The notes beneath the pieces are model-generated. The model saw only the letters and a list, made by a program, of their open reading frames with translations. It did no database searches and had not been told where the DNA came from. Positions 1-64,000 of a stretch of 64,000 nucleotides of DNA are shown one piece after another; position 1 is the stretch's first letter; the number at the start of each line of letters is the position of its first letter. A program made the position numbers and the translations under genes. Origin of the DNA: Candidatus Poriferihabitaceae bacterium (GTDB lineage Bacteria > Pseudomonadota > Gammaproteobacteria > Arenicellales > Poriferihabitantaceae); assembly GCA_965203365.1 (NCBI GenBank), contig OZ241878.1, positions 40,541 through 104,540 on the forward strand, read 5' to 3'.

Positions 1-620
1 ACACACGCTGGGAATCGTTCGGCGAAGGACTCGATGAAATCCAGCAATGAGCCTTCCCGGTTGGCATTGCGTTGTTGGATTTCCTGGGCATCCAGGCGTT
101 CACTCGGGGCATACTGTGGCATCTGGTCGGGCAGGTCCCGATAGACTCCGCCCGGGCGAAAATAGGTGGCGTGCATCCGGGCCCCGCTGACCGCCTCATA
201 ACAATCCATGAGATCTTCTCGTTCCCGGAAAGCGTACAGGAACACGGTCATGGCACCGATGTCCAGGGCATGGGCCCCCAGCCACATACAATGGTTCAGA
301 ATGCGGGTGATTTCGTCAAATAGCACTCGGATATATTGCGCTCGGAGCGGAGGCATGATGCCGAGCAGCGACTCAATGGCGAGAACATAGGCGTGCTCGT
401 TGCACATCATCGACACGTAGTCGAGTCGGTCCATGTAGCCGATACTTTGATTATAGGGCTTGGATTCGGCCAGCTTTTCCGTCCCGCGGTGCAGCAGGCC
501 GATATGCGGGTCACAGCGTTCGATCACCTCGCCATCCATTTCCATGATGACCCGCAACACCCCATGGGCGGCGGGGTGTTGGGGGCCAAAATTCATGGTG
601 TAGTTCCTGATTTCGGCCAT
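1..620 (-). CDS. nuoD: NADH-quinone oxidoreductase subunit D, 5' part (runs off window start)
   Basis: Reverse strand from ATG at 620 reads [23 protein letters not shown], the NuoD N-terminal motif; TGATG overlap with the nuoC stop. Confidence 0.95.
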
Positions 621-1249
621 CAGGCATTCTCCATCGGGCTTTGCGTGGCCTCCCGGCGGCCGATGGTATCCTCACGGACCGACCTCGGGACCAGGATTCT
701 CGGTTCAATGGTCACCGGCTGGTAGATGACCCGCCCTTGTTCCTCGTCATAGCGCATCTCCACCTGTCCGGACAAGGGAAAGTCCTTGCGAAATGGATGA
801 CCGATGAAGCCGTAATCGGTCAAGATGCGCCGAAGATCCGGATGGCCGTGAAAGATGATGCCGAAGAGGTCGAATGCCTCGCGTTCGAACCAGTTCGCCC
901 CGGGCCAGACATCAATCACGGAATCAAGGCTGGGATCTTCTTCCGGGCACTGGACCCTGAGTCGCAGTCGGGTGTTGTGCGCATAGGACAATAGATGATA
1001 GACCACCGCGTAGCGCTGCCCGCTCCAGGGTGTCCCGCCATCGGCCCCATAGACACTGTAATCCATTCCGCACAGGTCAGTCAGCTGTTCGAATCCGGCC
1101 TCATCACGCAACCGGTAGCCGGTTTTCACGATCTGGCGGCGATCGATTTCCAGCGTCAACTGCCCCAGGGCGATGCTCGACGACACGACGGCATCGCCAA
1201 GCAGGGCGGCGGTCGAGTCGGCCAGCGATTGCAGAGCGGGGGCTTCCAT
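620..1249 (-). CDS. nuoC: NADH-quinone oxidoreductase subunit C
   Basis: [41 protein letters not shown] signature; position in nuo operon. Confidence 0.97.
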
Positions 1250-1251
1250 GA

Positions 1252-1776
1252 TCAGTCCGGTTGTCCTTCCAGATGACGTTTGGCCGACAGGAATTCCCGG
1301 CGACGTGAGATGGGGGTCGTGGTGCGGATCTTCTTCTGCAATTGCAGGATGCCATAGATCAGCGCTTCAGCCGTGGGGGGGCAGCCAGGCACATAGACAT
1401 CCACCGGAACGATCCGGTCGCAGCCGCGCACCACGGAATAGGAATAATGGTAGTAGCCCCCGCCATTCGCACACGAACCCATGGAAATCACCCATTTGGG
1501 CTCGGTCATCTGGTCATAGACCTTGCGCAGCGCTGGCGCCATCTTGTTGGTCAAGGTGCCAGCCACGATCATGACATCGGACTGACGGGGACTGGGTCGG
1601 AACAGCATGCCGAAGCGGTCCAGGTCGTAGCGGGCGGCGCCGGCCTGCATCATTTCGACGGCGCAGCAAGCCAGCCCGAAGGTCATCGGCCACATTGAGC
1701 CGGTCCGGGCCCAATTGACCAATTCATCCAGCTTCGCCGTCGCGAACCCCTGTTCGGAAAACCCTTGGAGAGCCAT
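1252..1776 (-). CDS. nuoB: NADH-quinone oxidoreductase subunit B
   Basis: [21 protein letters not shown] and YVPGCPPT N2-cluster motifs. Confidence 0.97.
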
Positions 1777-1872
1777 GTTAGTTGCCCATCCAGTCAGTCA
1801 GGGTGGTCTCAGCCAGCGGCGTCTGCTCGAACGATTGTCGAACCGAGGTCATCGCCGGAATGGGGGGGCCGC

Positions 1873-2229
1873 TCAATCCCATTCCAGCGCCCCTTTCTTC
1901 CACTCGTAGACAAATCCCACCACCAGAATGGCCAAAAACAGCATCATGGCCCAGAAACCGAACATTCCGATTTCATCCAGTACGATGGCCCAGGGAAATA
2001 GAAAGGCGATTTCCAAGTCGAAAATGATGAACAGGATGGCAACCAGATAATAGCGGACATCGAATTTCATCCGTGAGTCTTCGAAGGCTTCGAAACCACA
2101 TTCGTAGGGAGACAGTTTCGCTTCCTCGGGCTTGCTGGAACCGAGAACCAGGCCTGCTGAAATCGCGACACCACCGACAACCAATCCGACCACGATAAAA
2201 AGCAGGATCGGCAAGTAGTTGGCTAACAA
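1873..2229 (-). CDS. nuoA: NADH-quinone oxidoreductase subunit A
   Basis: KLSPYECGF and [22 protein letters not shown] motifs; likely TTG start at 2229 after GGAGGA, giving 118 aa. Confidence 0.95.
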
Positions 2230-2947
2230 GGCATTTTCCTCCGTTGATTCGCATTGAGTCCGGTGCCGGGCGAGTCGGACTGTGGGGCGAATGAGATATA
2301 TCCCGGATAACCATCGGATTATACCCAAAGCCACCACATAAAAGGCAGGCTCGCTGCGCGGATTTTCGGGGATTTCAAAAGGGTTGGGGAGGGTCCTTGA
2401 GCGGTCCCCTCCTTCTCGTTCAGACGCACCCTGACGTCAGAATATCTGGGGTGTGGACATCAGTCGGGATGGGGACAGTTGTCAGCCTTGACCTGCCTTG
2501 ATCAGCTACCAGATGACCTCATTGTCCGTCGCCATCCCCTCCTTTTGGCTCCGGGAGCCAAGTGAACCATCCTTTCACCCGGCACGGTGGGCTGTTCTTG
2601 CGGCATCCATTGATCCGCCACCCATCCTCCGCTTCACTCGCGAAAGCCCCGTCTGTAAGGTCGTCCCAACCATTGGTCAAAGGCTCCGAGAGAATCGCTT
2701 ATGTCGGACGGACGAATGAATGATGAACCCGTTAGAGTCCACGTCAAACCAGCATTTCTTGGCCTGTTCCTTGCGGGTGGCGGGAGGCCATCTCAGTGCA
2801 TTGGCCGCATCTGACTGACAAGGATTCATTCGGCCCACCCTCCGGTTCGGATGGAGCGGATATTCGTTGGTTGTGGGCCCGTCGGGCGGCTAAGGGAGTA
2901 TGATAACATGTCCCATTGACGCGAGATTTGCCGTTGAGGTTCCCATC

Positions 2948-4318
2948 ATGTCTGACAAAGATCATCGCGGTTGTTCGCTATGGGGATGCACGATGGCCAC
3001 TCTGCTCCTGCTGTGGTCGCATGCGGGAGGTCACTCAGCGACTGTCGAGCCACGAGAGTACCATTCAGAAAAGCATTCTTTTCGTCTCGTTCCGGTCGGC
3101 GGGCCGTTTGATCGGGCATGGGGGATGTCGTTTCTCCCCGACGGCAGGATGCTGATCACCGAACGGGGCGGTCATCTTCGCCTCTTGCAGCCTGGAGCAT
3201 CCGTGTCACGTCCACTGCCTGGACTGCCACAGATGACAACCCACGGCCAGGGGGGGTTGATGGATGTCGTGCTCGACCCGGACTTCGCCATCAACCGGCG
3301 ACTCTATTTGAGCCACATCTGGGATGTGGAAGGTGGCAAGACGACGGCCGTCAGCACGGCACAACTGAAAGATAATCGACTGCATGGGTTCAGAATGATT
3401 TTCGTCGCTCAGGCGGCCAGCGACTCGGGCCGCCACTTTGGTTCGCGATTGAGCATTTCTCGAGACAGCAAGCTATTCGTCACGATCGGAGACCGTGGCC
3501 ATCGGCCCAACGCCCAGGATTTGTCCAACCATGCCGGAACGATTCTCAGGCTGAATCTGGACGGCACCGTTCCATTAGACAATCCCTTTGTCGGTTGGCC
3601 GGGGGCACTGCCGGAAATATGGTCATACGGTCACCGCAACCCGCAGGGCTTGTCGATTGATCCCGACACGGGACGGCTGTGGTCGCATGAGCATGGACCA
3701 CGGGGTGGAGATGAGGTCAATCGGATCAAGGGGGGGCGAAACTATGGATGGCCAACGATTACCTACGGTCGAAACTATAGCGGCACCCAGATCACTGCAG
3801 AGACGATGCGTCCAGGTATGAAGCAACCCGCTACCTACTGGGTGCCGTCCATCGCCCCGTCGGGATTGACGGTGTATCGTGGCGACCGGTTTCCTCGGTG
3901 GGACAGTAACTTGTTTGTCGGCGCACTGCGTGCCCGACTATTGGTGCGACTGGAAATGGATGGAGACCGGGTGGTCCATGAAGAACGTCTCATCACGGAT
4001 TTCGACCATCGGATACGCGATGTCCGAACGGGACCGGATGGGTTGATCTACCTGCTGCTGGATGAGCCCAACGCCGCCGTGTGGCGTCTGGAGCCGATTG
4101 ACGACGGATCTGTTTCGGGCAGGCGTCAGGATGCGCCGTGTTCTTTCCCGCTTTCGGGCGATGGTGGTCAGCTATCTCACTACGATCGTCCGTGGTCTCG
4201 TGACTTCGATTTGGCCAAGGCGTCCCGGACAAGGTATGCGCAGCGGTGCGTTGGTGCAAAGATGGCGGCCATCCGGGAAACTCGTCACGGTCTGATGGCT
4301 GCTGGCTGGAAAAAATAG
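2948..4318 (+). CDS. PQQ-dependent sugar dehydrogenase (glucose/sorbosone dehydrogenase, YliI/GSDH family)
   Basis: GQGGLMDV, HFGSRL, EIWSYGHRNPQG, HEHGPRGGDEVN, RIRDVRTGPDG motifs; signal-peptide-like N-terminus; start uncertain. Confidence 0.9.
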   Translation: MSDKDHRGCSLWGCTMATLLLLWSHAGGHSATVEPREYHSEKHSFRLVPVGGPFDRAWGMSFLPDGRMLITERGGHLRLLQPGASVSRPLPGLPQMTTHGQGGLMDVVLDPDFAINRRLYLSHIWDVEGGKTTAVSTAQLKDNRLHGFRMIFVAQAASDSGRHFGSRLSISRDSKLFVTIGDRGHRPNAQDLSNHAGTILRLNLDGTVPLDNPFVGWPGALPEIWSYGHRNPQGLSIDPDTGRLWSHEHGPRGGDEVNRIKGGRNYGWPTITYGRNYSGTQITAETMRPGMKQPATYWVPSIAPSGLTVYRGDRFPRWDSNLFVGALRARLLVRLEMDGDRVVHEERLITDFDHRIRDVRTGPDGLIYLLLDEPNAAVWRLEPIDDGSVSGRRQDAPCSFPLSGDGGQLSHYDRPWSRDFDLAKASRTRYAQRCVGAKMAAIRETRHGLMAAGWKK

Positions 4319-4392
4319 CGCTGGTTATCTTTGGCAGGAAGTCGACCTATGCCGGGTCAGACTGCCAAAAGGCCCGAAAACCCGGATCAGCA

Positions 4393-4749
4393 TTAGCGGA
4401 TGGGATCCTTGGAAAGCACCGTCAGACCGGTCTGGGAAGCATACCAGGCGGCAAGATTGGCAATGTCTTCATCAGTCAGGGTAGCGGCCATCCCCTGCAT
4501 GATGGGATTGGGGCGGATGCCGGATCGGTATTCGCGTAATACCAGTTCCAGATAATCTGCATATTGTCCTGCCAGTATGGGGTTTTCCGGTAGGGGACTA
4601 TTCCCGTCCGGGCCGTGGCAAGCGATACAGACAGTATCCGCCTTTGCCTTGCCAGCGACTGGGTCACCAGCGGCTGCAAGGCTGGGCAGCACCAGGCACA
4701 TCAATACGCTGGCCAGCAGCGGGGTGACGGGGTAGGTCAATGGCTTCAT
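4393..4749 (-). CDS. Periplasmic monoheme cytochrome c (c553/c4-like)
   Basis: Signal peptide, CIACH, PILAGQYADYL, distal Met in NPIMQGMA; start at MKPLTY. Confidence 0.9.
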   Translation of the reverse strand: MKPLTYPVTPLLASVLMCLVLPSLAAAGDPVAGKAKADTVCIACHGPDGNSPLPENPILAGQYADYLELVLREYRSGIRPNPIMQGMAATLTDEDIANLAAWYASQTGLTVLSKDPIR

Positions 4750-4759
4750 GGCAGCACTC

Positions 4760-5080
4760 CTAGTTTGATGCGGCAAAGAATGCAGCGATATCTTCAATGT
4801 CCTGGTCCGACAGCCCCCATGCGTTGGCCTGCATGGTCGGATGGGGCCGGACCCCTTCCCGGTAGTCCTTGAGGGCCGATACAATGTAAGCCGCATGTTG
4901 TCCCCCCACCTTGGGGATGTGATAGGTCGGGTAGACATTTTGCGCTGTGGGCGAGGCGTGACAGCCCAAACAGGTTTCTGCCTTGCGTCGCCCGGCATTC
5001 GGGTCGCCTTCGGAAAACGCTGGTGGGGCCGCCAGACTGATCAAGGCCGCCGTGAGTCCGATTCGAGCAATTCGTTTCAT
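4760..5080 (-). CDS. Periplasmic monoheme cytochrome c (c553/c4-like)
   Basis: Signal peptide, CLGCH, PKVGGQHAAYI, HPTMQ; tandem with the previous cytochrome. Confidence 0.9.
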   Translation of the reverse strand: MKRIARIGLTAALISLAAPPAFSEGDPNAGRRKAETCLGCHASPTAQNVYPTYHIPKVGGQHAAYIVSALKDYREGVRPHPTMQANAWGLSDQDIEDIAAFFAASN

Positions 5081-5263
5081 AGTCGTTTATTCATGGACGG
5101 AGTCATGGAACTTCCCCTGGGGTTCGAGGCCCTGTGGCACCTTGACCATCAGGGTATTTTACTTCCCATTCAAGCCGGTGAACAGTCCCGGCCATCGTCC
5201 GCCGGGTAAAGAATGTCTCAAGTCTTGTCCCGAGTCAGGTGAGACGGGGAAGCCCCATTTCTG

Positions 5264-6400
5264 TTAGGCGTATTCGGCGGGTCCCCGCATATGCCGGTCC
5301 ACCAAGGAATGGAAGTGGTGAACGGCATGTTCCGAGAACCAACTGCGGTCCGGGTCGACAAAGAACCGTCCTCGGTCATAAGAGACCGAATGAAGACCTT
5401 TCTGAACGCATTCCACCAAGTCGACATCTTCCGGTCCGAGCACTTCGCGAAAATATCGGTAGATCTCCTTGGTGGTCGAGTCCATTTCACCATCCGGTGT
5501 GTAGACCGTAAAAACCTGTCGGGTGGTTTCGGGGGCCATGGCCTCAAACACGAAAGTGGCCACGGCGTCGCACCCGGCAAATCGGAGGAAGGCCATGTCA
5601 GGCCAGATATACAAGGCCACAAACTCCCGTTCGGCATCATCCAGGTGGTCGGGGATGGGGTATGCCAGGTTTTGAGGTCGACAGACCCCTCCCTGCCAGG
5701 ACCACATTTGGTCCGTCTCGACCCGATAGGTGTCCATGTCCACCAAGTCCACGAAAGCCTTATGCGCCGGGTGGCAATGGTAACACTCCAGCAGGTTGTC
5801 ACCGACGTTTTTCCAGTTCCCTGCAATGGAGAACGTGACGGAGGCTGCTCGGTGGTATCCGCTCAGGTCTCCACACAGCCTTTCCATTCGGTTGATCGCG
5901 GGCGTGATGTCCTGGGACAGGGGGAGTGCATCGGGGTTCAGGTTGAGGAAAACGAACCCGGCGATCACTTCAACCTGCACCGGCTCCAGTCGGATGTCGG
6001 ATTTGGAAAACCCCCGGATATGTTCGCAATGGGGAGCGGCGCGCAACTGTCCATCCATGTCGTAGGCCCAGGCGTGGTAGGGGCATGTGATGAGACCGGT
6101 TCCCAGATTCCCTCGTTCATCTTTGGCAAGTAGATGCCCTCGGTGCTTGCAGGCATTGTGAAAGCCCCGTATTTCCCCGGTTTGGGTGCGAAGGATCATC
6201 ATCGGTTGATCCACCAACTGGTGTGTCAGATAATCACCTGCGGATGGAATTTCGGATATGTGACCGATGCAGCGCCAACTGCGGCGAAAGATGCGTCGTT
6301 TTTCCTGCTCAAACCAGTTGGTGTCCCAGTAGGTGAAAGCGGGGAGGGTGAAAGCCAATTCCGGGTTGGCCTCAAATGTGTAGGATGCGGGTTCTGTCAT
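5264..6400 (-). CDS. Rieske non-heme iron oxygenase alpha subunit (choline/carnitine monooxygenase-like)
   Basis: Rieske motif CKHRG...CPYHAW; mononuclear-iron motif NLLECYHCHPAH; C-terminal ED..LVECVQKG; substrate not determinable. Confidence 0.88.
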   Translation of the reverse strand: MTEPASYTFEANPELAFTLPAFTYWDTNWFEQEKRRIFRRSWRCIGHISEIPSAGDYLTHQLVDQPMMILRTQTGEIRGFHNACKHRGHLLAKDERGNLGTGLITCPYHAWAYDMDGQLRAAPHCEHIRGFSKSDIRLEPVQVEVIAGFVFLNLNPDALPLSQDITPAINRMERLCGDLSGYHRAASVTFSIAGNWKNVGDNLLECYHCHPAHKAFVDLVDMDTYRVETDQMWSWQGGVCRPQNLAYPIPDHLDDAEREFVALYIWPDMAFLRFAGCDAVATFVFEAMAPETTRQVFTVYTPDGEMDSTTKEIYRYFREVLGPEDVDLVECVQKGLHSVSYDRGRFFVDPDRSWFSEHAVHHFHSLVDRHMRGPAEYA

Positions 6401-6668
6401 GGGATCACGCTCGACTTATGGACGAATGGGTGTAGACGGTGATGGATTCGAAGGAAATTAGTTGATGATCAGCCAATGCGGTATATATGACAAATCATAT
6501 GAAAATACCAAAATAATTAATTTTCTGTAACGATTCTGCATTATACTCCCATCCGCCGCAATCAATGATTCAGATACCTTCGGCCGTTCCCGCTGTGTGA
6601 CTCCCTAGCTTTCCGTTTCCATTGACTGCGGTGTTTTGACCCAATCTTTATATATCAGGTTTAATTTT

Positions 6669-6869
6669 ATGGCTACAGGTACTATCAAATGGTTCAATGA
6701 ATCCAAGGGCTATGGATTTATCTCCCAGGACGCTGGCGGTAAGGATGTTTTCGTCCATTATCGCGCTATCCAGGGAACCGGTTTCAAGACTCTCAAGGAA
6801 GGACAAAAAGTGACCTTTGATGTGGAAGAAGGACCCAAGGGTCTCCATGCCACTAATGTTGTTACGTAG
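6669..6869 (+). CDS. Cold-shock protein (CspA family)
   Basis: [18 protein letters not shown] (RNP1) and DVFVHY (RNP2); 66 aa. Confidence 0.97.
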
Positions 6870-6899
6870 GATCAATCCGACTAGGTAAGTCACACAGGT

Positions 6900-6931
6900 T
6901 GCCATCTCCCGACACGCGATGGGGAGATGGC
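6900..6931 (+). terminator. Hairpin downstream of csp gene, probable terminator/stabiliser
   Basis: GCCATCTCCC...GGGAGATGGC inverted repeat about 30 nt after the stop; U-tract weak. Confidence 0.5.
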
Positions 6932-7951
6932 GACTTCCTGTGGGCGGTCTCTGGCAGACTCTGCCAGTGCCGGCAGCCCGTCAAACGACAGGGACCGGGA
7001 GCACCAAGGCTTACGGCTGAGGTTTTTTCCTCGGGGGATTGTATCGAAAAGAATCCATGCGATGGCCGCTTGAGCACAACCGGGCGCTCTGGTCTTTCAA
7101 GCGATATCAGGCCCCTTCGAGATATCACTGGCATGAATACGATTCCGGATATCGAAGTACTCCCCTTGGGAAGAGAAGGCCTCTGGATGAGAAGGGATAT
7201 CCCGGGTACCATCGCCAAAATGGTTGTCAGGGTGGCCCAGTGGAGTTGTTCGCTCAGCATGGGCTGATGTGTGAAGTTCCGTTTTTTACCGGCCATGCAG
7301 ACCGGGCCGTGATCTGGCATGCCCGTCGTTGGCGGTGGACGGGAGTGTATCCGTCCGATGACCCAAGGATCAGGGGTTCAGGTAATTGATGGCAGTTGAC
7401 CCGCCGGTCAGGCGCCTACAGAGGGAAAACCCCGCCAATCCTCGGGCTGTCAAGCCGACAGGGTAGGCGTGGGCAATAGCTCAACGGCAGGGAGAGACTG
7501 CCCCCGGCCTGGTGACGTGGATTCGGTTCGGCGATTGATGGCATGATCAGGGGGCAGTGGTCCAGCTCCAGGTTGTCCTTGGGCCATTCTATCGGCGGTG
7601 CCATTGGAACACTGAATCGATTTCTGCCTTCTCCGGCGAAGAAGGGTGCAAGGCCTGGAGGTGGACTAATCAAACATCAGTCTTGCCATTTCCGGCGATA
7701 TGGCGTCCACTGGGATCCTTCATCTGGTGGCCAGTCTACTCTCGGGCCGCTATGGACGTCGACCTGTTCCACTTGGTGGTCTGTCTTTGCATATCGTCGC
7801 CTCGGTCGGTGGTGCACTGTGTCCACTGAGTTTTCGACGTGCGTTTTTCCCCGCATCCGTCTAATGCGTGATGATCGGTGGTGGGGAATATAGCGGAACC
7901 CTCATGTTCCGGTAAATTTCTGACTGCCGGGAATATGCCTTCGGTGGCCGA

Positions 7952-8671
7952 TTAAGGAGCCAATGGACCTTGTCCAGATTCGGGGCACTGCGCCAGTAGG
8001 ACACGCCTTGCGTGGGAGAAGAATTGCCGTCTCAAGAGAATCGAGATAACGAAGGCTGTCGTCAGCATGAACATGATGGGTCCGACAAACCAGCCAAGGA
8101 ATCCAAGCGCGAAGAACAAGCTGCGCATGCCAGCGTTGAAGTGTCGGCCAGCAATGATATTGAGGTTGGCCAGTTTTTTTGCCGCCAGATGACATTTCGC
8201 AGCATTCTCTTCACTGTATTCGGGAACCGCGCCGATCAGAATTCCACAGTAGTTGAACAGCCGATAGGCCCAGCCGAACTTGAAGAACGTGTAGGACAGA
8301 AGGAGCGTCAGGCAAAGGACCTTGACTTCCCATTTGGTGCGACTGAACTCGACTGGCATCGGTAGATCTTGATAAATCTCAAGCACCGTATCGGTTGAAC
8401 CCAGCAGTGCGAAACAGCCACCAATGGCGATGATGGTGGTCGAGGTGAAAAACGCTGCGCCCTGTTGCAGCCCGCTGATGATCTGAGTATCCACCATCCG
8501 GAACGGACGCTCGGCCAGCACTTGCGTCCAGCTTCTGCGTTGTTCCGACATGAGGCCACTCAGTGAGCGGGCTTTGAGAGGCGTGTATTCCATGACGATT
8601 TCCAGTGCGAGCCAAGCGACGATAAACAGCGCAAGCCCAATGATATCCGCCAGGGACAGCGCATTTAACAT
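7952..8671 (-). CDS. DUF599-family membrane protein
   Basis: RMVDTQIISGLQQGAAFFTST, FFKFGWAYRLFNY, HFNAGMRSLFFA motifs; several TM segments; start at MLNALS. Confidence 0.85.
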   Translation of the reverse strand: MLNALSLADIIGLALFIVAWLALEIVMEYTPLKARSLSGLMSEQRRSWTQVLAERPFRMVDTQIISGLQQGAAFFTSTTIIAIGGCFALLGSTDTVLEIYQDLPMPVEFSRTKWEVKVLCLTLLLSYTFFKFGWAYRLFNYCGILIGAVPEYSEENAAKCHLAAKKLANLNIIAGRHFNAGMRSLFFALGFLGWFVGPIMFMLTTAFVISILLRRQFFSHARRVLLAQCPESGQGPLAP

Positions 8672-8931
8672 GGCATCCAATCCGGCGAATGCAGAGCCCC
8701 ATTGAATGGATGTGTAACCCAGCCATGGCTGCATTTCGACCCAATGCCGATCATCAACCGTCGTTTCGAATCGGATCGACAAGACACTGGAACCGGCCAG
8801 CCGCCGAACATCGAACGAACGCCAACGATCATACTTCGGGGACCGGAAACCATGATGTGGCCCTTCCACGGTGGCCCTGACAGTCGCATTGGTCGGTCTC
8901 CCTTTCGTGTTCGCAGAGCTCCTGATTGAGT

Positions 8932-9789
8932 TCAGAAGATCATTCGAGACAGTCGTGTGCGATATTCGGAAACTAGGTCTCCCTTGTTGCCGAGTATGTC
9001 AAAGACCTTCAGCATGGTTTTGCGGGCACCATCATCCATGAATGATCGATCGCGTCGAATGATTTCCAGCAGATGGTCCATGGCGGCGGCATATTGTCGT
9101 TCGGCAATAAGGAGTTTGGCAAGACGATACCGCAATTCCAGGTTTTCTGGTTCACCGGTCAGCGAGGCTTCCAGTCCAGTCCGATCAGCAGGATTGGACT
9201 CCTGTCGAAATTCCAGGGTCGTCTGTAATGACTTATACTCAGGACTCTGCTGACCCTCCTCTGATACCGACTGGGCGACCCGGTCGGCTTCCTCAAGATT
9301 TCCCTCGGCAGTCAGCCAGGCCAGCAGTTGTAGTTTGGGTGCGTCATCGTCCGGTTGAGATTGCCACAGCCGGTTCAGAATGGCCTTGGCAGCGTCTGGC
9401 TGCCCGCTCTCATAGAGGTCCCTGGCTTCCGTCATGGATTTCTCGATGGAACTGGTCACATACTGATTGATCCTTTGTCGAATATTCGATTCGGGAAGGG
9501 CCCCCATGAACTGGTCCACGACCTTGCCATCTTTCAAGAACAGTACGGTGGGCAGGCTGCGGATACCGAACTGAGCGGCCAGAGCCTGTTCCCTGTCCGT
9601 GTCCACCTTGACCAGTTTGACGCTCCCCTGATAGGCCAATGCCAGTTTTTCCAGCACCGGGGCCAGTGACTGGCAAGGCCCGCACCATGCCGCCCAGAAA
9701 TCCACCATGACGAGTTGTCTGTGGGATGCTTCCACAGCATCCTCCAGGAATGTGGCGGTACTGGAGTTGATATAGGGTTCTTGGTCCAT
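8932..9789 (-). CDS. cnoX: Thioredoxin-TPR chaperedoxin (CnoX/YbbN family)
   Basis: VDFWAAWCGPC thioredoxin domain plus C-terminal TPR region ending ARKTMLKVFDILG...EYRTRLSRMIF. Confidence 0.88.
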   Translation of the reverse strand: MDQEPYINSSTATFLEDAVEASHRQLVMVDFWAAWCGPCQSLAPVLEKLALAYQGSVKLVKVDTDREQALAAQFGIRSLPTVLFLKDGKVVDQFMGALPESNIRQRINQYVTSSIEKSMTEARDLYESGQPDAAKAILNRLWQSQPDDDAPKLQLLAWLTAEGNLEEADRVAQSVSEEGQQSPEYKSLQTTLEFRQESNPADRTGLEASLTGEPENLELRYRLAKLLIAERQYAAAMDHLLEIIRRDRSFMDDGARKTMLKVFDILGNKGDLVSEYRTRLSRMIF

Positions 9790-10095
9790 CGCACATGCTA
9801 TGGGGGCAGGGGGTGTCGCTTTCAATGCCGGTTACAGAAAACGGTCCGGAGGGCGAATCGGCTTCGGAGATTCCACATGATTGACACGTCATTGTGTTGT
9901 GATTACCCCCGAATATTCCTCAACATCAGGTGGGTCCGTAGGCTGTGGGAAACCTAACGGCAAGGGAGTGTTGGAAGAAAAATCATCAAGCCATCATCCA
10001 TATTAGGAATGTCGTTGACGCGGGGCAACTGCGATCAAGTGGTGGGTATGTGCATACTCCACTATGATTCAGGATAAATTATGGGAATTATATAC

Positions 10096-10123
10096 TTGAT
10101 GAACCTATAATTTATGTTACCAT
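10096..10123 (+). promoter_or_regulatory. Putative sigma70 promoter inside the left end of the IS1595 element
   Basis: TTGATG (10096) - 16 nt - TACCAT (10118) with extended TG, upstream of transposase ATG 10149. Confidence 0.4.
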
Positions 10124-10148
10124 AGCAGTATATTTGTCGGCATGTGCC

Positions 10149-11057
10149 ATGAAAACTCTACTTGAATTCACCACGCGCTTCGGGACGGTGGAGGCCTGTT
10201 TGGAGCACTTGCAGGAAGCCCGGTGGAGTGAAGGGGCCTATTGCCCGCACTGCGGCGGCGACAGGATTTTCCATTTCAAGGATGGTCGTCGTCACAAGTG
10301 TGGCGACTGCAAGCACACTTTCCGCATCATTACTGGCACCATTTTTTCCGACAGCCCAATCAAAATGCTGCCCAAGTGGTTTGCCGCGATCTGGATTGAC
10401 ACTTGCCACAGCAAAGGGATTTCCAGCGTACAGCTTGGGAAAATGATTGGAGTGACTCAAAAGACGGCTTGGCATATGCTTCAGCGTATTCGCCACGCTG
10501 CCGGCCAAGACCAAGACGGCATGATGGGTGTTATTGTAGAGGCCGATGAAACCCACATCGGAGGCAAGGAGAAGAACAAGCACGCTTCAAAGCGGGTTGC
10601 TGGAACTCAGGGACGTAGCACCAAGACAAAGACAGTCGTTTTCGGCATGAAGGAACGGGGAGGAAAGACCAAGGCTTTTCGGGTTGATTCAGCCACTTCC
10701 AAGGAGATCACCCCGCACATGATCAAGAACATTGCTCTCGGTTCAAACGTCAATGAGGATGAGTACCGGGCCTATTGCTCACTGGATACGTTTTATGGGC
10801 TTTCCCGAGTCAATCACAGCACAGGGAAGCATGTACGGTACGGCACACATACCAATAGCATCGAAAGCGTGTGGGCGCTGGTTAAGCGTGTCTACCTAGG
10901 GATTCATCGTCATTGGAGCCGGAAGCACACACAGCGTTATATTGATTCTTGCGTCTTTCGCCTGAACAATCGGGAACTGGAAAGCAAGGACCGAGTAACC
11001 CACCTGATTAAGTGTGGGTTACTCGTGAAACTGCCTCATAAGGAGTTGGTGGCATGA
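10149..11057 (+). CDS. IS1595-family DDE transposase
   Basis: Zn ribbon CPHC...CGDC, HTH (GISSVQLGKMIGVTQKTAW), VEADET, DEYRAY, HTNSIESVWAL motifs. Confidence 0.93.
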   Translation: MKTLLEFTTRFGTVEACLEHLQEARWSEGAYCPHCGGDRIFHFKDGRRHKCGDCKHTFRIITGTIFSDSPIKMLPKWFAAIWIDTCHSKGISSVQLGKMIGVTQKTAWHMLQRIRHAAGQDQDGMMGVIVEADETHIGGKEKNKHASKRVAGTQGRSTKTKTVVFGMKERGGKTKAFRVDSATSKEITPHMIKNIALGSNVNEDEYRAYCSLDTFYGLSRVNHSTGKHVRYGTHTNSIESVWALVKRVYLGIHRHWSRKHTQRYIDSCVFRLNNRELESKDRVTHLIKCGLLVKLPHKELVA

Positions 11058-11945
11058 GCAATGTACTTCTCTTCAACGCACAATTCGAGCGTGTCCTGAA
11101 GCACACCAAAAGGCCGTATGTTGAGAAGGCACCAGCGTCTCCGTTCGTCAAATGGGCTGGCGGGAAGCGTTCCCTGATTCCCGATATCGCCAAGTACTTC
11201 CCCGACAGGATCGGCACATATTGGGAGCCGTTTGTAGGCGGCGGCGCAGTGTTCTTCACCATGGCGAACAGGATAGATCGGGCTATCCTGTCCGATGCAA
11301 ACGAGGAGTTGATCCTTGCCTATCAGGCGGTCAAGTCGCAGGTAGATGACTTGATAGACGTACTTAAGGAGCACAAGAAAAAACATCTCAAGGATGATGG
11401 GTACTACAATCACGTCAGAGCGCAGTCCCCCGATGCCACGTTGGAGATTGCCGCGCGATTTCTGTATCTGAACAAGACCTGTTTCAACGGCCTGTATCGT
11501 GTCAACAAACAGGGCAAATTCAATGTTCCCAAGGGACGATACAAGAATCCTGATATCTGCAATGAGGACAGATTGAGAGCTGCCAGCAAGGTACTGGCAA
11601 AAGCCACGCTCCGCGTGGGTGACTTTGAAAAGGTCGTCAAGCCGGGGAGCGATGATTTCATCTACTGCGATCCTCCCTATGACGGCTGTTTCACAGGCTA
11701 CCAGGCGGGCGGATTCTCCGAGGATGACCAGCAGCGTCTCCGAATGGCAAGTGATTCTTGGGTAGAAAAAGGTGCCGACGTGATGATAAGTAACGCCGAC
11801 ACTTCACTTATAAGGCGAATGTATCGGGGGGGGGGGGCAGGGCAGGAAATACATCCTGCATGAAGTCGAAGCCCCACGCCTGATCAACCCCAGTGCTTCC
11901 GGGAGAGGGTCCGCCGCTGAGCTGATCATAACCAGTTATGGTTAG
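11054..11945 (+). pseudogene. Dam-family (D12/DpnM-like) N6-adenine DNA methyltransferase, frameshifted in a G12 tract (candidate phase-variable gene)
   Basis: KWAGGK, EPFVGGGAV, FLYLNKTCFNGLYRVN, DPPY, VMISN. The current frame stops at 11863; removing one G from 11826-11837 restores KYILHEVEAPRLINPSASGRGSAAELIITSYG* ending 11945. Confidence 0.9.
11826..11837 (+). repeat. Homopolymer G12 tract in the methyltransferase gene
   Basis: TATC-GGGGGGGGGGGG-CAGG; coincides with the reading-frame break. Confidence 0.95.
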
Positions 11946-12393
11946 GGGTGCCCGTGCCAATCGGCGGGGCCGGATACTTGAGAAGTTCGTCATTGACCTG
12001 CTGGACGAGGAATACCAGAAGGTCACGTCGGATCGCTTCTTTGCCCTTCGGGGCTTGCGGCAACCCATATTCGCCGAGCAATGCCATATAGGGCGCGATA
12101 TCTACGGCAAGACTCGTCGCGTTGACTTCATCCTCTACCACCCCCATCGATGGCCGGATTCCCTTGTCATCCAGTGCAAGTGGCAAGCCTCGCACGGAAG
12201 CGTCGAGGAGAAATATCCGTTTGAAGTCTTGTCAATTCAGATGAACGAGTTCAGCACCATCATTGTGCTGGACGGCGGCGGGTATACCCAGGGTGCAAAG
12301 CAATGGCTTGCTGGGCAGGCCGGTAAGAACAAGCTGATCCACGTCATGGATCAAGGAGAGATTCATAGGTTTTACAGCCAGGGGAGGTTGTAA
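11938..12393 (+). CDS. Small PD-(D/E)XK-superfamily nuclease, putative restriction endonuclease
   Basis: G..LE, VDF...LVIQCKWQ..GSVEEK, IIVLDGGGY motifs; directly downstream of the MTase and overlapping its restored stop. Confidence 0.75.
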   Translation: MVRGARANRRGRILEKFVIDLLDEEYQKVTSDRFFALRGLRQPIFAEQCHIGRDIYGKTRRVDFILYHPHRWPDSLVIQCKWQASHGSVEEKYPFEVLSIQMNEFSTIIVLDGGGYTQGAKQWLAGQAGKNKLIHVMDQGEIHRFYSQGRL

Positions 12394-12596
12394 TGGTGGA
12401 TGACTGCAAGCTACATAGAGGACAATGTTCTGAAACCGACCCAAATGTAAATCATATACTGGAACATTTGCCTGAAAACCAATCGGGTCCGGGCAGACAT
12501 AAATGTGCATACTGCGCCTATGAGAGAGGTAGGCAGGACTATAAACGACAGATTGCACATTTTCTTGCTTGCAAGGAAAGTGAGCTGCCAATATAA
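12393..12596 (+). CDS. Small Cys/His-rich hypothetical protein (67 aa)
   Basis: TAATG coupling to the nuclease; LPENQSGPGRHKCAYCAYERG motif with CxxC; lies inside the IS ends. Confidence 0.65.
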   Translation: MVDDCKLHRGQCSETDPNVNHILEHLPENQSGPGRHKCAYCAYERGRQDYKRQIAHFLACKESELPI

Positions 12597-13387
12597 ATTC
12601 ACTTATTAATTTAAGACAGGCTGTAGCGCAGGGAGCACATTTCCATGGCTATTCAACCAATCCCAGACACTGACTATTTTTTAGGATCGTCTTGTATATA
12701 AACCCCTAAATTATTAATTATTGTCTGATCGTGAAAGCCTTGGCCGCTACGTCGCGACCTTCGCTGACCCGGTGGACGATCGATTTTTTTTCACGAGACA
12801 AATTGTCCGTGACAGTGTAGCAGTATACATTCATCAACCTCCCTGCATGGAGAAGGGATCATTCTGGTCCGTTTTCCGAGTCGGTCTTGCATAGCTGATA
12901 TCCAGGTGCTCCCGACTCAAGGGGGAGCAACACCGTACGGTGTTGGGACCGTTCAGGACGATGCTGGCGATTGTGTTCATGGTGTCAGTGGATGGTTTGC
13001 ATTGACGGCCGAGGTCAGGCGCTTTGGGTCAGACGGTTCCAGCGATGGCGATACCTGATGAACCGTCCGCGCTACGTTTGTTGTCTTTCGGTCCTTAATG
13101 CCGATAGCGACTTATTCATTCCGGATGCAGCGGGGCGGCTCACCGAGTCCCACTGTGGTCTTTGGGCTGGGGTGATGAATGTTCGTCGGGCGGTTTCAGA
13201 TTCGTACCGTTTCGGATACGGTCGACAGGGGGTCACCGGATGACATCTGAACTAATGAGGTGCTGATCAACGGTATCAGGAATCACTGTATTCTCGATTC
13301 TCGAGCCAAGGCACCACCCGAACAAAGCCGTGTCAGGATGGACTGTCCTTCGTCGTGATGAGGCTGTGGCAGGGGTCGTAAAGCGTT

Positions 13388-14212
13388 TCAGCCCATCAGG
13401 TGGGTTCGGAAAAAAGATATGGTCCGATTCCAGGAAAGTGCGGCGTCATCAGCATCATAACGAGCACTGGTGGGGTTGGCGAATGCATGGTCCGCATCAT
13501 ACCAATGTATGGTCAGATCGGTTTTTCCAGCGGCTTGCATGGCTGCCTCGAATTGGTTGACCATGGATTGATTGATCCAGTTGTCCCGGGTGGCAAAGTG
13601 ACCAAGGACAGGGCTTTGCAACGACGTCAGGTCGACGGTGCTTTTCTCGACATTGCCGTAGTAAACCACGGTCGCATCCACAGGCGCGGCCAATGAAGCA
13701 TTGAGTGACCATCCGCCACCAAAGCACCAGCCGACGGTGCCCACCTTGCCGTTAGTGGCCGCATGGTCTTTCAAAAAATCAATCCAGCTGACCAACGTGT
13801 CGGTGGCCTCCGTCCCCTTCACCGCTTGCATCAGTGCTCGTGCGCGATCTGGGTTAGTAGCCATGTTTCCGTCATACAGATCCACCGCCAAGGCGACAAA
13901 GCCGAGATTGGCCAACTCGGCAGCGACAGACCTGATCTGGTCATTCAGCCCCCACCATTCATGAATCAGGAGTACAGCCGGTGCATGGGCAGCATCTGGT
14001 ATGGCGAGGGCGGCAGAGACGGTTCGGCCCGCTTGGGTGCTTATGTGGATGGTGTCGATACGACCTGCGGCTGCCTGACTGAGGTCGGGATATGCCAGTA
14101 CCGTCGCCAGAGGTAGGGAGGCCAGACCTTTGAGAAAAAGACGACGGTCGGTGTCTGAAACCGGGATCCGTGGCATTTTTTGGTGATTGCCACAACCCTT
14201 GATATCACACAT
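13388..14212 (-). CDS. Dienelactone hydrolase family protein, Tat-exported
   Basis: DRRLFLKG twin-arginine motif, IHEWWGLN, GWCFGG nucleophile, HAFAN; start could be 14176. Confidence 0.9.
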   Translation of the reverse strand: MCDIKGCGNHQKMPRIPVSDTDRRLFLKGLASLPLATVLAYPDLSQAAAGRIDTIHISTQAGRTVSAALAIPDAAHAPAVLLIHEWWGLNDQIRSVAAELANLGFVALAVDLYDGNMATNPDRARALMQAVKGTEATDTLVSWIDFLKDHAATNGKVGTVGWCFGGGWSLNASLAAPVDATVVYYGNVEKSTVDLTSLQSPVLGHFATRDNWINQSMVNQFEAAMQAAGKTDLTIHWYDADHAFANPTSARYDADDAALSWNRTISFFRTHLMG

Positions 14213-14614
14213 AATGCAATTTGGATCCTCAAGCAAGATAACGGTATAGCCATGGAAAACCCAAGGCATCGGCTGCAGCACCTGATGCGGTCTACAGTCC
14301 TAGGACTATACTATAACCCAATTGGAATGAACCTTTTCCTCATTCAGTTCAACACTCCGGTCAATCGGTGATTCGAGTGTTCCGTCTCGATGGACGTCAC
14401 TTGTGAGAGTTCAAGGCCGCAGGGACGGCCGCGAGAGTGTCTGGTCCTACCCATTTCGCCGAAAATCGCGCCTAACCCCGAATCAATGGGTGGGTGATAG
14501 ATGGGTGTGCGGGTTCACTACCCACTGGATGACTCCAGTGCATGAGATCCATCATCCGGTGGCTTGATAGCCTATAATTCGCTCCATTTTGAATTGTCGA
14601 TCACTCCGATAACC

Positions 14615-16783
14615 ATGTCAGACCGAATCCAAATCAACGCCCTTCATATTGACAGGAATCTTCATGACTATGTGGTCAATGAAATACTCCCGGGAACCGG
14701 TGTGGAAGCGAATCGGTTCTGGAATGGGCTGGAGACCCTTGTGAAGAACTTGGGGCCGAAAAATCGCGAGTTGTTGAATCAGCGGGATAGGCTCCAGGCT
14801 GCGCTGGATACTTGGCATACAAACCACCCTTGGGATGGTCAGTTGGAAGCCTATAGACAGTACCTGGCAGAAATCGGCTATCTGGAGCCAGAAGGGGACG
14901 ATTTCATGGTCACCACCTGCCATGTCGACGAGGAAGTCACGACCATTGCCGGGCCGCAGTTGGTGGTGCCTGTTGACAACGCCCGCTATGCTCTCAACGC
15001 TGCCAATGCGCGCTGGAACAGCCTTTATGATGCACTGTATGGTACGGATGTAATTCTTGAGGTACACGGTTGCAAGCGCACGGCAAAATACAATCCCGTG
15101 CGGGGGGTCAGGGTCATCGAATATGCGCGTCGATTTCTGGATGCTGCGGTCCCTCTGGCAGTGGGAAGCCACAGCTATGTGACTCAATATAAGGTACGTT
15201 CGGGCAAACTGGTGGCTGTGATGGGCGATGGCACGGAAACCGGTCTGGGCGCCCGGGAATGTTTTGCCGGTATTCGTGGCGAGCCGGAATCACCGGAAGC
15301 CATTCTTTTCCGGCACAACAATCTGCATATCGAGATCCTCATTGGCGAAGGTTACTACATCGGCCGTGGCGACTTGGCGGGTATCTACGATATACAGCTT
15401 GAAGCGGCCATTACCACCATCATGGATTGTGAGGATTCCGTGGCGGCGGTAGACGCGGCCGACAAGGTGCGTGTGTACCGAAATTGGCATGGCCTGATGA
15501 AAGGCGACCTGACCACCGGGGTAAAAAAAGGGGGGGAGGTCATCCAACGGGTTCTTGAGGAAGATCGACAGTATCGTGCTCCGGACGGTTCCCCGCTGAC
15601 ATTGCCGGGCCGCAGCTTGATGTTCATCCGTCATGTTGGCACGCATATGTATACCGACGCCGTGACCTGCGATGGCCACGAAATTCCCGAAACCTTCTTG
15701 GATGCCATGGTGACGGTCGCATCGGCGAAACATGACCTGATGGGTAATGGACGATACCGTAACAGCCGTAGTGGGAGTGTGTATATTGTCAAGCCGAAGA
15801 TGCACGGATCTTCCGAAGTGGCTGCCGCTGTGGAATTGTTCGAGCGGGTGGAAGAGATTCTCGGACTTGAAAAAAATACTCTCAAGATCGGCATTATGGA
15901 CGAAGAACGGCGGACTACCGTCAACCTGAAAGCATGCATTCGTGCGGCCAAAGACCGGGTGGTTTTCATCAATACCGGGTTCCTGGATCGCACCGGTGAC
16001 GAAATTCATACTTGCATGCAGGCCGGTCCGGTATTGATGAAAAACGATATGAAGTCCGCCCCTTGGCTGTCGGCCTATGAAGACTCGAATGTGGATATCG
16101 GGCTGGAATGCGGGTTGCCTGGGCATGCCCAGATCGGCAAGGGCATGTGGGCCGCACCGGACAACATGGCTGCCATGATGGAGCAGAAAGTGGGCCATCC
16201 ACGGGCGGGCGCCAATACCGCCTGGGTTCCCTCTCCTGTGGCGGCGACCCTGCACGCCATGCACTATCACCAAGTGAATGTGCAGCAGCGGCAGAAGGAA
16301 CTCAGGGTGTTGGGAAACGAGAGTCTTGAGGATATCCTGACCATTCCCCTGCTGGGAGGTCGACAACCGTCCGATGGGGAAATCATGCGAGAATTGGAGA
16401 ACAATGCCCAAGGCATCCTGGGTTATGTGGTTCGCTGGATTGATCAGGGGGTGGGATGCTCAAAGGTGCCGGATATCCATGATGTCGAGTTGATGGAGGA
16501 TCGGGCCACATTGAGGATCTCGAGTCAACACATTGCCAATTGGCTGCATCATGGTGTCTGCACTCGAGAACAAGTGCTTTCGGTGTTCGAGAAAATGGCA
16601 CTTGTGGTCGATCGTCAGAACAGCGAGGATCCCGACTATATCCCCATGGCTCCTGCTTTTGAGGGCCCGGCATTCCAGGCTGCACTCGACCTCGTTTTCG
16701 GTGGCCGACAAGCGGCCAATGGCTACACTGAACCGACGTTGCACCGCCGACGCCGGGAAGCCAAGAAGCGGTCAGGTCGATAG
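14615..16783 (+). CDS. glcB: Malate synthase G
   Basis: [58 protein letters not shown]. Confidence 0.97.
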
Positions 16784-16909
16784 CGGGACATTCTTAGTTG
16801 AGTGAGTGCAGTTGATGCGTTTCTGGTGTCGATGAAGGTCGAGCTGATCGAATTGACGGTATCTCCCACCCCCATCCTTGGGTAAACTATACCCTGCAGC
16901 GTGAATCAG

Positions 16910-16986
16910 GCGCCCGTAGCTCAGCTGGATAGAGTGCTGCCCTCCGGAGGCAGAGGTCAGAGGTTCGAATCCTCTCGGGCGCGCCA
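16910..16986 (+). tRNA. tRNA-Arg (CCG)
   Basis: GCGCCCG acceptor stem, D-arm TAGCTCAGCTGGATAGAG, anticodon arm CTGCC-CTCCGGA-GGCAG, GGTTCGAATCC T-loop, encoded CCA. Confidence 0.97.
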
Positions 16987-17335
16987 AATATCGCAATAAA
17001 TACAAATATTTATGACTTTTTCATGTTTTGCTAATTTACCTTGACGGTGTGCATGGAAGCAATACGGAAGCAGATTTTTCCAAAGTGAGGCATCGAAGGC
17101 CAAAGCTTTGATGCCTGTTTGGTGGCGCGGTCGGCTCAAACATGCACCTTGCTGCGCCTTGGAGTCGTTCAATAGAAGATCCGCTTCACGCCCTCATGCC
17201 GGTCGCATTGAATTTGCTACGTGTTCCCGAAAAAGGAGTCGTTCGTGGAGAGCTAATCGAACGCTCGAGAAGGGCAGGATTTGGACCTTTAATGCGGTTG
17301 CTAAGCCCTAGGGCGCCGGGAAGTTGGGATTCCTC

Positions 17336-19156
17336 CTATTTCTCGGAAATCAGCAGCACACACAGGTCACCTTTTGGTGTCAAAATCGTCGTACGCTGCC
17401 GCCCTCTGGTGACGCTTACCCTAAAATTCTGGCGTGATCCGTCGTTGATTTCGGCACGATCGTTGTTGCGCACAATACGGTCGAGGTTTGCGACGATCTT
17501 TCCCTTTTTCCTGCGCGGCCAGCCTTCGAAGATGATGACTTCGTCGAATTGCTTTCCCTTGGCCTTGTGCATGTTCATAACAATCACACCGGTCTCGGGT
17601 TTGCTTCCTGTCGCGAAATGCTCTTGGACAAAAGCCTGCTGAACGATTGCATGGGCGTTCGCATAGGAGCCGTTATCCAGCCAGTCTTGAGCGAGATCCT
17701 GACGCAGCTGACCTCCGCGTTCCAGTAGACGAATGTTGCGAATCTCCAGACCGATCTCCTTGAGACGCGAGCAGGTGCCTGCTTCTAATGCGGCGCGTAC
17801 AGCCCGCCAATCCTTGTCCGGGTCACCGGTCATGGGAAATGTCTGCGCTTGGGCATAGACCGACGCAAGAGTATGGATCAAACTTTTGGCATGCGGTTTC
17901 TTCCCAGCGGCAAGTGCCGCAAGCCACTTGTCGTAGGCACTACGGACAGCTGCCGCCTCTTTAAGAGCGCCGTTTGTCGGGCGATCCCCGCCCTTCCCCT
18001 GAAAGTAGTTGCAGACCAGATCAATGAATTCGGAGAAATGGCTACCGTCCATGTCAGGCTGCATCAAATGCGCGATAATTTCTGATCCGAGAATAGCCGC
18101 TTCGAGTTCAATGACAGCGGTATGAGCAATGGGCTGCATTCCGGCAGGCGGTTCCCGGAATTTGTCAGAAACGAGACGGGTCATTTTCTTCGTTGGCACC
18201 AGGACAGCCAAGGACCAATCAGATTTGCCGGATGCAACAAGACGTTTACGGGCTGCATAGGTGGTCGTAACCAGCTTGGTCATGGCCCGGTCCGGGAATG
18301 GGTCGAAAAGCTCGAAATCGACACCGGTGTAGGAACTCTGGCAAAAAGTCCCCTTCAGAATGTCGTTTGCGAATATGGCGATGTCCGTACTGCCACTCCG
18401 GTGGTTGTCGGTACTGAAGTCGATCTCGCTTGGGCTAAAGGCGTCCCGGTAATGATTCAGTCGTTCCGGATCGGCCCCAATGAAATCGAAAATGCGTTGC
18501 TCTGGGTCGGCAAGTGCAATGAGGCGACAGAAGGCTCCGAGCGCCTGAATCACACGCCATTGCTCTGAGTTAGTATCCTGAAATTCATCGAGGATGATAA
18601 CGGGATACATGGTGGCCATAAGCCGCCTCAGTGTCTCGCTCCCATGCAGCAGATCACCGACATATGGCGCGAAGAGGTCAAAGCAGACGCGGCCCTCGTC
18701 AGTGGTCAGACGGTATCTCTCAGACGTCTCCGCCGCTCGCTTTGCCTGTTTCTGAGGGTCGGTCAGTTTGTTGTCGGATCCGTGACCATTGCGGATATCC
18801 GAAAGGGCAATCGCTTCGGCCGAAGGCGTAAGAATCGTAAGTTCCCTCGGAAGCCCTGCGAGGTAACCGTGCGCTTTGAGGATGCGCCAAAAGAAGGAAT
18901 GGTAGGTCTCAACGTCTATCCGACGTTTGATTTCCTTGGGGATTTCTTGCTCAAACTCGATGGCTTCCACCACCCGAGATACTGTCGCTCTGGCAAAGCT
19001 CAGAAACAGCACTTTTTGACCTGGCCGGATGATGATCTCGGCAACCTGAGCGGCCTTGAATATGGAAATGGTTGTCTTGCCGGATCCAGGCCCTCCAGTA
19101 ACAAGGAGGTGGCCATCAGCATCCAAGACCTGAATTTGCTTTTCAGTCAGCTCCAT
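17336..19156 (-). CDS. UvrD/Rep SF1 helicase, Gabija GajB-like
   Basis: GGPGSGKTT, ETYHSF, ILDEFQDT, DPEQRIF, NHRS, MHKAKGKQFD, VSVTRGR; overlaps the upstream OLD nuclease gene. Confidence 0.85.
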   Translation of the reverse strand: MELTEKQIQVLDADGHLLVTGGPGSGKTTISIFKAAQVAEIIIRPGQKVLFLSFARATVSRVVEAIEFEQEIPKEIKRRIDVETYHSFFWRILKAHGYLAGLPRELTILTPSAEAIALSDIRNGHGSDNKLTDPQKQAKRAAETSERYRLTTDEGRVCFDLFAPYVGDLLHGSETLRRLMATMYPVIILDEFQDTNSEQWRVIQALGAFCRLIALADPEQRIFDFIGADPERLNHYRDAFSPSEIDFSTDNHRSGSTDIAIFANDILKGTFCQSSYTGVDFELFDPFPDRAMTKLVTTTYAARKRLVASGKSDWSLAVLVPTKKMTRLVSDKFREPPAGMQPIAHTAVIELEAAILGSEIIAHLMQPDMDGSHFSEFIDLVCNYFQGKGGDRPTNGALKEAAAVRSAYDKWLAALAAGKKPHAKSLIHTLASVYAQAQTFPMTGDPDKDWRAVRAALEAGTCSRLKEIGLEIRNIRLLERGGQLRQDLAQDWLDNGSYANAHAIVQQAFVQEHFATGSKPETGVIVMNMHKAKGKQFDEVIIFEGWPRRKKGKIVANLDRIVRNNDRAEINDGSRQNFRVSVTRGRQRTTILTPKGDLCVLLISEK

Positions 19157-21023
19157 CCGAAGACACCCCCGGATCAGCATCGCTCTCGCCGACGAGTTCA
19201 GCCGCTTCATCCAAAGGCAGGGCTGGGTCGCAGGCTGCTTTCAGTTGAGCACAGGCGTTACGCACCCACTCCGGGATTTCATCCTCTGTGCACTGCGCGA
19301 AGAAGTCGGCGATGCCCCAATTCCCCTTAGACCACGAGAAATAATCGGCAAGGGCATTGAAAACAACAGCCGATGGGTCCGGATACTTTGCAGTCAGGTG
19401 ACCCGGCCAATCGAGAAGAACGGCGAAGTGCTTGAGTGCATCTTCAGTTGTGCCTTTCAGCACTACATCTTCGAAGTCCTTTTCGGCATGCATGAGCAGG
19501 ATATCGACTTCCGCTTCGATCAGGGCCTGGTTCGCGGCGTCCTGTTGGTCGCATAGAGCGAAAGTGCGTTTTCCGAGTTCCCGATACAGCTTTGCCATGC
19601 CCGGGATGTTTTTCTCTCCATCCGCATCGACAACGCAAATGCCCAAGGCTTCAAGGGAACTGTATGTACAAGGATTGATTTCTGCGAGCCTTCGACACGC
19701 CACTGGAAGGGCGGAGGCTTCCGTAGGGCCTTCGGCAATCAGGACCCGGCGTGCCAGCAGCCCTTCGCAGAAGCGGGTTCGGAATTCCTGCCGATAGCGC
19801 TTCAGCTTGACATTATCTGGAAGCTCTATCGGCTTTCGAGAAAGAACCCCATTCGTGTCACGACCGAGAACAACGGTTTCCCCCGTCGCGAATTCCTCAA
19901 GCACATATGGCGAATGAGAAGTGATGATGGCTTGCGAGGCCAGTTTTCGGATTTCGTGCACAATCCTTTTCTGCGCATAGGGCGGGATGGCCGTTTCCGG
20001 TTCCTCCATCGCAAAGATGACGTTCTGCTTATCGGCTGCGATCTGGGACAGCATGGCAAGAACCAGCATGTTGATGGTGCCGGTTCCCTGTCTGAAATAA
20101 GGCGCAGCATGTTTGCCTTCACCGGTGGCAATAAACGCCGTTATCACCTTGCGGAGGTGGTCACGGGTCAGATTGGATACCTTCAGATGTGGCTCGACGC
20201 CCCATTCCTTGGGGACGTACTTCTTTAGTGCTTTGTTGATGCTCTCAAGAACACCTGAAATGCCGAGAGCCGGGTCGGCGGCAACCGAATACTCAGCGAG
20301 TGTTCCCAAGATATCTTCCCACATCTGCGGGCGCACTTCCTTGAGCCGAAGAATGATATCGAGAAGGCTTCCCCGTTCGAGGCTCAATGCCCGTGAACCC
20401 GTTCTGATTGATCGCAGATACAAGAAGCCGCATATCTGCTTGTCTTTCTTGCTGAAGGGGACAGGAGAACCGCCTTCGGAAAGGCTTCGGGAAAAGTATG
20501 TTCGCCCCTCAAAGTCATCTTCTTCGGGGTCGTACCAACCGTGGAAGGTGACACGAAGCGCCTCTGCGACATGGGTAGGATCGACGCCAGCAGGGTCGGG
20601 CTGGTTGTAGAAGGCATCGGTGTTTGAATCCCAGAATTCAAGATAGTCGCCGAAGCGGGCCTTCTGCTCTTCAGAGAGGTCCGTTACCGTCACTTCAATC
20701 TCAATGCGCAGCGCTTCATCGTCCGCCGCATTCTCAGGCTCACCTTCTATCGCTTCACCGTCACCCTGCTTTGGTGCGACATCCTCACCCGTGGTCGGCG
20801 TTTCAGGCGTTGCTTTGGCGAGATATCGACCCTGATAGAAGTCATGTTCATCAATTGGCGGCGTGCGGTTTAGGCGGTCTGGACCTAGCGCAAGGTCAAG
20901 CGACTCAAGGATTGTAGTCTTGCCAGTATTATTGTCGCCGATAAGCACAGCGTGATGCGGAAGCATGATCGTCGCGTCTTTGACGCCTCGAAAATGGCTG
21001 ACTTTGACGCGACAGGCTCTCAA
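19143..21023 (-). CDS. OLD-family ATP-dependent nuclease (ABC ATPase + TOPRIM), Gabija GajA-like
   Basis: HFRG, GDNNTGKT, QGTG, MEEPE, TSHSP; TOPRIM AEGPTE and D.QD; TTG start after AGGAGAGAGG. Confidence 0.87.
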   Translation of the reverse strand: MRACRVKVSHFRGVKDATIMLPHHAVLIGDNNTGKTTILESLDLALGPDRLNRTPPIDEHDFYQGRYLAKATPETPTTGEDVAPKQGDGEAIEGEPENAADDEALRIEIEVTVTDLSEEQKARFGDYLEFWDSNTDAFYNQPDPAGVDPTHVAEALRVTFHGWYDPEEDDFEGRTYFSRSLSEGGSPVPFSKKDKQICGFLYLRSIRTGSRALSLERGSLLDIILRLKEVRPQMWEDILGTLAEYSVAADPALGISGVLESINKALKKYVPKEWGVEPHLKVSNLTRDHLRKVITAFIATGEGKHAAPYFRQGTGTINMLVLAMLSQIAADKQNVIFAMEEPETAIPPYAQKRIVHEIRKLASQAIITSHSPYVLEEFATGETVVLGRDTNGVLSRKPIELPDNVKLKRYRQEFRTRFCEGLLARRVLIAEGPTEASALPVACRRLAEINPCTYSSLEALGICVVDADGEKNIPGMAKLYRELGKRTFALCDQQDAANQALIEAEVDILLMHAEKDFEDVVLKGTTEDALKHFAVLLDWPGHLTAKYPDPSAVVFNALADYFSWSKGNWGIADFFAQCTEDEIPEWVRNACAQLKAACDPALPLDEAAELVGESDADPGVSSDGAD

Positions 21024-21336
21024 TACCTCTCTCCTTCTGTGAGTTAGATTTCCCACCTCCGAGTGTATCGGGTTTGCAAAGAACTGTCAGTAGAGAGGTA
21101 GCGCGGCCTTGGTGATAATTGCAGCTCGCAGAGGGTGTCGGTCCGCTTCTTACTCGCCCGAGTGGACGGTCCGGCGCCTGGAACTTGCGAAGTCGGCGCT
21201 GCTGACGAATGGCCGTCTGGGGCCGTTAGTGAAAACGGAGACTGCAAGGATCGATGTCTGCTTCACCCGTTGTCGGTGCAGAAAACCGATGATCTCCTCC
21301 CGACCCTATTTCTTCCGCTCAGAGTAATAACTGAGC

Positions 21337-23062
21337 TCACCGCGATACACCCTTTCTAGCCTCCATCCCTAATCCCACATTCTTCCGCATTCGCATTGCC
21401 TGTTGCCAGGGGACAAGTGCGAATTGCTTACCCTTTTGCAGGACGGCGAAGCGACCTGACGCAAGGCGGACGGAGCGGCTGATTTGAACACCAGATCGTC
21501 CAAGTTCCGATGCCGCGACATGTTCCATTCTAGTCGTCTTTGCCAACGATGACGCCGCCTCCGAAACCTCCGGCCGTGTGAGTTCGTCCAGCATTCGATG
21601 TCGGGCGATGAAGCGGCCATCCTGCTCGGTCATTAGCCCTTCCTGAACAAGCCATCGCTGACGCTGCCTGAGCGCCTGGTTTGTTTCCGCGCCGAAGCCT
21701 TTCTCGCGGAATGTTTCTGGCTGGGTCGATAGTAGCTTGCGATCCAGCTAGGTCGCGCCTTCCGCCGCTGCCAAATCGCGGAAGGGGACTTGGGATTCGA
21801 TGAACAGGCGGGCCTGTGGATTTGGTCTTTGTTGTGCGCGATCTTGCATAACAGCACCCCGCAAACTCACCACCATATCTCTGGCCGGTGGATCGAACTG
21901 GCTGAGCCTTCCGATCTCGGCATAATGCAGCTTCCCATCCGTACCATCGACAACGACATAATGCTGGTCTTGCAATTTGTTCGACATGCCCATCGCGACA
22001 ATCTTGCCGGTCACCTTCGGGCCGGGCTTGCTGGCATCAAAGACCGAATAGTCCGCCACACCGCGATCGATGCCCGCCTCCTTCAAGACCCGATGCATCG
22101 TCTTGATGATATCGCCACGCTCGCCGAGTTCCCGCGGGGTGGTTTCGGTGCGTTCGGCGATCCTCCAGACGCCGGGTTTTAACTCATCGGCCAGCCCCAT
22201 GCTTCCAGCTTGCGAAGCCGTCCCGTTCGAAGCGCATGCTGTCGCTTGTCCTTACTGGTCTTCGACGTAATCGCGAGGATGCCGCGAGGATGCCATGTTC
22301 AGCATCCCGAAGGATCGACCGATCCAGTCTCGTGAAGCGTTCTGCATCAACTTCTAAGGCGAGCTTCTTCTGGAAGCTGTCCGCGCTTTCCGGCCCGAGT
22401 TCCAGCGTCGCCAAATCGCGGGCACATTCGCGCAGACCTTGCGAGATGTAGTCCCACGCGATGACAAGATCATCACCCTTGTCGTCCGGTCCTCGGATGA
22501 CGATGTGGGCGTGCGGATGGCCGGTATTGAAGTGATCGACAGCGACCCAATCGAACTTCGTTCCAAGATCCTTTTCAGCCTGCGTCATCAGGCTTCGAAT
22601 GAAGGGTTTGAGATCGTGGAATTCGCTGCCGTCCTCAGCGGCAACAATGATGCGGAACTGGTGCGGGTCGCCTTCGCTTCTTTCGAGAAAAATCCTTGCA
22701 TCCATCTGATCCGCGTCGGGACCATACAGCTGTCCCTTCTCGCCTTCGAGCGTGACGCCGTCGCACTGAATGTATCGGAGATGTGCCTTGGCAGCTCCGA
22801 GACCACCGCGTTTGAACGATGTGAACCGTGCCTTGACGATCACCCGCCTGCGGCCCGGTTGCTTAATTTAAGAGGTCAGGACCGTGCCTGCCGAGTAGCC
22901 CCTCCCGATGCGGCTGCCGATGAAGGATGAGCGCGACGTGCTGCCTGGTCTTTGCGAAGTCTGGCGCATGGTCTTGATGACCTTGTTGAGATAGCGCTGG
23001 TTCTTCGCGCCGGGCCTTGCACGGATACGACCGAGTTTTGGATGGAAATCGTCGGATGCCAT
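21337..23062 (-). pseudogene. VirD2-like/DUF3363 relaxase, fragmented
   Basis: MASDDFHPKLGRIR start; RRVIVKARF, AHLRYIQ.DG, HQFRIIV, AVDHFNTGHPHAHIVIRG, ELGERGDIIKTMHR, LASGRFA..FALVPW; multiple stops and frameshifts. Confidence 0.88.
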
Positions 23063-23312
23063 GTAACTCCTCCTCGAAATCGTTGTTATTGAAGAGATCA
23101 GGATGCCGTTTGCCGTTGCCAAGATGGTGTCAAATTCATCGTGGCAGGATAGTGCTTTGCCGGCTCAAGGGTGTTGTCGCCATGGGCATGACACCAAAAA
23201 GATCGTGTGTTCGCGGTCGCTTGCCCCCGCTCGGTGTCACCCCTTTTATTTTGCCATAACCCCCTCAAGCGCTCTCCCAATCCCCGCCATCCCGATCCAA
23301 CTCGCATCCGCC

Positions 23313-23793
23313 TCAATCGGTCCAGACCGGGTGCGCAATTCCGGCGATTGCGCTGCGATCAACCGCCCCGAAATAACGTCCGTCAAAACTCTATGGATGA
23401 TCGGTCAGGAGGAAGATTTCGTCTGGGTTCAGTGTCTGGCAGCCGCTCCACTCGGGCAGTTTTAGACCGCGAATGTCATGCAATTGCGCGACTGAAACGG
23501 CCTCTCCGTTGATCAAAATCGTGCGCCCGAAACGGCAACGTCGTCGCCGGAAAGCGCCCGGACACGCTTCAAGGCGGGCAGGTTTTTTCGGCAGATAATC
23601 ACGCTGATCGGCTATGGTTTTGTAAGGTTCCGGTAGTTTGACCAGCACGATATTGCCGCGCTTTGGTGAGCCATTTGCGATCCAGTAGAGACCGGTCGGA
23701 ACGCTGGAAGACGCGTTCCAGACGAGCCGTTTCGGGACGATCGCGGAGTTGCCGCCAGCAATCTAGACCAACCGCACATACAAATATCCGCAT
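23313..23793 (-). pseudogene. TraF-like S26 conjugative signal peptidase, fragmented
   Basis: Fragments CRFGRTILINGEAV, KLPEWSGCQTLNPDEIFLL and (after a stop) SFDGRYFG...AHPVWTD; upstream of the relaxase as in alphaproteobacterial ICEs. Confidence 0.75.
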
Positions 23794-23820
23794 AATATTA
23801 ATTACTTACGTGATTGATTG

Positions 23821-24390
23821 CTATAATAACTCTTGATAGTCCGAGAGAATATTTGCGGATTGGGTTAAGCCAAGCTTTTCGATCCGAAGTATCAGCTCTT
23901 CAGCATCAATTGCCGGGTCTTGAAAGCGCTCGCGCATCTGGCGGAGCGCCGCGATCGCTTCGGGCCCTGCCATGTTCAGTATGTCGGCGATGAAATCGTC
24001 CAGGCCGACCGCCGTCAACTCATGTGGTTCCAGCGCGACCTTTGGGAAGTCTTCCAGGTTTTCCGTCACGATGACGGCAGCTTTCGTCTTGATAGCGCAG
24101 GCTAGGACATGCCGGTCATCCGGGTCAGGCAATTCCAGGGCATTAACGAGTCCATTGTAGTCATCTACCGATGCTTCCGGAAATGCGTTCTCCATGTTTG
24201 CTCGCTGTCGTGCAGCGGTTTCTTCGTCCGCGTACTGCTTGATGAAGAACCGCTGGAACTCATCCAGAATATCGTTCGACCAGCGCGGCCGATAGAAGCC
24301 TGCTTCAGCCAAGCTCAACAGGATGTTTCGGGACAAGCCACCAGCGATAACATTGGCGTCCAGGACTGCCGTGAAACGATCGGTGCGCAA
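23821..24390 (-). CDS. PIN-domain protein (putative toxin, PIN_3/VapC50-like)
   Basis: AVLDANV, ILDE, LPDPDDRHVLACAI, IVTENLEDFP. Confidence 0.88.
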   Translation of the reverse strand: MRTDRFTAVLDANVIAGGLSRNILLSLAEAGFYRPRWSNDILDEFQRFFIKQYADEETAARQRANMENAFPEASVDDYNGLVNALELPDPDDRHVLACAIKTKAAVIVTENLEDFPKVALEPHELTAVGLDDFIADILNMAGPEAIAALRQMRERFQDPAIDAEELILRIEKLGLTQSANILSDYQELL

Positions 24391-24392
24391 GG

Positions 24393-24857
24393 TCAGAGAT
24401 AACCTTTTTCGGCATCCAGCTTCGCCATGTCCGAAAGGGCTTCACTGCGACGCACATCCCTTTCCGCCTTGTAGGCAAACAGATCCGCGGCCTTGATGCG
24501 CCGATGCCTTCCGGTCTTAGTGAAGGGGATAGCTCCTTCTTCCAGAAGCGTTATCAGGAACGGCCTCGAAACATTAAGGTGATCAGCAGCCTGTTGTGTG
24601 GTCAGCTCCGTTCCGACCGGAATCAGCTTGAAACCTTTGCCGCTCGAAATCAATCGAAGCACCTGAAGGAAGGTGTTCGCAATCGCTGGCGACAAAGTCA
24701 CATCTGCGATCTCGCCTTTCTCAAGAGCCAATTTCAGCTGGGTCGGCTTATCCTCGGTCACGAGATTTGCCATGATCTTGCGGAGCTGGTCGGCGTTGTC
24801 GACCTCGATATCAGTCGGCATACGATCCGCAAAATTGTCATGTGCTAGCTCGGACAT
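24393..24857 (-). CDS. Excisionase-family HTH protein (putative antitoxin)
   Basis: ELTTQQAADHLNVSRPFLITLLEEGAIPFTKTGRHRRI; 2 nt from the PIN gene. Confidence 0.88.
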   Translation of the reverse strand: MSELAHDNFADRMPTDIEVDNADQLRKIMANLVTEDKPTQLKLALEKGEIADVTLSPAIANTFLQVLRLISSGKGFKLIPVGTELTTQQAADHLNVSRPFLITLLEEGAIPFTKTGRHRRIKAADLFAYKAERDVRRSEALSDMAKLDAEKGYL

Positions 24858-24925
24858 CGCGTCACTCCTTCGTCTCTCACAATGGTACCAACCTAGTTCT
24901 GATATCAATATAGGCGCTTATATCA

Positions 24926-24961
24926 TAAACGCAATAAACGAAACAATCGAAATTATCGAAA
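24926..24961. promoter_or_regulatory. Four tandem 9-bp direct repeats upstream of the HTH-PIN operon (putative operator)
   Basis: TAAACGCAA TAAACGAAA CAATCGAAA TTATCGAAA. Confidence 0.55.
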
Positions 24962-24975
24962 CGACTAACAGAAGG

Positions 24976-25330
24976 TTAGGTTGAAGCCGATTCCATCCGC
25001 ATACGCGCATCGATTTCCTTGCTCACACGATCCGCGCTCGCTCTCAAAACCTCGTCCACAAAATGCGTGTATCGGCTGGTTACCGTGCTAAGACTGTGTC
25101 CGAGCATCGCGGCAATTGTCGCATCGGAATAATTGAGTTCGGCCGCAACTGATGCATAGCTGTGCCGGAGTGTGTGCATCACGGCACCTTCAATTTCGAC
25201 GCGCTCGCAAATCTGGATCCATATCTTGCGGAGACCAGCATATGCTCCGTTACCCCTGACCGCCGGGAACAGGCATTCCGATGAACGATCACTTGGAAGC
25301 GAGTTGATCAGCGCAAAGGCAGCCGACTTG
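24976..25330 (-). pseudogene. Tyrosine integrase C-terminal remnant
   Basis: LFP, HTLRHSYAS, MLGHS, TSRYTH catalytic motifs; N-terminal part missing. Confidence 0.82.
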
Positions 25331-25706
25331 GCGCGGTGGTTGGTGAGGCCGTATTGCAGGTTAATGCCCGCGAGCGGTGCCGGGAGTTGACGCAGATATG
25401 CCGCCGGTGCGCCCACGAGGCTCGCAAGTTGGTCGAAGCTCCAATGGGTCTGCGCGACCGGCGCATCCGCGTCCGGTAGGACGAGCGCCAACTTCTCCGG
25501 ATCGTCGCGCTCTCCACCGTCCGCGTCCGGCTGCGTTCGGCGTGGCCCTTCACCGAAGCGTAGAGGTCCGAGAGGGAGAGATACTTCTCGTCGTCGGGCC
25601 GCGAAAACCATTCGGACGATACCCGCCCGTCGTGCCCGCCGCGGGACACATCTACCTTGTAGCTGCCACTCTCGGGGCGGCCGTTCATGATCTCAATCGC
25701 TGTCAT
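25331..25706 (-). pseudogene. DUF932-family protein N-terminal remnant
   Basis: YKVDVSRG..GRVSSEWFSRPDDEKYLSLSDL and THWSFDQLASLVGAPAAYLRQLPAPLAGINLQYGL; frameshifted, then joined to the integrase tail. Confidence 0.72.
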
Positions 25707-26166
25707 GGCTGATCTCCAGGACGGGTGGTCCGAGAGCCTCTCTCTCGACCTCCAAACCCGTCACGGCGATAGCCGCAGGCCTCTCACTCTGGACGCTCCG
25801 CATGACATGGCGGTTTGCTCCGTACCGGTGCGCCGCACCCCGCGTCAGGGATGGACGCCCGTCAGGGGGAAGAACCGCTTGGGCTTCCGCTTCGCCGACA
25901 GCCCGACCCGCAGGGAGACGCCCCTTTGAATCCTCATGTGATACGAAAACTCCAACAACGGCACCCAGAGTGGGAGGAAAGGTATCATTCCTGCCTTCAG
26001 ATCGACGTCGTGGTATCGATCTTCCCATCAATCGCTTCCAATTTGCGGGCTACAGACTTCCAATCAGCGGCGCTGTCCGAAGCGTACAGACAGATTTCGG
26101 ACAGGAGTGCCGCTGACCGCTCATCCGCTAATAACCTTGCCAAAGGCAGGAAATTGCACTATCCTT

Positions 26167-26205
26167 CATATTTGACGGTTAAATTATGTTTGGACGTCAG
26201 ATATG
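26167..26205. promoter_or_regulatory. Inverted repeat overlapping the hipB-like start codon (putative autoregulatory operator)
   Basis: CATATTTGACG-N17-CGTCAGATATG, 10/11 complementary. Confidence 0.55.
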
Positions 26206-26589
26206 GCGGTTAAAGTGAACTCAGTAAGCGCACATCGAGCCTTGGAGGCTCTGGGCGCAAATATCAAGACGGCGCGGCTAAAACGGCGGATCTCCGTGAA
26301 AGGCTTTGCGGAGCGGATCGGTGTGTCCGAAAGCACGGTGGCCCGGCTTGAGAAAGGTGATGATGGCGTGAGCATCGGCACGCTCACCATGGCGTGCCTC
26401 GTCCTGGGCGAGATCGACCGCATCTCGGACTTCTTGGACGCGGGCACAGATGACACCGGATTGCTGCTCGACCGGGAAAGCCTGCCCAAGCGTATTGATC
26501 GCAAGCGCACGCCGAAGTCGTCGAGCAAAAGCCAGGACAAGGCTGTCCCGATTGGCGATGGCGATGATGAGGAAGGAGTCGGTTTCTGA
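26203..26589 (+). CDS. XRE-family HTH antitoxin (HipB-like)
   Basis: LGANIKTARLKRR...FAERIGVSESTVARLEKG; TGATG coupling to hipA. Confidence 0.85.
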   Translation: MAVKVNSVSAHRALEALGANIKTARLKRRISVKGFAERIGVSESTVARLEKGDDGVSIGTLTMACLVLGEIDRISDFLDAGTDDTGLLLDRESLPKRIDRKRTPKSSSKSQDKAVPIGDGDDEEGVGF

Positions 26590-27818
26590 TGCCCGAGGCC
26601 ATCGTCGCGCTTGGCGAAGGAAAGCGGATCGTGGGACGCCTGCGCTTTGAAAGTGACGGGCGCCGCCAGCATTCGCAGTTCGAATATGATGCGGCCTGGC
26701 TCGCTGCCGAGGATCGCTTTGCGCTCGCGCCGGGACTGCCGCTGCGCGAGGGCAGTCATTTTTCATCCGGGAAGGATGACAAGCGCTTGGCGCTGTCGGG
26801 ATGTTTTGCGGATGCGGCGCCGGATTCCTGGGGACGCGCGCTGATGACCAAGGCCTTAGGCGGCGGCCTCAGCGAGTTCGATTATCTCGTCCTGTCAGAT
26901 GACCGCACCCGGCAAGGAGCGCTGCGTTTCCTTGGCGAGGACATGGAACCGCTGTCTGACCTCACGCCGCCCATTCCCCGGCTGGTGGAGCTTGAGCGCC
27001 TGCGAACGCTGGCGCAGCGCTTCGAACAGGATCCGGGCGGGGCGGAAGAGGAAGCGCGTGATCTTGCTGGTGTCGCCGGATCGCTGGGTGGTGCGCGACC
27101 GAAAGCCAATGTCGAGGGCGATGGGCATCTCTGGATTGCCAAGTTCACCTCAGCACAGGACACCAAACCGGTCGAGCGCGCCGAGGTGGCGACATTGAAG
27201 CTGGCGCGCGTGTGCGGGTTGCGCGTGGCCGATGCCCGGCTTGAGCTGCGCGACAGCGACAGTCCGATCGCGTTGATCCGTCGGTTCGACCGCCGTGGCG
27301 ACACGCGCATCCCCTATTTCTCGGCGCGCACCGCGCTGGATTGGCAGAGAGAGGACGGCGGTTTCTACACGGAGATCGCCGATGTGATTCGTCAGATTTC
27401 GAGCAAGCCGGTCGAGGATTTACATGAACTCTGGCGACGGATCGTCTTCACCATCCTCGTATCGAACAAGGACGATCATCTGAAGAACCACGGGTTCATC
27501 TATGCTGGCGGCGACCGGTGGCGGCTGTCACCGGCATTCGACATCAATCCGTCCCCTTCCCGGCATCGAGTTCTTGAGACAGGGATCATCCAAGGCGGGT
27601 CGTTCGAGGCTTCACTCGAAATTGCGCTGGAAACTTGTGAGTTTTTTGACGTCAAGTCAAAAGATGCTGAGCTGAATACACGTCAGATGGCGGAGATCGT
27701 CGCAAGCAATTGGAAGAAAGTGCTCCGTGATGAAGGTGCAACAATGGATGAAATCCGAACCTATTCCGATGCCTTTGAGCATGAGGCATCAGAGAAAGCC
27801 CTCGTATTTTCGAAATAG
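26589..27818 (+). CDS. hipA: HipA-family serine/threonine kinase toxin
   Basis: PDSWGR, GSLGGARPK, IRRFDR, VSNKDDHLKNHGF, LSPAFDINP. Confidence 0.92.
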   Translation: MPEAIVALGEGKRIVGRLRFESDGRRQHSQFEYDAAWLAAEDRFALAPGLPLREGSHFSSGKDDKRLALSGCFADAAPDSWGRALMTKALGGGLSEFDYLVLSDDRTRQGALRFLGEDMEPLSDLTPPIPRLVELERLRTLAQRFEQDPGGAEEEARDLAGVAGSLGGARPKANVEGDGHLWIAKFTSAQDTKPVERAEVATLKLARVCGLRVADARLELRDSDSPIALIRRFDRRGDTRIPYFSARTALDWQREDGGFYTEIADVIRQISSKPVEDLHELWRRIVFTILVSNKDDHLKNHGFIYAGGDRWRLSPAFDINPSPSRHRVLETGIIQGGSFEASLEIALETCEFFDVKSKDAELNTRQMAEIVASNWKKVLRDEGATMDEIRTYSDAFEHEASEKALVFSK

Positions 27819-28905
27819 AGTAATACATATATAAGAGATTTTCGGCTTTCAGGCCGCTAAACCAAAGGCCTCCCCGAGATATGTATTCAGTACACGTATA
27901 GTGAAAATCGAAACACTCCTTAGAATAAAAATAGCATCGCATCAAAGCACAGAGCTGCATCGCTCCAAGGCCTGCTTAATTAGATTAACGGCATCCTCAA
28001 TATCTTGATCGGTTGTTTGTCTACCAATGCTGAAGCGTATAGTTGAGTTTGCTTGATCACCTGAAAGGTTGATTGTGCACAACACGTGTGACGGTTCTGG
28101 GATCCCCGATGTACAAGCTGATCCAGTCGAAGCTGCGAGATGGGGTTGGAGAAATTGGAGAATTTCCGCTGCTTCGAAACCATCGAACCGAACGTTGGCA
28201 TTTCCCGGGTGGCGACGAGTGCTTTCAGGACCATTGAGGTGAACCGGCCATGGAAAGTTCTGCAATTGGTCGATAAAGTGGACTGTTCGCCTCCTGAGTT
28301 CTCCGCGCTCACAGTCAGAACTGATAGAGCTCACCAAGCTAACTGCTTCTGCCATTCCGACACAGAGTGGGACCGGAACAGTACCGGAGCGCAAGTTGCC
28401 TTGCTGACCTCCGCCATAGATGAGTGGCTCAATACGAGCCTGTAAATCACGACGAACATATAACGCACCAATACCTTTGGGCCATAAATCTTATGAGCCG
28501 AAAGGCTAAGAAGATCTACTAGGGTGGTCATGGCACTCATATCAATTGCGCACGGCGCTTGTGCGCCGTCGCAATGCAACAACGTGCCAGACGCTCGTAC
28601 AAGCTCGGAAATGGCGGCAATATCCTGAATTGTGCCGATCTTGTTATTCACCAGGGCGATGGAGACGAGCAAAACATCTTCAGAAAGCTCGTGTTCGAGC
28701 ACCGCAAGATCGATGAAACCCTGCTCATCGACCGGCAGGTACTGCACCTCATAGCCGAGTTGTTTGCTCAGGACCCGGCTCACCGCGAGGATGCATTTAT
28801 GCTCGGTTGCGGCGACGAGAACACGACAGCGTCTGCCGCCAGCCGCGCGGCGCCCGAGGCCGAGAAGGGCAAGATTGTTTGCTTCGGTAGCGCCGGATGT
28901 GAAGA

Positions 28906-30268
28906 CCCCCGTGCCACTCTGAAGTGCAACACTTGGCCCGTCGCCTGATCGCTTGAGTCAGGCGGATTGCAGTGGGCCAGGTGATGGCAGACAATCTCAG
29001 TTTGCTAATGACTGGAGAACTGTCATGCCGAATGGCTACCACCACCTGACCCACCCGGAAAGATCGCCCATTTCCGCGCTCAAGTCCACTGGTCGATCCC
29101 AGCGGCAGATGGCTGATCAGCTCGGGCGGGACGTCAGCACGATTTCCCGAGAGCTGTCCCGCCACCGCGGGCAGCGGGGGGATCGTCACCAGCAAGCCCA
29201 GGGCAAGGCGACATCCCGACGCCGGGAAGCCTCGGCTGTGCCTTGGAAGATGACCCCGGAGCGCTGGGCGGTGGTCGAGGACCAGCTGCAGGCCGGATGG
29301 AGCCCGGAACCCATCTCGGGCCGGTTTCAGCAACCAGGGGAGGTGATGGCCGGCCGGGAATGGATCGATCAGCACATCCGGGCAGACCGACAGGCGGGGG
29401 GAGACCTTGACCGGTGCCTGCGGCGCCGCGGGAAGAAGCCCAACTGGCGCGGTGGTCGACATGCGGGACGCGGTCATCTTCCCGGTCGGGTAGACATCGC
29501 CGAGCGCCCGTTGATCGTGGAGGCCAAGGGCCGGATCGGGGACTGGGAGCTTGACCTGATCATGGGGGTGAAGCACCGGGGAGCCTTGATTTCCTTGGTA
29601 GATCGGGCCTCGAAGTATCTGGTGCTGGTCTGGGTGGAAGGGAAGACCGCGGCGGCCGTGACCGAGGCCATGGTCCGGCGGATGGGGCCGATTCGGGATC
29701 GAGTGCACACTGGCACGGCGGACAACGGCAAGGAGTTCGCGGGGCACCGGGAGATTGCGGCAGCCCTCGGAGCCGACTTGGATTTTGCCACTCCTGACCA
29801 CTCCTGGGAGCGGGGCCTGAACGAGCACACCCACGGCCGGGTACGCCAGTCCTTTCCGAAGGGAACGGACTTTCGTCAGGTGACGGCATCTCAGGTCCAG
29901 GCGGTGGAAGAGCGAATCAACCGCCGGCCCCGGAAGGTGCTGGGGGTTCGAACCCCTCAAGAGGTCTTCACCGCCGTCGCCCCGCCCTGAAGGCGGTCAT
30001 TCCTCTCCCCTCCCCTGCCTTTCCAGAAGCCCGTGTTCGACGGGCAGGGCCCCGCTCGGCCAAAACCCGTCTGACACGGCCCGAGCGGGCCCTGGTGTCG
30101 TGAAATCGCCGCGGTCAGACTTCCCTGGCGGCGAGAGGGATGCCATCAATGACCGACATCAGCCCCTGGGAGGGTTGAATGGTCCGGTCGCCGCCCCGCT
30201 CCCTTCATTCGGGCTACGCCCTCATGAAGGGAGCGGGGCGAGTGTTGCACTTCAGACTGGAAGTGGGG
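28906..30268 (+). mobile_element. IS30-family insertion sequence, copy 1
   Basis: TIRs CCCCCGTGCCACTCTGAAGTGCAACACT / AGTGTTGCACTTCAGACTGGAAGTGGGG (24/28); 3-bp TSD AGA at 28903-28905 and 30269-30271, whose removal restores the desulfurase frame. Confidence 0.92.
29025..29990 (+). CDS. IS30-family transposase (open frame but many substitutions at conserved sites)
   Basis: YHHLT..ER, STISREL, GDWELDLI, TADNGKEFA, WERGLNE, INRRPRKVLG; several conserved Tyr changed to Asp/Ser/Val. Confidence 0.85.
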   Translation: MPNGYHHLTHPERSPISALKSTGRSQRQMADQLGRDVSTISRELSRHRGQRGDRHQQAQGKATSRRREASAVPWKMTPERWAVVEDQLQAGWSPEPISGRFQQPGEVMAGREWIDQHIRADRQAGGDLDRCLRRRGKKPNWRGGRHAGRGHLPGRVDIAERPLIVEAKGRIGDWELDLIMGVKHRGALISLVDRASKYLVLVWVEGKTAAAVTEAMVRRMGPIRDRVHTGTADNGKEFAGHREIAAALGADLDFATPDHSWERGLNEHTHGRVRQSFPKGTDFRQVTASQVQAVEERINRRPRKVLGVRTPQEVFTAVAPP

Positions 30269-30452
30269 AGATGATTTCGTCGCTATCCGCGCCAATCAAT
30301 TCGCCAATTGTCGCGGCCGCCGCTTCCACCGACTGCGATGATTTCCACCCAAGCACATGATCTGCAGAATGTGGGTTCCCGAACGTCTCCACGAAGAACG
30401 GCGACATTTTCGTAAATACGCGTGAATCGACTCGGAAAAGCCATTAAGCCAG

Positions 30453-30711
30453 CTCCGAAGGCAGAGGTCAGAGGTTCGAATCCTGTCGGATTCTCAAAAT
30501 ATCTCAATAAATACAATTATTTATCGATTTGACTTGTTTTTTTCGACTAGCCTTGCTGGTGTGCACGGAAGCAATACGGAAGCAGAATTTTTTCAAAGTG
30601 GTGCATTTCCGGCCAAGGCTTTAATGCTTGTTTGCAGCAGCGGTTGGTTTGAACATGCACCTCGCCGCACCTTGGAGTCGGCAAATCGAATGTCCGCTAC
30701 GCGCCTTTATG
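30453..30711 (+). repeat. Diverged ~260-bp direct repeat of 16942-17198 (tRNA 3' half plus island end with arm-type sites)
   Basis: Shared blocks CAATAAATACAA.TATTTAT, GGAAGCAATACGGAAGCAGA, AACATGCACCT, CCTTGGAGTCG in both copies. Confidence 0.88.
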
Positions 30712-31078
30712 TCAAACAGACAGCATGGCTCAGCACGGCCCCGGCACTTCTGTTCGCTCACTTTGCTCAAAGCCTGCATCCCGCGGGCAGCCGAAGGCAA
30801 AACAAGGGACCGGAGCATATGTGGAGGATCTCGGAGACGGAGAATTTTGAAGGGTGAAGCCCGTCCGCGAGGAGCAGCGAAGAGGCGGGGAAAATTCTTT
30901 GGACGAAGCGATTGCGGTCAGCCCGGCAAAGGTCTCGTCTCACCAAAGACAGGCAGGGAGAGAATGTGCCGCCTTCGAAGGGGCCGGGCTAGGCTGGCGG
31001 TTTTGTGTCCTCTGACTTAAGAGGCCGAAATCCATGCCAGCTTGAACGCGTTCAATGCAGGCGGTCTGTCAGCGCCGC

Positions 31079-31587
31079 TCATGCCATCCCGAACGAGGCC
31101 TTCAGGGCAACCAGACTCGTATAGAGCCGGAGAGGCTCGGCAGGACCGGGCGCAAAGCCATGATGCCGGTAGAAGGCGGTGGCTGTCTCTTCCATCGCTT
31201 CGACCATAAGAAAGGCCGCAGCGATCTCGGAGCGCATCGCCCGCATGGCTGCATCGGCGATCAGGGCCGACCCCAGCCTCCGCCTTTGGAACCGCCGGTC
31301 AATAGCCAGCTGTCCAAGCCGAATAGCCGGAACGACCGGATAGCGGGGCAGCTTCTTGCGGGCGGCTCGTCTAGGTCTGCAAGATGGATGTGACAGGCCG
31401 ACAGCGTGTAGAAACCGGCGACGATCCCGGTGCCCGTCTTGATTGCCAGGCAACACGTGGCGACATTGCGGTGCTGATCCTGTTCGGCTTGCTTTGCAAG
31501 ATAGGCGTCGAGTTCCACCGAGCCACTGTTAAAGCCGTCGCGATCCTGTGTGCCGAGCGGCTCAATCGTGAATGGCGGCGTTGGCAC
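31079..31587 (-). pseudogene. GNAT acetyltransferase toxin (AtaT/TacT-like), frameshifted
   Basis: DRDGFNSGSVELDAYL...VAGFYTLSA in one frame, KKLPRYPVVPAIRLGQLAIDRRFQ..LG..L...FYRHHGF in another; shift near 31365. Confidence 0.85.
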
Positions 31588-31593
31588 CGGAAG

Positions 31594-31875
31594 TCAGCTC
31601 TTTGCGATCAGAGCGTCATGGCGCTCCTTGGCCTTGTGCATGGCCGGGATCGGCTTGGCATCTGCCAGCAAATCGGCAACAAAGGCCGAACTCTCTGCGC
31701 TCAGCCGGATGGCTTCAGCCTGTTCAAGCGTCTGGTGCGCGGCGGCGCTCGCCGCCGCCACCATGAAATCGGTGATGCTGTGTCCCTCGATCTCGGCGGC
31801 ACGCTTCAGCACCGCACCCACCTCTGGTGCGATGCGTGCTTCCAGCCTTATCTTCTTTTTCATCGGGGTTGTCAT
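31594..31875 (-). CDS. DUF1778 RHH antitoxin (AtaR/TacA-like)
   Basis: RLEARI...LKRAAEIEGHSITDFMVAAA...IRLS; directly upstream of the GNAT gene. Confidence 0.88.
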   Translation of the reverse strand: MTTPMKKKIRLEARIAPEVGAVLKRAAEIEGHSITDFMVAAASAAAHQTLEQAEAIRLSAESSAFVADLLADAKPIPAMHKAKERHDALIAKS

Positions 31876-32228
31876 AGCAAGTCTCCTTAAGTGAGAACAT
31901 ACTACAGTCCAGCCTCTATCCCTACCTTCAACTTTGTTGCAATAGCGGTTTCGACCACTCTCGTGGTCTCTCGCGACTCGGACTTCTGGGTCTGCGTGCC
32001 GTCGGTCGGGGCCCTGTCGAGCTCGCCGGCGCCGTGCACGACCTTAACGAGCGGCCTGCATTGAGATCCCGTCTTTCATGACAAGCCCTGTAATAGGTTG
32101 CTTTTCAACTGGAGGTACATTTGACCCAACGGTCAGGTAGCAAGAGCGTACCTGGGATCACTCCTCCGACCCATGAAGCATGATTTGGGGCATGCTATGA
32201 TGGAAAGGATGTACTGCGAGGAAACATG

Positions 32229-32420
32229 ACCATGAACCGGCTGACACGAACGTTCGAGGCAGCCTCTTCCGGAATCTCCGAACTTCGGATGGGTACTATG
32301 TGGACAAGACTGCTTATAACCATAAAGTTGAGCCAGGAAGGACGATACTGGGCTTGTCCGGTCCGCGCTGTTTCGGCAAGTCTCTGCTGGTGGATACGCT
32401 GCAAGCACGGTTTAATGGCA
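32229..32420 (+). pseudogene. N-terminal remnant of an AAA-ATPase_like/PD-(D/E)XK family gene
   Basis: Frame reading GYYVDKTAY...LSGPRCFGKSLLVDTLQ resembles the YVDKT...LSRPRRFGKSL family motif. Confidence 0.6.
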
Positions 32421-32514
32421 GTCCCCTCTTTGACATCCGATGACTCCCTTAACTGCCACATCTTTGCCCCTTAGGGTGAGTCGTCACTCCAAACATCCCT
32501 TGAGGTGTCGAACG

Positions 32515-33558
32515 ATGGAAATGAACCAGCAAGCAAGACACGACCTTCGGTATCAGATGGGCATTCTGGATGGGGTTTCACGTTCTTTTGCCTTTACCAT
32601 CCCACAGTTGCCGGATTCTCTGGAGATTACGGTTGGGAATGCCTATCTTCTTTGCCGGATCGTCGACACGATCGAAGATGAGCCGACATTAACCGTACAG
32701 CAAAAGGATCATTTCAACCAACGCTTTGTCGAGGTCATTGGCGGGCGGGAAGACCCGGTGGTATTCGCCCATGATCTAAGAGCGCAGCTTTCGTATGAGA
32801 CAACCGGTCATGAACGTGACCTCATCGCAAATACTGTCCGCATCATCCGAATCACCAACAGACTTTCGAGTGAACAACGTCAATCAGTGCAACGTTGCAT
32901 CGGGATAATGACCCAGGGAATGGTGCAATTTCAGCGTAGGGCAAGTCTTGACGGGTTGCGTGATCTGGCACATCTGGACCGATATTGCTACGCTGTGGCT
33001 GGAGTCGTCGGCGAAATGTTGACAGAGTTTTTCTGTGACTATTCTGATGAAATCAATTCCGAACGTCACCAGTTGTATTCACTCGCGACATCATTCGGTC
33101 AGGGGTTGCAGATGACCAACATCCTGAAAGATATCTGGGAAGATCATAGTCGAGGAGTCTGCTGGTTGCCGAGGGATATCTTTGATGCAAAGGGGTTCCC
33201 CGTCGGGTCACTATCCACGGGAAAAACGGAACCAGAATTCGTCAGGGGGTTGAGTGAGTTGGTGGCGATATCAGTCCATCATCTGAAACGGGCGCTGTGG
33301 TATGTTCTTCTGATTCCGCCACACGAAACCGGGATTCGTCGTTTTTGCCTATGGTCGATGACCATGGCCATTCTGACATTACGTCGAATTTACCGGTATC
33401 CCGATTACAAGAGCGGTCAGGAGGTGAAAATTTCAAGAAATGCGGCCAAAACAGGCTTGTTCGTTACGAACGTCTTGTCGAAATCCAACCCCGGTTTGGA
33501 ATGGTTGTTTTCCAAGCTCACCATGGGGCTGCCCAGCCAAAGTGTTCAGACTCACTAA
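32515..33558 (+). CDS. Squalene/phytoene synthase family protein (squalene synthase-like)
   Basis: [49 protein letters not shown]. Confidence 0.9.
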
Positions 33559-33817
33559 GATTTTTGCCACCATCTATTTGAAACGGTCTCCATTTCCCAA
33601 GTCCATATTCTCGACTTCCACGGTATGACAGTGATGGCCACCGCAAGGTTGCTGTATGCCCTCTTTCTGGTCTGATTAACTTGTCGAGACCAATGGCTGC
33701 CCGGTTCAGTGAAGTACGATAAATGGAGTGCGATGCAGTGACAAAAAGCCTCGATTTCAGTGAGTGAAAGAGTGTTGGATGAGCGAAACCCACCTTGGAA
33801 ACACTTTGTGGAACGAG

Positions 33818-35206
33818 TCACCTATCCGAGATTCCAATGACCTTTCCCGGGTTCAGGATGTTCTTGGGGTCCAGCAGGCTTTTGAATTGTTGCATCAACC
33901 GGTATCGGGTCGGTGAGGCCAGATCCCGCAGTGCCTGGCACTTGTCAATGCCGATACCGTGTTCGGCGGAAAACGATCCGCCCATTTCGGCAAGACCGCT
34001 GTAGACTGCTTTGTCCACCGACGCTTTCCGGGTGGGGGCCGGTTGGCCGGAAGTGATGGTCGCATGGATGTTTCCGTCGGCGAGATGGGCAATCAGAAAA
34101 ACCCTCAGATCCGGGGAGATGTCGTGGAGACGCCCCCGAAGCCCGTCGACATAATCCGCCAGATGGTCCAGCGGGACGGACACATCATACCAGAAACCAT
34201 GGGGCCAGACGGTGTCCACCACAAAGCTGTCTTCACGAATACGCCACATTTCGTTTCGTTGTCGCTCATTCGTGGCCACCACGATGTCCGACACCGTGCC
34301 GGACCCATACAGGGCGGACAAGGATTGTTCCACGGCATCGACCCGGGAAGGCGATTCCGATGCGAACTCGAACAACCCCAGCAACTGACCCGACCCCGGC
34401 TGGAGTGTCACCGGCAGGTTGATCGACAACCCGTCGGTGACGGTGATGACATAATCTGACCACATGGCTTCTGCCGACAACAACCGCACATCGGCGTCTT
34501 GGCGCAAGGCGGCATAACTGGCCACGGCACAGGACACATCCGGACAGACGGCCAGTGCCGTCATGCGGTTCGGGTCTTGGGGCAGAAGAGACAACGACAG
34601 GCGTGTGATCACGCCCAAGGTGCCTTCAGAGCCAATGAATAGTTGTCCGATGTCCAGACCTTCATTGGCCTTGGTGACGCGACGAAGATGGGTATAGACC
34701 GTGCCATCGGCGAGCACCGCCTCCAGACCGAGAATCCGGTGGCGCATCATTCCGTTTCGATGGGCCTCGATTCCGCCAGCATTGGTGGCCGCCATCCCGC
34801 CCAAAGTGGCGGAGTCCCGAGCGGCCAGGTCAATTCCAGTGGTCAGCCCGTGGGTTCTGGCGGCGGATTCCAGGGCGGCTAGTGTCACCCCACATTCCAC
34901 GATAGCCGTCCCGCTCAGCGGATGGATCGATTCGATGCGATTCATTTGGCCGGTATCCAGGATGAGCTGTCCTGCGGTCGAGACCGCCCCGCCGGAAAGA
35001 CCGGTCCTCCCCCCCTGAGTGACCACGGGGATGAGGCCTTGACTGCACAGGGCCAACAATTCGCTGACGTCTGCCACACTGTTGGGCAATGCCATCAGAT
35101 CGGCACCCAGGTTTTGCGGATGAAATCCCGGATGCCGATGGGTCATCTCATTCTGGGTGCGGAATGTGATCCGGGGCAGCCTGTCCGGTAATTGTTCCAG
35201 TGACAT
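33818..35206 (-). CDS. FAD-linked oxidase (D-2-hydroxyacid dehydrogenase/GlcD-like)
   Basis: QGGRTGLSGG, TLGGMAATNAGG, FIGSEGTLGVIT, HLADGNIH, SAEHGIG, LDPKNILNPGK; start at MSLEQL. Confidence 0.9.
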   Translation of the reverse strand: MSLEQLPDRLPRITFRTQNEMTHRHPGFHPQNLGADLMALPNSVADVSELLALCSQGLIPVVTQGGRTGLSGGAVSTAGQLILDTGQMNRIESIHPLSGTAIVECGVTLAALESAARTHGLTTGIDLAARDSATLGGMAATNAGGIEAHRNGMMRHRILGLEAVLADGTVYTHLRRVTKANEGLDIGQLFIGSEGTLGVITRLSLSLLPQDPNRMTALAVCPDVSCAVASYAALRQDADVRLLSAEAMWSDYVITVTDGLSINLPVTLQPGSGQLLGLFEFASESPSRVDAVEQSLSALYGSGTVSDIVVATNERQRNEMWRIREDSFVVDTVWPHGFWYDVSVPLDHLADYVDGLRGRLHDISPDLRVFLIAHLADGNIHATITSGQPAPTRKASVDKAVYSGLAEMGGSFSAEHGIGIDKCQALRDLASPTRYRLMQQFKSLLDPKNILNPGKVIGISDR

Positions 35207-35255
35207 TGTTCTATCGGATAAGCGCATTGTTCCCGTGTGGCAACATTTGATCATC

Positions 35256-36680
35256 CTACGGCGAGGATTTCCATTGCCGGGTCTTAGCGACGGCCTCGGT
35301 GAACTTCGCTGTCCAATCTTCATGAGATGTCGAGGGCGAATAGGTCTGGACGGGCGATGGACCTTCCGTGACCACCCCGAGTTCGGCGCCAGCCAACTGG
35401 GCCGTCCCGAGAGCCGTGATTTCCGAAAATGAATTGACCGTGACCCGTCGGCCAAGCGCATCCGACAGGAATTGACAAAAATAGGGATTGACGGAAAGCC
35501 CCCCATCAATGGAAATCTCGTCATCGACTCGGGTGAACCGTGACATGGCGCGGATGACCTCCGCAGTGCGCAAGGCAATCCCTTCGAGCACGGCCTGCAT
35601 CATGTCTTGGCGGTCGGTATCCAGGGAGAGTCCGATCCACATCCCGGCAGCATCCCGGTCCCAGTGCGGGCAGCCCAGTCCGGACAATGCTGGAACGAAA
35701 ACCAGATCGCGCATGATGGCGGCCGGCTTGACGAATGCGTTCAGTGAAGAGTAACCGTCAAACAGCTTCAGCCCCCGAGCCCATTCGATCGCCGACCCGG
35801 CACAATAGACCCCCCCATCCAGAGCATATACTGCCGCATGGTCGGCCTGTTGCCAGGCCACGGTCGGGAGCAGTCCTTGGTCAGGTGATCGAAGGACCTT
35901 GTCCCCGGTGACCATCAAGGCGAAGGCCCCGGTCCCGAAAGTGATCTTGACGTCACCGGATTGACGACATCCGTGGCCGTACAGCGAGGCCTGCTGGTCC
36001 ACCACGATGGCGGTGATCGGAATCCCGCGGCGGCTGGCCACGGTCCCCAGGACTCCGGTGGTGGGGACGATGTCCGGGAGTGCCTCCATGGGGACACCAA
36101 ACAGGTCACAGAGTGTCTGGTCCCATTGGCCGGTCTGAAGGTTCATCAGCGATGTGCGCGAGGCGGTGGTGATATCGGTCTTGAATTCACCCGTCAGTCG
36201 ATCCAGAAAAAACGCATCGGTGGTCCCGAGCTTCAGTTTTCCCTTTTTCCATAAGTCCGCCGCTTCGGGGATATGATGCAGGATCCAGGCCAGTTTGCTG
36301 GCGGAGAAATACGAATCAAGGGGCAATCCGGCCCGTTCCATGATGTCGTCTTCCACCCCGTCCTGTTTCATCTGCTCGACCCGGTCGCGAGTACGATGGT
36401 CCTGCCAGACAATGACTGGCGAGATCGGCTCGCGGGTATCCGCATGCCAGGCCAGACAGCTCTCGCCTTGATTGGCGATGCCTAGGGCCGTGACATCGGT
36501 CACCGAGTCGAGCGCCTTTTCCACATGGCACATCAGTTCCATCGGGTCGTGTTCCACCCACCCGGACCGAGGATAGTGTGGCTGGTGACGATGCACCGAC
36601 GTGATCGCCGCGTTGCCTTCAGGTCCAACTGCCAAGGCCCGCGTGCTGGTCGTCCCTTGGTCGATGGCAAGTATCGTCAT
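35256..36680 (-). CDS. FGGY-family carbohydrate kinase (glycerol kinase-like)
   Basis: LAIDQGTTSTR, IVWQD.RT, YFSASK, TDITTASRT, DQQASLYG, KITFGTGAF, DGGLS. Confidence 0.9.
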   Translation of the reverse strand: MTILAIDQGTTSTRALAVGPEGNAAITSVHRHQPHYPRSGWVEHDPMELMCHVEKALDSVTDVTALGIANQGESCLAWHADTREPISPVIVWQDHRTRDRVEQMKQDGVEDDIMERAGLPLDSYFSASKLAWILHHIPEAADLWKKGKLKLGTTDAFFLDRLTGEFKTDITTASRTSLMNLQTGQWDQTLCDLFGVPMEALPDIVPTTGVLGTVASRRGIPITAIVVDQQASLYGHGCRQSGDVKITFGTGAFALMVTGDKVLRSPDQGLLPTVAWQQADHAAVYALDGGVYCAGSAIEWARGLKLFDGYSSLNAFVKPAAIMRDLVFVPALSGLGCPHWDRDAAGMWIGLSLDTDRQDMMQAVLEGIALRTAEVIRAMSRFTRVDDEISIDGGLSVNPYFCQFLSDALGRRVTVNSFSEITALGTAQLAGAELGVVTEGPSPVQTYSPSTSHEDWTAKFTEAVAKTRQWKSSP

Positions 36681-36687
36681 GGTGTGG

Positions 36688-37929
36688 TCAGGCTGTTTCG
36701 AAAGACAGTCGGACGATGGCCGGCTGTGAGGCGAGCACATGATGTGGAACCGACAAGATCACCTGCTTTTCAGGCCGGGCTCGGATCGGTTTTGCCCAGA
36801 CCAGATCATCGTCCGCCCACAGGGACAGGGTGCCTTCCGCGTCATCGGAAAATCGCACCTTCACCGGGACATTCCTGGCCGATCGGTGATCGAGAATCAG
36901 CCTTTGGGGGGTGATGTAACGAATGACGGAGGCGGTTGACTGGATCATGGTGCCCCCATGCGAGGTGGGCAGGTCGTCCACCAGGGAACGGGCGATATGA
37001 TGCGCCGTTATCACACCTTCGCGCCAACAACGGCCGGAAGAATCCGCCGGATGCAGCATATTGCCGGCGGCAAAAAAATCGGAATCCGAGCACCGGCCAT
37101 ATTGATCGGTCACCGGGATGCCGAACCCCGGATGGATGTCAAGGTGTCCCATGCGGGCCAGAGCGGATTCGGAGACAAACTGTCCAGAGAACACGACACC
37201 GTCGCAGAGGATGGATTCCATCGGACCTTGCCCGCTTCGGACCATGACACTGCTGACTCGATCCTGACCCTGGATGCTAGCCAGTTCCGTATTCATCAGT
37301 ACACGGACACCCTGCAGTTGGGGCCACCAGGTGGCCGGTCGCCAGACGGTTGGTCGTCGACCAGCTTCTACCATGGCCACCGGACGAATCCCCGCCTGTC
37401 GACAAGTCAGCAAGGCCGAAAAAGAGACCAGCTTCGTGCCGACAATGATCGGACGGAAGAAGGGAATGCGGGATTTCAGGTACACCATCGACTGCAATGC
37501 GCCGGTATTCAGCACCCCCATTGGTCGAGTACCGGACACCATGCGGGCCGATCGGGGGGTCTCGCGCGTGCCCGTCGCCAACAGTACCCGCTTGGCCTCA
37601 ATATGCAGTAATCCTTGGGGAGTCGACACCCTCAGGGCAGGGCCGCGCTCAATGCCAATGGCGGTGGCTCGGGTACGAATATCCACCCCCACGGCTTCGG
37701 CCGCTTGCTGAAGCCGCGTGGCGTATTGCGGACCTTTGAGAACCCGATGAAATTCCTGCCATCCGAAGGGGGGGTGTCCACAATGGCGAGGAATGCCGCC
37801 GACCATGGCTTCCCGCTCAATCACCACAATGTGTCCGACGCCCACCTGTCGCAGCCGGGTCGCGGCCCCGAGACTGGCGGGTCCACCCCCCACAATGGCC
37901 ACATCACATCGTAACCTCGGCGTATTCAT
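36688..37929 (-). CDS. NAD(P)/FAD-dependent oxidoreductase (partner of GlpA-like dehydrogenase)
   Basis: IVGGGPA, GGIPRHCGH, LLATGTRE, FAAGN; ATGA overlap with upstream gene. Confidence 0.85.
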   Translation of the reverse strand: MNTPRLRCDVAIVGGGPASLGAATRLRQVGVGHIVVIEREAMVGGIPRHCGHPPFGWQEFHRVLKGPQYATRLQQAAEAVGVDIRTRATAIGIERGPALRVSTPQGLLHIEAKRVLLATGTRETPRSARMVSGTRPMGVLNTGALQSMVYLKSRIPFFRPIIVGTKLVSFSALLTCRQAGIRPVAMVEAGRRPTVWRPATWWPQLQGVRVLMNTELASIQGQDRVSSVMVRSGQGPMESILCDGVVFSGQFVSESALARMGHLDIHPGFGIPVTDQYGRCSDSDFFAAGNMLHPADSSGRCWREGVITAHHIARSLVDDLPTSHGGTMIQSTASVIRYITPQRLILDHRSARNVPVKVRFSDDAEGTLSLWADDDLVWAKPIRARPEKQVILSVPHHVLASQPAIVRLSFETA

Positions 37930-39341
37930 ATCATGGATGGTGGTTTCGTCATATCCATAGGGGCCGTGAAATGCCCGGCGGTAATGTCACTCAATTCCGC
38001 ACTACAGTAGAATCCTTGGCATCGCCCCATGGTGGCCCGGGTGCGCCGTTTCAGCCCCCCCAGCGATTTGGCTGACAGGGGCCCTTGAAGGGCCTTGTGG
38101 ATTTCCCGTCGGGTGACCAGTTCGCAATGACAGACAATGCCACCGTTGTCAGACCGCATCCAGTCCCGTTCTCCGACTTCACTGATCTGCGGCACCATAG
38201 GCCAGTGGACATTATCAGGTATGACGGCGACTGCCTGATCATTAATGATCGTTCGGGTGGCCAGCTGGGCAAGACCCAGTGCCGCACTCAGTCCCGTTGA
38301 GCGGATACCGCCGAGACACAGATATTTCCGTTTTCGATCCACCAGGAACTGGTAATCCCTCAAGCCGGTCGCGGGACGGATTCCGGCATAGACCGCTGTC
38401 ACGTCATGGGCTTTGAGGCTGGGCAGGATCCTTTCACCCGTCTGCCGCAATCGCTTCAGAGTGTTGGTGTCCACACTGGTGTCGTCACGGCTGTCCTGAT
38501 CTTCAGAACTGGGCCCAACGAGCAGGTTGCCGAAGACGGTGGGGCAGACCACGATGCCTTTGGTGGCCTCCGTGGGGACTGGTAGAAGGATCGTGTCAGT
38601 GAGCGTTCGGGCCGATTTGTCATAGACGACGAACTGACCCTTGCGGGGCCGGATCCGAAAGGGAGGTTGACCCATCAGTCGATTGTGCAGGGTGTCACCG
38701 TACAGTCCGGCACAATTGACCAGCCAGCGAGTGTGGAAGTTACCTTGGTTGGACGACAACTGCCAGAGTTCGCCATCAAAATGTCCTTGATGCATTTCGC
38801 AGTCCCGCCGGAATTTGGCGCCATGGGCCAAGGCCTGACGCAAGTAGGCCAGGGGTGTGGACCAAGGATCCACCAGGCATTCACCGGGGATGAGTACTGC
38901 GCCCAGCAGGCCCGGTCCGAGAGTGGGTACCCGAGTCCGGGCGGCGCCGGCATCAATGACGGCCACATCGGTCACCCCATTGGCATGGGCTTTGGACACG
39001 ATCTCATCGATTCTGGACGCCTGCTGATCATTCCAGACCAGGATCATCGCCCCGGTTTCCAGCAAGGGCAAGTTGAGACGACGATGGATTTCCCGAAACT
39101 CCTGATACCCCTCCGCCACGCAGGCCTGCTCGACCGAGCCGGTTGGCGCATCGAATCCGGTGTGCAGGATGGCGCTGTTGCCTTTGCTGGCGCCTTCCAG
39201 AATATCACTCGCCTTTTCCACCAGAGCCACCTTGGCCCCAGCCAGAGCCAGTCGACGTGTGACGGCACATCCTACGACCCCCGCGCCGACGACCAGCACG
39301 TCATGGATCGTTTGTCGGCGCACAGGGGGAGCAGGTGGCAT
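37926..39341 (-). CDS. FAD-dependent oxidoreductase with C-terminal BFD-like [2Fe-2S] domain (GlpA/LhgO-like)
   Basis: VVGAGVVG, GASKGNSAILH, PRKGQF, GIRSTGLS, VCHCELVT...MGRCQGFYC. Confidence 0.88.
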   Translation of the reverse strand: MPPAPPVRRQTIHDVLVVGAGVVGCAVTRRLALAGAKVALVEKASDILEGASKGNSAILHTGFDAPTGSVEQACVAEGYQEFREIHRRLNLPLLETGAMILVWNDQQASRIDEIVSKAHANGVTDVAVIDAGAARTRVPTLGPGLLGAVLIPGECLVDPWSTPLAYLRQALAHGAKFRRDCEMHQGHFDGELWQLSSNQGNFHTRWLVNCAGLYGDTLHNRLMGQPPFRIRPRKGQFVVYDKSARTLTDTILLPVPTEATKGIVVCPTVFGNLLVGPSSEDQDSRDDTSVDTNTLKRLRQTGERILPSLKAHDVTAVYAGIRPATGLRDYQFLVDRKRKYLCLGGIRSTGLSAALGLAQLATRTIINDQAVAVIPDNVHWPMVPQISEVGERDWMRSDNGGIVCHCELVTRREIHKALQGPLSAKSLGGLKRRTRATMGRCQGFYCSAELSDITAGHFTAPMDMTKPPSMI

Positions 39342-39513
39342 GAGAAGTTCTTCACGAAGTCGGTCCGATGCAACAGCTTCCAGTGTAGTGGATAAATGAC
39401 CAACCAGTCAATCCTGACCAAATATGATCGTCTGAAACACCAAAAAAATCGATTTTAATCGAGTATTTTCCGGAAATCATGACTGATCAGAAAAAATATG
39501 TTAGGGTTCGGTC

Positions 39514-40281
39514 ATGCAACCTAGTAAACCCAGTAAACGACAGGCAGCTATTTCGGATCTGGTGTGGCAGTGTCACCGGGTGTCCGTGGAGTCATTGGCC
39601 GCCCGATTCGCCACTTCCCCGGAAACGATCCGACGGGATCTGACGGTTCTGGCACGCAGCGGGCAGATTCGGAAAGTCCATGGCGGTGCGACGCTGCCGA
39701 GGATAGCGGAGGAAGGACCGTTTGCGGCGCGCTTGCGTTCCCAGGTGGCCGCCAAGAGGCTGATTGCCAAACGAGCGCTACCCTTGGTGTCGTCTGGAGA
39801 TACCTTGTTCCTCAATACCGGATCGACCACTTTGCTGTTTGCGGACCAACTGACGGGACTGGACAGTCTCACGGTCATCACCAATTCTGCGGAAATTGCT
39901 CGGGTACTGTCCGCTGGCAACGCATCCATGGAGGTTTTCCTTCTCGGGGGGGCGTATCAGAGTGATAATCGGGAGACTTATGGCCCCATCGCCATCGAGC
40001 AGTTGGGCCGGTTCCGGGCACACAGAGCCTTCCTGACAGTGGGCTCGGTCGAAGCCACCGCCGGCGTCATGGATTACAATTCGCAGGAAGCGGAGCTGTC
40101 CCGGGCCATGATCCGGCATGCTGGCACCGCCACTCTGCTGGTCGATTCGTCGAAATTCGGCCAACTGGCCCCGTTCACGGTGGCCGGATTCGATCGGATT
40201 GACAGCATGGTATGTGAACGGATGCCCCAGTCTCCCCTGGAACAGGCCTTGGCCAGACAGCAAGTCGAAATCGTCTGTTGA
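39514..40281 (+). CDS. DeoR/GlpR-family transcriptional regulator
   Basis: SPETIRRDL..L...KVHGGA, GSTT, VITNS, DSSKF; divergent from the kinase operon. Confidence 0.92.
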   Translation: MQPSKPSKRQAAISDLVWQCHRVSVESLAARFATSPETIRRDLTVLARSGQIRKVHGGATLPRIAEEGPFAARLRSQVAAKRLIAKRALPLVSSGDTLFLNTGSTTLLFADQLTGLDSLTVITNSAEIARVLSAGNASMEVFLLGGAYQSDNRETYGPIAIEQLGRFRAHRAFLTVGSVEATAGVMDYNSQEAELSRAMIRHAGTATLLVDSSKFGQLAPFTVAGFDRIDSMVCERMPQSPLEQALARQQVEIVC

Positions 40282-40369
40282 ACCACCGGGTTCATGCGAT
40301 ACCATTCACCCGTCTACATCTGATCGTCGATCTAGTCTACCGGCCACCATTTCTCGAGTCTCCCCTCCA

Positions 40370-40882
40370 ATGCCGCCCTTTGTCGTTACGTATGTCCGGA
40401 TCGTGGATGCGTTATCCACGCGATTTGGCCGGATCGCGATGTATCTCATTTTTCTGATGATCGGGACACTGCTTCTGGACGCCATTACCCGAAATGTATT
40501 GCACATCCCCCTGTTTTGGTGTGTGGAGTTGGCCCAGTTCACCTTGGCCGCCTACTACATCATGGGAGGGGGTTATTCCATGCAACTCGAAAGTCACGTG
40601 CGCATGGATTTGTTGTATGACCGGCTCTCTGACCGGAACAAGGCCCGCATGGACAGTTTCACGGCGATCTTTTTGGTCGTGTACCTGATCGTGTTGCTGA
40701 TCGGGTCGATCTCCAGCACCATCTATTCCATAGAAACCAACCAACGGCTGTTTTCCATGTGGAATCCGTCGGTGGTCCCCATCAAGATCATCATGGTGCT
40801 GGGCATCGTGCTGATGCTGTTGCAGGCCATTTCCATCTTCTTCAAGGATTTAGCCAAGTCGCGCGGGCTGGAATGGTCATGA
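40370..40882 (+). CDS. TRAP transporter small permease (DctQ)
   Basis: Four TM segments, W.VELAQF, HVRMDLLY. Confidence 0.9.
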   Translation: MPPFVVTYVRIVDALSTRFGRIAMYLIFLMIGTLLLDAITRNVLHIPLFWCVELAQFTLAAYYIMGGGYSMQLESHVRMDLLYDRLSDRNKARMDSFTAIFLVVYLIVLLIGSISSTIYSIETNQRLFSMWNPSVVPIKIIMVLGIVLMLLQAISIFFKDLAKSRGLEWS

Positions 40883-42201
40883 GCTACGAAGCCATCGCGA
40901 TCGTGATGTTCGGCTCCATGCTCTTGATGTTACTCACTGGACAACGCGTGTTTGCGGCCATCGGTATTGTCTCCACCGTGGCCGCACTGCTGCTCTGGGG
41001 GGAAGGCGGGGTGGAAATGCCCTTTACCGCCGCTTTCAAGTTGTTCAAATGGTATCCGTTGCTCACGTTGCCCCTGTTCATCTATATGGGCTACATCCTG
41101 TCCGAATCGGGGATTGCGGATGATCTCTACCAGATGTTCCATGTCTGGTTCGGCGGTCTAAAGGGCGGATTGGCGGTGGGTACCATTGGTCTCATGGTGG
41201 TGATTTCCGCCATGAATGGACTCAGTGTGGCCGGGATGGCCATCGGCGCGACCATCGCCCTGCCGGAGATGCTCCGCCGAGGTTATGACAAGATCATGAT
41301 TACGGGCGTGGTCCAAGCGGGCAGTTCCCTGGGAATTCTGGTCCCCCCCAGCGTGGTGCTAGTTCTGTACGGCATGATTGCCCGGGAATCGGTCGGCAAG
41401 CTCTGGCTGGCTGGCGCCTTGCCCGGTCTGATGATGGCGGCCCTTTTTATCGTCTATATCGTGATTCGATGCCGTCTGCAGCCTCACCTCGGGCCGACGG
41501 TCAGCGAGGAAGAAAGACATATGCCGATGACGGAAAAACTGCGGTTGCTCCGGGCCGGAATCATCCCGTTCCTCATTTTCTTTTTCATGACCGGGCTCTT
41601 CGTCATGGGCATCACCAGCTTGGTGGAAAGCTCTGCCGTAGGTGCCACGGCGGCCACTTTGGCCGCACTGGTCAAGCGTCGTCTGAACCGAAAGGTCATG
41701 GAAGAGACCATCCGCAAAACGCTGGGCATTTCCTGCATGTTCATGTGGATCATCCTGGCGGCCCTTTGTTTCGGTGCCGTGTTTGATGGAATCGGGGCGG
41801 CCCGAGCCATCGAGACGCTGTTCATCACAAACTGGAATCTGACGCCCTGGGAGGTGTTGATCATGATGCAGCTTTCCTATCTGTTCATGGGGATGTTCTT
41901 GGACGATACGGCGATGCTGGTGATCGTGGCCCCCCTGTATGTTCCCCTCGTGAAGATCCTGGGGTTTGATCCCGTCTGGTATGGTGTGTTGTATACCATC
42001 ACTTGCCAGATCGCTTACATGACGCCGCCATTCGGCTACAATCTGTTTCTGATGCGTGCCATGGCACCGCCCGAAATCACCTTGGTCGATATTTATCGAT
42101 CTATCTTTCCTTTCGTGCTGGTCATGCTCGTGGCCTTGATTCTGGTTATGGTGTTTCCACAGATTGCCCTTTGGTTGCCCAGTCAGATATACGCCCGGTG
42201 A
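40879..42201 (+). CDS. TRAP transporter large permease (DctM)
   Basis: LLTLPLFIYMG, SLGILVPPS, YMTPPFGYNLF, FPQIALWLP. Confidence 0.93.
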   Translation: MSYEAIAIVMFGSMLLMLLTGQRVFAAIGIVSTVAALLLWGEGGVEMPFTAAFKLFKWYPLLTLPLFIYMGYILSESGIADDLYQMFHVWFGGLKGGLAVGTIGLMVVISAMNGLSVAGMAIGATIALPEMLRRGYDKIMITGVVQAGSSLGILVPPSVVLVLYGMIARESVGKLWLAGALPGLMMAALFIVYIVIRCRLQPHLGPTVSEEERHMPMTEKLRLLRAGIIPFLIFFFMTGLFVMGITSLVESSAVGATAATLAALVKRRLNRKVMEETIRKTLGISCMFMWIILAALCFGAVFDGIGAARAIETLFITNWNLTPWEVLIMMQLSYLFMGMFLDDTAMLVIVAPLYVPLVKILGFDPVWYGVLYTITCQIAYMTPPFGYNLFLMRAMAPPEITLVDIYRSIFPFVLVMLVALILVMVFPQIALWLPSQIYAR

Positions 42202-42261
42202 TCAACAGGGTATATTCGTTGATTCCCAACCTCATACCAACCTACTTGTAGGAGCTAGACA

Positions 42262-43344
42262 ATGACAGACAAAACGAAACCCCTCCATATCTCGAGCAGT
42301 GGTCGCCGAGATTTCGTGAAGAAGGTCGGTACCGGTACCGCTGGTATCCTGGCGGCCGGGACAGCGCCTTATGCGTTCTCGCAGAGCAATCCGATCAAGT
42401 GGCGCCTGCAATCTTATTCGGGTGCGCCCCTAGGGGCCCATGTGATCCTGCCGCAGATCGAATCGTTCAACAAGGTGGCCCATGGCCAGATGGAAATCGA
42501 GCTGTATTATGCGGACCAACTGGTTCCGACTGATGAATTGTTTCGGGCCATGCAGTCGGGAGCTTTGGATGCGGTGCAAAGCGATGATGCCACCATGGCG
42601 TCGCCCGTGGACATCAGCGTCTTTGGTGGGTATTTCCCGTTCTCGACCCGGTACAGCCTGGATTTGCCCGTGCTGTTCAAATATTACGGCTTGGATCAGA
42701 TCTGGGCGGAAGCGTACGGTGAGGTGGAGGGGGTGGAATGGATCAGTGCGGGAGCATGGGACCCGCTCCATATCTTTACCACGGATCCCATCCGCTCACT
42801 GGCCGATATGAAAGGCAAGCGGGTGTTCGGTGTCCCCACGGCAGGCCGTTTCCTTTCGCGCTATGGATTGATTCCGGTCACCTTGCCTTGGGATGATATC
42901 GAGGTCGCCATCGGGACAGGTGAGCTGGACGGGGTGGCTTGGTGCGGTTTCACCGAAGCCTATGAAGTCGGCTGGGCGGATGTCTGCAACTACGCCTTGC
43001 TGAACAACGTCACTGGTGCCTGGTGCGGCTCCTACTTCGCTAATACCAAGAGTTGGAACGCCCTCACACCCCAACTACAAGAGTTGTTCCGGATGTCGTG
43101 CAACGACTCGCATTACTATCGCCAGGTCTGGTACTGGGGAGGAGAAGCGAAGCTCAGGGTTGAAGGTCAGAAGATGGAACTGACCACCATCCCCGCTGAA
43201 GAATGGGATCAGGTGGTGGCAGATTCCAAGGAATTCTGGGAAGACCTGGCTTCGATCAGTCCGCGTACCCGCAAGGTGGTGGATGCGTTTCGCCAGTATT
43301 CCGAGGTGATGGAAATGGTTGGCGTTCCCTACCGTTACAGCTGA
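42262..43344 (+). CDS. TRAP transporter substrate-binding protein (DctP), Tat-exported
   Basis: SGRRDFVK twin-arginine signal, WRLQSY, PIRSLADMKGKR. Confidence 0.9.
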   Translation: MTDKTKPLHISSSGRRDFVKKVGTGTAGILAAGTAPYAFSQSNPIKWRLQSYSGAPLGAHVILPQIESFNKVAHGQMEIELYYADQLVPTDELFRAMQSGALDAVQSDDATMASPVDISVFGGYFPFSTRYSLDLPVLFKYYGLDQIWAEAYGEVEGVEWISAGAWDPLHIFTTDPIRSLADMKGKRVFGVPTAGRFLSRYGLIPVTLPWDDIEVAIGTGELDGVAWCGFTEAYEVGWADVCNYALLNNVTGAWCGSYFANTKSWNALTPQLQELFRMSCNDSHYYRQVWYWGGEAKLRVEGQKMELTTIPAEEWDQVVADSKEFWEDLASISPRTRKVVDAFRQYSEVMEMVGVPYRYS

Positions 43345-43448
43345 TACCGGTTGCGGTCTCAACCACTTGGCTCCGGGTAGCCAGTTGACCTTGGTGCTGC
43401 CACGCGACACGGGGCAGTCTGAAAGTCAATTGTCCCGGAGCCTGCCCC

Positions 43449-43553
43449 CTCTTTGAATTAATCGAAGAGCATTTGAGACAAGAGCACACGCAACTTGGCG
43501 ATGCCACCGACGATCTGCTCTTTGAATTAATCGAAGAGCATTTGAGACAAGAG
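43449..43553. CRISPR. Orphan CRISPR-like mini-array (two identical 36-nt repeats, 33-nt spacer)
   Basis: CTCTTTGAATTAATCGAAGAGCATTTGAGACAAGAG at 43449-43484 and 43518-43553; internal hairpin and ATTTGAGAC motif; no intact cas gene in the window. Confidence 0.45.
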
Positions 43554-44260
43554 AGCGGTCATTCCAGCTTCGTCAGATTCGCTGGTCCAGAGCTGTGATG
43601 AGAGTTGGGCCAGATCGAAGGGATTCGACACTCAATGCATTGGAGGATTCCACGCCATGAACAGATTGCTTGAAGTAGGCAAGTAACTACTTCATTCCGT
43701 GAAGGGCGGACCCGTTATGATCCGGCGGAATGGTCAGTGACGATTGACGGCGAGTCGTTTGTCGGCTGCGATTCTCTTGGTACCCTGCCGTCGCGGGGCA
43801 GCCGAACGGTTCGGGACAAGGTGCGATCCCCAGAGAAACGGAGGATGAGGTGCCTGATGAAGCATTCAGGCCGTCCGAGCAGTCGATTCGGAGTCCAGCC
43901 AAAACTGATCCGATGGCGGGGGATCATCGGGGGTTCCGCCAGGGCCCGACTCGGTGATGTCGACCGCCGAAGGGGGACGGCTAGTGTGAGGCCATGCGGC
44001 GCTGTTCCGTCTGGCGGCTGATGGCCAAATGGAATGGCACGCTTCAAGATAGGTTGAATTAACAATGCTGGCATTTTCAGTCATGTCAAATCTCCAAGTC
44101 ATAGAATATTATTTCGCCAGAATTGGGGTGTCCGATGAATCGTCAAGGCTACTGTAACGTAACAGACTTTCCCTGCACCACACGGTAAAATAACCGTCAT
44201 CACTACTGCCTACCTTGGTGTGTAGGTGGGGTTGACCCCCACTCAAACCCTTGGGCTCCA

Positions 44261-45301
44261 TCACGAGTCAAGGAGGGCCTGACCGAGCTTTTGCGGACCG
44301 AATCGCACGACATCCTCCACCGGCAATTCGATTTCATCTTCCAGCTTTGCGATTTCTTCCCGAGCCTCGTGTTCGGTGACCGCGACGGTATTCAGGGCGA
44401 TACCGATGGTCGTGGCGGCAGTCAGGGAACCGCAGACTCCGGCCAATGCTTCGTTGAGCCGGATGAATGCCTTGAGCGAGGGGATCTGGATCTTGGCCGG
44501 CTTCCTTAATCGTGTCATGTGGGCACGATGGCACAGGATCAACCGGTTGGCGCAGCTGCCCCTTAACAGGGGCAGCGTGGCACTGCTGCCCGGATGCAGC
44601 AGGGAGCCTTGTCCCTCAACGACAATAATGTCGTTGTTGGCCACATCCATGATCGCCGTTTCCACCGCCCCGCAGGCATGGTCCACTTTGAACGCATCCA
44701 GAGGAATACCGTGACCGGTTACGGTGATCCCTATCTGTCCGGTGGCAACGAACGCCGTGGCAATGCCTTGTTGTCGAAGCCACTGGTAGATTTCGAGTCC
44801 GGCCGTCATTTTGCCAATGGCCATGTCACTGCCCACCATGAGCAGGCGCTTGTTGTCCAATGCCGCCGCGCGTCCGGTGGCAATCTCCGGAGTGAAAGTC
44901 GGTTGGCGCACATCCCAGATCCACTGTGGGCCAGGATCGCCTAACTCATTGCCGAGTCTTTGGTTCAAACGGTCATGCAGTCCATTGACCAGCGACATGC
45001 CGAGCGCCAACGCTTGGCGAAGATGCGGGAACCACTCATCCGGTATTTGGCCACCAGAAGGCGCAATTCCCAGGACGAGCACATCTGCACCCAATTGACG
45101 GGCTTCTTTGAGTGTGCCGACCACGGGAATGGGATGCGGCAGATGGCAGACCTCCGATACCTTTTTTCCGGCATGTATGGAGTCCACGACGCACACCACC
45201 GGGTTGCGGCTATAGCGGATGACGCCGTAGCCCATTTTGCCGTAATCACTGCCAAGATGGCCTTCCATATAGACAGCCAGCTGATGATGGCCTTTCAGCA
45301 T
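44261..45301 (-). CDS. DUF1611-family protein (DgcN-like N-acetyltransferase)
   Basis: GIAPSGG, VNGLH, VGSDMAIGKMT, ATGQIG, VEGQGSL.HP, LPLLRGS. Confidence 0.88.
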   Translation of the reverse strand: MLKGHHQLAVYMEGHLGSDYGKMGYGVIRYSRNPVVCVVDSIHAGKKVSEVCHLPHPIPVVGTLKEARQLGADVLVLGIAPSGGQIPDEWFPHLRQALALGMSLVNGLHDRLNQRLGNELGDPGPQWIWDVRQPTFTPEIATGRAAALDNKRLLMVGSDMAIGKMTAGLEIYQWLRQQGIATAFVATGQIGITVTGHGIPLDAFKVDHACGAVETAIMDVANNDIIVVEGQGSLLHPGSSATLPLLRGSCANRLILCHRAHMTRLRKPAKIQIPSLKAFIRLNEALAGVCGSLTAATTIGIALNTVAVTEHEAREEIAKLEDEIELPVEDVVRFGPQKLGQALLDS

Positions 45302-46356
45302 GATGGCCAAGAAAATTCCGGTTTGAAGGCCGCTCCATGACCCGGTATCGACGCAGGCAGGACGACCCCATTCCGCAGTTTGGTGCCCACGCATGGGTCA
45401 GGGTCCAGATTCAGATGGGAGTCGAGATCCACGTGATCCACCATCCCTGTCAGTGCGGCGGCGGCGGCAATCGACAGAGACGATTCCCCCATGCAGCCCA
45501 CCATGGTCTTGAGCCCATGTTCCTTGGTGGCGGCCAGAATTCGCAGCGCCCCGGTGATGCCACCACATTTCATCAGCTTGATGTTGACTCCATCCACAAC
45601 GGTTGCCCAATGATGCACATCCTCGGCAAAATGGCAGGATTCGTCGATGAAAATCGGCAAGGGCCGGTCGGGGTACAGGGACGCCATCCCCTCTTCGTCT
45701 TCCGCCTTTAATGGCTGCTCGACATAATCCGCCCCTCTTTCGGCGAGCCACCGCATCATCGATTTGGCCGTTGCCATGTCCCATCCACCATTGGCGTCCA
45801 CCCGCAGACTGACATGGTGGTTGCGTACGCTTTCCAGAACTTGATGGTACATCGCCTGATCGGTTTCGATGCCGTCCGGTGAGCCCAGCTTGATCTTGAG
45901 TTGACGGATCCCTGTACCTTCCAACAACAGGGGTACTCTTTCCCGGATCACTTCGGGTGGATTGATCCCGATGGTGACTGATGTCGGCACGCTCGGTCGG
46001 GGGAACCCCAGCAATTGGGACAGTGACTGACCATTTTTCTTAGCGAGCCAATCCCAAAGAGCGATGTCCAGTGCCGCGAGTGCACAGGCCGGCACTTCTT
46101 GATCCAAGGCCAGATCATGGATGGCATCCACTGACAGAGACTCCAGGTCATTGGACGCCGTGAAAGATTCCAAGGCGGCCTGGGCTTCATCCACGCTGCC
46201 AGCCCCCTCGGATTTGCCAGGTGACATTTCACCGTATCCGGTGATGCCCTGCAGGGTCATGGCCAAGAACAGATTGTGTGCACCAGTACGCACTCCCCGG
46301 CTGATAGCCAGAGGAAATCGTTTCTTGAGGTAGATGGATTGGTATTGAACTCGCAC
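45295..46356 (-). CDS. Dipeptide epimerase / DgcA-like racemase (enolase superfamily)
   Basis: KIKLG, RVDANGGW, YVEQP, DES, NIKLMKCGG, GCMGE, DLD; GTG start inferred. Confidence 0.9.
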   Translation of the reverse strand: MRVQYQSIYLKKRFPLAISRGVRTGAHNLFLAMTLQGITGYGEMSPGKSEGAGSVDEAQAALESFTASNDLESLSVDAIHDLALDQEVPACALAALDIALWDWLAKKNGQSLSQLLGFPRPSVPTSVTIGINPPEVIRERVPLLLEGTGIRQLKIKLGSPDGIETDQAMYHQVLESVRNHHVSLRVDANGGWDMATAKSMMRWLAERGADYVEQPLKAEDEEGMASLYPDRPLPIFIDESCHFAEDVHHWATVVDGVNIKLMKCGGITGALRILAATKEHGLKTMVGCMGESSLSIAAAAALTGMVDHVDLDSHLNLDPDPCVGTKLRNGVVLPASIPGHGAAFKPEFSWPSC

Positions 46357-46358
46357 GA

Positions 46359-47369
46359 TCAGGAAGATTGGACCATTCTTTGTGATTGCACCGCCGTCAC
46401 AGCCGCCAGATTGACGATGTCTTGTGTGCTGCATCCCCTGGACAAATCGTTGACCGGTAGCTTAAGCCCCTGCAGTATGGGTCCGATGGCTTGAACGCCC
46501 CCTATCCGCTGGGCGATCTTGTAGCCGATGTTGGCGGATTGCAGATCGGGAAAGATGTAGACGTTGGCCGGAGCAGTGAGATGGATGGCTGGGGCTTTGC
46601 GCTGAAGTATTGCCGGGATCAGGGCCGCATCGAATTGGACTTCTGTCATCAGGGCGATGTCGGGTCGTTGTGCAGCGACCAGTCTGCCCGCAGATCGCAC
46701 CTTGTCAACGAAGGGGTGTTCAGCACTGCCAGCGGTCGAAAAGCTTAACAGCGCCACCTTGGGCTCAATCCCTGCCAGATTTCTTGCACTATCCGCTGTG
46801 TCGATGGCAATGCTTGCAAGTTGATCAGGGTCGGGATCAATGACCATGGCGCAATCGGCATAGAGAGCTGTTCCCTGGAAGGGCTGATGGGGCAGCGCAT
46901 GCTCCATCAGGAAAAAGCTGGAAACGATACGGCTGTTGCGTCGCATGCCAATGATCTGCAGCGCACTGCGTACGACATCGGCCGTGGTATGAACGGCACC
47001 GGCCACTAGACCGTCTGCCAGGTTTCCCCGGACCATAGCGGCCCCCAGCATCAGCGGGTCGGCAGCCAGTCGGTGGGCATCGTCCAGAGAGAGATGCTTA
47101 TGGCGTCGAGCGTCCTGGATGATGATCGAACACCTTTCATGGAGGTCGCCATCTCCCGGGTCGATGATACCCACCCCTTCCAGATCGATCTGTTGGGATT
47201 GAGCCTTCTCGAATATATGTTTTCGGTGGCCAATCAGGCTGATTTTGGCCAATTCGTCCCGAACCATCCATGATGCCGCCTGGAGTATGCGAATATCTTC
47301 TCCCTCAGGCAGGACAATGTGCCGAGGGTTTGAACGGGCCCGGCTGGCCATTTCGGCAAGAAACGGCAT
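46359..47369 (-). CDS. pta: Phosphate acetyltransferase
   Basis: IVLPEGED.R, VSSFFLM, ADCA, ALLSFST.GSA, QFDAA, FPDLQSANIGYK, DLSRGC. Confidence 0.9.
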   Translation of the reverse strand: MPFLAEMASRARSNPRHIVLPEGEDIRILQAASWMVRDELAKISLIGHRKHIFEKAQSQQIDLEGVGIIDPGDGDLHERCSIIIQDARRHKHLSLDDAHRLAADPLMLGAAMVRGNLADGLVAGAVHTTADVVRSALQIIGMRRNSRIVSSFFLMEHALPHQPFQGTALYADCAMVIDPDPDQLASIAIDTADSARNLAGIEPKVALLSFSTAGSAEHPFVDKVRSAGRLVAAQRPDIALMTEVQFDAALIPAILQRKAPAIHLTAPANVYIFPDLQSANIGYKIAQRIGGVQAIGPILQGLKLPVNDLSRGCSTQDIVNLAAVTAVQSQRMVQSS

Positions 47370-48046
47370 GGAAATAAGGGAAGAAATGATGGCGGTTCCA
47401 ATTGTCGACACGACACCTGGATTGTATCAATGAGTGAAGAACAGTTGGAATGACTCTCGAGGTCCTGACAGCCTACAGGCAGCGTTCACCATTCGGTTGG
47501 CCCTTCATATGCTTCACTCTCGCCAGAGCCTTCGGCACATTGTCTTGGGTGCGTTCCGTCAAAGCATGGAGAAAATCCGGTCCAATTATTCCCGTTCATC
47601 CAGAAAGTCGGTGAGGGTTCCATCATGATCCCCACCAGTCAGATTTTCCTAATGACCCATGTTGCGAAATGCGATTCCGGTTCGAGACGGACTCGCTGGC
47701 TGATCCCCTCATTGCGCTTCACTGATGAACGATACCGAGACCCGGGATGTCAAGGAACCGCTCGGCGCGACCGGTTCGCATCTCTCGTAATCCATCGTGT
47801 GGAACGAGGTGGAACCTGGCAGCGAAGATGAAAGGCGACAATCTTTTCTATCATCGTGCAAGACCCGGATACCCGCATAATGCCTGCTTACGATACCGAG
47901 ACTCCCCGATTCATGCTGAATGATCATACTCCGTCCGACCTGCCGCGGGACCTGCCGCTACTTCTCATGACTTGCCTGGGTGTGACCGTCTTTCGAGACT
48001 GCCATACTTGGAAATGGCTATATCACGACACCATAAATGGTTTGTT

Positions 48047-49309
48047 TCAGGAACTGGCAGCCGCATAGATTGTCAGTAGTAATTCGGAATCATCAATCAA
48101 TCGATATTCCGGTAATTTTCCAGCTAATTGTTCACTTTCCGAGAAAATGATCGGCACGCCTTCTCCCCGCTTGTCCATGATGTGGGTGCGATGTCTAACC
48201 AAATCATCTTGTTCAATTGGGCAACGCGCCAATTGACTGGTGATTGCTTCATTTCTGGAAGCCTGCCGATATGGCAGGCTTTCTGGGGTCATAGTGTTCA
48301 CTAAAAACCCCGGTGTGAACAACTCTATTCGATCATCAAATAGCCGAAGCCGAACCTTGCTACCTGACATGGAATAATCTCGATGGGCTACCGAATTAGC
48401 TATCGCCTCGAACACGGCCAGCATGGCATATTGTGGAATATCCTCACGACCGCCCTCTGAGCTTTTTCTCGCCGCTACTCGCATGTTCTTTCGAACAAAC
48501 TCACAAGCGCCCATGATCTGCTGGTCCAACGGTCCGGTGATATCTTGGGCATCACGTTGATAGGCTGCATCAGAGTGTAAGGATATTGCCACTCCATAGT
48601 ATGCAACGGCTTGAATGTATGCATTGGGAAGAAACCGATGAGGTTGTCTGGACGCCAGTAGCATGCCAGCGACTGTGGGTCGCCAATTGCCGATATCATC
48701 CTGCCGCGCCATGCCCAGCTTGGAGAGAAACTGTCCCGTCGAATCGGAGGTTAGTGGCGTAGCAAAGCGGCTCCAAAGGGCTTTATCCAAGTCATCTAGT
48801 GTGGCATGCGATACGGGAGTTTCGTCAAATCGGATCAGTCCTGCCTGACTGCGCTGCTGAAATAACCGTGCCAATTGATCAGGAGGAATGGGTCGCTTCG
48901 AAGATCCGACTCGATGAAAATATCCCCCCGGACTCTGGTGAACAAACACACTCGGGGGCACTTCAATGCGCATGACTGGCTTCTCACGCCCCAAACCATC
49001 CCGCAAATTCATTCGTTCGATGACAGCAACGCCGGGTGGTTTCAGGGAATCCTCACATGCTTGCCTGACTATGGTTTCCACAGCATCCAATCGCTCAATC
49101 GGAATGCCCTGCACTTCGCGTGTTTCATCATGGACACCCAACAACAGCACTCCCCCGCGTGAGTTGGCGAAGGCGGCGAGCTCATCGGCAAGTGTATCTT
49201 GCTCTGGCCCTCGTATTTTGCCACCCGCAAAGCGAACGGCTTTCAATTCCAGGAAGTTGTCTTCCCCGAGTCTGATCTTTTCCAGTAATTCACTGCGTGT
49301 GGCGAACAT
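48047..49309 (-). CDS. AlbA_2 (Schlafen-like) domain + HATPase_c_4 domain protein
   Basis: GED..LELK, AFANSRGGVLLLGVHD, FEAIANSVAHRDY, FDDRIELFTPG, RNEAI, RGEG; start 1 nt after the PHP-ATPase stop. Confidence 0.85.
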   Translation of the reverse strand: MFATRSELLEKIRLGEDNFLELKAVRFAGGKIRGPEQDTLADELAAFANSRGGVLLLGVHDETREVQGIPIERLDAVETIVRQACEDSLKPPGVAVIERMNLRDGLGREKPVMRIEVPPSVFVHQSPGGYFHRVGSSKRPIPPDQLARLFQQRSQAGLIRFDETPVSHATLDDLDKALWSRFATPLTSDSTGQFLSKLGMARQDDIGNWRPTVAGMLLASRQPHRFLPNAYIQAVAYYGVAISLHSDAAYQRDAQDITGPLDQQIMGACEFVRKNMRVAARKSSEGGREDIPQYAMLAVFEAIANSVAHRDYSMSGSKVRLRLFDDRIELFTPGFLVNTMTPESLPYRQASRNEAITSQLARCPIEQDDLVRHRTHIMDKRGEGVPIIFSESEQLAGKLPEYRLIDDSELLLTIYAAASS

Positions 49310-49310
49310 T

Positions 49311-52130
49311 TCAGACCTCACGACCCAATCGGGCCCAGCGTCGAGAGAAAGCTTCCCGACCACCTTCCATCACTCGGCATACTTCTTCTCGAACGGACTT
49401 ATCCTGCAATGCTCCACATTCGAAAACTCGACATTGACCGCGACGGAAGTCAAGGGCGTGCACCATCTCCGCATCTCCATTCACCACAATATTGGGGTTG
49501 TGGGTGATAATAATCAGTTGTCGTCGCAGCTTGTTCTCACGAATCTGGCGCACAATCAAATCATATATCAGGTGGTTGTCCAAATCGTCTTCTGGTTGAT
49601 CCAGCACCAATGGTTCATCACCAAACGCGAGTAGAAAGGCCAATAATGCGGCAGAACGTTGGCCCTGAGACCCTTGAGTAATTGCCACCCAGTTATCACC
49701 ATCGCCACTTCGACTGTATTGAATGCGTAGGTCATCTTCAGGGAACCAACATTTGATATGATCTTCAAATTCTGGTCGTTCAAGTTTACGTTTGAGAAAG
49801 TTCTTAAAATGCCCACCGAACTTTTCTTGATCAGCTGATATCAGATACTGCTTCATCATTTTCAGAACTTCCTCTCGATCTTCACTTTTAGACTGTGCCA
49901 ATTCGAATGCCAACCCGCTCATAGGTTCCTCATCAACAACCCACAGAATATCATTTTCGAATCGGTCATCTCGACAGTCCAAAAGATCGCGTAAGCTGCG
50001 TTCTATATTTCTGACCTCGAAACCAAACCGAACCACTTCAATACGGACGAAACGATTGTTTGCTAGAGTACTCTGTACAAACTGCTGCCGAGTCTCAGCA
50101 ATTGATTCTCGAGCACATAAAACCCGCTTCCACTGTGACTCGTTCTGTTCAGATATGTGATCCCTATCTTGTTGTAACTGATCCAACTGCTTCAACTGAT
50201 CCCCAAACTGTTGCCAGTCCTGGAGAAATTCTCCAAATTTATCAGGATCGGTTACTCCCTGCTTCGCCAGATCAGATTTTAATTTCTTATAATCTAACTG
50301 TTTACGACTCACACTTTGCCGCCATTCTTTAAGTCGATCATCTGTGTCAATTATGTTGACTTTATCCATCAGGTTGCGCACTATTTTAATAATTGCCTCT
50401 CGTGTTTCTCCCAATATTTGATCTACTTGATTTTTCCAAGATATCATATTTTGATCCTTTTTAGGGTCGAATACACCCTCTGTCCAGTCATCAAGAAACA
50501 CGTCCTGAACTAGTGATTCAATGTGATCAGGTATCCTTCTTAGTTGTTGGAGTGAAGTATTCACTTCTCTACATTGACCCACTGCCTGCTGATGTGCTTT
50601 TAATATCTCGGAATGAGCAGACTGCGAGATAGCTTCCAATTTCCGATTCAATTCATCTAACTTGCGTTTGATCTCTGGACGACTTTCCAGGCGCCCATCC
50701 ATCTCACGCAACTGAGCTCGCTGTGAGAAGTAAGTACGCTTTTCTTCTTCAAATATCCTGTGAAGGCGTCCAATATCTGCTGCTTCATCAATGACATCCA
50801 GTAATGCTTGGCTGCTGTCTCCTGCCATGGCTGCGATCTGTCCTTGAGAGAACAATCGAACTGGGAACCGTTCTGTTGTTAGTGCTTGGCTAGGTGAATT
50901 TTTCCATTTTCCAAAATTATCCTGTTCTTCAACCACCCCCCCTTTACCATCCTGACACCAAATTAGTCGGTGCATGGTGCCGTCACTTGAAATGTCGATA
51001 CGAATTTTCGTGTTGTTACGTAAAGCTCCATCTCCTTCACGACCGTCCACAGGCTTCGAAAAGCTGTCGAACTGGCGTTTGGGTTCAGCGTTCCCCCCTA
51101 AACGTCGCAGTTCCTCATCCCGACGGTATACCAAACGCAAGGAGTGGACGATCGTTGACTTGCCTGTACCACGTCCACCGATTATCGCATTGTAGTATGG
51201 ACTGAAGTTTAACTGTTCTGGTTTTCCATTTCCCATGTAGCGGGCCGAATTGACCTCGATGTGACTAATGAAGTGCGTCGGAGTCTGAAATGGCTCGAAT
51301 GTTTCTTCGTCACTTCGCCGAACCGATACGCCGTTCCCATCAAGCAGCGCCAGACGTAAACCTTCCAGTGTGGGATTAGCCATCTTAATCCAAGTATAGC
51401 GTGAACCCGGTGCACGAATTTCCTCGAAGTTATGGCAGTCGCTGCCCCAAACTCTTGCTAGCAACTTCACTTTCTTTTCTACATGGGTGGGTACCGGAAG
51501 TGTAGTATCCAACCATTCAATCGCCAGCAATTCTTCATTTGCCATCACTTGTCGTATCATGCCAGAGTCCAAGGCGCATTCATGTGTCCCAGGATTTACG
51601 CGAAGCAATCCCTTTTTCTGATCCGAATGAGCAGGGATGGGGATGCCACCTGCACCCAGCACCTCTCTCATTACATCAGTGGCACTGGCCTCCGTTACAC
51701 CGTCACTATCACCATTGGTACCTCTGTAACGAACAGATGCAAGAAGGTCGTTTATCGTTTGAGTTGAACCTGTAGGATCGAAGATTGCTAGCAAGTGGAA
51801 GCCCCCATTGACGGAGATTTCCACACCGGGAAATAGTATTATCTCCCGAAAGTGACTTGGTTGTGTTCTGTTTTCTGCCTGCCGCCGCATCTTTTTGTAA
51901 GCAGCTTTTAATTTGTCAATCCATTCTCCAGTGTTATGATCAGTAACTGCAACGCATTCGATGCCAGCTTCCATGTACTTGAGCAACCATTTTTCTGGTG
52001 TCAGTTCGTTATCGGTACCTTTCCACTGCTGCCAACAACCCGTGTCATGAGAGGCGGGTGTATGTGTATGGAAGTCAAATTTCCACCAACGAGAACCGGG
52101 ATATGACCAATTTTTCTGGCTGTAGTTCAT
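49311..52130 (-). CDS. PHP phosphoesterase - ABC/SMC-like ATPase fusion (TrlF-family / Ppl-like defence protein)
   Basis: PHP motifs DFHTHTP, AVTDHN, PGVEI, AHSD, GSDCH; Walker A GGRGTGKS, coiled coil, signature SQGQR, Walker B LDQPEDDLD, ITHNPN. Confidence 0.87.
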   Translation of the reverse strand: MNYSQKNWSYPGSRWWKFDFHTHTPASHDTGCWQQWKGTDNELTPEKWLLKYMEAGIECVAVTDHNTGEWIDKLKAAYKKMRRQAENRTQPSHFREIILFPGVEISVNGGFHLLAIFDPTGSTQTINDLLASVRYRGTNGDSDGVTEASATDVMREVLGAGGIPIPAHSDQKKGLLRVNPGTHECALDSGMIRQVMANEELLAIEWLDTTLPVPTHVEKKVKLLARVWGSDCHNFEEIRAPGSRYTWIKMANPTLEGLRLALLDGNGVSVRRSDEETFEPFQTPTHFISHIEVNSARYMGNGKPEQLNFSPYYNAIIGGRGTGKSTIVHSLRLVYRRDEELRRLGGNAEPKRQFDSFSKPVDGREGDGALRNNTKIRIDISSDGTMHRLIWCQDGKGGVVEEQDNFGKWKNSPSQALTTERFPVRLFSQGQIAAMAGDSSQALLDVIDEAADIGRLHRIFEEEKRTYFSQRAQLREMDGRLESRPEIKRKLDELNRKLEAISQSAHSEILKAHQQAVGQCREVNTSLQQLRRIPDHIESLVQDVFLDDWTEGVFDPKKDQNMISWKNQVDQILGETREAIIKIVRNLMDKVNIIDTDDRLKEWRQSVSRKQLDYKKLKSDLAKQGVTDPDKFGEFLQDWQQFGDQLKQLDQLQQDRDHISEQNESQWKRVLCARESIAETRQQFVQSTLANNRFVRIEVVRFGFEVRNIERSLRDLLDCRDDRFENDILWVVDEEPMSGLAFELAQSKSEDREEVLKMMKQYLISADQEKFGGHFKNFLKRKLERPEFEDHIKCWFPEDDLRIQYSRSGDGDNWVAITQGSQGQRSAALLAFLLAFGDEPLVLDQPEDDLDNHLIYDLIVRQIRENKLRRQLIIITHNPNIVVNGDAEMVHALDFRRGQCRVFECGALQDKSVREEVCRVMEGGREAFSRRWARLGREV

Positions 52131-52264
52131 GACTATTTCCTCTCGTCGTTCTACATTTCTATTCTATCTTTGGGCGATACTACGGACAATTTTTTCTTAT
52201 CACGTTCCGATTCCAAGAATCTTCTTCATTGACTCTTATTGCTGTATTTTATCCAAGATATCTG

Positions 52265-53437
52265 TCATTTATCCGCCTTCAAAAATTTATGCATAAGAGA
52301 GTAGCTTAACGACTCCGCTGCTCTACTAGCGGAGAAAGTGCGTATGGTTAATTCGTATGCAGATTCGACTATTTCAGCATATTGCGATTGTTTAAACAGT
52401 GGTGGATTTATGATGTACCAATTTTCTACCGTCGTCTTTCGCATCGAAGGAGGGTCAGAAGTCGATGCGAAATCGCCAATATTCTTTTGCAGCATAATGC
52501 CATAGAGGTACTCGCTATGGATACTTGTAGTATCTGGAATGATAGTCATCACATTATTATCCACGCAAGACGGACAAGTCAGAATTCGCTTCTTATTTGT
52601 TGCTATTGCCGCACCAATCTTTGGGAATATCACGGAACCAGCAGGAAATAATTTGGCCCCCAATCTTTCTCGTGTTGTATTCGATATTGTGTTATTCCAA
52701 GATAAAATAGCAATCTCATTCCCAGGTAAATTCATATCACTTACCTTCAAAAAAGGGATTTCTTCTCCTTGGATGCCCTGTTCTTTCTTAGGAAATCCTG
52801 CCCCTGAGCCCACAGTCCCCAGATTGCAGACTTGCGTCTCCTCCCACCCCATCGGATTGGTGGCCGGATCCCCAAACATCTTCACAAACAGCGCCGGAAT
52901 GAACTCCCGCATCAATGCCTGCGCCTGCTGGCGCAGCCGTTCGATCTTCGCCGCCCGGTTCAGGATATCGACAATCCGCCGCTGCTCGGCAAGTGGCGGG
53001 AGCGGAATGCAGACTTTCTTCAAGGTGGATTTGGGAATTTCTCTGAATGTGGTGCCCCCGGCAAGTTGAATCAGCCGTTCTCGCTGGTTGCGAAGCCAAT
53101 AGGCGAGGTACTCGGGCACAATACGTTCGCTGCATATCAAGTTGGCAAAGCCCTGATTGGTTGCCATTGGCTGGGTTGCGATCGCGGTGTAGCCAATGGT
53201 CGCCCTGCTAGTCATCAAGACGGTTCCGGTAGGTAGGAGACGAGCACTACTTTCGCTCAACCCAATTTCTGAAATCCCTTCCTTGGTTCGCTTGATGAAG
53301 AGTGAATCCAGTCCAGTCACATCGGTAGGCGTGGCCCACGGTATAGTGCCATTGAAATAGGCCGCATTGCTCCGCCGTGGAGTGCCGCCGCCAACAATGG
53401 TGCAGACCTCGGCTAGAGGCACTTTGGTCAAACCCAT
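52265..53437 (-). CDS. hsdS: Type I restriction-modification specificity subunit
   Basis: GGGTP, TSRATIG, TNQGF, IPLPPLAEQRRIV, LFVKMFGDP..NPMGW, second TRD, PPLFKQ. Confidence 0.92.
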   Translation of the reverse strand: MGLTKVPLAEVCTIVGGGTPRRSNAAYFNGTIPWATPTDVTGLDSLFIKRTKEGISEIGLSESSARLLPTGTVLMTSRATIGYTAIATQPMATNQGFANLICSERIVPEYLAYWLRNQRERLIQLAGGTTFREIPKSTLKKVCIPLPPLAEQRRIVDILNRAAKIERLRQQAQALMREFIPALFVKMFGDPATNPMGWEETQVCNLGTVGSGAGFPKKEQGIQGEEIPFLKVSDMNLPGNEIAILSWNNTISNTTRERLGAKLFPAGSVIFPKIGAAIATNKKRILTCPSCVDNNVMTIIPDTTSIHSEYLYGIMLQKNIGDFASTSDPPSMRKTTVENWYIINPPLFKQSQYAEIVESAYELTIRTFSASRAAESLSYSLMHKFLKADK

Positions 53438-53605
53438 TCGCCGATTCCCCACACCGCTTCGGCCAGTTCGTCGGTCTCGCTCGGGATCTGCGTTTCAATA
53501 CCTCGCAATTCCTTGAAGATCTCCAGTGGGTCGCGCTGTTCGACTCTGGAACAACTCATTGGTCGGTGGCGATTGGCGCTCGGGTCGAAGTCGGTGATCC
53601 GGACA
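53427..53605 (-). pseudogene. Degenerate duplicate of the hsdM 3' end
   Basis: Reads DFDPSANRHRPMSCSRVEQRDPLEIFKELRGIETQIPSETDELAEAVWGIGEWV*, versus hsdM DFNLSANRHRPLSRAKVEHRDPLDILKELRGIETQILGEIDELTEAVRKS*. Confidence 0.85.
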
Positions 53606-53793
53606 TACGACAGAGAAAAAGACAGCGGACCGCGACGCTGATTACGTTAGCCCACGCTGGAGTTTTCCAACGCTTGAAGGCGATCCAGAGCTTCGTCGAG
53701 GTCGGTCGCAAGGCTGTCTATCCAATTGGAAATCCGCCGTGAAACATAGACTCGAACTAGTGCAATCGTAACCGGCACGCCATCGCACATTGG

Positions 53794-54009
53794 CTACCGC
53801 CGTCGGGTAGGGCGGCCTCTGGCCGCTTGTTCACGTTCCCATGCCAGCGCGGTGTCCCGGGTCGTAGCACGCCCAAGTGGCACGATATGGCCGTGCTCAC
53901 CAAATTCATCCTGATGCTCCCTTTCCCGACGCTCCAAGTCGTTCGTGATGCCCGTGTGAACGATTCTGTGCCCCCGCTTGAAGTGATACTGATATGTGTC
54001 GCGAGCCAT
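53794..54009 (-). CDS. Small GIY-YIG-like protein (71 aa)
   Basis: DTYQYHF..G..IVHTGITNDLERREREH...ALAWE pattern of a minimal GIY-YIG domain. Confidence 0.68.
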   Translation of the reverse strand: MARDTYQYHFKRGHRIVHTGITNDLERREREHQDEFGEHGHIVPLGRATTRDTALAWEREQAARGRPTRRR

Positions 54010-54065
54010 GCTCCATACTGTTGTGCCATTGTGGCAATCCATTATAGACACGAGGCCGAAGGGAA

Positions 54066-55688
54066 TCAAGATTTCCGCACCGCCTCGGTGAGTTCATCGA
54101 TCTCACCCAGGATCTGCGTCTCGATCCCCCGCAGTTCCTTCAGGATGTCCAGCGGATCGCGGTGCTCGACCTTCGCCCGGCTCAGCGGCCGGTGCCGATT
54201 GGCGCTCAGGTTGAAGTCGGCAGCGCGGATTGCGTCCGTCTCGGCGAACCACCACTTTTCCGTCCAGTCGGCCGCCGAGTCTCTGTCCTGCCACTGCTCC
54301 CACCGGTTTTCACGATCATGGAATGCCTCGACCAGACCGGGCAAATCATCCTCGTCGATCGGCTGGTCGTGGTTGGCATCCAGCTTGAAACCATCGTTCT
54401 CGGCGTGCAGGAACATCACACGCCTTGTCGAACCGCCCTTGCGGAACTCCAGCACCGAGGTCTTGACCCCGGAATAGGGGTTGAACACCCCACCAGGGAG
54501 TGACAAGACGGCTTCGACCGTATTATTCTCGACCAGTTTCCGCCTCAGCTCCTTGTGCGCCCCGGTGGACCCGAACAATACCCCCTCCGGCACCACCACG
54601 CCGCAACGTCCGCCGGCCTTCAGGTGGTTGAGCATGTACTGCAGGAACAACAGTTCGGTCTGCGCCGTGCGCCCGATCTTCACATCCTCGACGATGCGGT
54701 CCTTGTCCAGGCGGCCGGAAAACGGTGGATTGGCCAGGACGACATCGAATCCGTCCGCTGGCAGGCTGAGTTCCGCCTTCGCTGTGCGGTCCAGGGAGCG
54801 GGTAAGTGCGTCGCGGCGCACGATACGGACCCTCTCCAGTCCGCGCAATGTCAGGTTCATGGTGGCCAGGCGCACCATCTGCGGGTCCACATCGGTGCCA
54901 TAGAAGGTCTCTTCCTGCAGCTGTCTCACGGCGTCGCGGCCCAGCATGTCGCCGAGGCCACGCCGCACGGTCTTGCCGTCGGTCTCGACCTCCTCAATCC
55001 CGGCGGGCGAGGAGTTGGCGAGCCGGATATGGTCCCAGGCCCCGACCAGGAACCCCGCCGTACCCGCCGCCGGATCGTAGACCGTCTCCCCGAGCCGGGG
55101 ATCGACCAGGTGGACCAAGGCGCGGATAACGTGACGCGGCGTGCGAAACTGCCCGAGTTCGCCCGCCTGGCGGATCTGACGCAGCACATGCTCGAACAGG
55201 TCGCCCTTGGTGTCGGCGTCCACCCGGTCGAGCTGCAGATCGTTCAGTTGACTGACCACTTGTGTCAGCACGGTCGGCTCGTCGATCACCAGCCGAGCGC
55301 CGTCCATGAAGTCCGTCACGCCGTTGGCGGCGATTTCGGCATGGAACGCAAAGACCTCTTCCCGGACCCAGTGCACCAGCCGCTCGCCGTTCAGGGCATG
55401 CGCCCAGGACGACCATCTCAACAGTTCCCGCGGCACGGCCCCGGCACCCGACTCCGGCGCATTGCGCGGATCGCGCAGTTCCCATTCCCCCTTGAAAACG
55501 CTGGTGTAGGGGGCCGCGCCCGGCCGCTGTGATGCCCGCCCCCGTGCCGCATCGGCCGCCTCGTACAGATAGAAGTAGATCAGAAAGCTGAGTTGTTCCG
55601 CATTCTGGGCCGGGTTCGGATACCCGCCGCCGAACAGGTAGTCACGGAGACGATCGATCCCGCGCCGCAGTTCCGGGGTCATGGGCAT
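54066..55688 (-). CDS. hsdM: Type I restriction-modification methyltransferase subunit
   Basis: GQFRTPRH, YDPAAGTAGFL, ANPPF, VVPEGVLF, SLPGGVF.PYSGVKT. Confidence 0.93.
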   Translation of the reverse strand: MPMTPELRRGIDRLRDYLFGGGYPNPAQNAEQLSFLIYFYLYEAADAARGRASQRPGAAPYTSVFKGEWELRDPRNAPESGAGAVPRELLRWSSWAHALNGERLVHWVREEVFAFHAEIAANGVTDFMDGARLVIDEPTVLTQVVSQLNDLQLDRVDADTKGDLFEHVLRQIRQAGELGQFRTPRHVIRALVHLVDPRLGETVYDPAAGTAGFLVGAWDHIRLANSSPAGIEEVETDGKTVRRGLGDMLGRDAVRQLQEETFYGTDVDPQMVRLATMNLTLRGLERVRIVRRDALTRSLDRTAKAELSLPADGFDVVLANPPFSGRLDKDRIVEDVKIGRTAQTELLFLQYMLNHLKAGGRCGVVVPEGVLFGSTGAHKELRRKLVENNTVEAVLSLPGGVFNPYSGVKTSVLEFRKGGSTRRVMFLHAENDGFKLDANHDQPIDEDDLPGLVEAFHDRENRWEQWQDRDSAADWTEKWWFAETDAIRAADFNLSANRHRPLSRAKVEHRDPLDILKELRGIETQILGEIDELTEAVRKS

Positions 55689-55692
55689 GGAC

Positions 55693-57837
55693 TCAACCCT
55701 CCCCGGTGCGTGGACCTACTGGCCCGCCGGTCGACTGCGTACGCCCGAACACCGCGGCGTTGATCCCGGCGATCATCCTGTCCAGGGACTGTTCCCCGCC
55801 GAACACGCGGCGGGCTTCGGCATAACCCCCCAATGCGGTGAAGGGATGTTCGTCGAAGCTCCAGGCGCCGAGGCCGTCCCTGTCCATCGCATCCGCCCGC
55901 ACCCGGCTGCCGATCAGGTTGGCCCAGCGCGTCTGTTCGGCATCGAAGTCTGCCTGCTCCCCCCGCCAAGCCTCGAACTTCAGGCCGAACTCGGCGGCGT
56001 GCGCCTCATGCTCTGGGGACTGCACGATGCGGCCGGTCCCGTCGAGAGTCAGCCACTCGCGGCTCGCCGGGTCGATCTGGTCGTCTACATCGAGCGTCAA
56101 CAACAGGCGCGGATCCTGCAGCCTCCTGTTGGCCCCCGGTGTCCCCATCACCCCGCCGTCGATGTCCACATCGTCGTCGCCGTGGAAGTCCGTCACGCCG
56201 ACGAAGTCGAAGATCGTGAAGCCCGCCTTGCCGATATGGTCCGCCTTGCGCGTGCCGCGCCCGCGCATCTGGCGGTAGAGGATGGCGCTCTTGGTGAACC
56301 GGGCCATGACGAGGTTGACCACCTCTGGACAGTCGAATCCGGTATCGAGCATGTTGACGCTGACCAGGATCTTCGGATACGCCTCCTCCTTGAATCGCTG
56401 GATGCGGGTACCGGCGTCGGGCGCAGGGCCGCCACCGACGTCGCTCACCACGAAATCGGCATAGCGCACGCTCGGGTGGGGTTTCAGATCCGCGAACTGC
56501 TCGTCGAACATCTGCGCCAGAGTCTCGGCATGGCGCTTCGTGACGGCGAACACAATCGTCTTGCCCCATTGGGGCACCCGCCGGAGGCCGTCCCGGCCCA
56601 TGAAGCCCTTCTCATGTGCGTCGCGGAACTCGCGCACCAGGGCGCGGTTGCGTTCGGGGATCGTGAACTTCCGCTCCAGTGCCTGCGGGTCCATCGTGAT
56701 CGTGTCCGAACCGGCGAACCACTCCTCGAACTCGGCGCGGGTCGCACGGTCCATGGCACGCCAGTCGAGTTCGTCCCGGTGGACCACGAAGCCGTCTTCG
56801 GCCGCGGTCTTCACCGTCATCGCCCGGTAGATGCGATACGGCACCAGATGGCCCGCCTGGATGGCTTGGCGCAGGCCGTAGCGGAAAGTGGGTTCGGCGA
56901 GTTCGAAGAACCGCAGCGTGTCGCGCACGAACCGCCCGTCCTCGGGATCGGGCAGGGTATCGGCATCCGCCGTGCAGGGCGTGGCCGTCAGGCCGAGCTG
57001 GAGGGAATCGAAGTATCGCAGCACGCCGCTGTATTCACCGTAGATCGAGCGGTGGCATTCGTCGGTGACGACGAGGTCGAAATAGCCCGGTGACAGCGTG
57101 CGGTACTCCACGATCATGGTCTGCAAGGTCGCGATCGTGATGCGCTTGGCGCGGTCGAACCGACGGCCGGGCCGCAGCACATGGCAGGGATAGTCGCGCA
57201 GATGATCGGCGAAGGCGTCCTCGGCCTGCCGGGCCAGGGCGATCCGGTCCACCAGGAACAGCACGCGGGTCACGAATCCCGCTGCAAACAGCCGCTTGAC
57301 GAAGGCGGCCGCCATGCGCGTCTTGCCGGTGCCGGTCGCCATCTCGACCAGCAGCTTGCGCCTTCCGCAGGCGACGTCGGCCGACAGCGCCTCGATGCAG
57401 GCGATCTGGTAGTCGCGGTCGACGATCTTCCGGTCGATGGCGACCGTCGACAGGTCGCGGCGCACCCGGCGGGCGGCGGTCCGCCGCTCCAGATCATCCT
57501 GGGCAGGGAACCCCGCAATGTGGCGGGCATGGGCATCCGTCTCCCGGTCCAGGAACCGGACTGCTTCACCATTCGACAGGAAGACGAACGGCACACCAAG
57601 CTGTTCGGCGTAGTGCCGTCCCTGATCCTGCGCCGTGATCGGATCAAGGCTCGCCCGCTTGGCCTCCAATACCGCCAGCGGCCGGCCCTGGCGGTCGCAC
57701 AGGACATAGTCGGCCTGCGTACCATCCGCCAGCACATGCTCGAACAGCACGCTTGATCCGTCGGTCAGATCCCAGCCCGCATCCGTCAGCAGGGCATCGA
57801 TCTTGACCCGCGCAAAGGCTTCCGTGGGGCCGGTCAT
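55693..57837 (-). CDS. hsdR: Type I restriction enzyme R subunit (compact, EcoEI/EcoAI-like)
   Basis: ADYVL...LEAK nuclease, RDYQ, MATGTGKT, DECHR, GLTATP, MLDTGFD, QMRGRGTR. Confidence 0.92.
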   Translation of the reverse strand: MTGPTEAFARVKIDALLTDAGWDLTDGSSVLFEHVLADGTQADYVLCDRQGRPLAVLEAKRASLDPITAQDQGRHYAEQLGVPFVFLSNGEAVRFLDRETDAHARHIAGFPAQDDLERRTAARRVRRDLSTVAIDRKIVDRDYQIACIEALSADVACGRRKLLVEMATGTGKTRMAAAFVKRLFAAGFVTRVLFLVDRIALARQAEDAFADHLRDYPCHVLRPGRRFDRAKRITIATLQTMIVEYRTLSPGYFDLVVTDECHRSIYGEYSGVLRYFDSLQLGLTATPCTADADTLPDPEDGRFVRDTLRFFELAEPTFRYGLRQAIQAGHLVPYRIYRAMTVKTAAEDGFVVHRDELDWRAMDRATRAEFEEWFAGSDTITMDPQALERKFTIPERNRALVREFRDAHEKGFMGRDGLRRVPQWGKTIVFAVTKRHAETLAQMFDEQFADLKPHPSVRYADFVVSDVGGGPAPDAGTRIQRFKEEAYPKILVSVNMLDTGFDCPEVVNLVMARFTKSAILYRQMRGRGTRKADHIGKAGFTIFDFVGVTDFHGDDDVDIDGGVMGTPGANRRLQDPRLLLTLDVDDQIDPASREWLTLDGTGRIVQSPEHEAHAAEFGLKFEAWRGEQADFDAEQTRWANLIGSRVRADAMDRDGLGAWSFDEHPFTALGGYAEARRVFGGEQSLDRMIAGINAAVFGRTQSTGGPVGPRTGEG

Positions 57838-58053
57838 TCCATCGTCCAAGATCCCCAAGTCCCGGTGTACCAGCCACCGGGGTTGTGGATCGTGATGCTG
57901 GTCATACTCATGCAACTGTCCATCTGAAGCAGAATTTACGTACAGGTTGAAGTCAAATCAAGATCATTGGCCGATTGCTGCTAAAGCATCAAAGGACTGC
58001 ACCGGATTTCACTAAGTCGTGCCTGCCAAGACAGCAAGGAGATAGAATTGATA

Positions 58054-58935
58054 CTATCCGACCAGCTTGTCTCGAAGCCATCTATAGGATTTGACTGCCG
58101 CCGCACCAGGAATATTCGCCAGCAATCCCACAATTAGACAGAGCAGTGCCGCAAACCATTGGATTGATATCGAATAAATGATTATCCACCAAACGCATAT
58201 CCCAATCACGATCCCGGTTAAGCTCGCTTCAAAAATCGGCACTCCCCAGAGATGCAAGATTGGCTGGTACGGTTCCTTATATTTCACCCTGACACCTGCT
58301 TTTTGGCATGAAATGTAAATTACTGGACTGACATCAGAAATGGCATTTGTCATGTACGAGAATCTGATTGCCTGTCCCCGTGCGATCACAGGCACCTCAT
58401 ACCAGCGCTGAGTAGACCATATCTCCCAGTTGGCAGCTTGAGCTTGGTGAAGTTGAGCAACAGTTAATGTATCCCCAGCGGCTTTCGCTCTTTCTGTCTC
58501 TACTAATGAATGCTGGAGTGTCTTCTTGATCTCCTCATATTCTCTAGTGTGCTTCAGGAATTCAACTGTGCCTTCAATATGTGTCCGTTCGGTCATCAGT
58601 TGTAGTTGCTCTGTCCCAGTATAGATCTTTATTTCCAAGTTTTCCACATCGCATATGCTGCGATTGATCAGCCAAATATCACTTATATATAGATTCTGCA
58701 TTCGATTACCGCCAACAGTTACCAAAACCTCTCCATGAATGTTATCATAGCCTGAAGTGCCAATCCGATTATGCGTTACATGATAAGTTAGTAAGGTTCG
58801 ACGATTTTGTATCCAAGTCAAAAGCAATGTCATTACAAAGGTTAAACCAGCGGTAATTACCAAATCCAGCATAGCAAATATCCTCAGCAGTACATATTTT
58901 TCGTAACCACTCGTCCCGTTGGATGCATTTTTCAA
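58054..58935 (-). CDS. Hypothetical membrane protein (N-terminal TM, soluble middle, two C-terminal TMs)
   Basis: 293-aa open frame, AT-richer than the core genes; hydrophobic ends; no family recognised; start may be 58872. Confidence 0.7.
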   Translation of the reverse strand: MKNASNGTSGYEKYVLLRIFAMLDLVITAGLTFVMTLLLTWIQNRRTLLTYHVTHNRIGTSGYDNIHGEVLVTVGGNRMQNLYISDIWLINRSICDVENLEIKIYTGTEQLQLMTERTHIEGTVEFLKHTREYEEIKKTLQHSLVETERAKAAGDTLTVAQLHQAQAANWEIWSTQRWYEVPVIARGQAIRFSYMTNAISDVSPVIYISCQKAGVRVKYKEPYQPILHLWGVPIFEASLTGIVIGICVWWIIIYSISIQWFAALLCLIVGLLANIPGAAAVKSYRWLRDKLVG

Positions 58936-58987
58936 GATGACTGGTTGACAGTTGACAGGATAGTGGATTTGTCCGTTTGATACGAGT

Positions 58988-60299
58988 CCCCCGTGCCACT
59001 CTGAAGTGCAACACTTAGCCCCGTCGCCTGATCACTTGATGTAGGGCGGATTGCAGCGGGCCAGATGATGGCAGACAATCTCAGTTTGCTAACAACTGGA
59101 GAACTGTCATGCCGAATGGCTACCACCACCTGACCCACCCGGAAAGATCGCCCATTTTTGCGCTCCAGTCCACTGGTCGATCCCAGCGGCCGATGGCTGA
59201 GCAGCTCGGGCGGGACGTCAGCCCGATTTCCTAGGAGCTGTCCCGCCACCGCGGGCAGCGGGGGGGCCGTCACCAGCCCGCCCAGGGCAAGGCGACATCC
59301 CGACGCCGGGCCGCCTCGGCCATGCCTTGGAAGATGACCACCGAGTGCTGGGCGATGGCGGAGGAGTGGTGGCGGGCAGGCGGGAGCCCGGAGCAGGTCT
59401 CGGGCCGGTTTCAGCAACCAGGGGAGGTGATGGCCGGGCGGGAATGGATTGATCAGTCCATCCGGGCGGACCGACCGGCGGGGGGAGACCTTTACCGGTG
59501 CCTGCGTCGTCGGGGGAAGCAGCCCAACGGGCGCGGCGGGCGACCTGCGGGATGCGGTCATCTTCCCGGTCGGGTGGACATCGCCGAACGCCCGGTGATC
59601 GGGGACGCCCCGGGGGGGCTGGATTTACTTGGTAGATCGGGGCTCGAAGTTCATGGGGCTGATCGGGGTAGAAGGGAAGACGGCGGCGACCGTGACTGAG
59701 GCCATTGTCCAGCGGATGGGGCCGATTCGGGATCGGGTGCAGATGGGCACGGCGGACCACGGCCAGGAGTTCGCGGGGCACCGAGAGATTGCGGCAGCCT
59801 TGGGGGCTGACTTCTATTTTGCCACCCCCTATCACTCCTGGGAACGGGGCCTGAACGAGCACACCAACGGCCTGGTACGCCAGGACTTTCCGAAGGGAAC
59901 GGACTTCCGTCAGGTGACGCCGGCCCAGGTTCGGGCGGTGGAAGAGCGGATCAACCGGCGGCCCCGGAAGGTCCTGGGGTATCGGACCCCGGAAGAGGTC
60001 TTCACCGCCGTCGCCCCGCCCTGAAGGCGGTCATTCCTCCCCCATCTTCCCCCTTCCGCCAGCCCGCATTCGACGGGCAGGGCCCCGCTCGGCCGAAACC
60101 GGCCCGAGTCGACCCTTGCGTCGTGAAATCGCCTCGGTCAGACTCCCTGGCGTCGAGATGGATGCCATCGGTGGCCGAAATCAGCCCCTTTCAGCCCCTG
60201 GGAGGGCTGAATTTTCCGGTCGCCGCCCCGCTCCCTTCCTTCGGGGGATGTCCTCATGCCGTGAGCGGGGCGAGTGTTGTACTTCAGACTGGAAGTGGG
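58988..60299 (+). mobile_element. IS30-family insertion sequence, copy 2 (transposase pseudogene 59109-60024)
   Basis: Same TIRs as copy 1; in-frame TAG near 59232 and a deletion/frameshift near 59610-59625; no matching TSD seen. Confidence 0.9.
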
Positions 60300-60439
60300 A
60301 ACATTATAGGCTCCGGAAAACCGTTCCTCTACCGGACCCTTATCGGCAGTGTTTAGGGTTCAACGAGTGTCTGCACATTGATGTGCGTTGAACGGGACCT
60401 GCCGACATATTGCCGATTTCCCCGTCGCAAGACTGTCCA

Positions 60440-60760
60440 GGCCGTGAATCCAGCCGACATTTCCTTGTTGGTGCTGACCCTTCATCCCAGACTATCTCGA
60501 ACTCCAATACGCATACTTGATCTTCATGGAACACCACTATGTTTGCCTGTCCGCAGCTTGAAGAGTTTCCACTTAAAGGTCCAGACCGATAGCCCGGAAA
60601 CAGGCGTATAAAATCCGACCATACCATGCCTCGTAGTGGACGGAACTGTGAGCGTCTGCCATATGGCAGGAGATTCCGGCAAGGAATGTCTTCAGATAAT
60701 CTGCGAATCCGTCAAAGTCATTGGCGGACAGTCGATGACCCAGTTCTGTACCGCAGTTTG
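60440..60760 (-). pseudogene. C-terminal remnant of an AAA-ATPase_like/PD-(D/E)XK family gene
   Basis: LKTFLAGI...YEAWYGRILYACFRAIGLDL then GQANIVVFHEDQVCVLEFE; stops and frameshifts. Confidence 0.55.
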
Positions 60761-61163
60761 ACATCCTTTGCCCCTTCTGTCCCAGATCACCCCGCAGTCG
60801 GTAGCCTATGATGTCGCACGATACTCCCCAGTTACCTGAGAATGTCTGCCCAATCTCTCCCAATCATTATATTTCCCGTCGAGGCTCATATCCGGCCACA
60901 TGAGAAAGCGAATATATGGTGTAGATTGAAAGGAAAGTATCTGGTTCGGCGCCATGAGTCACCCTTCAGACAACAGAAGATTCAAGCGACAACTTGGCCA
61001 TGGAACGCCCAATTCGGGGAGAAAATTTCGAGGGATTCAATGACAGACTACAAAACAAATCTCATGTATGCCAATCATTTCAGATACTTATGTCAAAAAA
61101 ATGGTCGGTTTTTTATCGTGAATCTCCGATTGGAAAAAATTAATTATCCTACTTGATATTGTA

Positions 61164-61188
61164 AATGATAATAATTATCATTATCATT
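61164..61188. promoter_or_regulatory. Fur box
   Basis: AATGATAATAATTATCATT 9-1-9 palindrome extended by an ATCATT hexamer; matches the Fur consensus. Confidence 0.82.
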
Positions 61189-61555
61189 AAATCTAATTGA
61201 TAATCCCTGCATTGCCCATGTTGACCAGCGACAAGTTGACCCATGCCGCCAGCAAAATCCAGTCCGACCGGCTTCCCTTGATTGAAGACAGTTCTTTCTG
61301 GTGGTCCGGCCATAGCATCCGGGAGTTCTTCTTATATTTTATGAACAAAAGCTGGCGTGGCTTTTACTGCACTGGTGCATTGCCCCAACTCACTTCTCTT
61401 CCCAACTACCTCGCATGAAGATATCCATGACGAATTTCGGCAGACTGGGATCAGTAGGGTGATTTGCAGGGAGACATTGATGAATCGTTCATGGAAACAG
61501 ATTACCCGGATGACGACTCATCGACCCGTTTCAACTATCTCACAGGTAGACATTG

Positions 61556-62095
61556 ATGAATCCAGATTACGACGACAAGCAGCCACCTTGGAGAGTTTCT
61601 CGCATGGGAAGTGCGTCTGAAGCAGGAGTCGACGATCAGTATACTGCCTCGATTTCACCACCAGTACCGGAATCTTCTGTTCAGGAGTTTCTGGTGTCCG
61701 TCGCTCAGCTGGATATCACTGCGGTTCGACAGTGGGTGGAACGAAAAGGTTTACACCCAGATGCCACCGTGGGGACCAAGCCCACAGCGGTCTGCTATGC
61801 CGCCATCAAGGGCGATTCATGCCTGATGTCATACTTAATCAGTAACGGAGCCAGTGTTGATTTCGAGGACGGCATGGGAATGACGCCACTGCATTATGCG
61901 GCCATGGGTGGTGACCCGGTCTGTGTGTCGATGCTGGTGGCCCATGGCGCACGATTGAACAAGCAAAACCTCCATGGCAAGACACCGCTTGCCATATCGA
62001 AATCACGTCCGAATACCGGCGAAAGCGTCGACCTGCTGGAACGCTATGGTGCCTGCTTGTCCGAACAGTCCCCCGGTCCAAGAATGTTCCACTGA
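61556..62095 (+). CDS. Ankyrin-repeat protein
   Basis: TAVCYAAIKG, GMTPLHYAAMGG, GKTPL repeats. Confidence 0.88.
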   Translation: MNPDYDDKQPPWRVSRMGSASEAGVDDQYTASISPPVPESSVQEFLVSVAQLDITAVRQWVERKGLHPDATVGTKPTAVCYAAIKGDSCLMSYLISNGASVDFEDGMGMTPLHYAAMGGDPVCVSMLVAHGARLNKQNLHGKTPLAISKSRPNTGESVDLLERYGACLSEQSPGPRMFH

Positions 62096-62109
62096 GTCAA
62101 ACGGGTTCT

Positions 62110-63465
62110 ATGTGCCAGTATTGCGAATCCGCACCTAATAGCGGACATATACTCGAACCACATGGACAGTCCAGGACGCTAGGACTGCCCCCGGATGGTT
62201 CAGTTGACCATCCTGCGTCAACAAGTGATGACCACACAGACCACACCAAAATTCCTACACGACGCCACAAGATTTGGGAACTGGATTCGGATATCCACTG
62301 TGCAGTGATCGGCACCTGTGCCCCGGTCTCGGAGTTGCGACGGATTTATCGCAAGGTCAACGGCTCCACCGAGCATGAGAACAGTGATTATCGGATACAT
62401 AGCCTGTTTGTCCGTTGCGCTGCCGAGCCGTATCATGGCATCAAGTTGCTGCAGAAATATTTCGATACCCGATATCACAGCACCATTCGACGATACAGTC
62501 AGGCGAAAGATGAGCAGGCACTGCAGGCACTGTGGAACTCTTCAGTTGACAGGGGTGAAGTAGCAGCAGGTTACTGGGCTCTCACCACACATCCCCTGAT
62601 CACCGATCGTCTCAATACGCTGGCTTTCGGAGAAATTCACATGCTTTCCCATCTTGCGGGTCGTACATGGCAGTACGAATCCAGCCGTCGCCGGGAAGCC
62701 GAGTTCCAACTGAAGGAAAAACAGCAGAAGTTGTGGCAAGCAGAAAGCGCACTGAACCAGACCCGCCACGATCTGGACCGACAAACCGCCGCTGTCGGCC
62801 GGATGAAAATGAAAATCATCCAGCAAGAAAAAATCATCTCCCAGCTGGAGTCGAAGGTACAATCCTTGGTCAAGCCTCGGGAAGCTGATCCCCAAGCGAA
62901 AACCATTGCGGCCCTCAAAGCAAAAGTCTGGAGGTTGGAGCAGGCTGGGTCAGTTGGCCATTGTGACAGCCAGTCTCGGGAGTCAGCTGCCAGTGCCAGG
63001 ATGTCGGACACCCCGCAGGTCCTGATACAGGAAAACCGTGCCCTGGAATCGCAACTGACCCGCCTGCTGGACTTATGGCGAGCGTCGGAGTGCACCAACC
63101 CCCCGAACGATCTCCCGAGCTTGAATGGAAACTGCATCCTGTATGTGGGGGGCAGGGGTCGTATTCGCTGCCAATTCCGCCGGCTGGTGGAATTGCTCAA
63201 CGGGAAGTTCCTCTATCATGATGGCGGTCGAGAGGACAATCACCATCGACTCCCCTCCCTAGTCAGCCGGGCTGATATTGTCCTTTGCCCTGTGACCTGC
63301 GTGAGTCATAATGCCGCCAAAGAAGTGCGTCGCGTCTGTGACCACCAAACCAAACCGGCCGTCTGGTTGCCGGCACCCAGCCTCAGTGCATTCAATGCGG
63401 CCTTGGCCAATATCGCCCATTCCGGCAGTCCGGATTCTCCCTCCCATCATTCAGCGCAGACCTGA
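62110..63465 (+). CDS. DUF2325-domain protein with coiled coil
   Basis: IWEL...HCAVIGTC, YWALTTHP, FGEIHMLSHL; C-terminal ILYVGG...HDGG.ED...ADIVLCPVTCVSHNA...C. Confidence 0.85.
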   Translation: MCQYCESAPNSGHILEPHGQSRTLGLPPDGSVDHPASTSDDHTDHTKIPTRRHKIWELDSDIHCAVIGTCAPVSELRRIYRKVNGSTEHENSDYRIHSLFVRCAAEPYHGIKLLQKYFDTRYHSTIRRYSQAKDEQALQALWNSSVDRGEVAAGYWALTTHPLITDRLNTLAFGEIHMLSHLAGRTWQYESSRRREAEFQLKEKQQKLWQAESALNQTRHDLDRQTAAVGRMKMKIIQQEKIISQLESKVQSLVKPREADPQAKTIAALKAKVWRLEQAGSVGHCDSQSRESAASARMSDTPQVLIQENRALESQLTRLLDLWRASECTNPPNDLPSLNGNCILYVGGRGRIRCQFRRLVELLNGKFLYHDGGREDNHHRLPSLVSRADIVLCPVTCVSHNAAKEVRRVCDHQTKPAVWLPAPSLSAFNAALANIAHSGSPDSPSHHSAQT

Positions 63466-63688
63466 TTTTTTGGGCAAGAAGGCGTCAGGATCTGGCGGGT
63501 CCGGTTGTTTGCTCGATAGTTCGATCGGGCTTGGGTTTTTCCATATGCAGGGTTTGCACAAGCCTTCAGGTGGGTTTGTCGACTCGCTTCGGTCTCGCAT
63601 CAAACCAGGCCGGAATGCCCAGTGGTTTCTCAAATGGGATGACACGAACAGGGCCAACCGGTGGGAGTAAATGCCATGCATCGGTGAA

Positions 63689-63741
63689 GATGCTGTCAGG
63701 TGACAGCGATATCCAGATCTGTTTTCACCTGACAGTGCATC
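63689..63741. other. Intergenic inverted repeat (stem-loop)
   Basis: GATGCTGTCAGGTGA ... TCACCTGACAGTGCATC; function unknown. Confidence 0.45.
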
Positions 63742-64000
63742 TGATGGTTGACATCCGGGCGATCAGATCCCACCCGAAGAGGGATACATTCCCTGTCGGG
63801 ATACCGCATCTCGGATTGCTGCGGGGATTCTCCTATCCAGACTCCTGTTGGATCAAGCTTGGACCCCATGCCCAGAGCCCGCTCATTCGGGGGACCGTAG
63901 ATCTGGAAAGACCGCGCACTGAAAACTCCGAGTATAGTGGGTTTATGTACCTTAGGCTGCAGGGTTATCTGAAAGCGGCCGACCTCTTTATGGATCCGAT

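Follow-up and report, generated by a model that had tools for sequence, protein, structure and literature searches.

An IS1595-family transporter element with a putative DpnII-type restriction-modification passenger and a poly-G run that breaks its methylase frame

Overview of the element

We consider it likely that the DNA at positions 10083-12706 of the window (the whole stretch of 64,000 nucleotides that was analyzed) is an IS1595-family transporter element whose passenger is a DpnII-type restriction-modification system, and that the methylase of this system has been broken by a hypermutable run of G residues. The element is 2624 bp in length and is defined by inverted ends and an exact 8-bp target duplication. 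It has the hallmark of a tIS, passengers unrelated to transposition carried inside a single IS, as the methylase, the nuclease and a small Cys/His protein (ORF4) are all encoded within these limits. Its features are as follows.

10075..10082, no strand: target-site duplication, left copy, TAAATTAT
10083..10107, + strand: left terminal inverted repeat, 19/25 identical to the right end
10096..10101, + strand: -35-like hexamer TTGATG (4/6) in the left end, followed by a weak -10 TACCAT (4/6)
10149..11057, + strand: IS1595-family DDE transposase with N-terminal zinc ribbon, 302 aa from ATG
11054..11863, + strand: Dam/DpnM-type N6-adenine DNA methyltransferase, 269 aa, ending prematurely past the G run
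11826..11837, + strand: G12 homopolymer that throws the methyltransferase out of frame (a length of G11 or G14 would restore it)
11838..11945, + strand: the 35 conserved codons of the methyltransferase C terminus, +1 frame
11938..12393, + strand: PD-(D/E)XK nuclease, 151 aa, Pfam PDDEXK_11, weakly DpnII-like
12393..12596, + strand: ORF4, Cys/His protein, 67 aa, with GGGGAGG upstream
12682..12706, - strand: right terminal inverted repeat; positions 19-22 from the tip are GATC (12685-12688)
12707..12714, no strand: target-site duplication, right copy, TAAATTAT

Element ends, transposase and insertion site

Members of the IS1595 family have short terminal inverted repeats and generate 8-bp, AT-rich target duplications. 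Both features are present here, and the octamer TAAATTAT occurs only three times on the + strand of the window. A sequence-only reading that preceded this analysis had given the match between the ends, the exact duplication and the length as listed above, and all were reproduced; its description of an IS1595 element with restriction-modification-like passengers is supported by the domain matches and the ends. The identities it had assigned to the ORFs also proved right, based on profile matches to IS1595, MethyltransfD12/dam and PDDEXK_11, with ORF4 having no family match. One related copy (locus L027) is also flanked by TAAATTAT; its flanks are unrelated to those of the present copy, which points to a target preference, and a shared insertion was rejected.

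The transposase gene of this copy is intact, its ORF being open from a TTG at 10134. The protein has matches to Pfam DDE_Tnp_IS1595 (7.5e-34, 117 bits, cut-off 27), Zn_ribbon_IS1595 (5.9e-11, residues 15-57) and NCBIfam NF033547, the IS1595 transposase (1.6e-46, 158.9 bits, cut-off 75). In relatives the left end has TTGACG, a spacer of 16-17 nt and a TATAAT-like hexamer, and -35-like and -10-like boxes (at least 4/6) are present in 20 of 20 lineages, while a strict consensus scan of this copy found no + strand promoter. Positions 14-23 of the left end are TTGATGAACC in this copy and not the TTGACGATCC of its clade, with the result that the left GATC is lost and GATC is found only in the right end. 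Based on the loss of that GATC, the six mismatches among the 25 end positions and the weak promoter-like signal, the present copy may be becoming immobile. An Rfam search of 8500-14500 gave no match, and RNA folding of the region from ORF4 to the right end (z -0.18) revealed no terminator-like structure in this copy.

The element is present once in a genome of 3.70 Mb, between a thioredoxin-TPR gene and a dienelactone-hydrolase gene. In five genomes of the same genus (G003, G006, G007, G009, and G011) these flanking genes lie close together without the element, with 0.8-1.2 kb between them in all but G003, where they are 2.3 kb apart. A base-exact empty site was not obtained, as the flanking genes are ~70-85% identical in the same-genus genomes and the intergenic DNA is unalignable. 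The sequence-only reading had named methylase and nuclease genes kept at this locus without the transposase as evidence that would speak against it; these were looked for, and no transposase, methylase or nuclease gene lies between the flanking genes in any of the five. The other IS1595-family transposase matches in the host genome are so distant or incomplete that they were of no use as end controls. A search of a plasmid collection with the nuclease returned a single match, weak and partial, which is no evidence for a plasmid vehicle.

Distribution of related elements

We found 70 loci with the nuclease, in at least nine phyla. Homologous cargo within IS1595 ends, the second point on which the earlier reading had staked itself, was found at 30 of the 70 loci, 23 of these having 8/8 duplications that are mostly AT-rich. 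The cargo follows an IS1595 transposase at 42 loci, in the order transposase-methylase-nuclease (33 complete and nine with a broken transposase); the other 28 comprise 17 with methylase and nuclease only, four in which the methylase is separated and seven with the nuclease only. Copies in records labelled Alpha- and Gammaproteobacteria are 93-97% identical. We read the present element as an IS1595-family tIS that was acquired horizontally and is present as a single copy. A more distant IS1595 element (G110) has cargo of the same type, with a methylase that is 44% identical and has the same hairpin (described below) and a PDDEXK_11 nuclease. In a quick methylase tree the loci without a transposase are interleaved with the transposase-linked ones; since most forks are weak, we make no claim as to the number of captures.

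The methyltransferase and its G run

The methyltransferase has strong matches to MethyltransfD12 (3e-60) and TIGR00571 dam (256 bits, cut-off 114.85). Its closest solved relative is DpnM (2dpm; 1.4e-53, 185 bits), which methylates GATC in the DpnII system; the two have the hairpin FNGLYRVN..FNVP.GRYKNP in common, and E. coli Dam is matched at 116 bits. Based on these similarities, the methyltransferase, and with it the module, is probably GATC-specific.

There is no intact methyltransferase frame in this copy. The ORF that begins at 11054 is stopped by a TGA at 11861-11863, 75 nt upstream of the nuclease ATG, while the +1 frame is open from 11814 to 11945 and ends in a TAG (11943-11945), its last 8 nt overlapping the nuclease start. 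Two of the junctions in the sequence-only reading stand, namely the ATGA at 11054-11057 that joins the transposase stop to the methyltransferase start and the TAATG at 12391-12395 that joins the nuclease stop to the ORF4 start. Its 8-nt overlap at 11938-11945, however, is real only after a +1 shift, and its overlap of all four ORFs fails at the G12 frameshift between the two methylase frames, which it had not noticed. The operon is therefore not "fully coupled" as claimed: in this copy G12 puts the methyltransferase out of frame, which breaks the chain of overlaps between methylase and nuclease.

Long homopolymers are error-prone on some sequencing platforms, and a miscounted G run in the assembly, with a true methylase sequence that is in frame, could account for the break. 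We regard this as extremely unlikely, as G12 is also found in Logan contigs of four public runs from two studies. Contigs of runs X1 and X3 (depths 99 and 53) cover 10556-13200 with no differences and no gaps, and those of X4, which comes from another study and carries another organism label, and X5 are free of gaps across the run. This support is only partly independent because the best-matching run may be the assembly's own sample. No variation in G-run length was seen among these contigs, which are consensus sequences, perhaps of one strain, in which minor length variants would not show.

In the closest clade, 20 copies, including this one, have a run of 6-18 G at one and the same codon. 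Two features expected of a phase-variable gene are present: a long homopolymer within the reading frame (G12 here, and in the 19 other copies) and a repeat length that differs between near-identical copies. The latter is clearest in one genome with five copies that are 99.5-100% identical, where the G run is the sole indel (16, 14, 14, 14, and 9). We believe that the poly-G run is a probable switch of the methylase, a view based on comparison of the copies.

A different reading of the same run is ordinary decay, in which G12 is an inactivating mutation in a hypermutable, functionless tract of a dying passenger whose nuclease is silent or inactive, with no switching. The frame counts are consistent with this, as the run leaves the frame intact in five of the 20 copies and breaks it in 15, near the one third and two thirds expected if a decaying tract drifted at random. 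The single copy of the element in this genome, the divergence of its ends with the loss of the left GATC and the uniform run length in the four sets of consensus contigs point the same way, and true decay is seen in relatives: a split transposase with a truncated nuclease (L069), a fragmented methylase (L021) and a 2-kb insertion (L035). However, the run is the sole lesion in most copies, and 12 of the 13 out-of-frame copies with defined ends have full-length ORFs for both transposase and nuclease. The codons past the run are under purifying selection across lineages, the 28 codons 3' of it having a pooled pN/pS of 0.30 (28 pairs of eight lineages, seven of which are now out of frame). Long pure runs of up to 18 G also persist in many hosts, interruptions being confined to L028/L030 (two identical copies) and L094. 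On balance, we find decay unlikely.

The conservation of the C-terminal codons in spite of tract lengths in all three frames could also be accounted for at the RNA level, if the polymerase slips on the G run, so that some full-length methylase and some coupled nuclease would be made at any tract length, and the module is thereby constitutively on at a low level without being phase-variable. Transcriptional slippage on homopolymers is exploited by IS elements (PMC1088944), although the cases documented in that source are A and T runs, and near-identical copies here differ in the length of the run in the DNA itself. We therefore think bypass of this kind quite unlikely, and retain the slippage-prone DNA switch as our preferred reading of the run.

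The nuclease and ORF4

The nuclease is matched by Pfam PDDEXK_11 (8.5e-27). Its similarity to Pfam DpnII (19.5 bits) is under the curated cut-off of 23 and covers profile positions 141-253 of 278; within the nuclease family, 17 of 27 members match Pfam DpnII at E<=0.01, the best at 2.7e-6. A structure model (pLDDT 86) has as its best fold match in VIA-align the C-terminal half of BstEII, a type II enzyme (Z 9.8, rmsd 3.9, 132 residues aligned), followed by many PD-(D/E)XK nucleases, and no DpnII-family structure is present in the fold-match lists. Foldseek of the model against the PDB returned nothing at E<=0.001, and the nuclease profile had no meaningful match among solved-structure sequences (best E 0.73). 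By the VIA-align matches, which alone gave usable scores, the nuclease is predicted to have a restriction-endonuclease fold. A longer or fused form of the nuclease was not found, in a search that is weak evidence on this point. No Shine-Dalgarno sequence precedes the nuclease ATG. In relatives, an overlap of the ATGnnTAG type between methylase and nuclease is present at 13 of the 14 loci where the alignment begins at residue 1, and no Shine-Dalgarno sequence was seen.

A domain-family search with ORF4 gave no match, and the protein belongs to a conserved family of small zinc-finger-like proteins whose domain is fused elsewhere to McrB-like, MutH-like, PLD and NOV_C nucleases. A complex prediction for the nuclease with ORF4 (score 0.00, mark 0.32) counts neither way. 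We suggest that ORF4 would be an optional DNA-binding accessory of the restriction-modification module. Its domain is uncharacterized and may represent a novel module by which defence systems read DNA.

GATC in the element ends

In relatives, 26 of the 27 left ends contain GATC, and so do 26 of the 27 right ends (52/54). It lies at positions 19-22, which are conserved in 19-20 of 20 lineages, and adjoins the -35-like TTGACG. About seven other IS1595-type end types at the same loci are without GATC. In IS10, the state of host Dam methylation is described as controlling both end binding by the transposase and its transcription (PMC5371812). By analogy, the element's own methylase might modulate its transposase promoter or end binding through the GATC in both ends, an idea we hold to be rather doubtful. 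The ends of the G110 element have no GATC, so the link is not a general one.

The fixed position of the motif, its absence from the other end types and the part played by Dam in IS10 could also be taken to mean that the passengers are accessories of transposition, with the methylase marking the end GATC and the nuclease acting on the element's own ends or donor site alongside the DDE transposase, without any restriction. We find this very unlikely. The GATC is situated 18 nt inward of the tip, away from the cleavage site, 17 of the 70 loci have the methylase-nuclease pair without any transposase, and, in addition to the G110 ends, the closest solved relative of the methylase comes from a classical restriction system.

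Proposed mode of action

For the restriction-modification passenger with a switchable methylase, we propose that the genes would form a single operon, transcribed from a promoter with its -35 in the left end, and that overlapping stops and starts would chain their translation. Expression of the cargo together with the transposase is suggested by the gene overlaps and the promoter-like left end. The G run of the methyltransferase would be a slippage-prone switch that in the G12 state sets the methylase OFF. This state would probably cut nuclease synthesis as well, since there is no ribosome-binding site and the nuclease start lies within the region of the methylase's true stop. With such coupling, it would be understandable that an intact nuclease gene is tolerated next to a methylase gene that is broken in a genome that has 24,833 GATC sites (observed/expected 0.90). 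We regard the step from methylase frame to nuclease level as plausible, if not quite probable. MutH and SeqA were not found in the host genome. A further, distantly related D12-like methyltransferase of 384 aa, with a weak dam match, is encoded there and could protect the genome in place of the element's methylase.

In its most extended form the proposal would be of an IS with its own epigenetic control, in which the methylase marks GATC at the ends and -35 and the poly-G run switches methylation, restriction and transposition together; the coupling would be translational and transposition would respond via unmethylated ends. We consider this quite doubtful. If true, the element would move between phyla without relying on host Dam.

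Comparison with known systems

Restriction-modification genes behave as selfish mobile units, and their mode of travel is often unclear. Here the methylase-nuclease pair is the built-in passenger of a 2.3-2.6-kb IS that has recently crossed classes and phyla. Of wider interest are a poly-G run that moves along with the element and determines the frame of the methylase, a nuclease seemingly dependent on translation of the methylase, which would be a simple safety device for switchable restriction, and GATC in both transposon ends by the transposase promoter, which hints at self-regulation by the element's own methylase.

tIS are described as restricted to the IS1595 and IS66 families (bioRxiv 10.1101/2021.05.26.445724). 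Like the IS1595 tIS tISCpe8 and MTnSag1, the present element has an IS1595-type DDE transposase, ends of ~25 bp, an 8-bp duplication and internal passengers (PMC5704250). As described there, MTnSag1 is mobilizable and tISCpe8 confers lincomycin resistance, whereas here the passenger is a methylase-nuclease pair. In the literature searched we found no description of a restriction-modification passenger in an IS1595 element.

As in DpnII/MboI-type systems, to whose M.DpnIIA (DpnM, 2dpm) the methylase is nearest, the module has a DNA-contacting hairpin and a putative GATC specificity. It differs in that its nuclease, which aligns weakly with the C-terminal part of Pfam DpnII, is about half as long (151 aa) and has a Pfam family of its own, PDDEXK_11, and in that the module lies inside a transposon. 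With IS10/Tn10 it has in common GATC in the ends and beside the transposase promoter (PMC5371812); IS10 uses the host Dam, whereas here the methylase would be element-borne, and this copy has GATC in one end only.

An intragenic G run also sets the frame of Cj0031, a methyltransferase-bearing restriction gene of Campylobacter jejuni (PMC4889913, PMC3401435, PMC4965091). Unlike that case, the run described here lies in a stand-alone Dam-class methylase of type II that is carried by a transposon, where switching is putative, and it travels with the element across phyla. Lastly, PaeR7I provides a precedent for a restriction-modification unit that is moved by insertion-sequence activity (PMC3031569). 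In the work described there, separate IS copies mobilized a plasmid-borne system in the laboratory, whereas the present unit is the built-in passenger of one IS.

Boundaries and gene content of the element

The sequence-only reading had described an IS1595-family element delimited by inverted ends and an 8-bp target-site duplication (TSD), and its duplication, ends and size were all as claimed: two copies of TAAATTAT enclose 2624 bp, and the 25 bases just inside each copy form terminal inverted repeats that match at 19 of 25 positions. The word itself occurs three times on the forward strand of the whole 64-kb window. The proposed four-gene content was likewise borne out by family searches, which identified an IS1595 transposase (DDE_Tnp_IS1595, 7.5e-34; zinc ribbon, 5.9e-11; NCBIfam IS1595, 158.9 bits), a D12/Dam-class methyltransferase (D12, 3e-60; TIGR00571 dam, 256 bits) and a PD-(D/E)XK nuclease (PDDEXK_11, 8.5e-27), and gave no family for the 67-aa Cys/His ORF (ORF4).

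All of these genes had been said to overlap at their junctions. The ATGA at 11054 and the TAATG at 12391 are present, but the third overlap, of 8 nt between the methylase and nuclease genes, is not real as written. The ORF that begins at 11054 stops at the TGA at 11861-11863, before the nuclease ATG at 11938, and the frame with the TAG at 11943-11945, which overlaps this ATG, is the +1 frame and is open from 11814 only. A run of G residues lies between the two frames:

10075-10082 and 12707-12714: TSD copies TAAATTAT, from sequence inspection
11826-11837: run of 12 G (G12) between the two methylase frames; G11 or G14 would join the frames

The frameshift was checked in assembled contigs (Logan) of public sequencing runs, a consensus-level comparison that is blind to minor variants. 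Contigs of runs X1 and X3 cover 10556-13200 with no differences and no gaps (depths of ~99 and ~53), and short contigs of X4 (from a different study and under a different organism label) and X5 cross the G run, also gap-free; therefore, the genome carries G12 at the consensus level. The run best matching the element may be the assembly's own source sample. Both element junctions are crossed by run contigs, among which none joins flank to flank without the element. Within the transposase gene, the X1 and X3 contigs break at a 30-nt word (10556-10585), which is also found in short contigs of higher depth and so is common to other sequences in those samples.

Insertion site and host genome

The 3.70-Mb single-contig genome has one full copy of the element, which is flanked by genes for a thioredoxin-TPR protein and a dienelactone hydrolase. 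The sequence-only reading had proposed looking for an empty site in related genomes. The flank genes are 794-1178 bp apart in four genomes of the same genus (G006, G007, G009 and G011) and ~2.3 kb apart in a fifth, G003, compared with 3602 bp in the window, or 970 bp once the element is subtracted. The intergenic DNA does not align to same-genus genomes, so the empty site is seen by synteny only. Among 40 relatives, a related element was found only in G035, of another family in the same order, and in a class-wide sample transposase relatives were found in 22 of 300 other genomes (a tally including the unpublished G079 and G181, which contributed to no other result), none above 47% identity. 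The G035 element (L069/L011, ~706-3656 of L011) has the TSD ATGAGTTT. Its transposase is split and its methylase is in frame (G8); past approximately residue 117 its nuclease gives way to unrelated DNA, in which a 190-aa ORF with no Pfam family runs on the opposite strand.

The source genome also has a solo right end from a related four-gene element (C1:1054298-1054388; ~1500-1590 of the extracted locus L002), which is 79-80% identical to window 12618-12708 and adjoined by a decayed integrase-like gene. This end has an intact terminator-like hairpin and U run, neither of which is in the window's copy, and a GATC with one mismatch (GACAATCC).

There are 24,833 GATC sites in the host genome (observed/expected 0.90), in which MutH and SeqA were not found and MutS is present. 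Its sole other D12-like methylase is distant (L086 949-2103, minus strand; C1 ~2404300-2405500), a 384-aa protein with FVGGG and DPPY motifs, a long N-terminal extension and a weak dam match (37 bits), whose solitary gene adjoins a 4Fe-4S ferredoxin-like gene. The host has 94 G/C homopolymers of at least 9 nt and 31 of at least 12 nt (longest 38 nt), with ~1.5 of the latter expected by chance by our own arithmetic; examples on C1 are at 394358, 2125356, 2489418, 2128910, 2401168, 2493375, 2230641, 3244710, 858646, 2564180, 370906 and 599944. Many of the long runs sit between TTGAC/TTGAT-type -35 and TAGGAT/TACAGT-type -10 hexamers in repeated contexts, with lengths that differ per copy, and resemble families of poly-G switches located in promoter spacers.

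A family of related elements

The nuclease family (~151 aa) is well conserved, with 337 clusters at E<=0.001 among 341 candidates and invariant residues that include D63, Q79, K81, E91 and E96. Scanning one genome for each species yielded 70 nuclease loci, in genomes whose record titles place them in the Acidobacteriota, Pseudomonadota (Alpha-, Beta- and Gammaproteobacteria), Chloroflexota, Verrucomicrobiota, Binatota, Poribacteria, Bacteroidota, Actinomycetota and Desulfovibrionaceae. All were classified by tblastn, with the transposase looked for within 3.5 kb.

Table. Gene arrangement at the 70 nuclease loci
Full transposase, methylase and nuclease, adjacent and in this order: 33
Same order, broken transposase: 9
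Methylase and nuclease, no transposase within 3.5 kb: 17
Methylase separated or rearranged: 4
Nuclease alone, with several loci truncated at a contig end: 7

The cargo had been proposed to move within IS1595 ends, and a genome search for same-type ends plus cargo found paired ends of one type at 30 of these loci, 23 of them with a perfect, mostly AT-rich 8-bp TSD. Element lengths are 2311-2340 bp with three genes and 2524-2588 bp with four. Two copies ~3.4 Mb apart on one Marinacidobacterales contig (L015 and L016) have swapped flanking words, TTCTGTTA/CTAATTAA versus CTAATTAA/TTCTGTTA, as expected from inversion by recombination between copies; mixed flanks akin to these are seen at the Nitrosomonadaceae copies L029, L030 and L032. 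Identity among copies from records titled Paracoccaceae, other Alphaproteobacteria and Arenicellales is 93-97%; the element has therefore been transferred recently.

The control set contains four further IS1595-type transporter elements of 2.4-2.8 kb, with a perfect 8-bp TSD at L097, L098 and L100 and flanks matching at only 4 of 8 positions at L104 and L099. Together with the 70-locus family, the G110, G270 and G293 elements show that the transposase-methylase-nuclease layout is a design that recurs among IS1595 transporter elements.

Table. Cargo of the control-set elements (genome in brackets)
L097 (G042): unknown ORFs
L098 and L099 (G110): transposase, D12 methylase, PDDEXK_11 nuclease
L100 (G293): transposase, N6_N4 methylase, unknown 210-aa protein
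L104 (G270): transposase, N6_N4 methylase, 105-aa ORF, HNH nuclease

Methylase, nuclease and ORF4

Among solved structures, the window methylase is closest to DpnM, which methylates GATC in the DpnII system (1.4e-53, 185 bits, compared with 116 bits for E. coli Dam); the hairpin FNGLYRVN..FNVP.GRYKNP is common to the window methylase and DpnM. The nuclease matches the C-terminal half of the Pfam DpnII profile weakly (19.5 bits, below the cut-off), and 17 of 27 nuclease relatives match DpnII at E<=0.01. AlphaFold modelled the nuclease with high confidence (pLDDT 86.2, pTM 0.82). Foldseek gave no match to the model at E<=0.001; VIA-align placed the C-terminal half of the type II enzyme BstEII first (Z 9.8, rmsd 3.9, 132 residues), followed by Can2, Bax1 and many type II restriction enzymes. 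The Z values of this predicted structure are those of a restriction-endonuclease fold and of no specific family. A search for longer or fused relatives of the nuclease found none, which is weak evidence. We read the methylase and nuclease as a putative compact GATC restriction-modification module.

ORF4 is a real gene. Its homologs adjoin the nuclease at 10 of the 70 genome loci and one of five metagenome loci, with or without a transposase, mostly 3' of the nuclease (5' of it in L046 and L077). All 13 sequences compared share C5, Q30, R35, H36, C38, C41, A42 and G46. In other four-gene elements, this slot is occupied by small ORFs unrelated to ORF4. A profile search returned 672 representatives at E<=0.001 (265 at E<=1e-10), and a domain scan covered 21 of the best 150.

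Table. Fusion partners of the ORF4 domain in the 21 scanned proteins
NOV_C: 7
MutH/MvaI-like nuclease: 2
DndB: 2
PLD-like nuclease: 1
Trypsin-like peptidase: 1
McrB-like AAA_5 ATPase: 1

The domain is often in tandem, seven of the 21 proteins have no Pfam domain, and no Pfam family covers the ORF4 domain itself. ORF4 is probably an uncharacterised zinc-binding, DNA-reading module of restriction-type systems, here a stand-alone and optional accessory. In an Acidimicrobiales genome an ORF4-type Cys/His domain forms the N-terminus of a trypsin-like serine peptidase encoded beside the nuclease and methylase (L073 4966-5889, minus strand).

A hypermutable G run in the methylase gene

The G run sits at one shared codon position, following ...RR[LMI]Y, in the clade nearest to the window; at this site, relatives that are more distant show either CGAGGAGGA or codons without a relation to it. 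We examined 20 copies (the window, 17 genome loci and two metagenome loci), of which 17 have runs of 6, 8, 9 (four copies), 10 (three), 11, 12 (two), 14, 15, 16, 17 and 18 G and three have interrupted runs (G6AG7 twice, G8AG3 once). One Nitrosomonadaceae genome has five copies of the element with 99.5-100% identity across 2.3 kb, and no pair of them shows a gap other than the run. Over the 28 codons past the run, pooled pN/pS is 0.30 with pS ~0.7 (28 pairs from eight lineages, seven of which are now out of frame). The run-only gaps, shared codon and low pN/pS thus indicate that the run is hypermutable and travels with the element, and that the part behind it is kept functional.

The methylase is in frame in five of the 20 copies (L022, L032, L069, L075 and L091) and out of frame in 15, a split that drift of the run under simple decay would also give. 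However, decay fits less well with the constraint on the downstream codons and with the full-length transposase and nuclease in 12 of 13 end-bounded out-of-frame copies, and these comparisons are better fitted by a reversible switch or slippage decoding.

Such a switch may act on both enzymes. No Shine-Dalgarno sequence precedes the nuclease ATG, which is two codons before the true stop of the methylase (ATGGTTAG), an ATGnnTAG-type overlap found in 13 of 14 loci with alignment from residue 1; by contrast, AAGGAG lies ahead of the methylase start and GGGGAGG ahead of that of ORF4. Translation of the nuclease would then depend on ribosomes completing the full-length methylase, and an out-of-frame run, halting ribosomes 75 nt upstream, would silence methylase and nuclease together. 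Such joint silencing would account for an intact nuclease gene next to a broken methylase gene in a host with so many GATC sites.

GATC in the element ends

GATC is present within the first 30 nt of 26 of 27 left ends and 26 of 27 right ends (26 loci and the window, with four duplicate copies dropped). Positions 19-22 are G, A, T and C in 19-20 of 20 lineage representatives at each end, and the outer positions 4-12 are more variable. Positions 14-19 of the left end are TTGACG or a near variant, with a TATAAT-like hexamer 16-17 nt downstream (at least 4/6 matches in 20 of 20 representatives, at least 5/6 in 13); therefore, GATC directly adjoins the probable -35 hexamer of the transposase operon. 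The outer bases, but not the GATC, recur in about seven further IS1595-type end types at these loci. The left end of the window's element has lost its GATC (TTGATGAACC), and a strict promoter scan of this end found no promoter.

Comparison with known systems

Host Dam controls IS10 by way of GATC sites located in the IS10 end and promoter (PMC5371812). While IS10 uses the Dam of its host, the elements described here carry their own methylase along with GATC in their ends, and by analogy a self-carried version of Dam-type control of the ends is an attractive reading. There are counter-points: the GATC-ended elements all belong to one clade, the copy in the window has lost the site from its left end, and the G110 element resembles the others in cargo type and in its methylase hairpin but has ends without GATC. 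Searches limited to the papers themselves, as opposed to supplements and curated IS and enzyme databases, turned up no account of a restriction-modification passenger in an IS1595 element, and none of the poly-G run or of GATC in the ends of such an element. Like Dam control of IS10, the separate components are known from earlier reports: transporter IS of the IS1595 family (PMC5704250; bioRxiv 10.1101/2021.05.26.445724), mobile restriction-modification units (PMC3031569, PMC2875022) and restriction genes that phase-vary through poly-G runs (PMC4889913, PMC3401435, PMC4965091).

Follow-up and report, generated by a model that had tools for sequence, protein, structure and literature searches.

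Directional A:T>C:G changes in a YA context in mosaic insertion sequences of a Candidatus Poriferihabitaceae bacterium, with a possible link to recombination between repeats

The window, that is, the whole stretch of 64,000 nucleotides from Candidatus Poriferihabitaceae bacterium that was analysed, contains two IS30-family insertion sequences, and the positions assigned to them in a preliminary description are borne out. Copy 1 (28906..30268, plus strand, 1363 bp) is bounded by terminal inverted repeats of 35 nt that are 83% complementary (left, 28906..28940; right, 30234..30268), with a 23-nt hairpin just interior to the right repeat (30192-30240, 91% complementary). Its transposase frame (28953..29990, plus strand, 345 aa) contains no stop and scores 250.2 bits on the NF033563 'IS30 family transposase' model (cut-off 80), so that the element matches the family model. 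The N-terminal helix-turn-helix (HTH_38 of Pfam, 46.7 bits, cut-off 27) and the DDE (rve) core characteristic of the family are both present, the latter in degraded form (25.7 bits, under the cut-off of 32.6, where the least-changed copies reach 35.3 and 33.5). That the frame remains open despite the damage to conserved codons is probably explained by the fact that A>C and T>G changes seldom make stop codons. The remaining hallmarks of the family are in place too: besides the terminal inverted repeats, the AGA seen at either end of copy 1 in an alignment, and read at copy 1 only, fits a short target duplication of 3 bp. On the minus strand, the list of open frames and their translations give two overlapping frames of 150 aa each (27942..28783), and the same list gives a further 51-aa piece on that strand (30252-30407); these read like parts of a single gene interrupted by copy 1 which, judging from the translations, is probably cysteine-desulfurase-like. 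Copy 2 (58986..60302, plus strand) is broken, with inverted repeats of 30 nt at 80% (58986-59015 and 60273-60302), about 50 bp absent relative to copy 1, and the frame in pieces (ORFs of 41, 125 and 131 aa).

The two elements belong to a family of at least 31 full-length copies, 75-92% alike, in a genome of 3.7 Mb. The family gives 211 HSPs spanning 91 kb, and 97,784 bp (~98 kb) were masked when fragments were included. The copies differ from each other by 8-25%, nearly without indels, and the nearest other copy to copy 1 is at most 90% alike (100% for copy 1 itself). The copies are gene-conversion mosaics that have exchanged tracts. Identical runs of up to 808 bp join copies that are 89% alike overall, against a maximum of 79 bp in five column shuffles; linkage between sites falls off with distance; and the differences between the sister copies c2029397 and c2049835 are confined to two patches that hold all types of change. 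At distances of up to 10 bp, r2 is 0.27 when both sites are of the A/C type, 0.35 for mixed pairs and 0.47 when both are of other types, and this weaker neighbour linkage of A/C-type sites is in line with a step that acts on each site autonomously, through a short patch or at a hot spot. Matches to rve at E<=1e-5 persist at only 7 places in the genome, which are the least-changed copies. One pair, c3003157 and c3238720, shows 0 differences inside the element, with differing flanks, a frame of 334-337 aa and rve over the cut-off.

To polarise the changes, we used as outgroups IS30 elements of three lineages found in the congeners G009, G006 and G003. These elements are 72-75% identical to copy 1, their frames (335-344 aa) are intact and their GC content is 0.65-0.68; with the outgroups 25-28% diverged, the strict agreement rule retains conserved sites only. 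Under this polarity, and counted formally over all copies, the A:T>C:G excess suggested by the preliminary description is real. The derived alleles present in at least 6 of the 31 copies comprise 64 AT>CG changes, compared with 16 AT>GC, 5 AT>TA, 49 GC>AT, 8 GC>TA and 33 GC>CG. Thus, AT>CG accounts for 64 of the 175 shared alleles against 25 of the 228 singletons (odds ratio 4.7, p=1e-9), and YA sites are hit far more often (53 hit, 60 not) than RA sites (17 and 131; odds ratio 6.8, p=2e-10), both p-values being overstated because the copies are related mosaics. By 5' context, 16 TA sites are hit and 4 are not, with 37 and 56 for CA, 13 and 89 for GA, and 4 and 42 for AA. Shared AT>CG alleles are found at 22% of the conserved A/T sites, and GC>TA at 1.3% of the G/C sites. 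The two strands are affected alike (33 A and 37 T on the plus strand of the element), the changes fall on codon positions 1, 2 and 3 in 20, 25 and 5 cases, and their frequency spectrum is U-shaped, with 25 sites in a single copy, 12 in 2-5 copies, 26 in 6-15 and 38 in at least 16.

At the level of individual copies the picture is different from that originally drawn. At sites where all three outgroups agree, copy 1 has 136 derived changes (11 AT>GC, 35 AT>CG, 6 AT>TA, 40 GC>AT, 10 GC>TA, 34 GC>CG) and copy 2 has 145 (15, 34, 7, 47, 10 and 32, respectively), so that in neither does A:T>C:G make up the majority, although per available site it ranks first (AT>CG at about 12% of the 289 A/T sites, GC>AT at 6.5% of the 618 G/C sites). 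As to the 13 sites that had been cited, at ten (29409, 29796, 29832, 29839, 29850, 29851, 29107, 29139, 29445 and 29730) the three outgroups have A or T and the cited copy C or G, and at 29724 the agreement is limited to two of the three. Site 29082 lacks support (outgroups C, C and T), and 29795 represents another kind of change. None of the cited changes is private, the derived alleles occurring in 3-24 of the 31 copies, and this does away with the notion of independent hits in the two copies, including those at the RQY codon, where 22 copies carry the allele at 29851 and 3 that at 29850. Indeed, none of the 35 A:T>C:G changes of copy 1 and only 2 of the 34 in copy 2 are private, the other 32 being common to other copies. 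Private changes number 0-38 per copy, mostly fewer than 10, and are dominated by GC>AT (132, against 28 AT>CG, over 30 copies); hypermutation as the main in-place decay of each copy is not supported. The A>C load ranges from 0.13 to 0.72 per copy, lowest in the identical pair, and rises only weakly with the private changes of a copy (Spearman 0.21-0.28, p 0.14-0.26).

The same signature recurs in a congener and in a second, unrelated family of this genome. The latter, IS1634 (287.8 bits against a cut-off of 100), is young: its 6 copies are alike at the 98-99% level, and all six keep an open frame of 593-606 aa. As many as 46 of its 69 variable sites are A/C or G/T; where both outgroups give the polarity, 25 of 31 sites are AT>CG, and where at least one does, 30 of 49, with a pyrimidine as the 5' neighbour in 26 of these 30. 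The derived-allele sets of the six copies overlap but are not nested, and the AT>CG sites found in one, three, four and five copies number 6, 6, 8 and 10, respectively. In a further, degenerate family, which matches ISNCY weakly, the signature is seen in part. In the congener G003, the IS30 copies have AT>CG at 35 of 84 polarised sites, 29 of the 35 with a 5' Y, whereas G009 shows little signal (8 of 63 polarised sites).

In single-copy genes, the signature is weak. Over 13,424 four-way aligned columns, AT>CG accounts for 78 of the 1076 changes specific to this genome, and the 5' neighbour is Y in 36 of these 78, compared with 36 of 74 in G003, that is, without enrichment. Third codon positions served as the stand-in for neutral single-copy DNA such as pseudogenes; among 77 of them in YA context, there are 7 A>C and 19 A>G changes, against 56 and 10 at YA in IS30 (odds ratio 15, p=2e-7). 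These counts support the conclusion that the A:T>C:G signature is tied to insertion sequences rather than to the genome at large, and this part of the proposal of an IS-targeted process stands, whereas none of the results demonstrates a dedicated machine akin to repeat-induced point mutation (RIP) of fungi. The action on the whole genome that is expected of a mutT-type mutator is likewise missing from the single-copy genes. With regard to mutT itself, the search for its status gives a divided answer: a mutT-like frame (163 aa) is intact, but its 90 bits on TIGR00586 lie under the cut-off of 97.9, which is exceeded in only 3 of 14 control genomes. In addition, mutY is intact (354.1 bits, cut-off 286.5, open frame of 402 aa), as is mutS. 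Judging from these genes, mutT loss does not appear to explain the excess in the insertion sequences.

What kind of process could then generate such a pattern? The scenario that we favor, at a probability of roughly 45%, is that the A:T>C:G changes at 5'-YA-3' in insertion sequences come from a process coupled to recombination between repeated copies, and the enzymes that might be involved can be named tentatively. By one route, MutY-type short-patch correction of heteroduplex would remove adenine from A·G or A·8-oxoG mispairs, with the outcome of a conversion bias toward C:G limited to the A:T>C:G transversion; MutY is reported to take A out of G:A mispairs. By the other, dGTP, possibly oxidised, would be misinserted opposite A in repair synthesis. 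Under either route, the C:G alleles would then spread among the copies through conversion. Two features of biased conversion are in place, namely favoured alleles skewed to high frequency, both in IS30 and in the IS1634 frequency classes, and a candidate enzyme, mutY; enrichment in tracts was not found, since identical runs of at least 110 bp contain 50 derived A>C alleles where 50.0 would be expected. Conversion bias alone is not enough because it does not make new alleles, yet the raw supply looks raised in insertion sequences: the singleton ratio of AT>CG to AT>GC is 25:21 in IS30 and 6:1 in IS1634, against 7:19 at third positions in genes. The closest parallel on this side is GC-biased gene conversion, which has been proposed for bacteria (Lassalle et al., 2015, as cited in PMC10625568) and which similarly depends on recombination, skews derived alleles to high frequency and raises GC. 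However, the case at hand involves the transversion class only (64 shared AT>CG against 16 AT>GC), dispersed repeats within one genome and the YA context, and the recent long tracts show no bias.

Alternatively, genome-wide mutT/8-oxo-dGTP mutator episodes, repeated or past, could have left changes that persist only in dispensable DNA, A>C being purged from genes because A/T is located at codon positions 1 and 2 in a GC-rich genome. We consider this unlikely, notwithstanding several facts that speak for it. The base change is identical to that of the mutT signature and of MutY correction of A·G to C·G (the GO system), and the YA context resembles the TAA and CAA sites reported as lacI hot spots of E. 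coli mutT (bioRxiv 10.1101/2022.10.21.513255). Furthermore, all but one (25 of 26) of the A>C changes within IS1634 coding sequence are nonsynonymous, so that selection would clear such changes from genes; the 7 of 77 A>C changes at YA third positions are not below the per-site rate in IS1634 (26 YA sites hit, 295 invariant); and the best mutT match falls under its cut-off. Against these stand the near-neutral YA third positions, with transitions and A>C at 19:7 where IS30 has 10:56, the small share and missing 5' Y enrichment of AT>CG in genes, the intact mutT-like frame, mutY and mutS, and the private changes of dead copies, which are mostly G:C>A:T. As for the near-exclusive A:T>C:G spectrum of mutT, AT>CG ranks first per site among the shared alleles and takes 25 of the 31 polarised sites in IS1634, but it makes up only 35 of 136 derived changes in copy 1 and 34 of 145 in copy 2. 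Work on Pseudomonas has reported contexts other than YA: 5'G and/or 3'C, and GAA+TTC, for Pol IV and oxidised dGTP in Pseudomonas aeruginosa (PMC12318082), and a context-non-specific signature for mutT (PMC10625568).

A possibility to which we give similarly low credence is that the A>C changes were acquired off the chromosome, by insertion sequences that circulate among strains or bacteria living alongside, mutators among them, and then re-enter, or through error-prone copying during transposition. In keeping with such an origin, the derived alleles lie mainly on the shared, internal history of the families, as the IS1634 classes illustrate, the IS30 copies of G003 bear the same signature, and the relatives are labelled as metagenome assemblies, which would make exchange among neighbours plausible. 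However, the most recently moved IS30 copies carry the lowest load, 0.13, and the load tends to rise rather than fall with private changes, even if not significantly. IS30 and IS1634 are usually held to transpose by different mechanisms and nonetheless share the signature. Finally, the non-nested sets of derived alleles require exchange within the genome regardless.

A dedicated host process, RIP-like in concept, that would single out repeated or mobile DNA and turn its A:T pairs into C:G appears quite improbable. It does gain from the confinement of the signature to insertion sequences of at least two unrelated families, and in part the weak-ISNCY family, from the disabled transposases, with rve left recognisable only in the least-changed copies, and from the absence of the A>C signature in the functional paralogue families of this genome, which are under selection and hence a weak control. 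Fungal RIP produces C:G>T:A transitions at CpA, by a cytosine-methyltransferase-like enzyme and in the sexual cycle. The likeness is that changes accumulate in repeated mobile DNA and disable it while single-copy genes are spared, in both cases with a strong dinucleotide context, and the signature is present in IS30 and IS1634 and absent from functional paralogues and genes, insertion sequences being the only neutral repeats in the comparison. The difference is that here we find an A:T>C:G transversion at YpA rather than C:G>T:A at CpA, in a bacterium, with no known enzyme, and changes common to the copies via conversion rather than independent mutation of each copy. No candidate enzyme has come to light for the dedicated process; deaminases give transitions, and we know of no chemistry that makes C from A by base editing. 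The private in-place changes are mostly GC>AT, and the alleles are shared and shuffled instead of being acquired independently. A literature search returned no report of a RIP-like A:T>C:G process in repeats.

An artefact, in the form of an erroneous repeat consensus in a mixed-sample assembly, is very improbable: the relatives are labelled as metagenome-assembled, and contigs from public runs break at the element ends, so that the interior of copy 1 has no independent confirmation, but the 8-25% divergence is nearly indel-free and the six IS1634 frames are open, runs of two studies match copy 1 at both junctions and in the flanks without any difference (22000-28933 and 30241-41999), short contigs of these runs carry the same alternative alleles (e.g., at 29107, 29228 and 29832), the separately assembled G003 has the signature, and systematic errors would make copies more alike, not different.

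Taken as a by-product of recombination between repeats, the signature fits at least as well as it does with a RIP-like machine. The abundance of degraded copies and fragments, together with the G:C>A:T bias of the private changes, recalls how old insertion sequences ordinarily decay in the genomes of symbionts, with the difference that here nearly all variation is shared and mosaic and includes a directional A>C excess. On this reading, the two elements in the window belong to an old IS30-family population whose copies keep overwriting stretches of each other by gene conversion. Ordinary decay is mainly G:C>A:T, and to this is added, in the insertion sequences, a directional, strand-symmetric A:T>C:G change at 5'-YA-3', chiefly at codon positions 1 and 2, that disables transposases yet leaves their reading frames open.

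The preliminary description proposed that both IS30-family elements of the window (copy 1, 28906-30268; copy 2, 58986-60302) had undergone hypermutation from A:T to C:G, and this direction of change proves correct: after polarisation, 64 A:T>C:G alleles stand against 8 G:C>T:A, and the excess resides in alleles shared by at least 6 of 31 copies. The outgroups were natural IS30 elements of three congener genomes (G009, G006 and G003) with 72-75% identity to copy 1, a similar GC content and intact frames of 335-344 aa; all polarity was derived from column-pattern counts with the outgroup bases, not from tree-based ancestral states. Within the elements, a minor base occurs in at least 6 of the 31 copies at 266 sites, comprising 113 transitions, 98 A/C or G/T, 47 C/G and 8 A/T differences. 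Where all three outgroups agree, the shared derived alleles include 16 AT>GC, 64 AT>CG, 5 AT>TA, 49 GC>AT, 8 GC>TA and 33 GC>CG, and the corresponding numbers for singletons are 21, 25, 21, 109, 37 and 15. The 64 shared A:T>C:G changes are found at codon positions 1, 2 and 3 in 20, 25 and 5 cases, respectively, with 14 non-coding, and the shared GC>AT and GC>CG alleles are located chiefly at position 3. Singletons scored against the majority base (n=381; 179 G:C>A:T and 42 A:T>C:G) are ordinary and evenly spread over the three codon positions (86, 81 and 75).

Ten of the 13 sites on which the initial proposal rested have A or T in all three outgroups, and one more in two of the three; site 29082 finds no support, and the remaining site represents another type of change. 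What had been taken for independent hits in one codon are alleles shared among copies (29851 in 22, 29850 in 3), and indeed every derived allele at the cited sites is common to 3-24 of the 31 copies. Derived A:T>C:G changes account for 35 of the 136 derived changes in copy 1, with none private, and for 34 of 145 in copy 2, with two private.

The window is part of one contig of 3.70 Mb (57% GC) of the genome G000, on which copy 1 has 211 matching stretches (91 kb in total); the 31 full-length IS30 copies are 75-92% alike, the family masks 97,784 bp, and repeats of at least 200 bp amount to 368 kb. Inverted repeats of 35 nt (28906-28940 and 30234-30268) delimit copy 1, which splits a gene the pieces of which lie on both flanks and retains an open transposase frame of 345 aa (28953-29990; NF033563, 250.2 bits, cut-off 80) in which the profile search found HTH_38, with rve at 25.7 bits, under the cut-off of 32.6; copy 2 is broken, with about 50 bp missing. 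Contigs of three public runs from two studies agree with copy 1 at its flanks and its two junctions with 0 differences (22000-28933 and 30241-41999), and at the same sites they contain the family's alternative alleles; these contigs stop in copy 1, so that the independent confirmation extends only to the flanks and junctions. At 25544-25790, the public runs contain a further variant that is more abundant (2-10x the flank depth) and shows 10-23 differences; this stretch is probably another small repeat. Furthermore, an 88-nt direct repeat (83%) that resembles a tRNA gene 3' end is present at 16942-17029 and 30453-30540, and the part compared, 20001-28905, has one short DNA match in three congeners. 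The approximately 13.5-kb stretch between the repeats looks like an integrated island with copy 1 and its interrupted gene.

The changed A in IS30 is preceded by a pyrimidine, and a 3' G is disfavoured: 16 TA sites were hit and 4 were not, followed by CA (37 and 56), GA (13 and 89) and AA (4 and 42). A 5' pyrimidine is found at 56 of 73 shared A>C alleles and 16 of 29 singletons, compared with a fraction of 0.31 of unchanged A sites. Because the changes are strand-symmetric, with the two strands equally hit (33 A, 37 T), a diversity-generating retroelement can be ruled out. The T>G hot spots that follow runs of G in one report (bioRxiv 10.1101/2022.10.28.514265) do not fit either, there being no 3' C enrichment beside A (26 hit, 57 not).

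The signature is not specific to IS30. The young IS1634 family (287.8 bits, cut-off 100) comprises 6 copies of 98-99% identity whose frames span 593-606 aa, and 46 of its 69 variable sites are A/C or G/T, with a 5' pyrimidine at 36 of the 46. Polarised by two elements from G009 that are 62-67% identical, A:T>C:G makes up 25 of the 31 sites on which both outgroups agree and 30 of the 49 to which at least one gives a direction, against 2 and 4 G:C>T:A; 25 of 26 coding A>C changes are nonsynonymous, and A was hit at 26 sites after a pyrimidine (YA; 295 unchanged) and at 4 after a purine (RA; 454 unchanged). The sets of copies carrying the derived IS1634 alleles overlap without being nested, so that exchange between copies or repeated hits are required. 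A partial signal also comes from a degenerate family of 1.85 kb with a weak match to ISNCY. Among congeners, 35 of the 84 sites polarised in the IS30 copies of G003 are A:T>C:G, 29 of them with a 5' pyrimidine, against only 8 of 63 in those of G009. In G006, two IS30 copies (L009 and L016) are mutually identical with open 344-aa frames, and a third place has an equal match score; from its sequences, this element looks currently active, unlike the decayed population of G000.

So could the same spectrum be genome-wide, as expected from mutT loss, a possibility that the preliminary description had itself raised? The gene spectrum differs, and a mutT-like frame, mutY and mutS are intact. Congener housekeeping DNA is 68-80% identical to that of G000, and neutral sites are near saturation, so that conserved columns and third positions alone are usable. 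Across 13,424 alignment columns covering single-copy genes of four species, the G000-specific changes are 131 AT>GC, 78 AT>CG, 39 AT>TA, 471 GC>AT, 143 GC>TA and 214 GC>CG, and a 5' pyrimidine is not enriched at AT>CG in these columns (36 of 78 in G000, 36 of 74 in G003). Third positions are not strictly neutral; of the 77 such sites with YA context where the other three species agree on A/T, 7 have changed A>C in G000 and 19 A>G; shared alleles at IS30 YA sites include 56 A>C against 10 A>G, an odds ratio of 15. Transitions also dominate, and the YA bias is absent, in non-IS duplicates and in functional paralogue families, the latter being poor neutral controls. A GC-rich 3.76-kb segment at 54075-57837 has a second copy, 94.7% identical, at G000:C1:1720212-1723974; this pair differs mostly by transitions (127 against 37 A/C-type differences). 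Three repeat families were rejected as neutral controls because they consist of functional paralogues, and none has a YA signal: F1 (19 paralogues of about 1.25 kb, including G000:C1:1517926-1519191, about 71-75% alike, with intact 411-428 aa frames in 18; neither the longest frame nor the other ORFs of its representative have a Pfam match), F3 (matching AAA-ATPase_like and PDDEXK_9) and F5 (8 copies). F2, F4, F6 and F7, with too few full copies, were left out of the comparison, and the gene interrupted by copy 1 was not polarisable as a pseudogene control, given the single short congener match over its region. Within these limits, the evidence indicates that the process is not genome-wide. 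Two other repeat families encode a CCDC90-like coiled-coil protein (G000:C1:2554403-2555203; 80 matching stretches) and contain a DruA-like piece (G000:C1:2575138-2576169; 13 matching stretches), respectively.

The IS30 copies are mosaics. In pairs that are 89% alike overall, stretches of complete identity reach 808 bp, against at most 79 bp in five column shuffles; linkage between sites declines with distance; and in one pair of sister copies the differences are limited to two patches with all change types. At distances of up to 10 bp, r2 is 0.27 for two A/C-type sites, 0.35 for mixed pairs and 0.47 for two other sites, A/C-type sites being the least linked to their neighbours. Private changes number 0-38 per copy (one in copy 1), and the A>C load, which ranges from 0.13 to 0.72, rises with them weakly and not significantly. 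The minimum load is found in the sole identical pair (G000:C1:3003157-3004527 and 3238720-3240084), with a 334-337 aa frame and rve above the cut-off, the different flanks of which indicate recent movement. Each member lies about 0.2-0.9 kb from an IS1634 copy (3000828-3002920 and 3240923-3243014), which may reflect a preferred target beside IS1634.

An A to C transversion requires an A·G-type mispair. We favour a recombination-coupled origin of the A>C changes in insertion sequences because the signal is found in sequences that exchange tracts and is weak in single-copy genes. Heteroduplex A·G mismatches would be corrected towards C·G or, alternatively, G or oxidised G would be misinserted opposite A during repair synthesis; under either route, the C:G alleles would then spread between copies by conversion.

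MutT stops 8-oxo-dGTP pairing with A, and MutY excises A from G:A mispairs, according to PMC12606429. According to bioRxiv 10.1101/2022.10.21.513255, the lacI hot spots of E. coli mutT are TAA and CAA sites, near the context seen in the G000 insertion sequences, whereas the Pseudomonas aeruginosa contexts reported in PMC12318082 (5'G and/or 3'C, and GAA+TTC) are unlike it, and natural mutT mutators of that species are termed context-non-specific in PMC10625568. Two findings argue against pure conversion bias among copies: recent long identical tracts show no bias to the derived A>C allele (50 observed, 50.0 expected), and the supply of new A>C changes already looks raised in insertion sequences. 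Mutator episodes, carriage of the elements through mutator hosts and a dedicated system resembling RIP are less likely alternatives, rated below the recombination-coupled origin.

Taken together, these observations could be read as a genus-wide process that targets IS or repeated DNA and replaces A:T by C:G at YpA in either strand. Such a bacterial analogue of RIP would silence transposases by missense while leaving frames open, and mobile DNA would become richer in GC; we regard this as unlikely, with a probability of about 0.15. Full-text searches, which covered few subscription journals, returned no report of an A:T>C:G signature restricted to the insertion sequences of bacteria, and none of a MutY-linked conversion bias among them. 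We class the observation with biased conversion or oxidised-guanine mutagenesis, both of known kinds, in a form confined to repeats. If this holds true, a mutational or conversion signature would be limited to the mobile elements of a bacterial genome, insertion sequences could be inactivated also by a directional process, beyond random decay and deletion, and open transposase frames may conceal dead enzymes, which calls for caution. A simple cross-genome index for finding the responsible gene would be the excess of YA>YC that IS families show relative to genes. Furthermore, dispersed bacterial repeats would be able to act as a recombining population, and one transversion class could mould the composition of mobile DNA.
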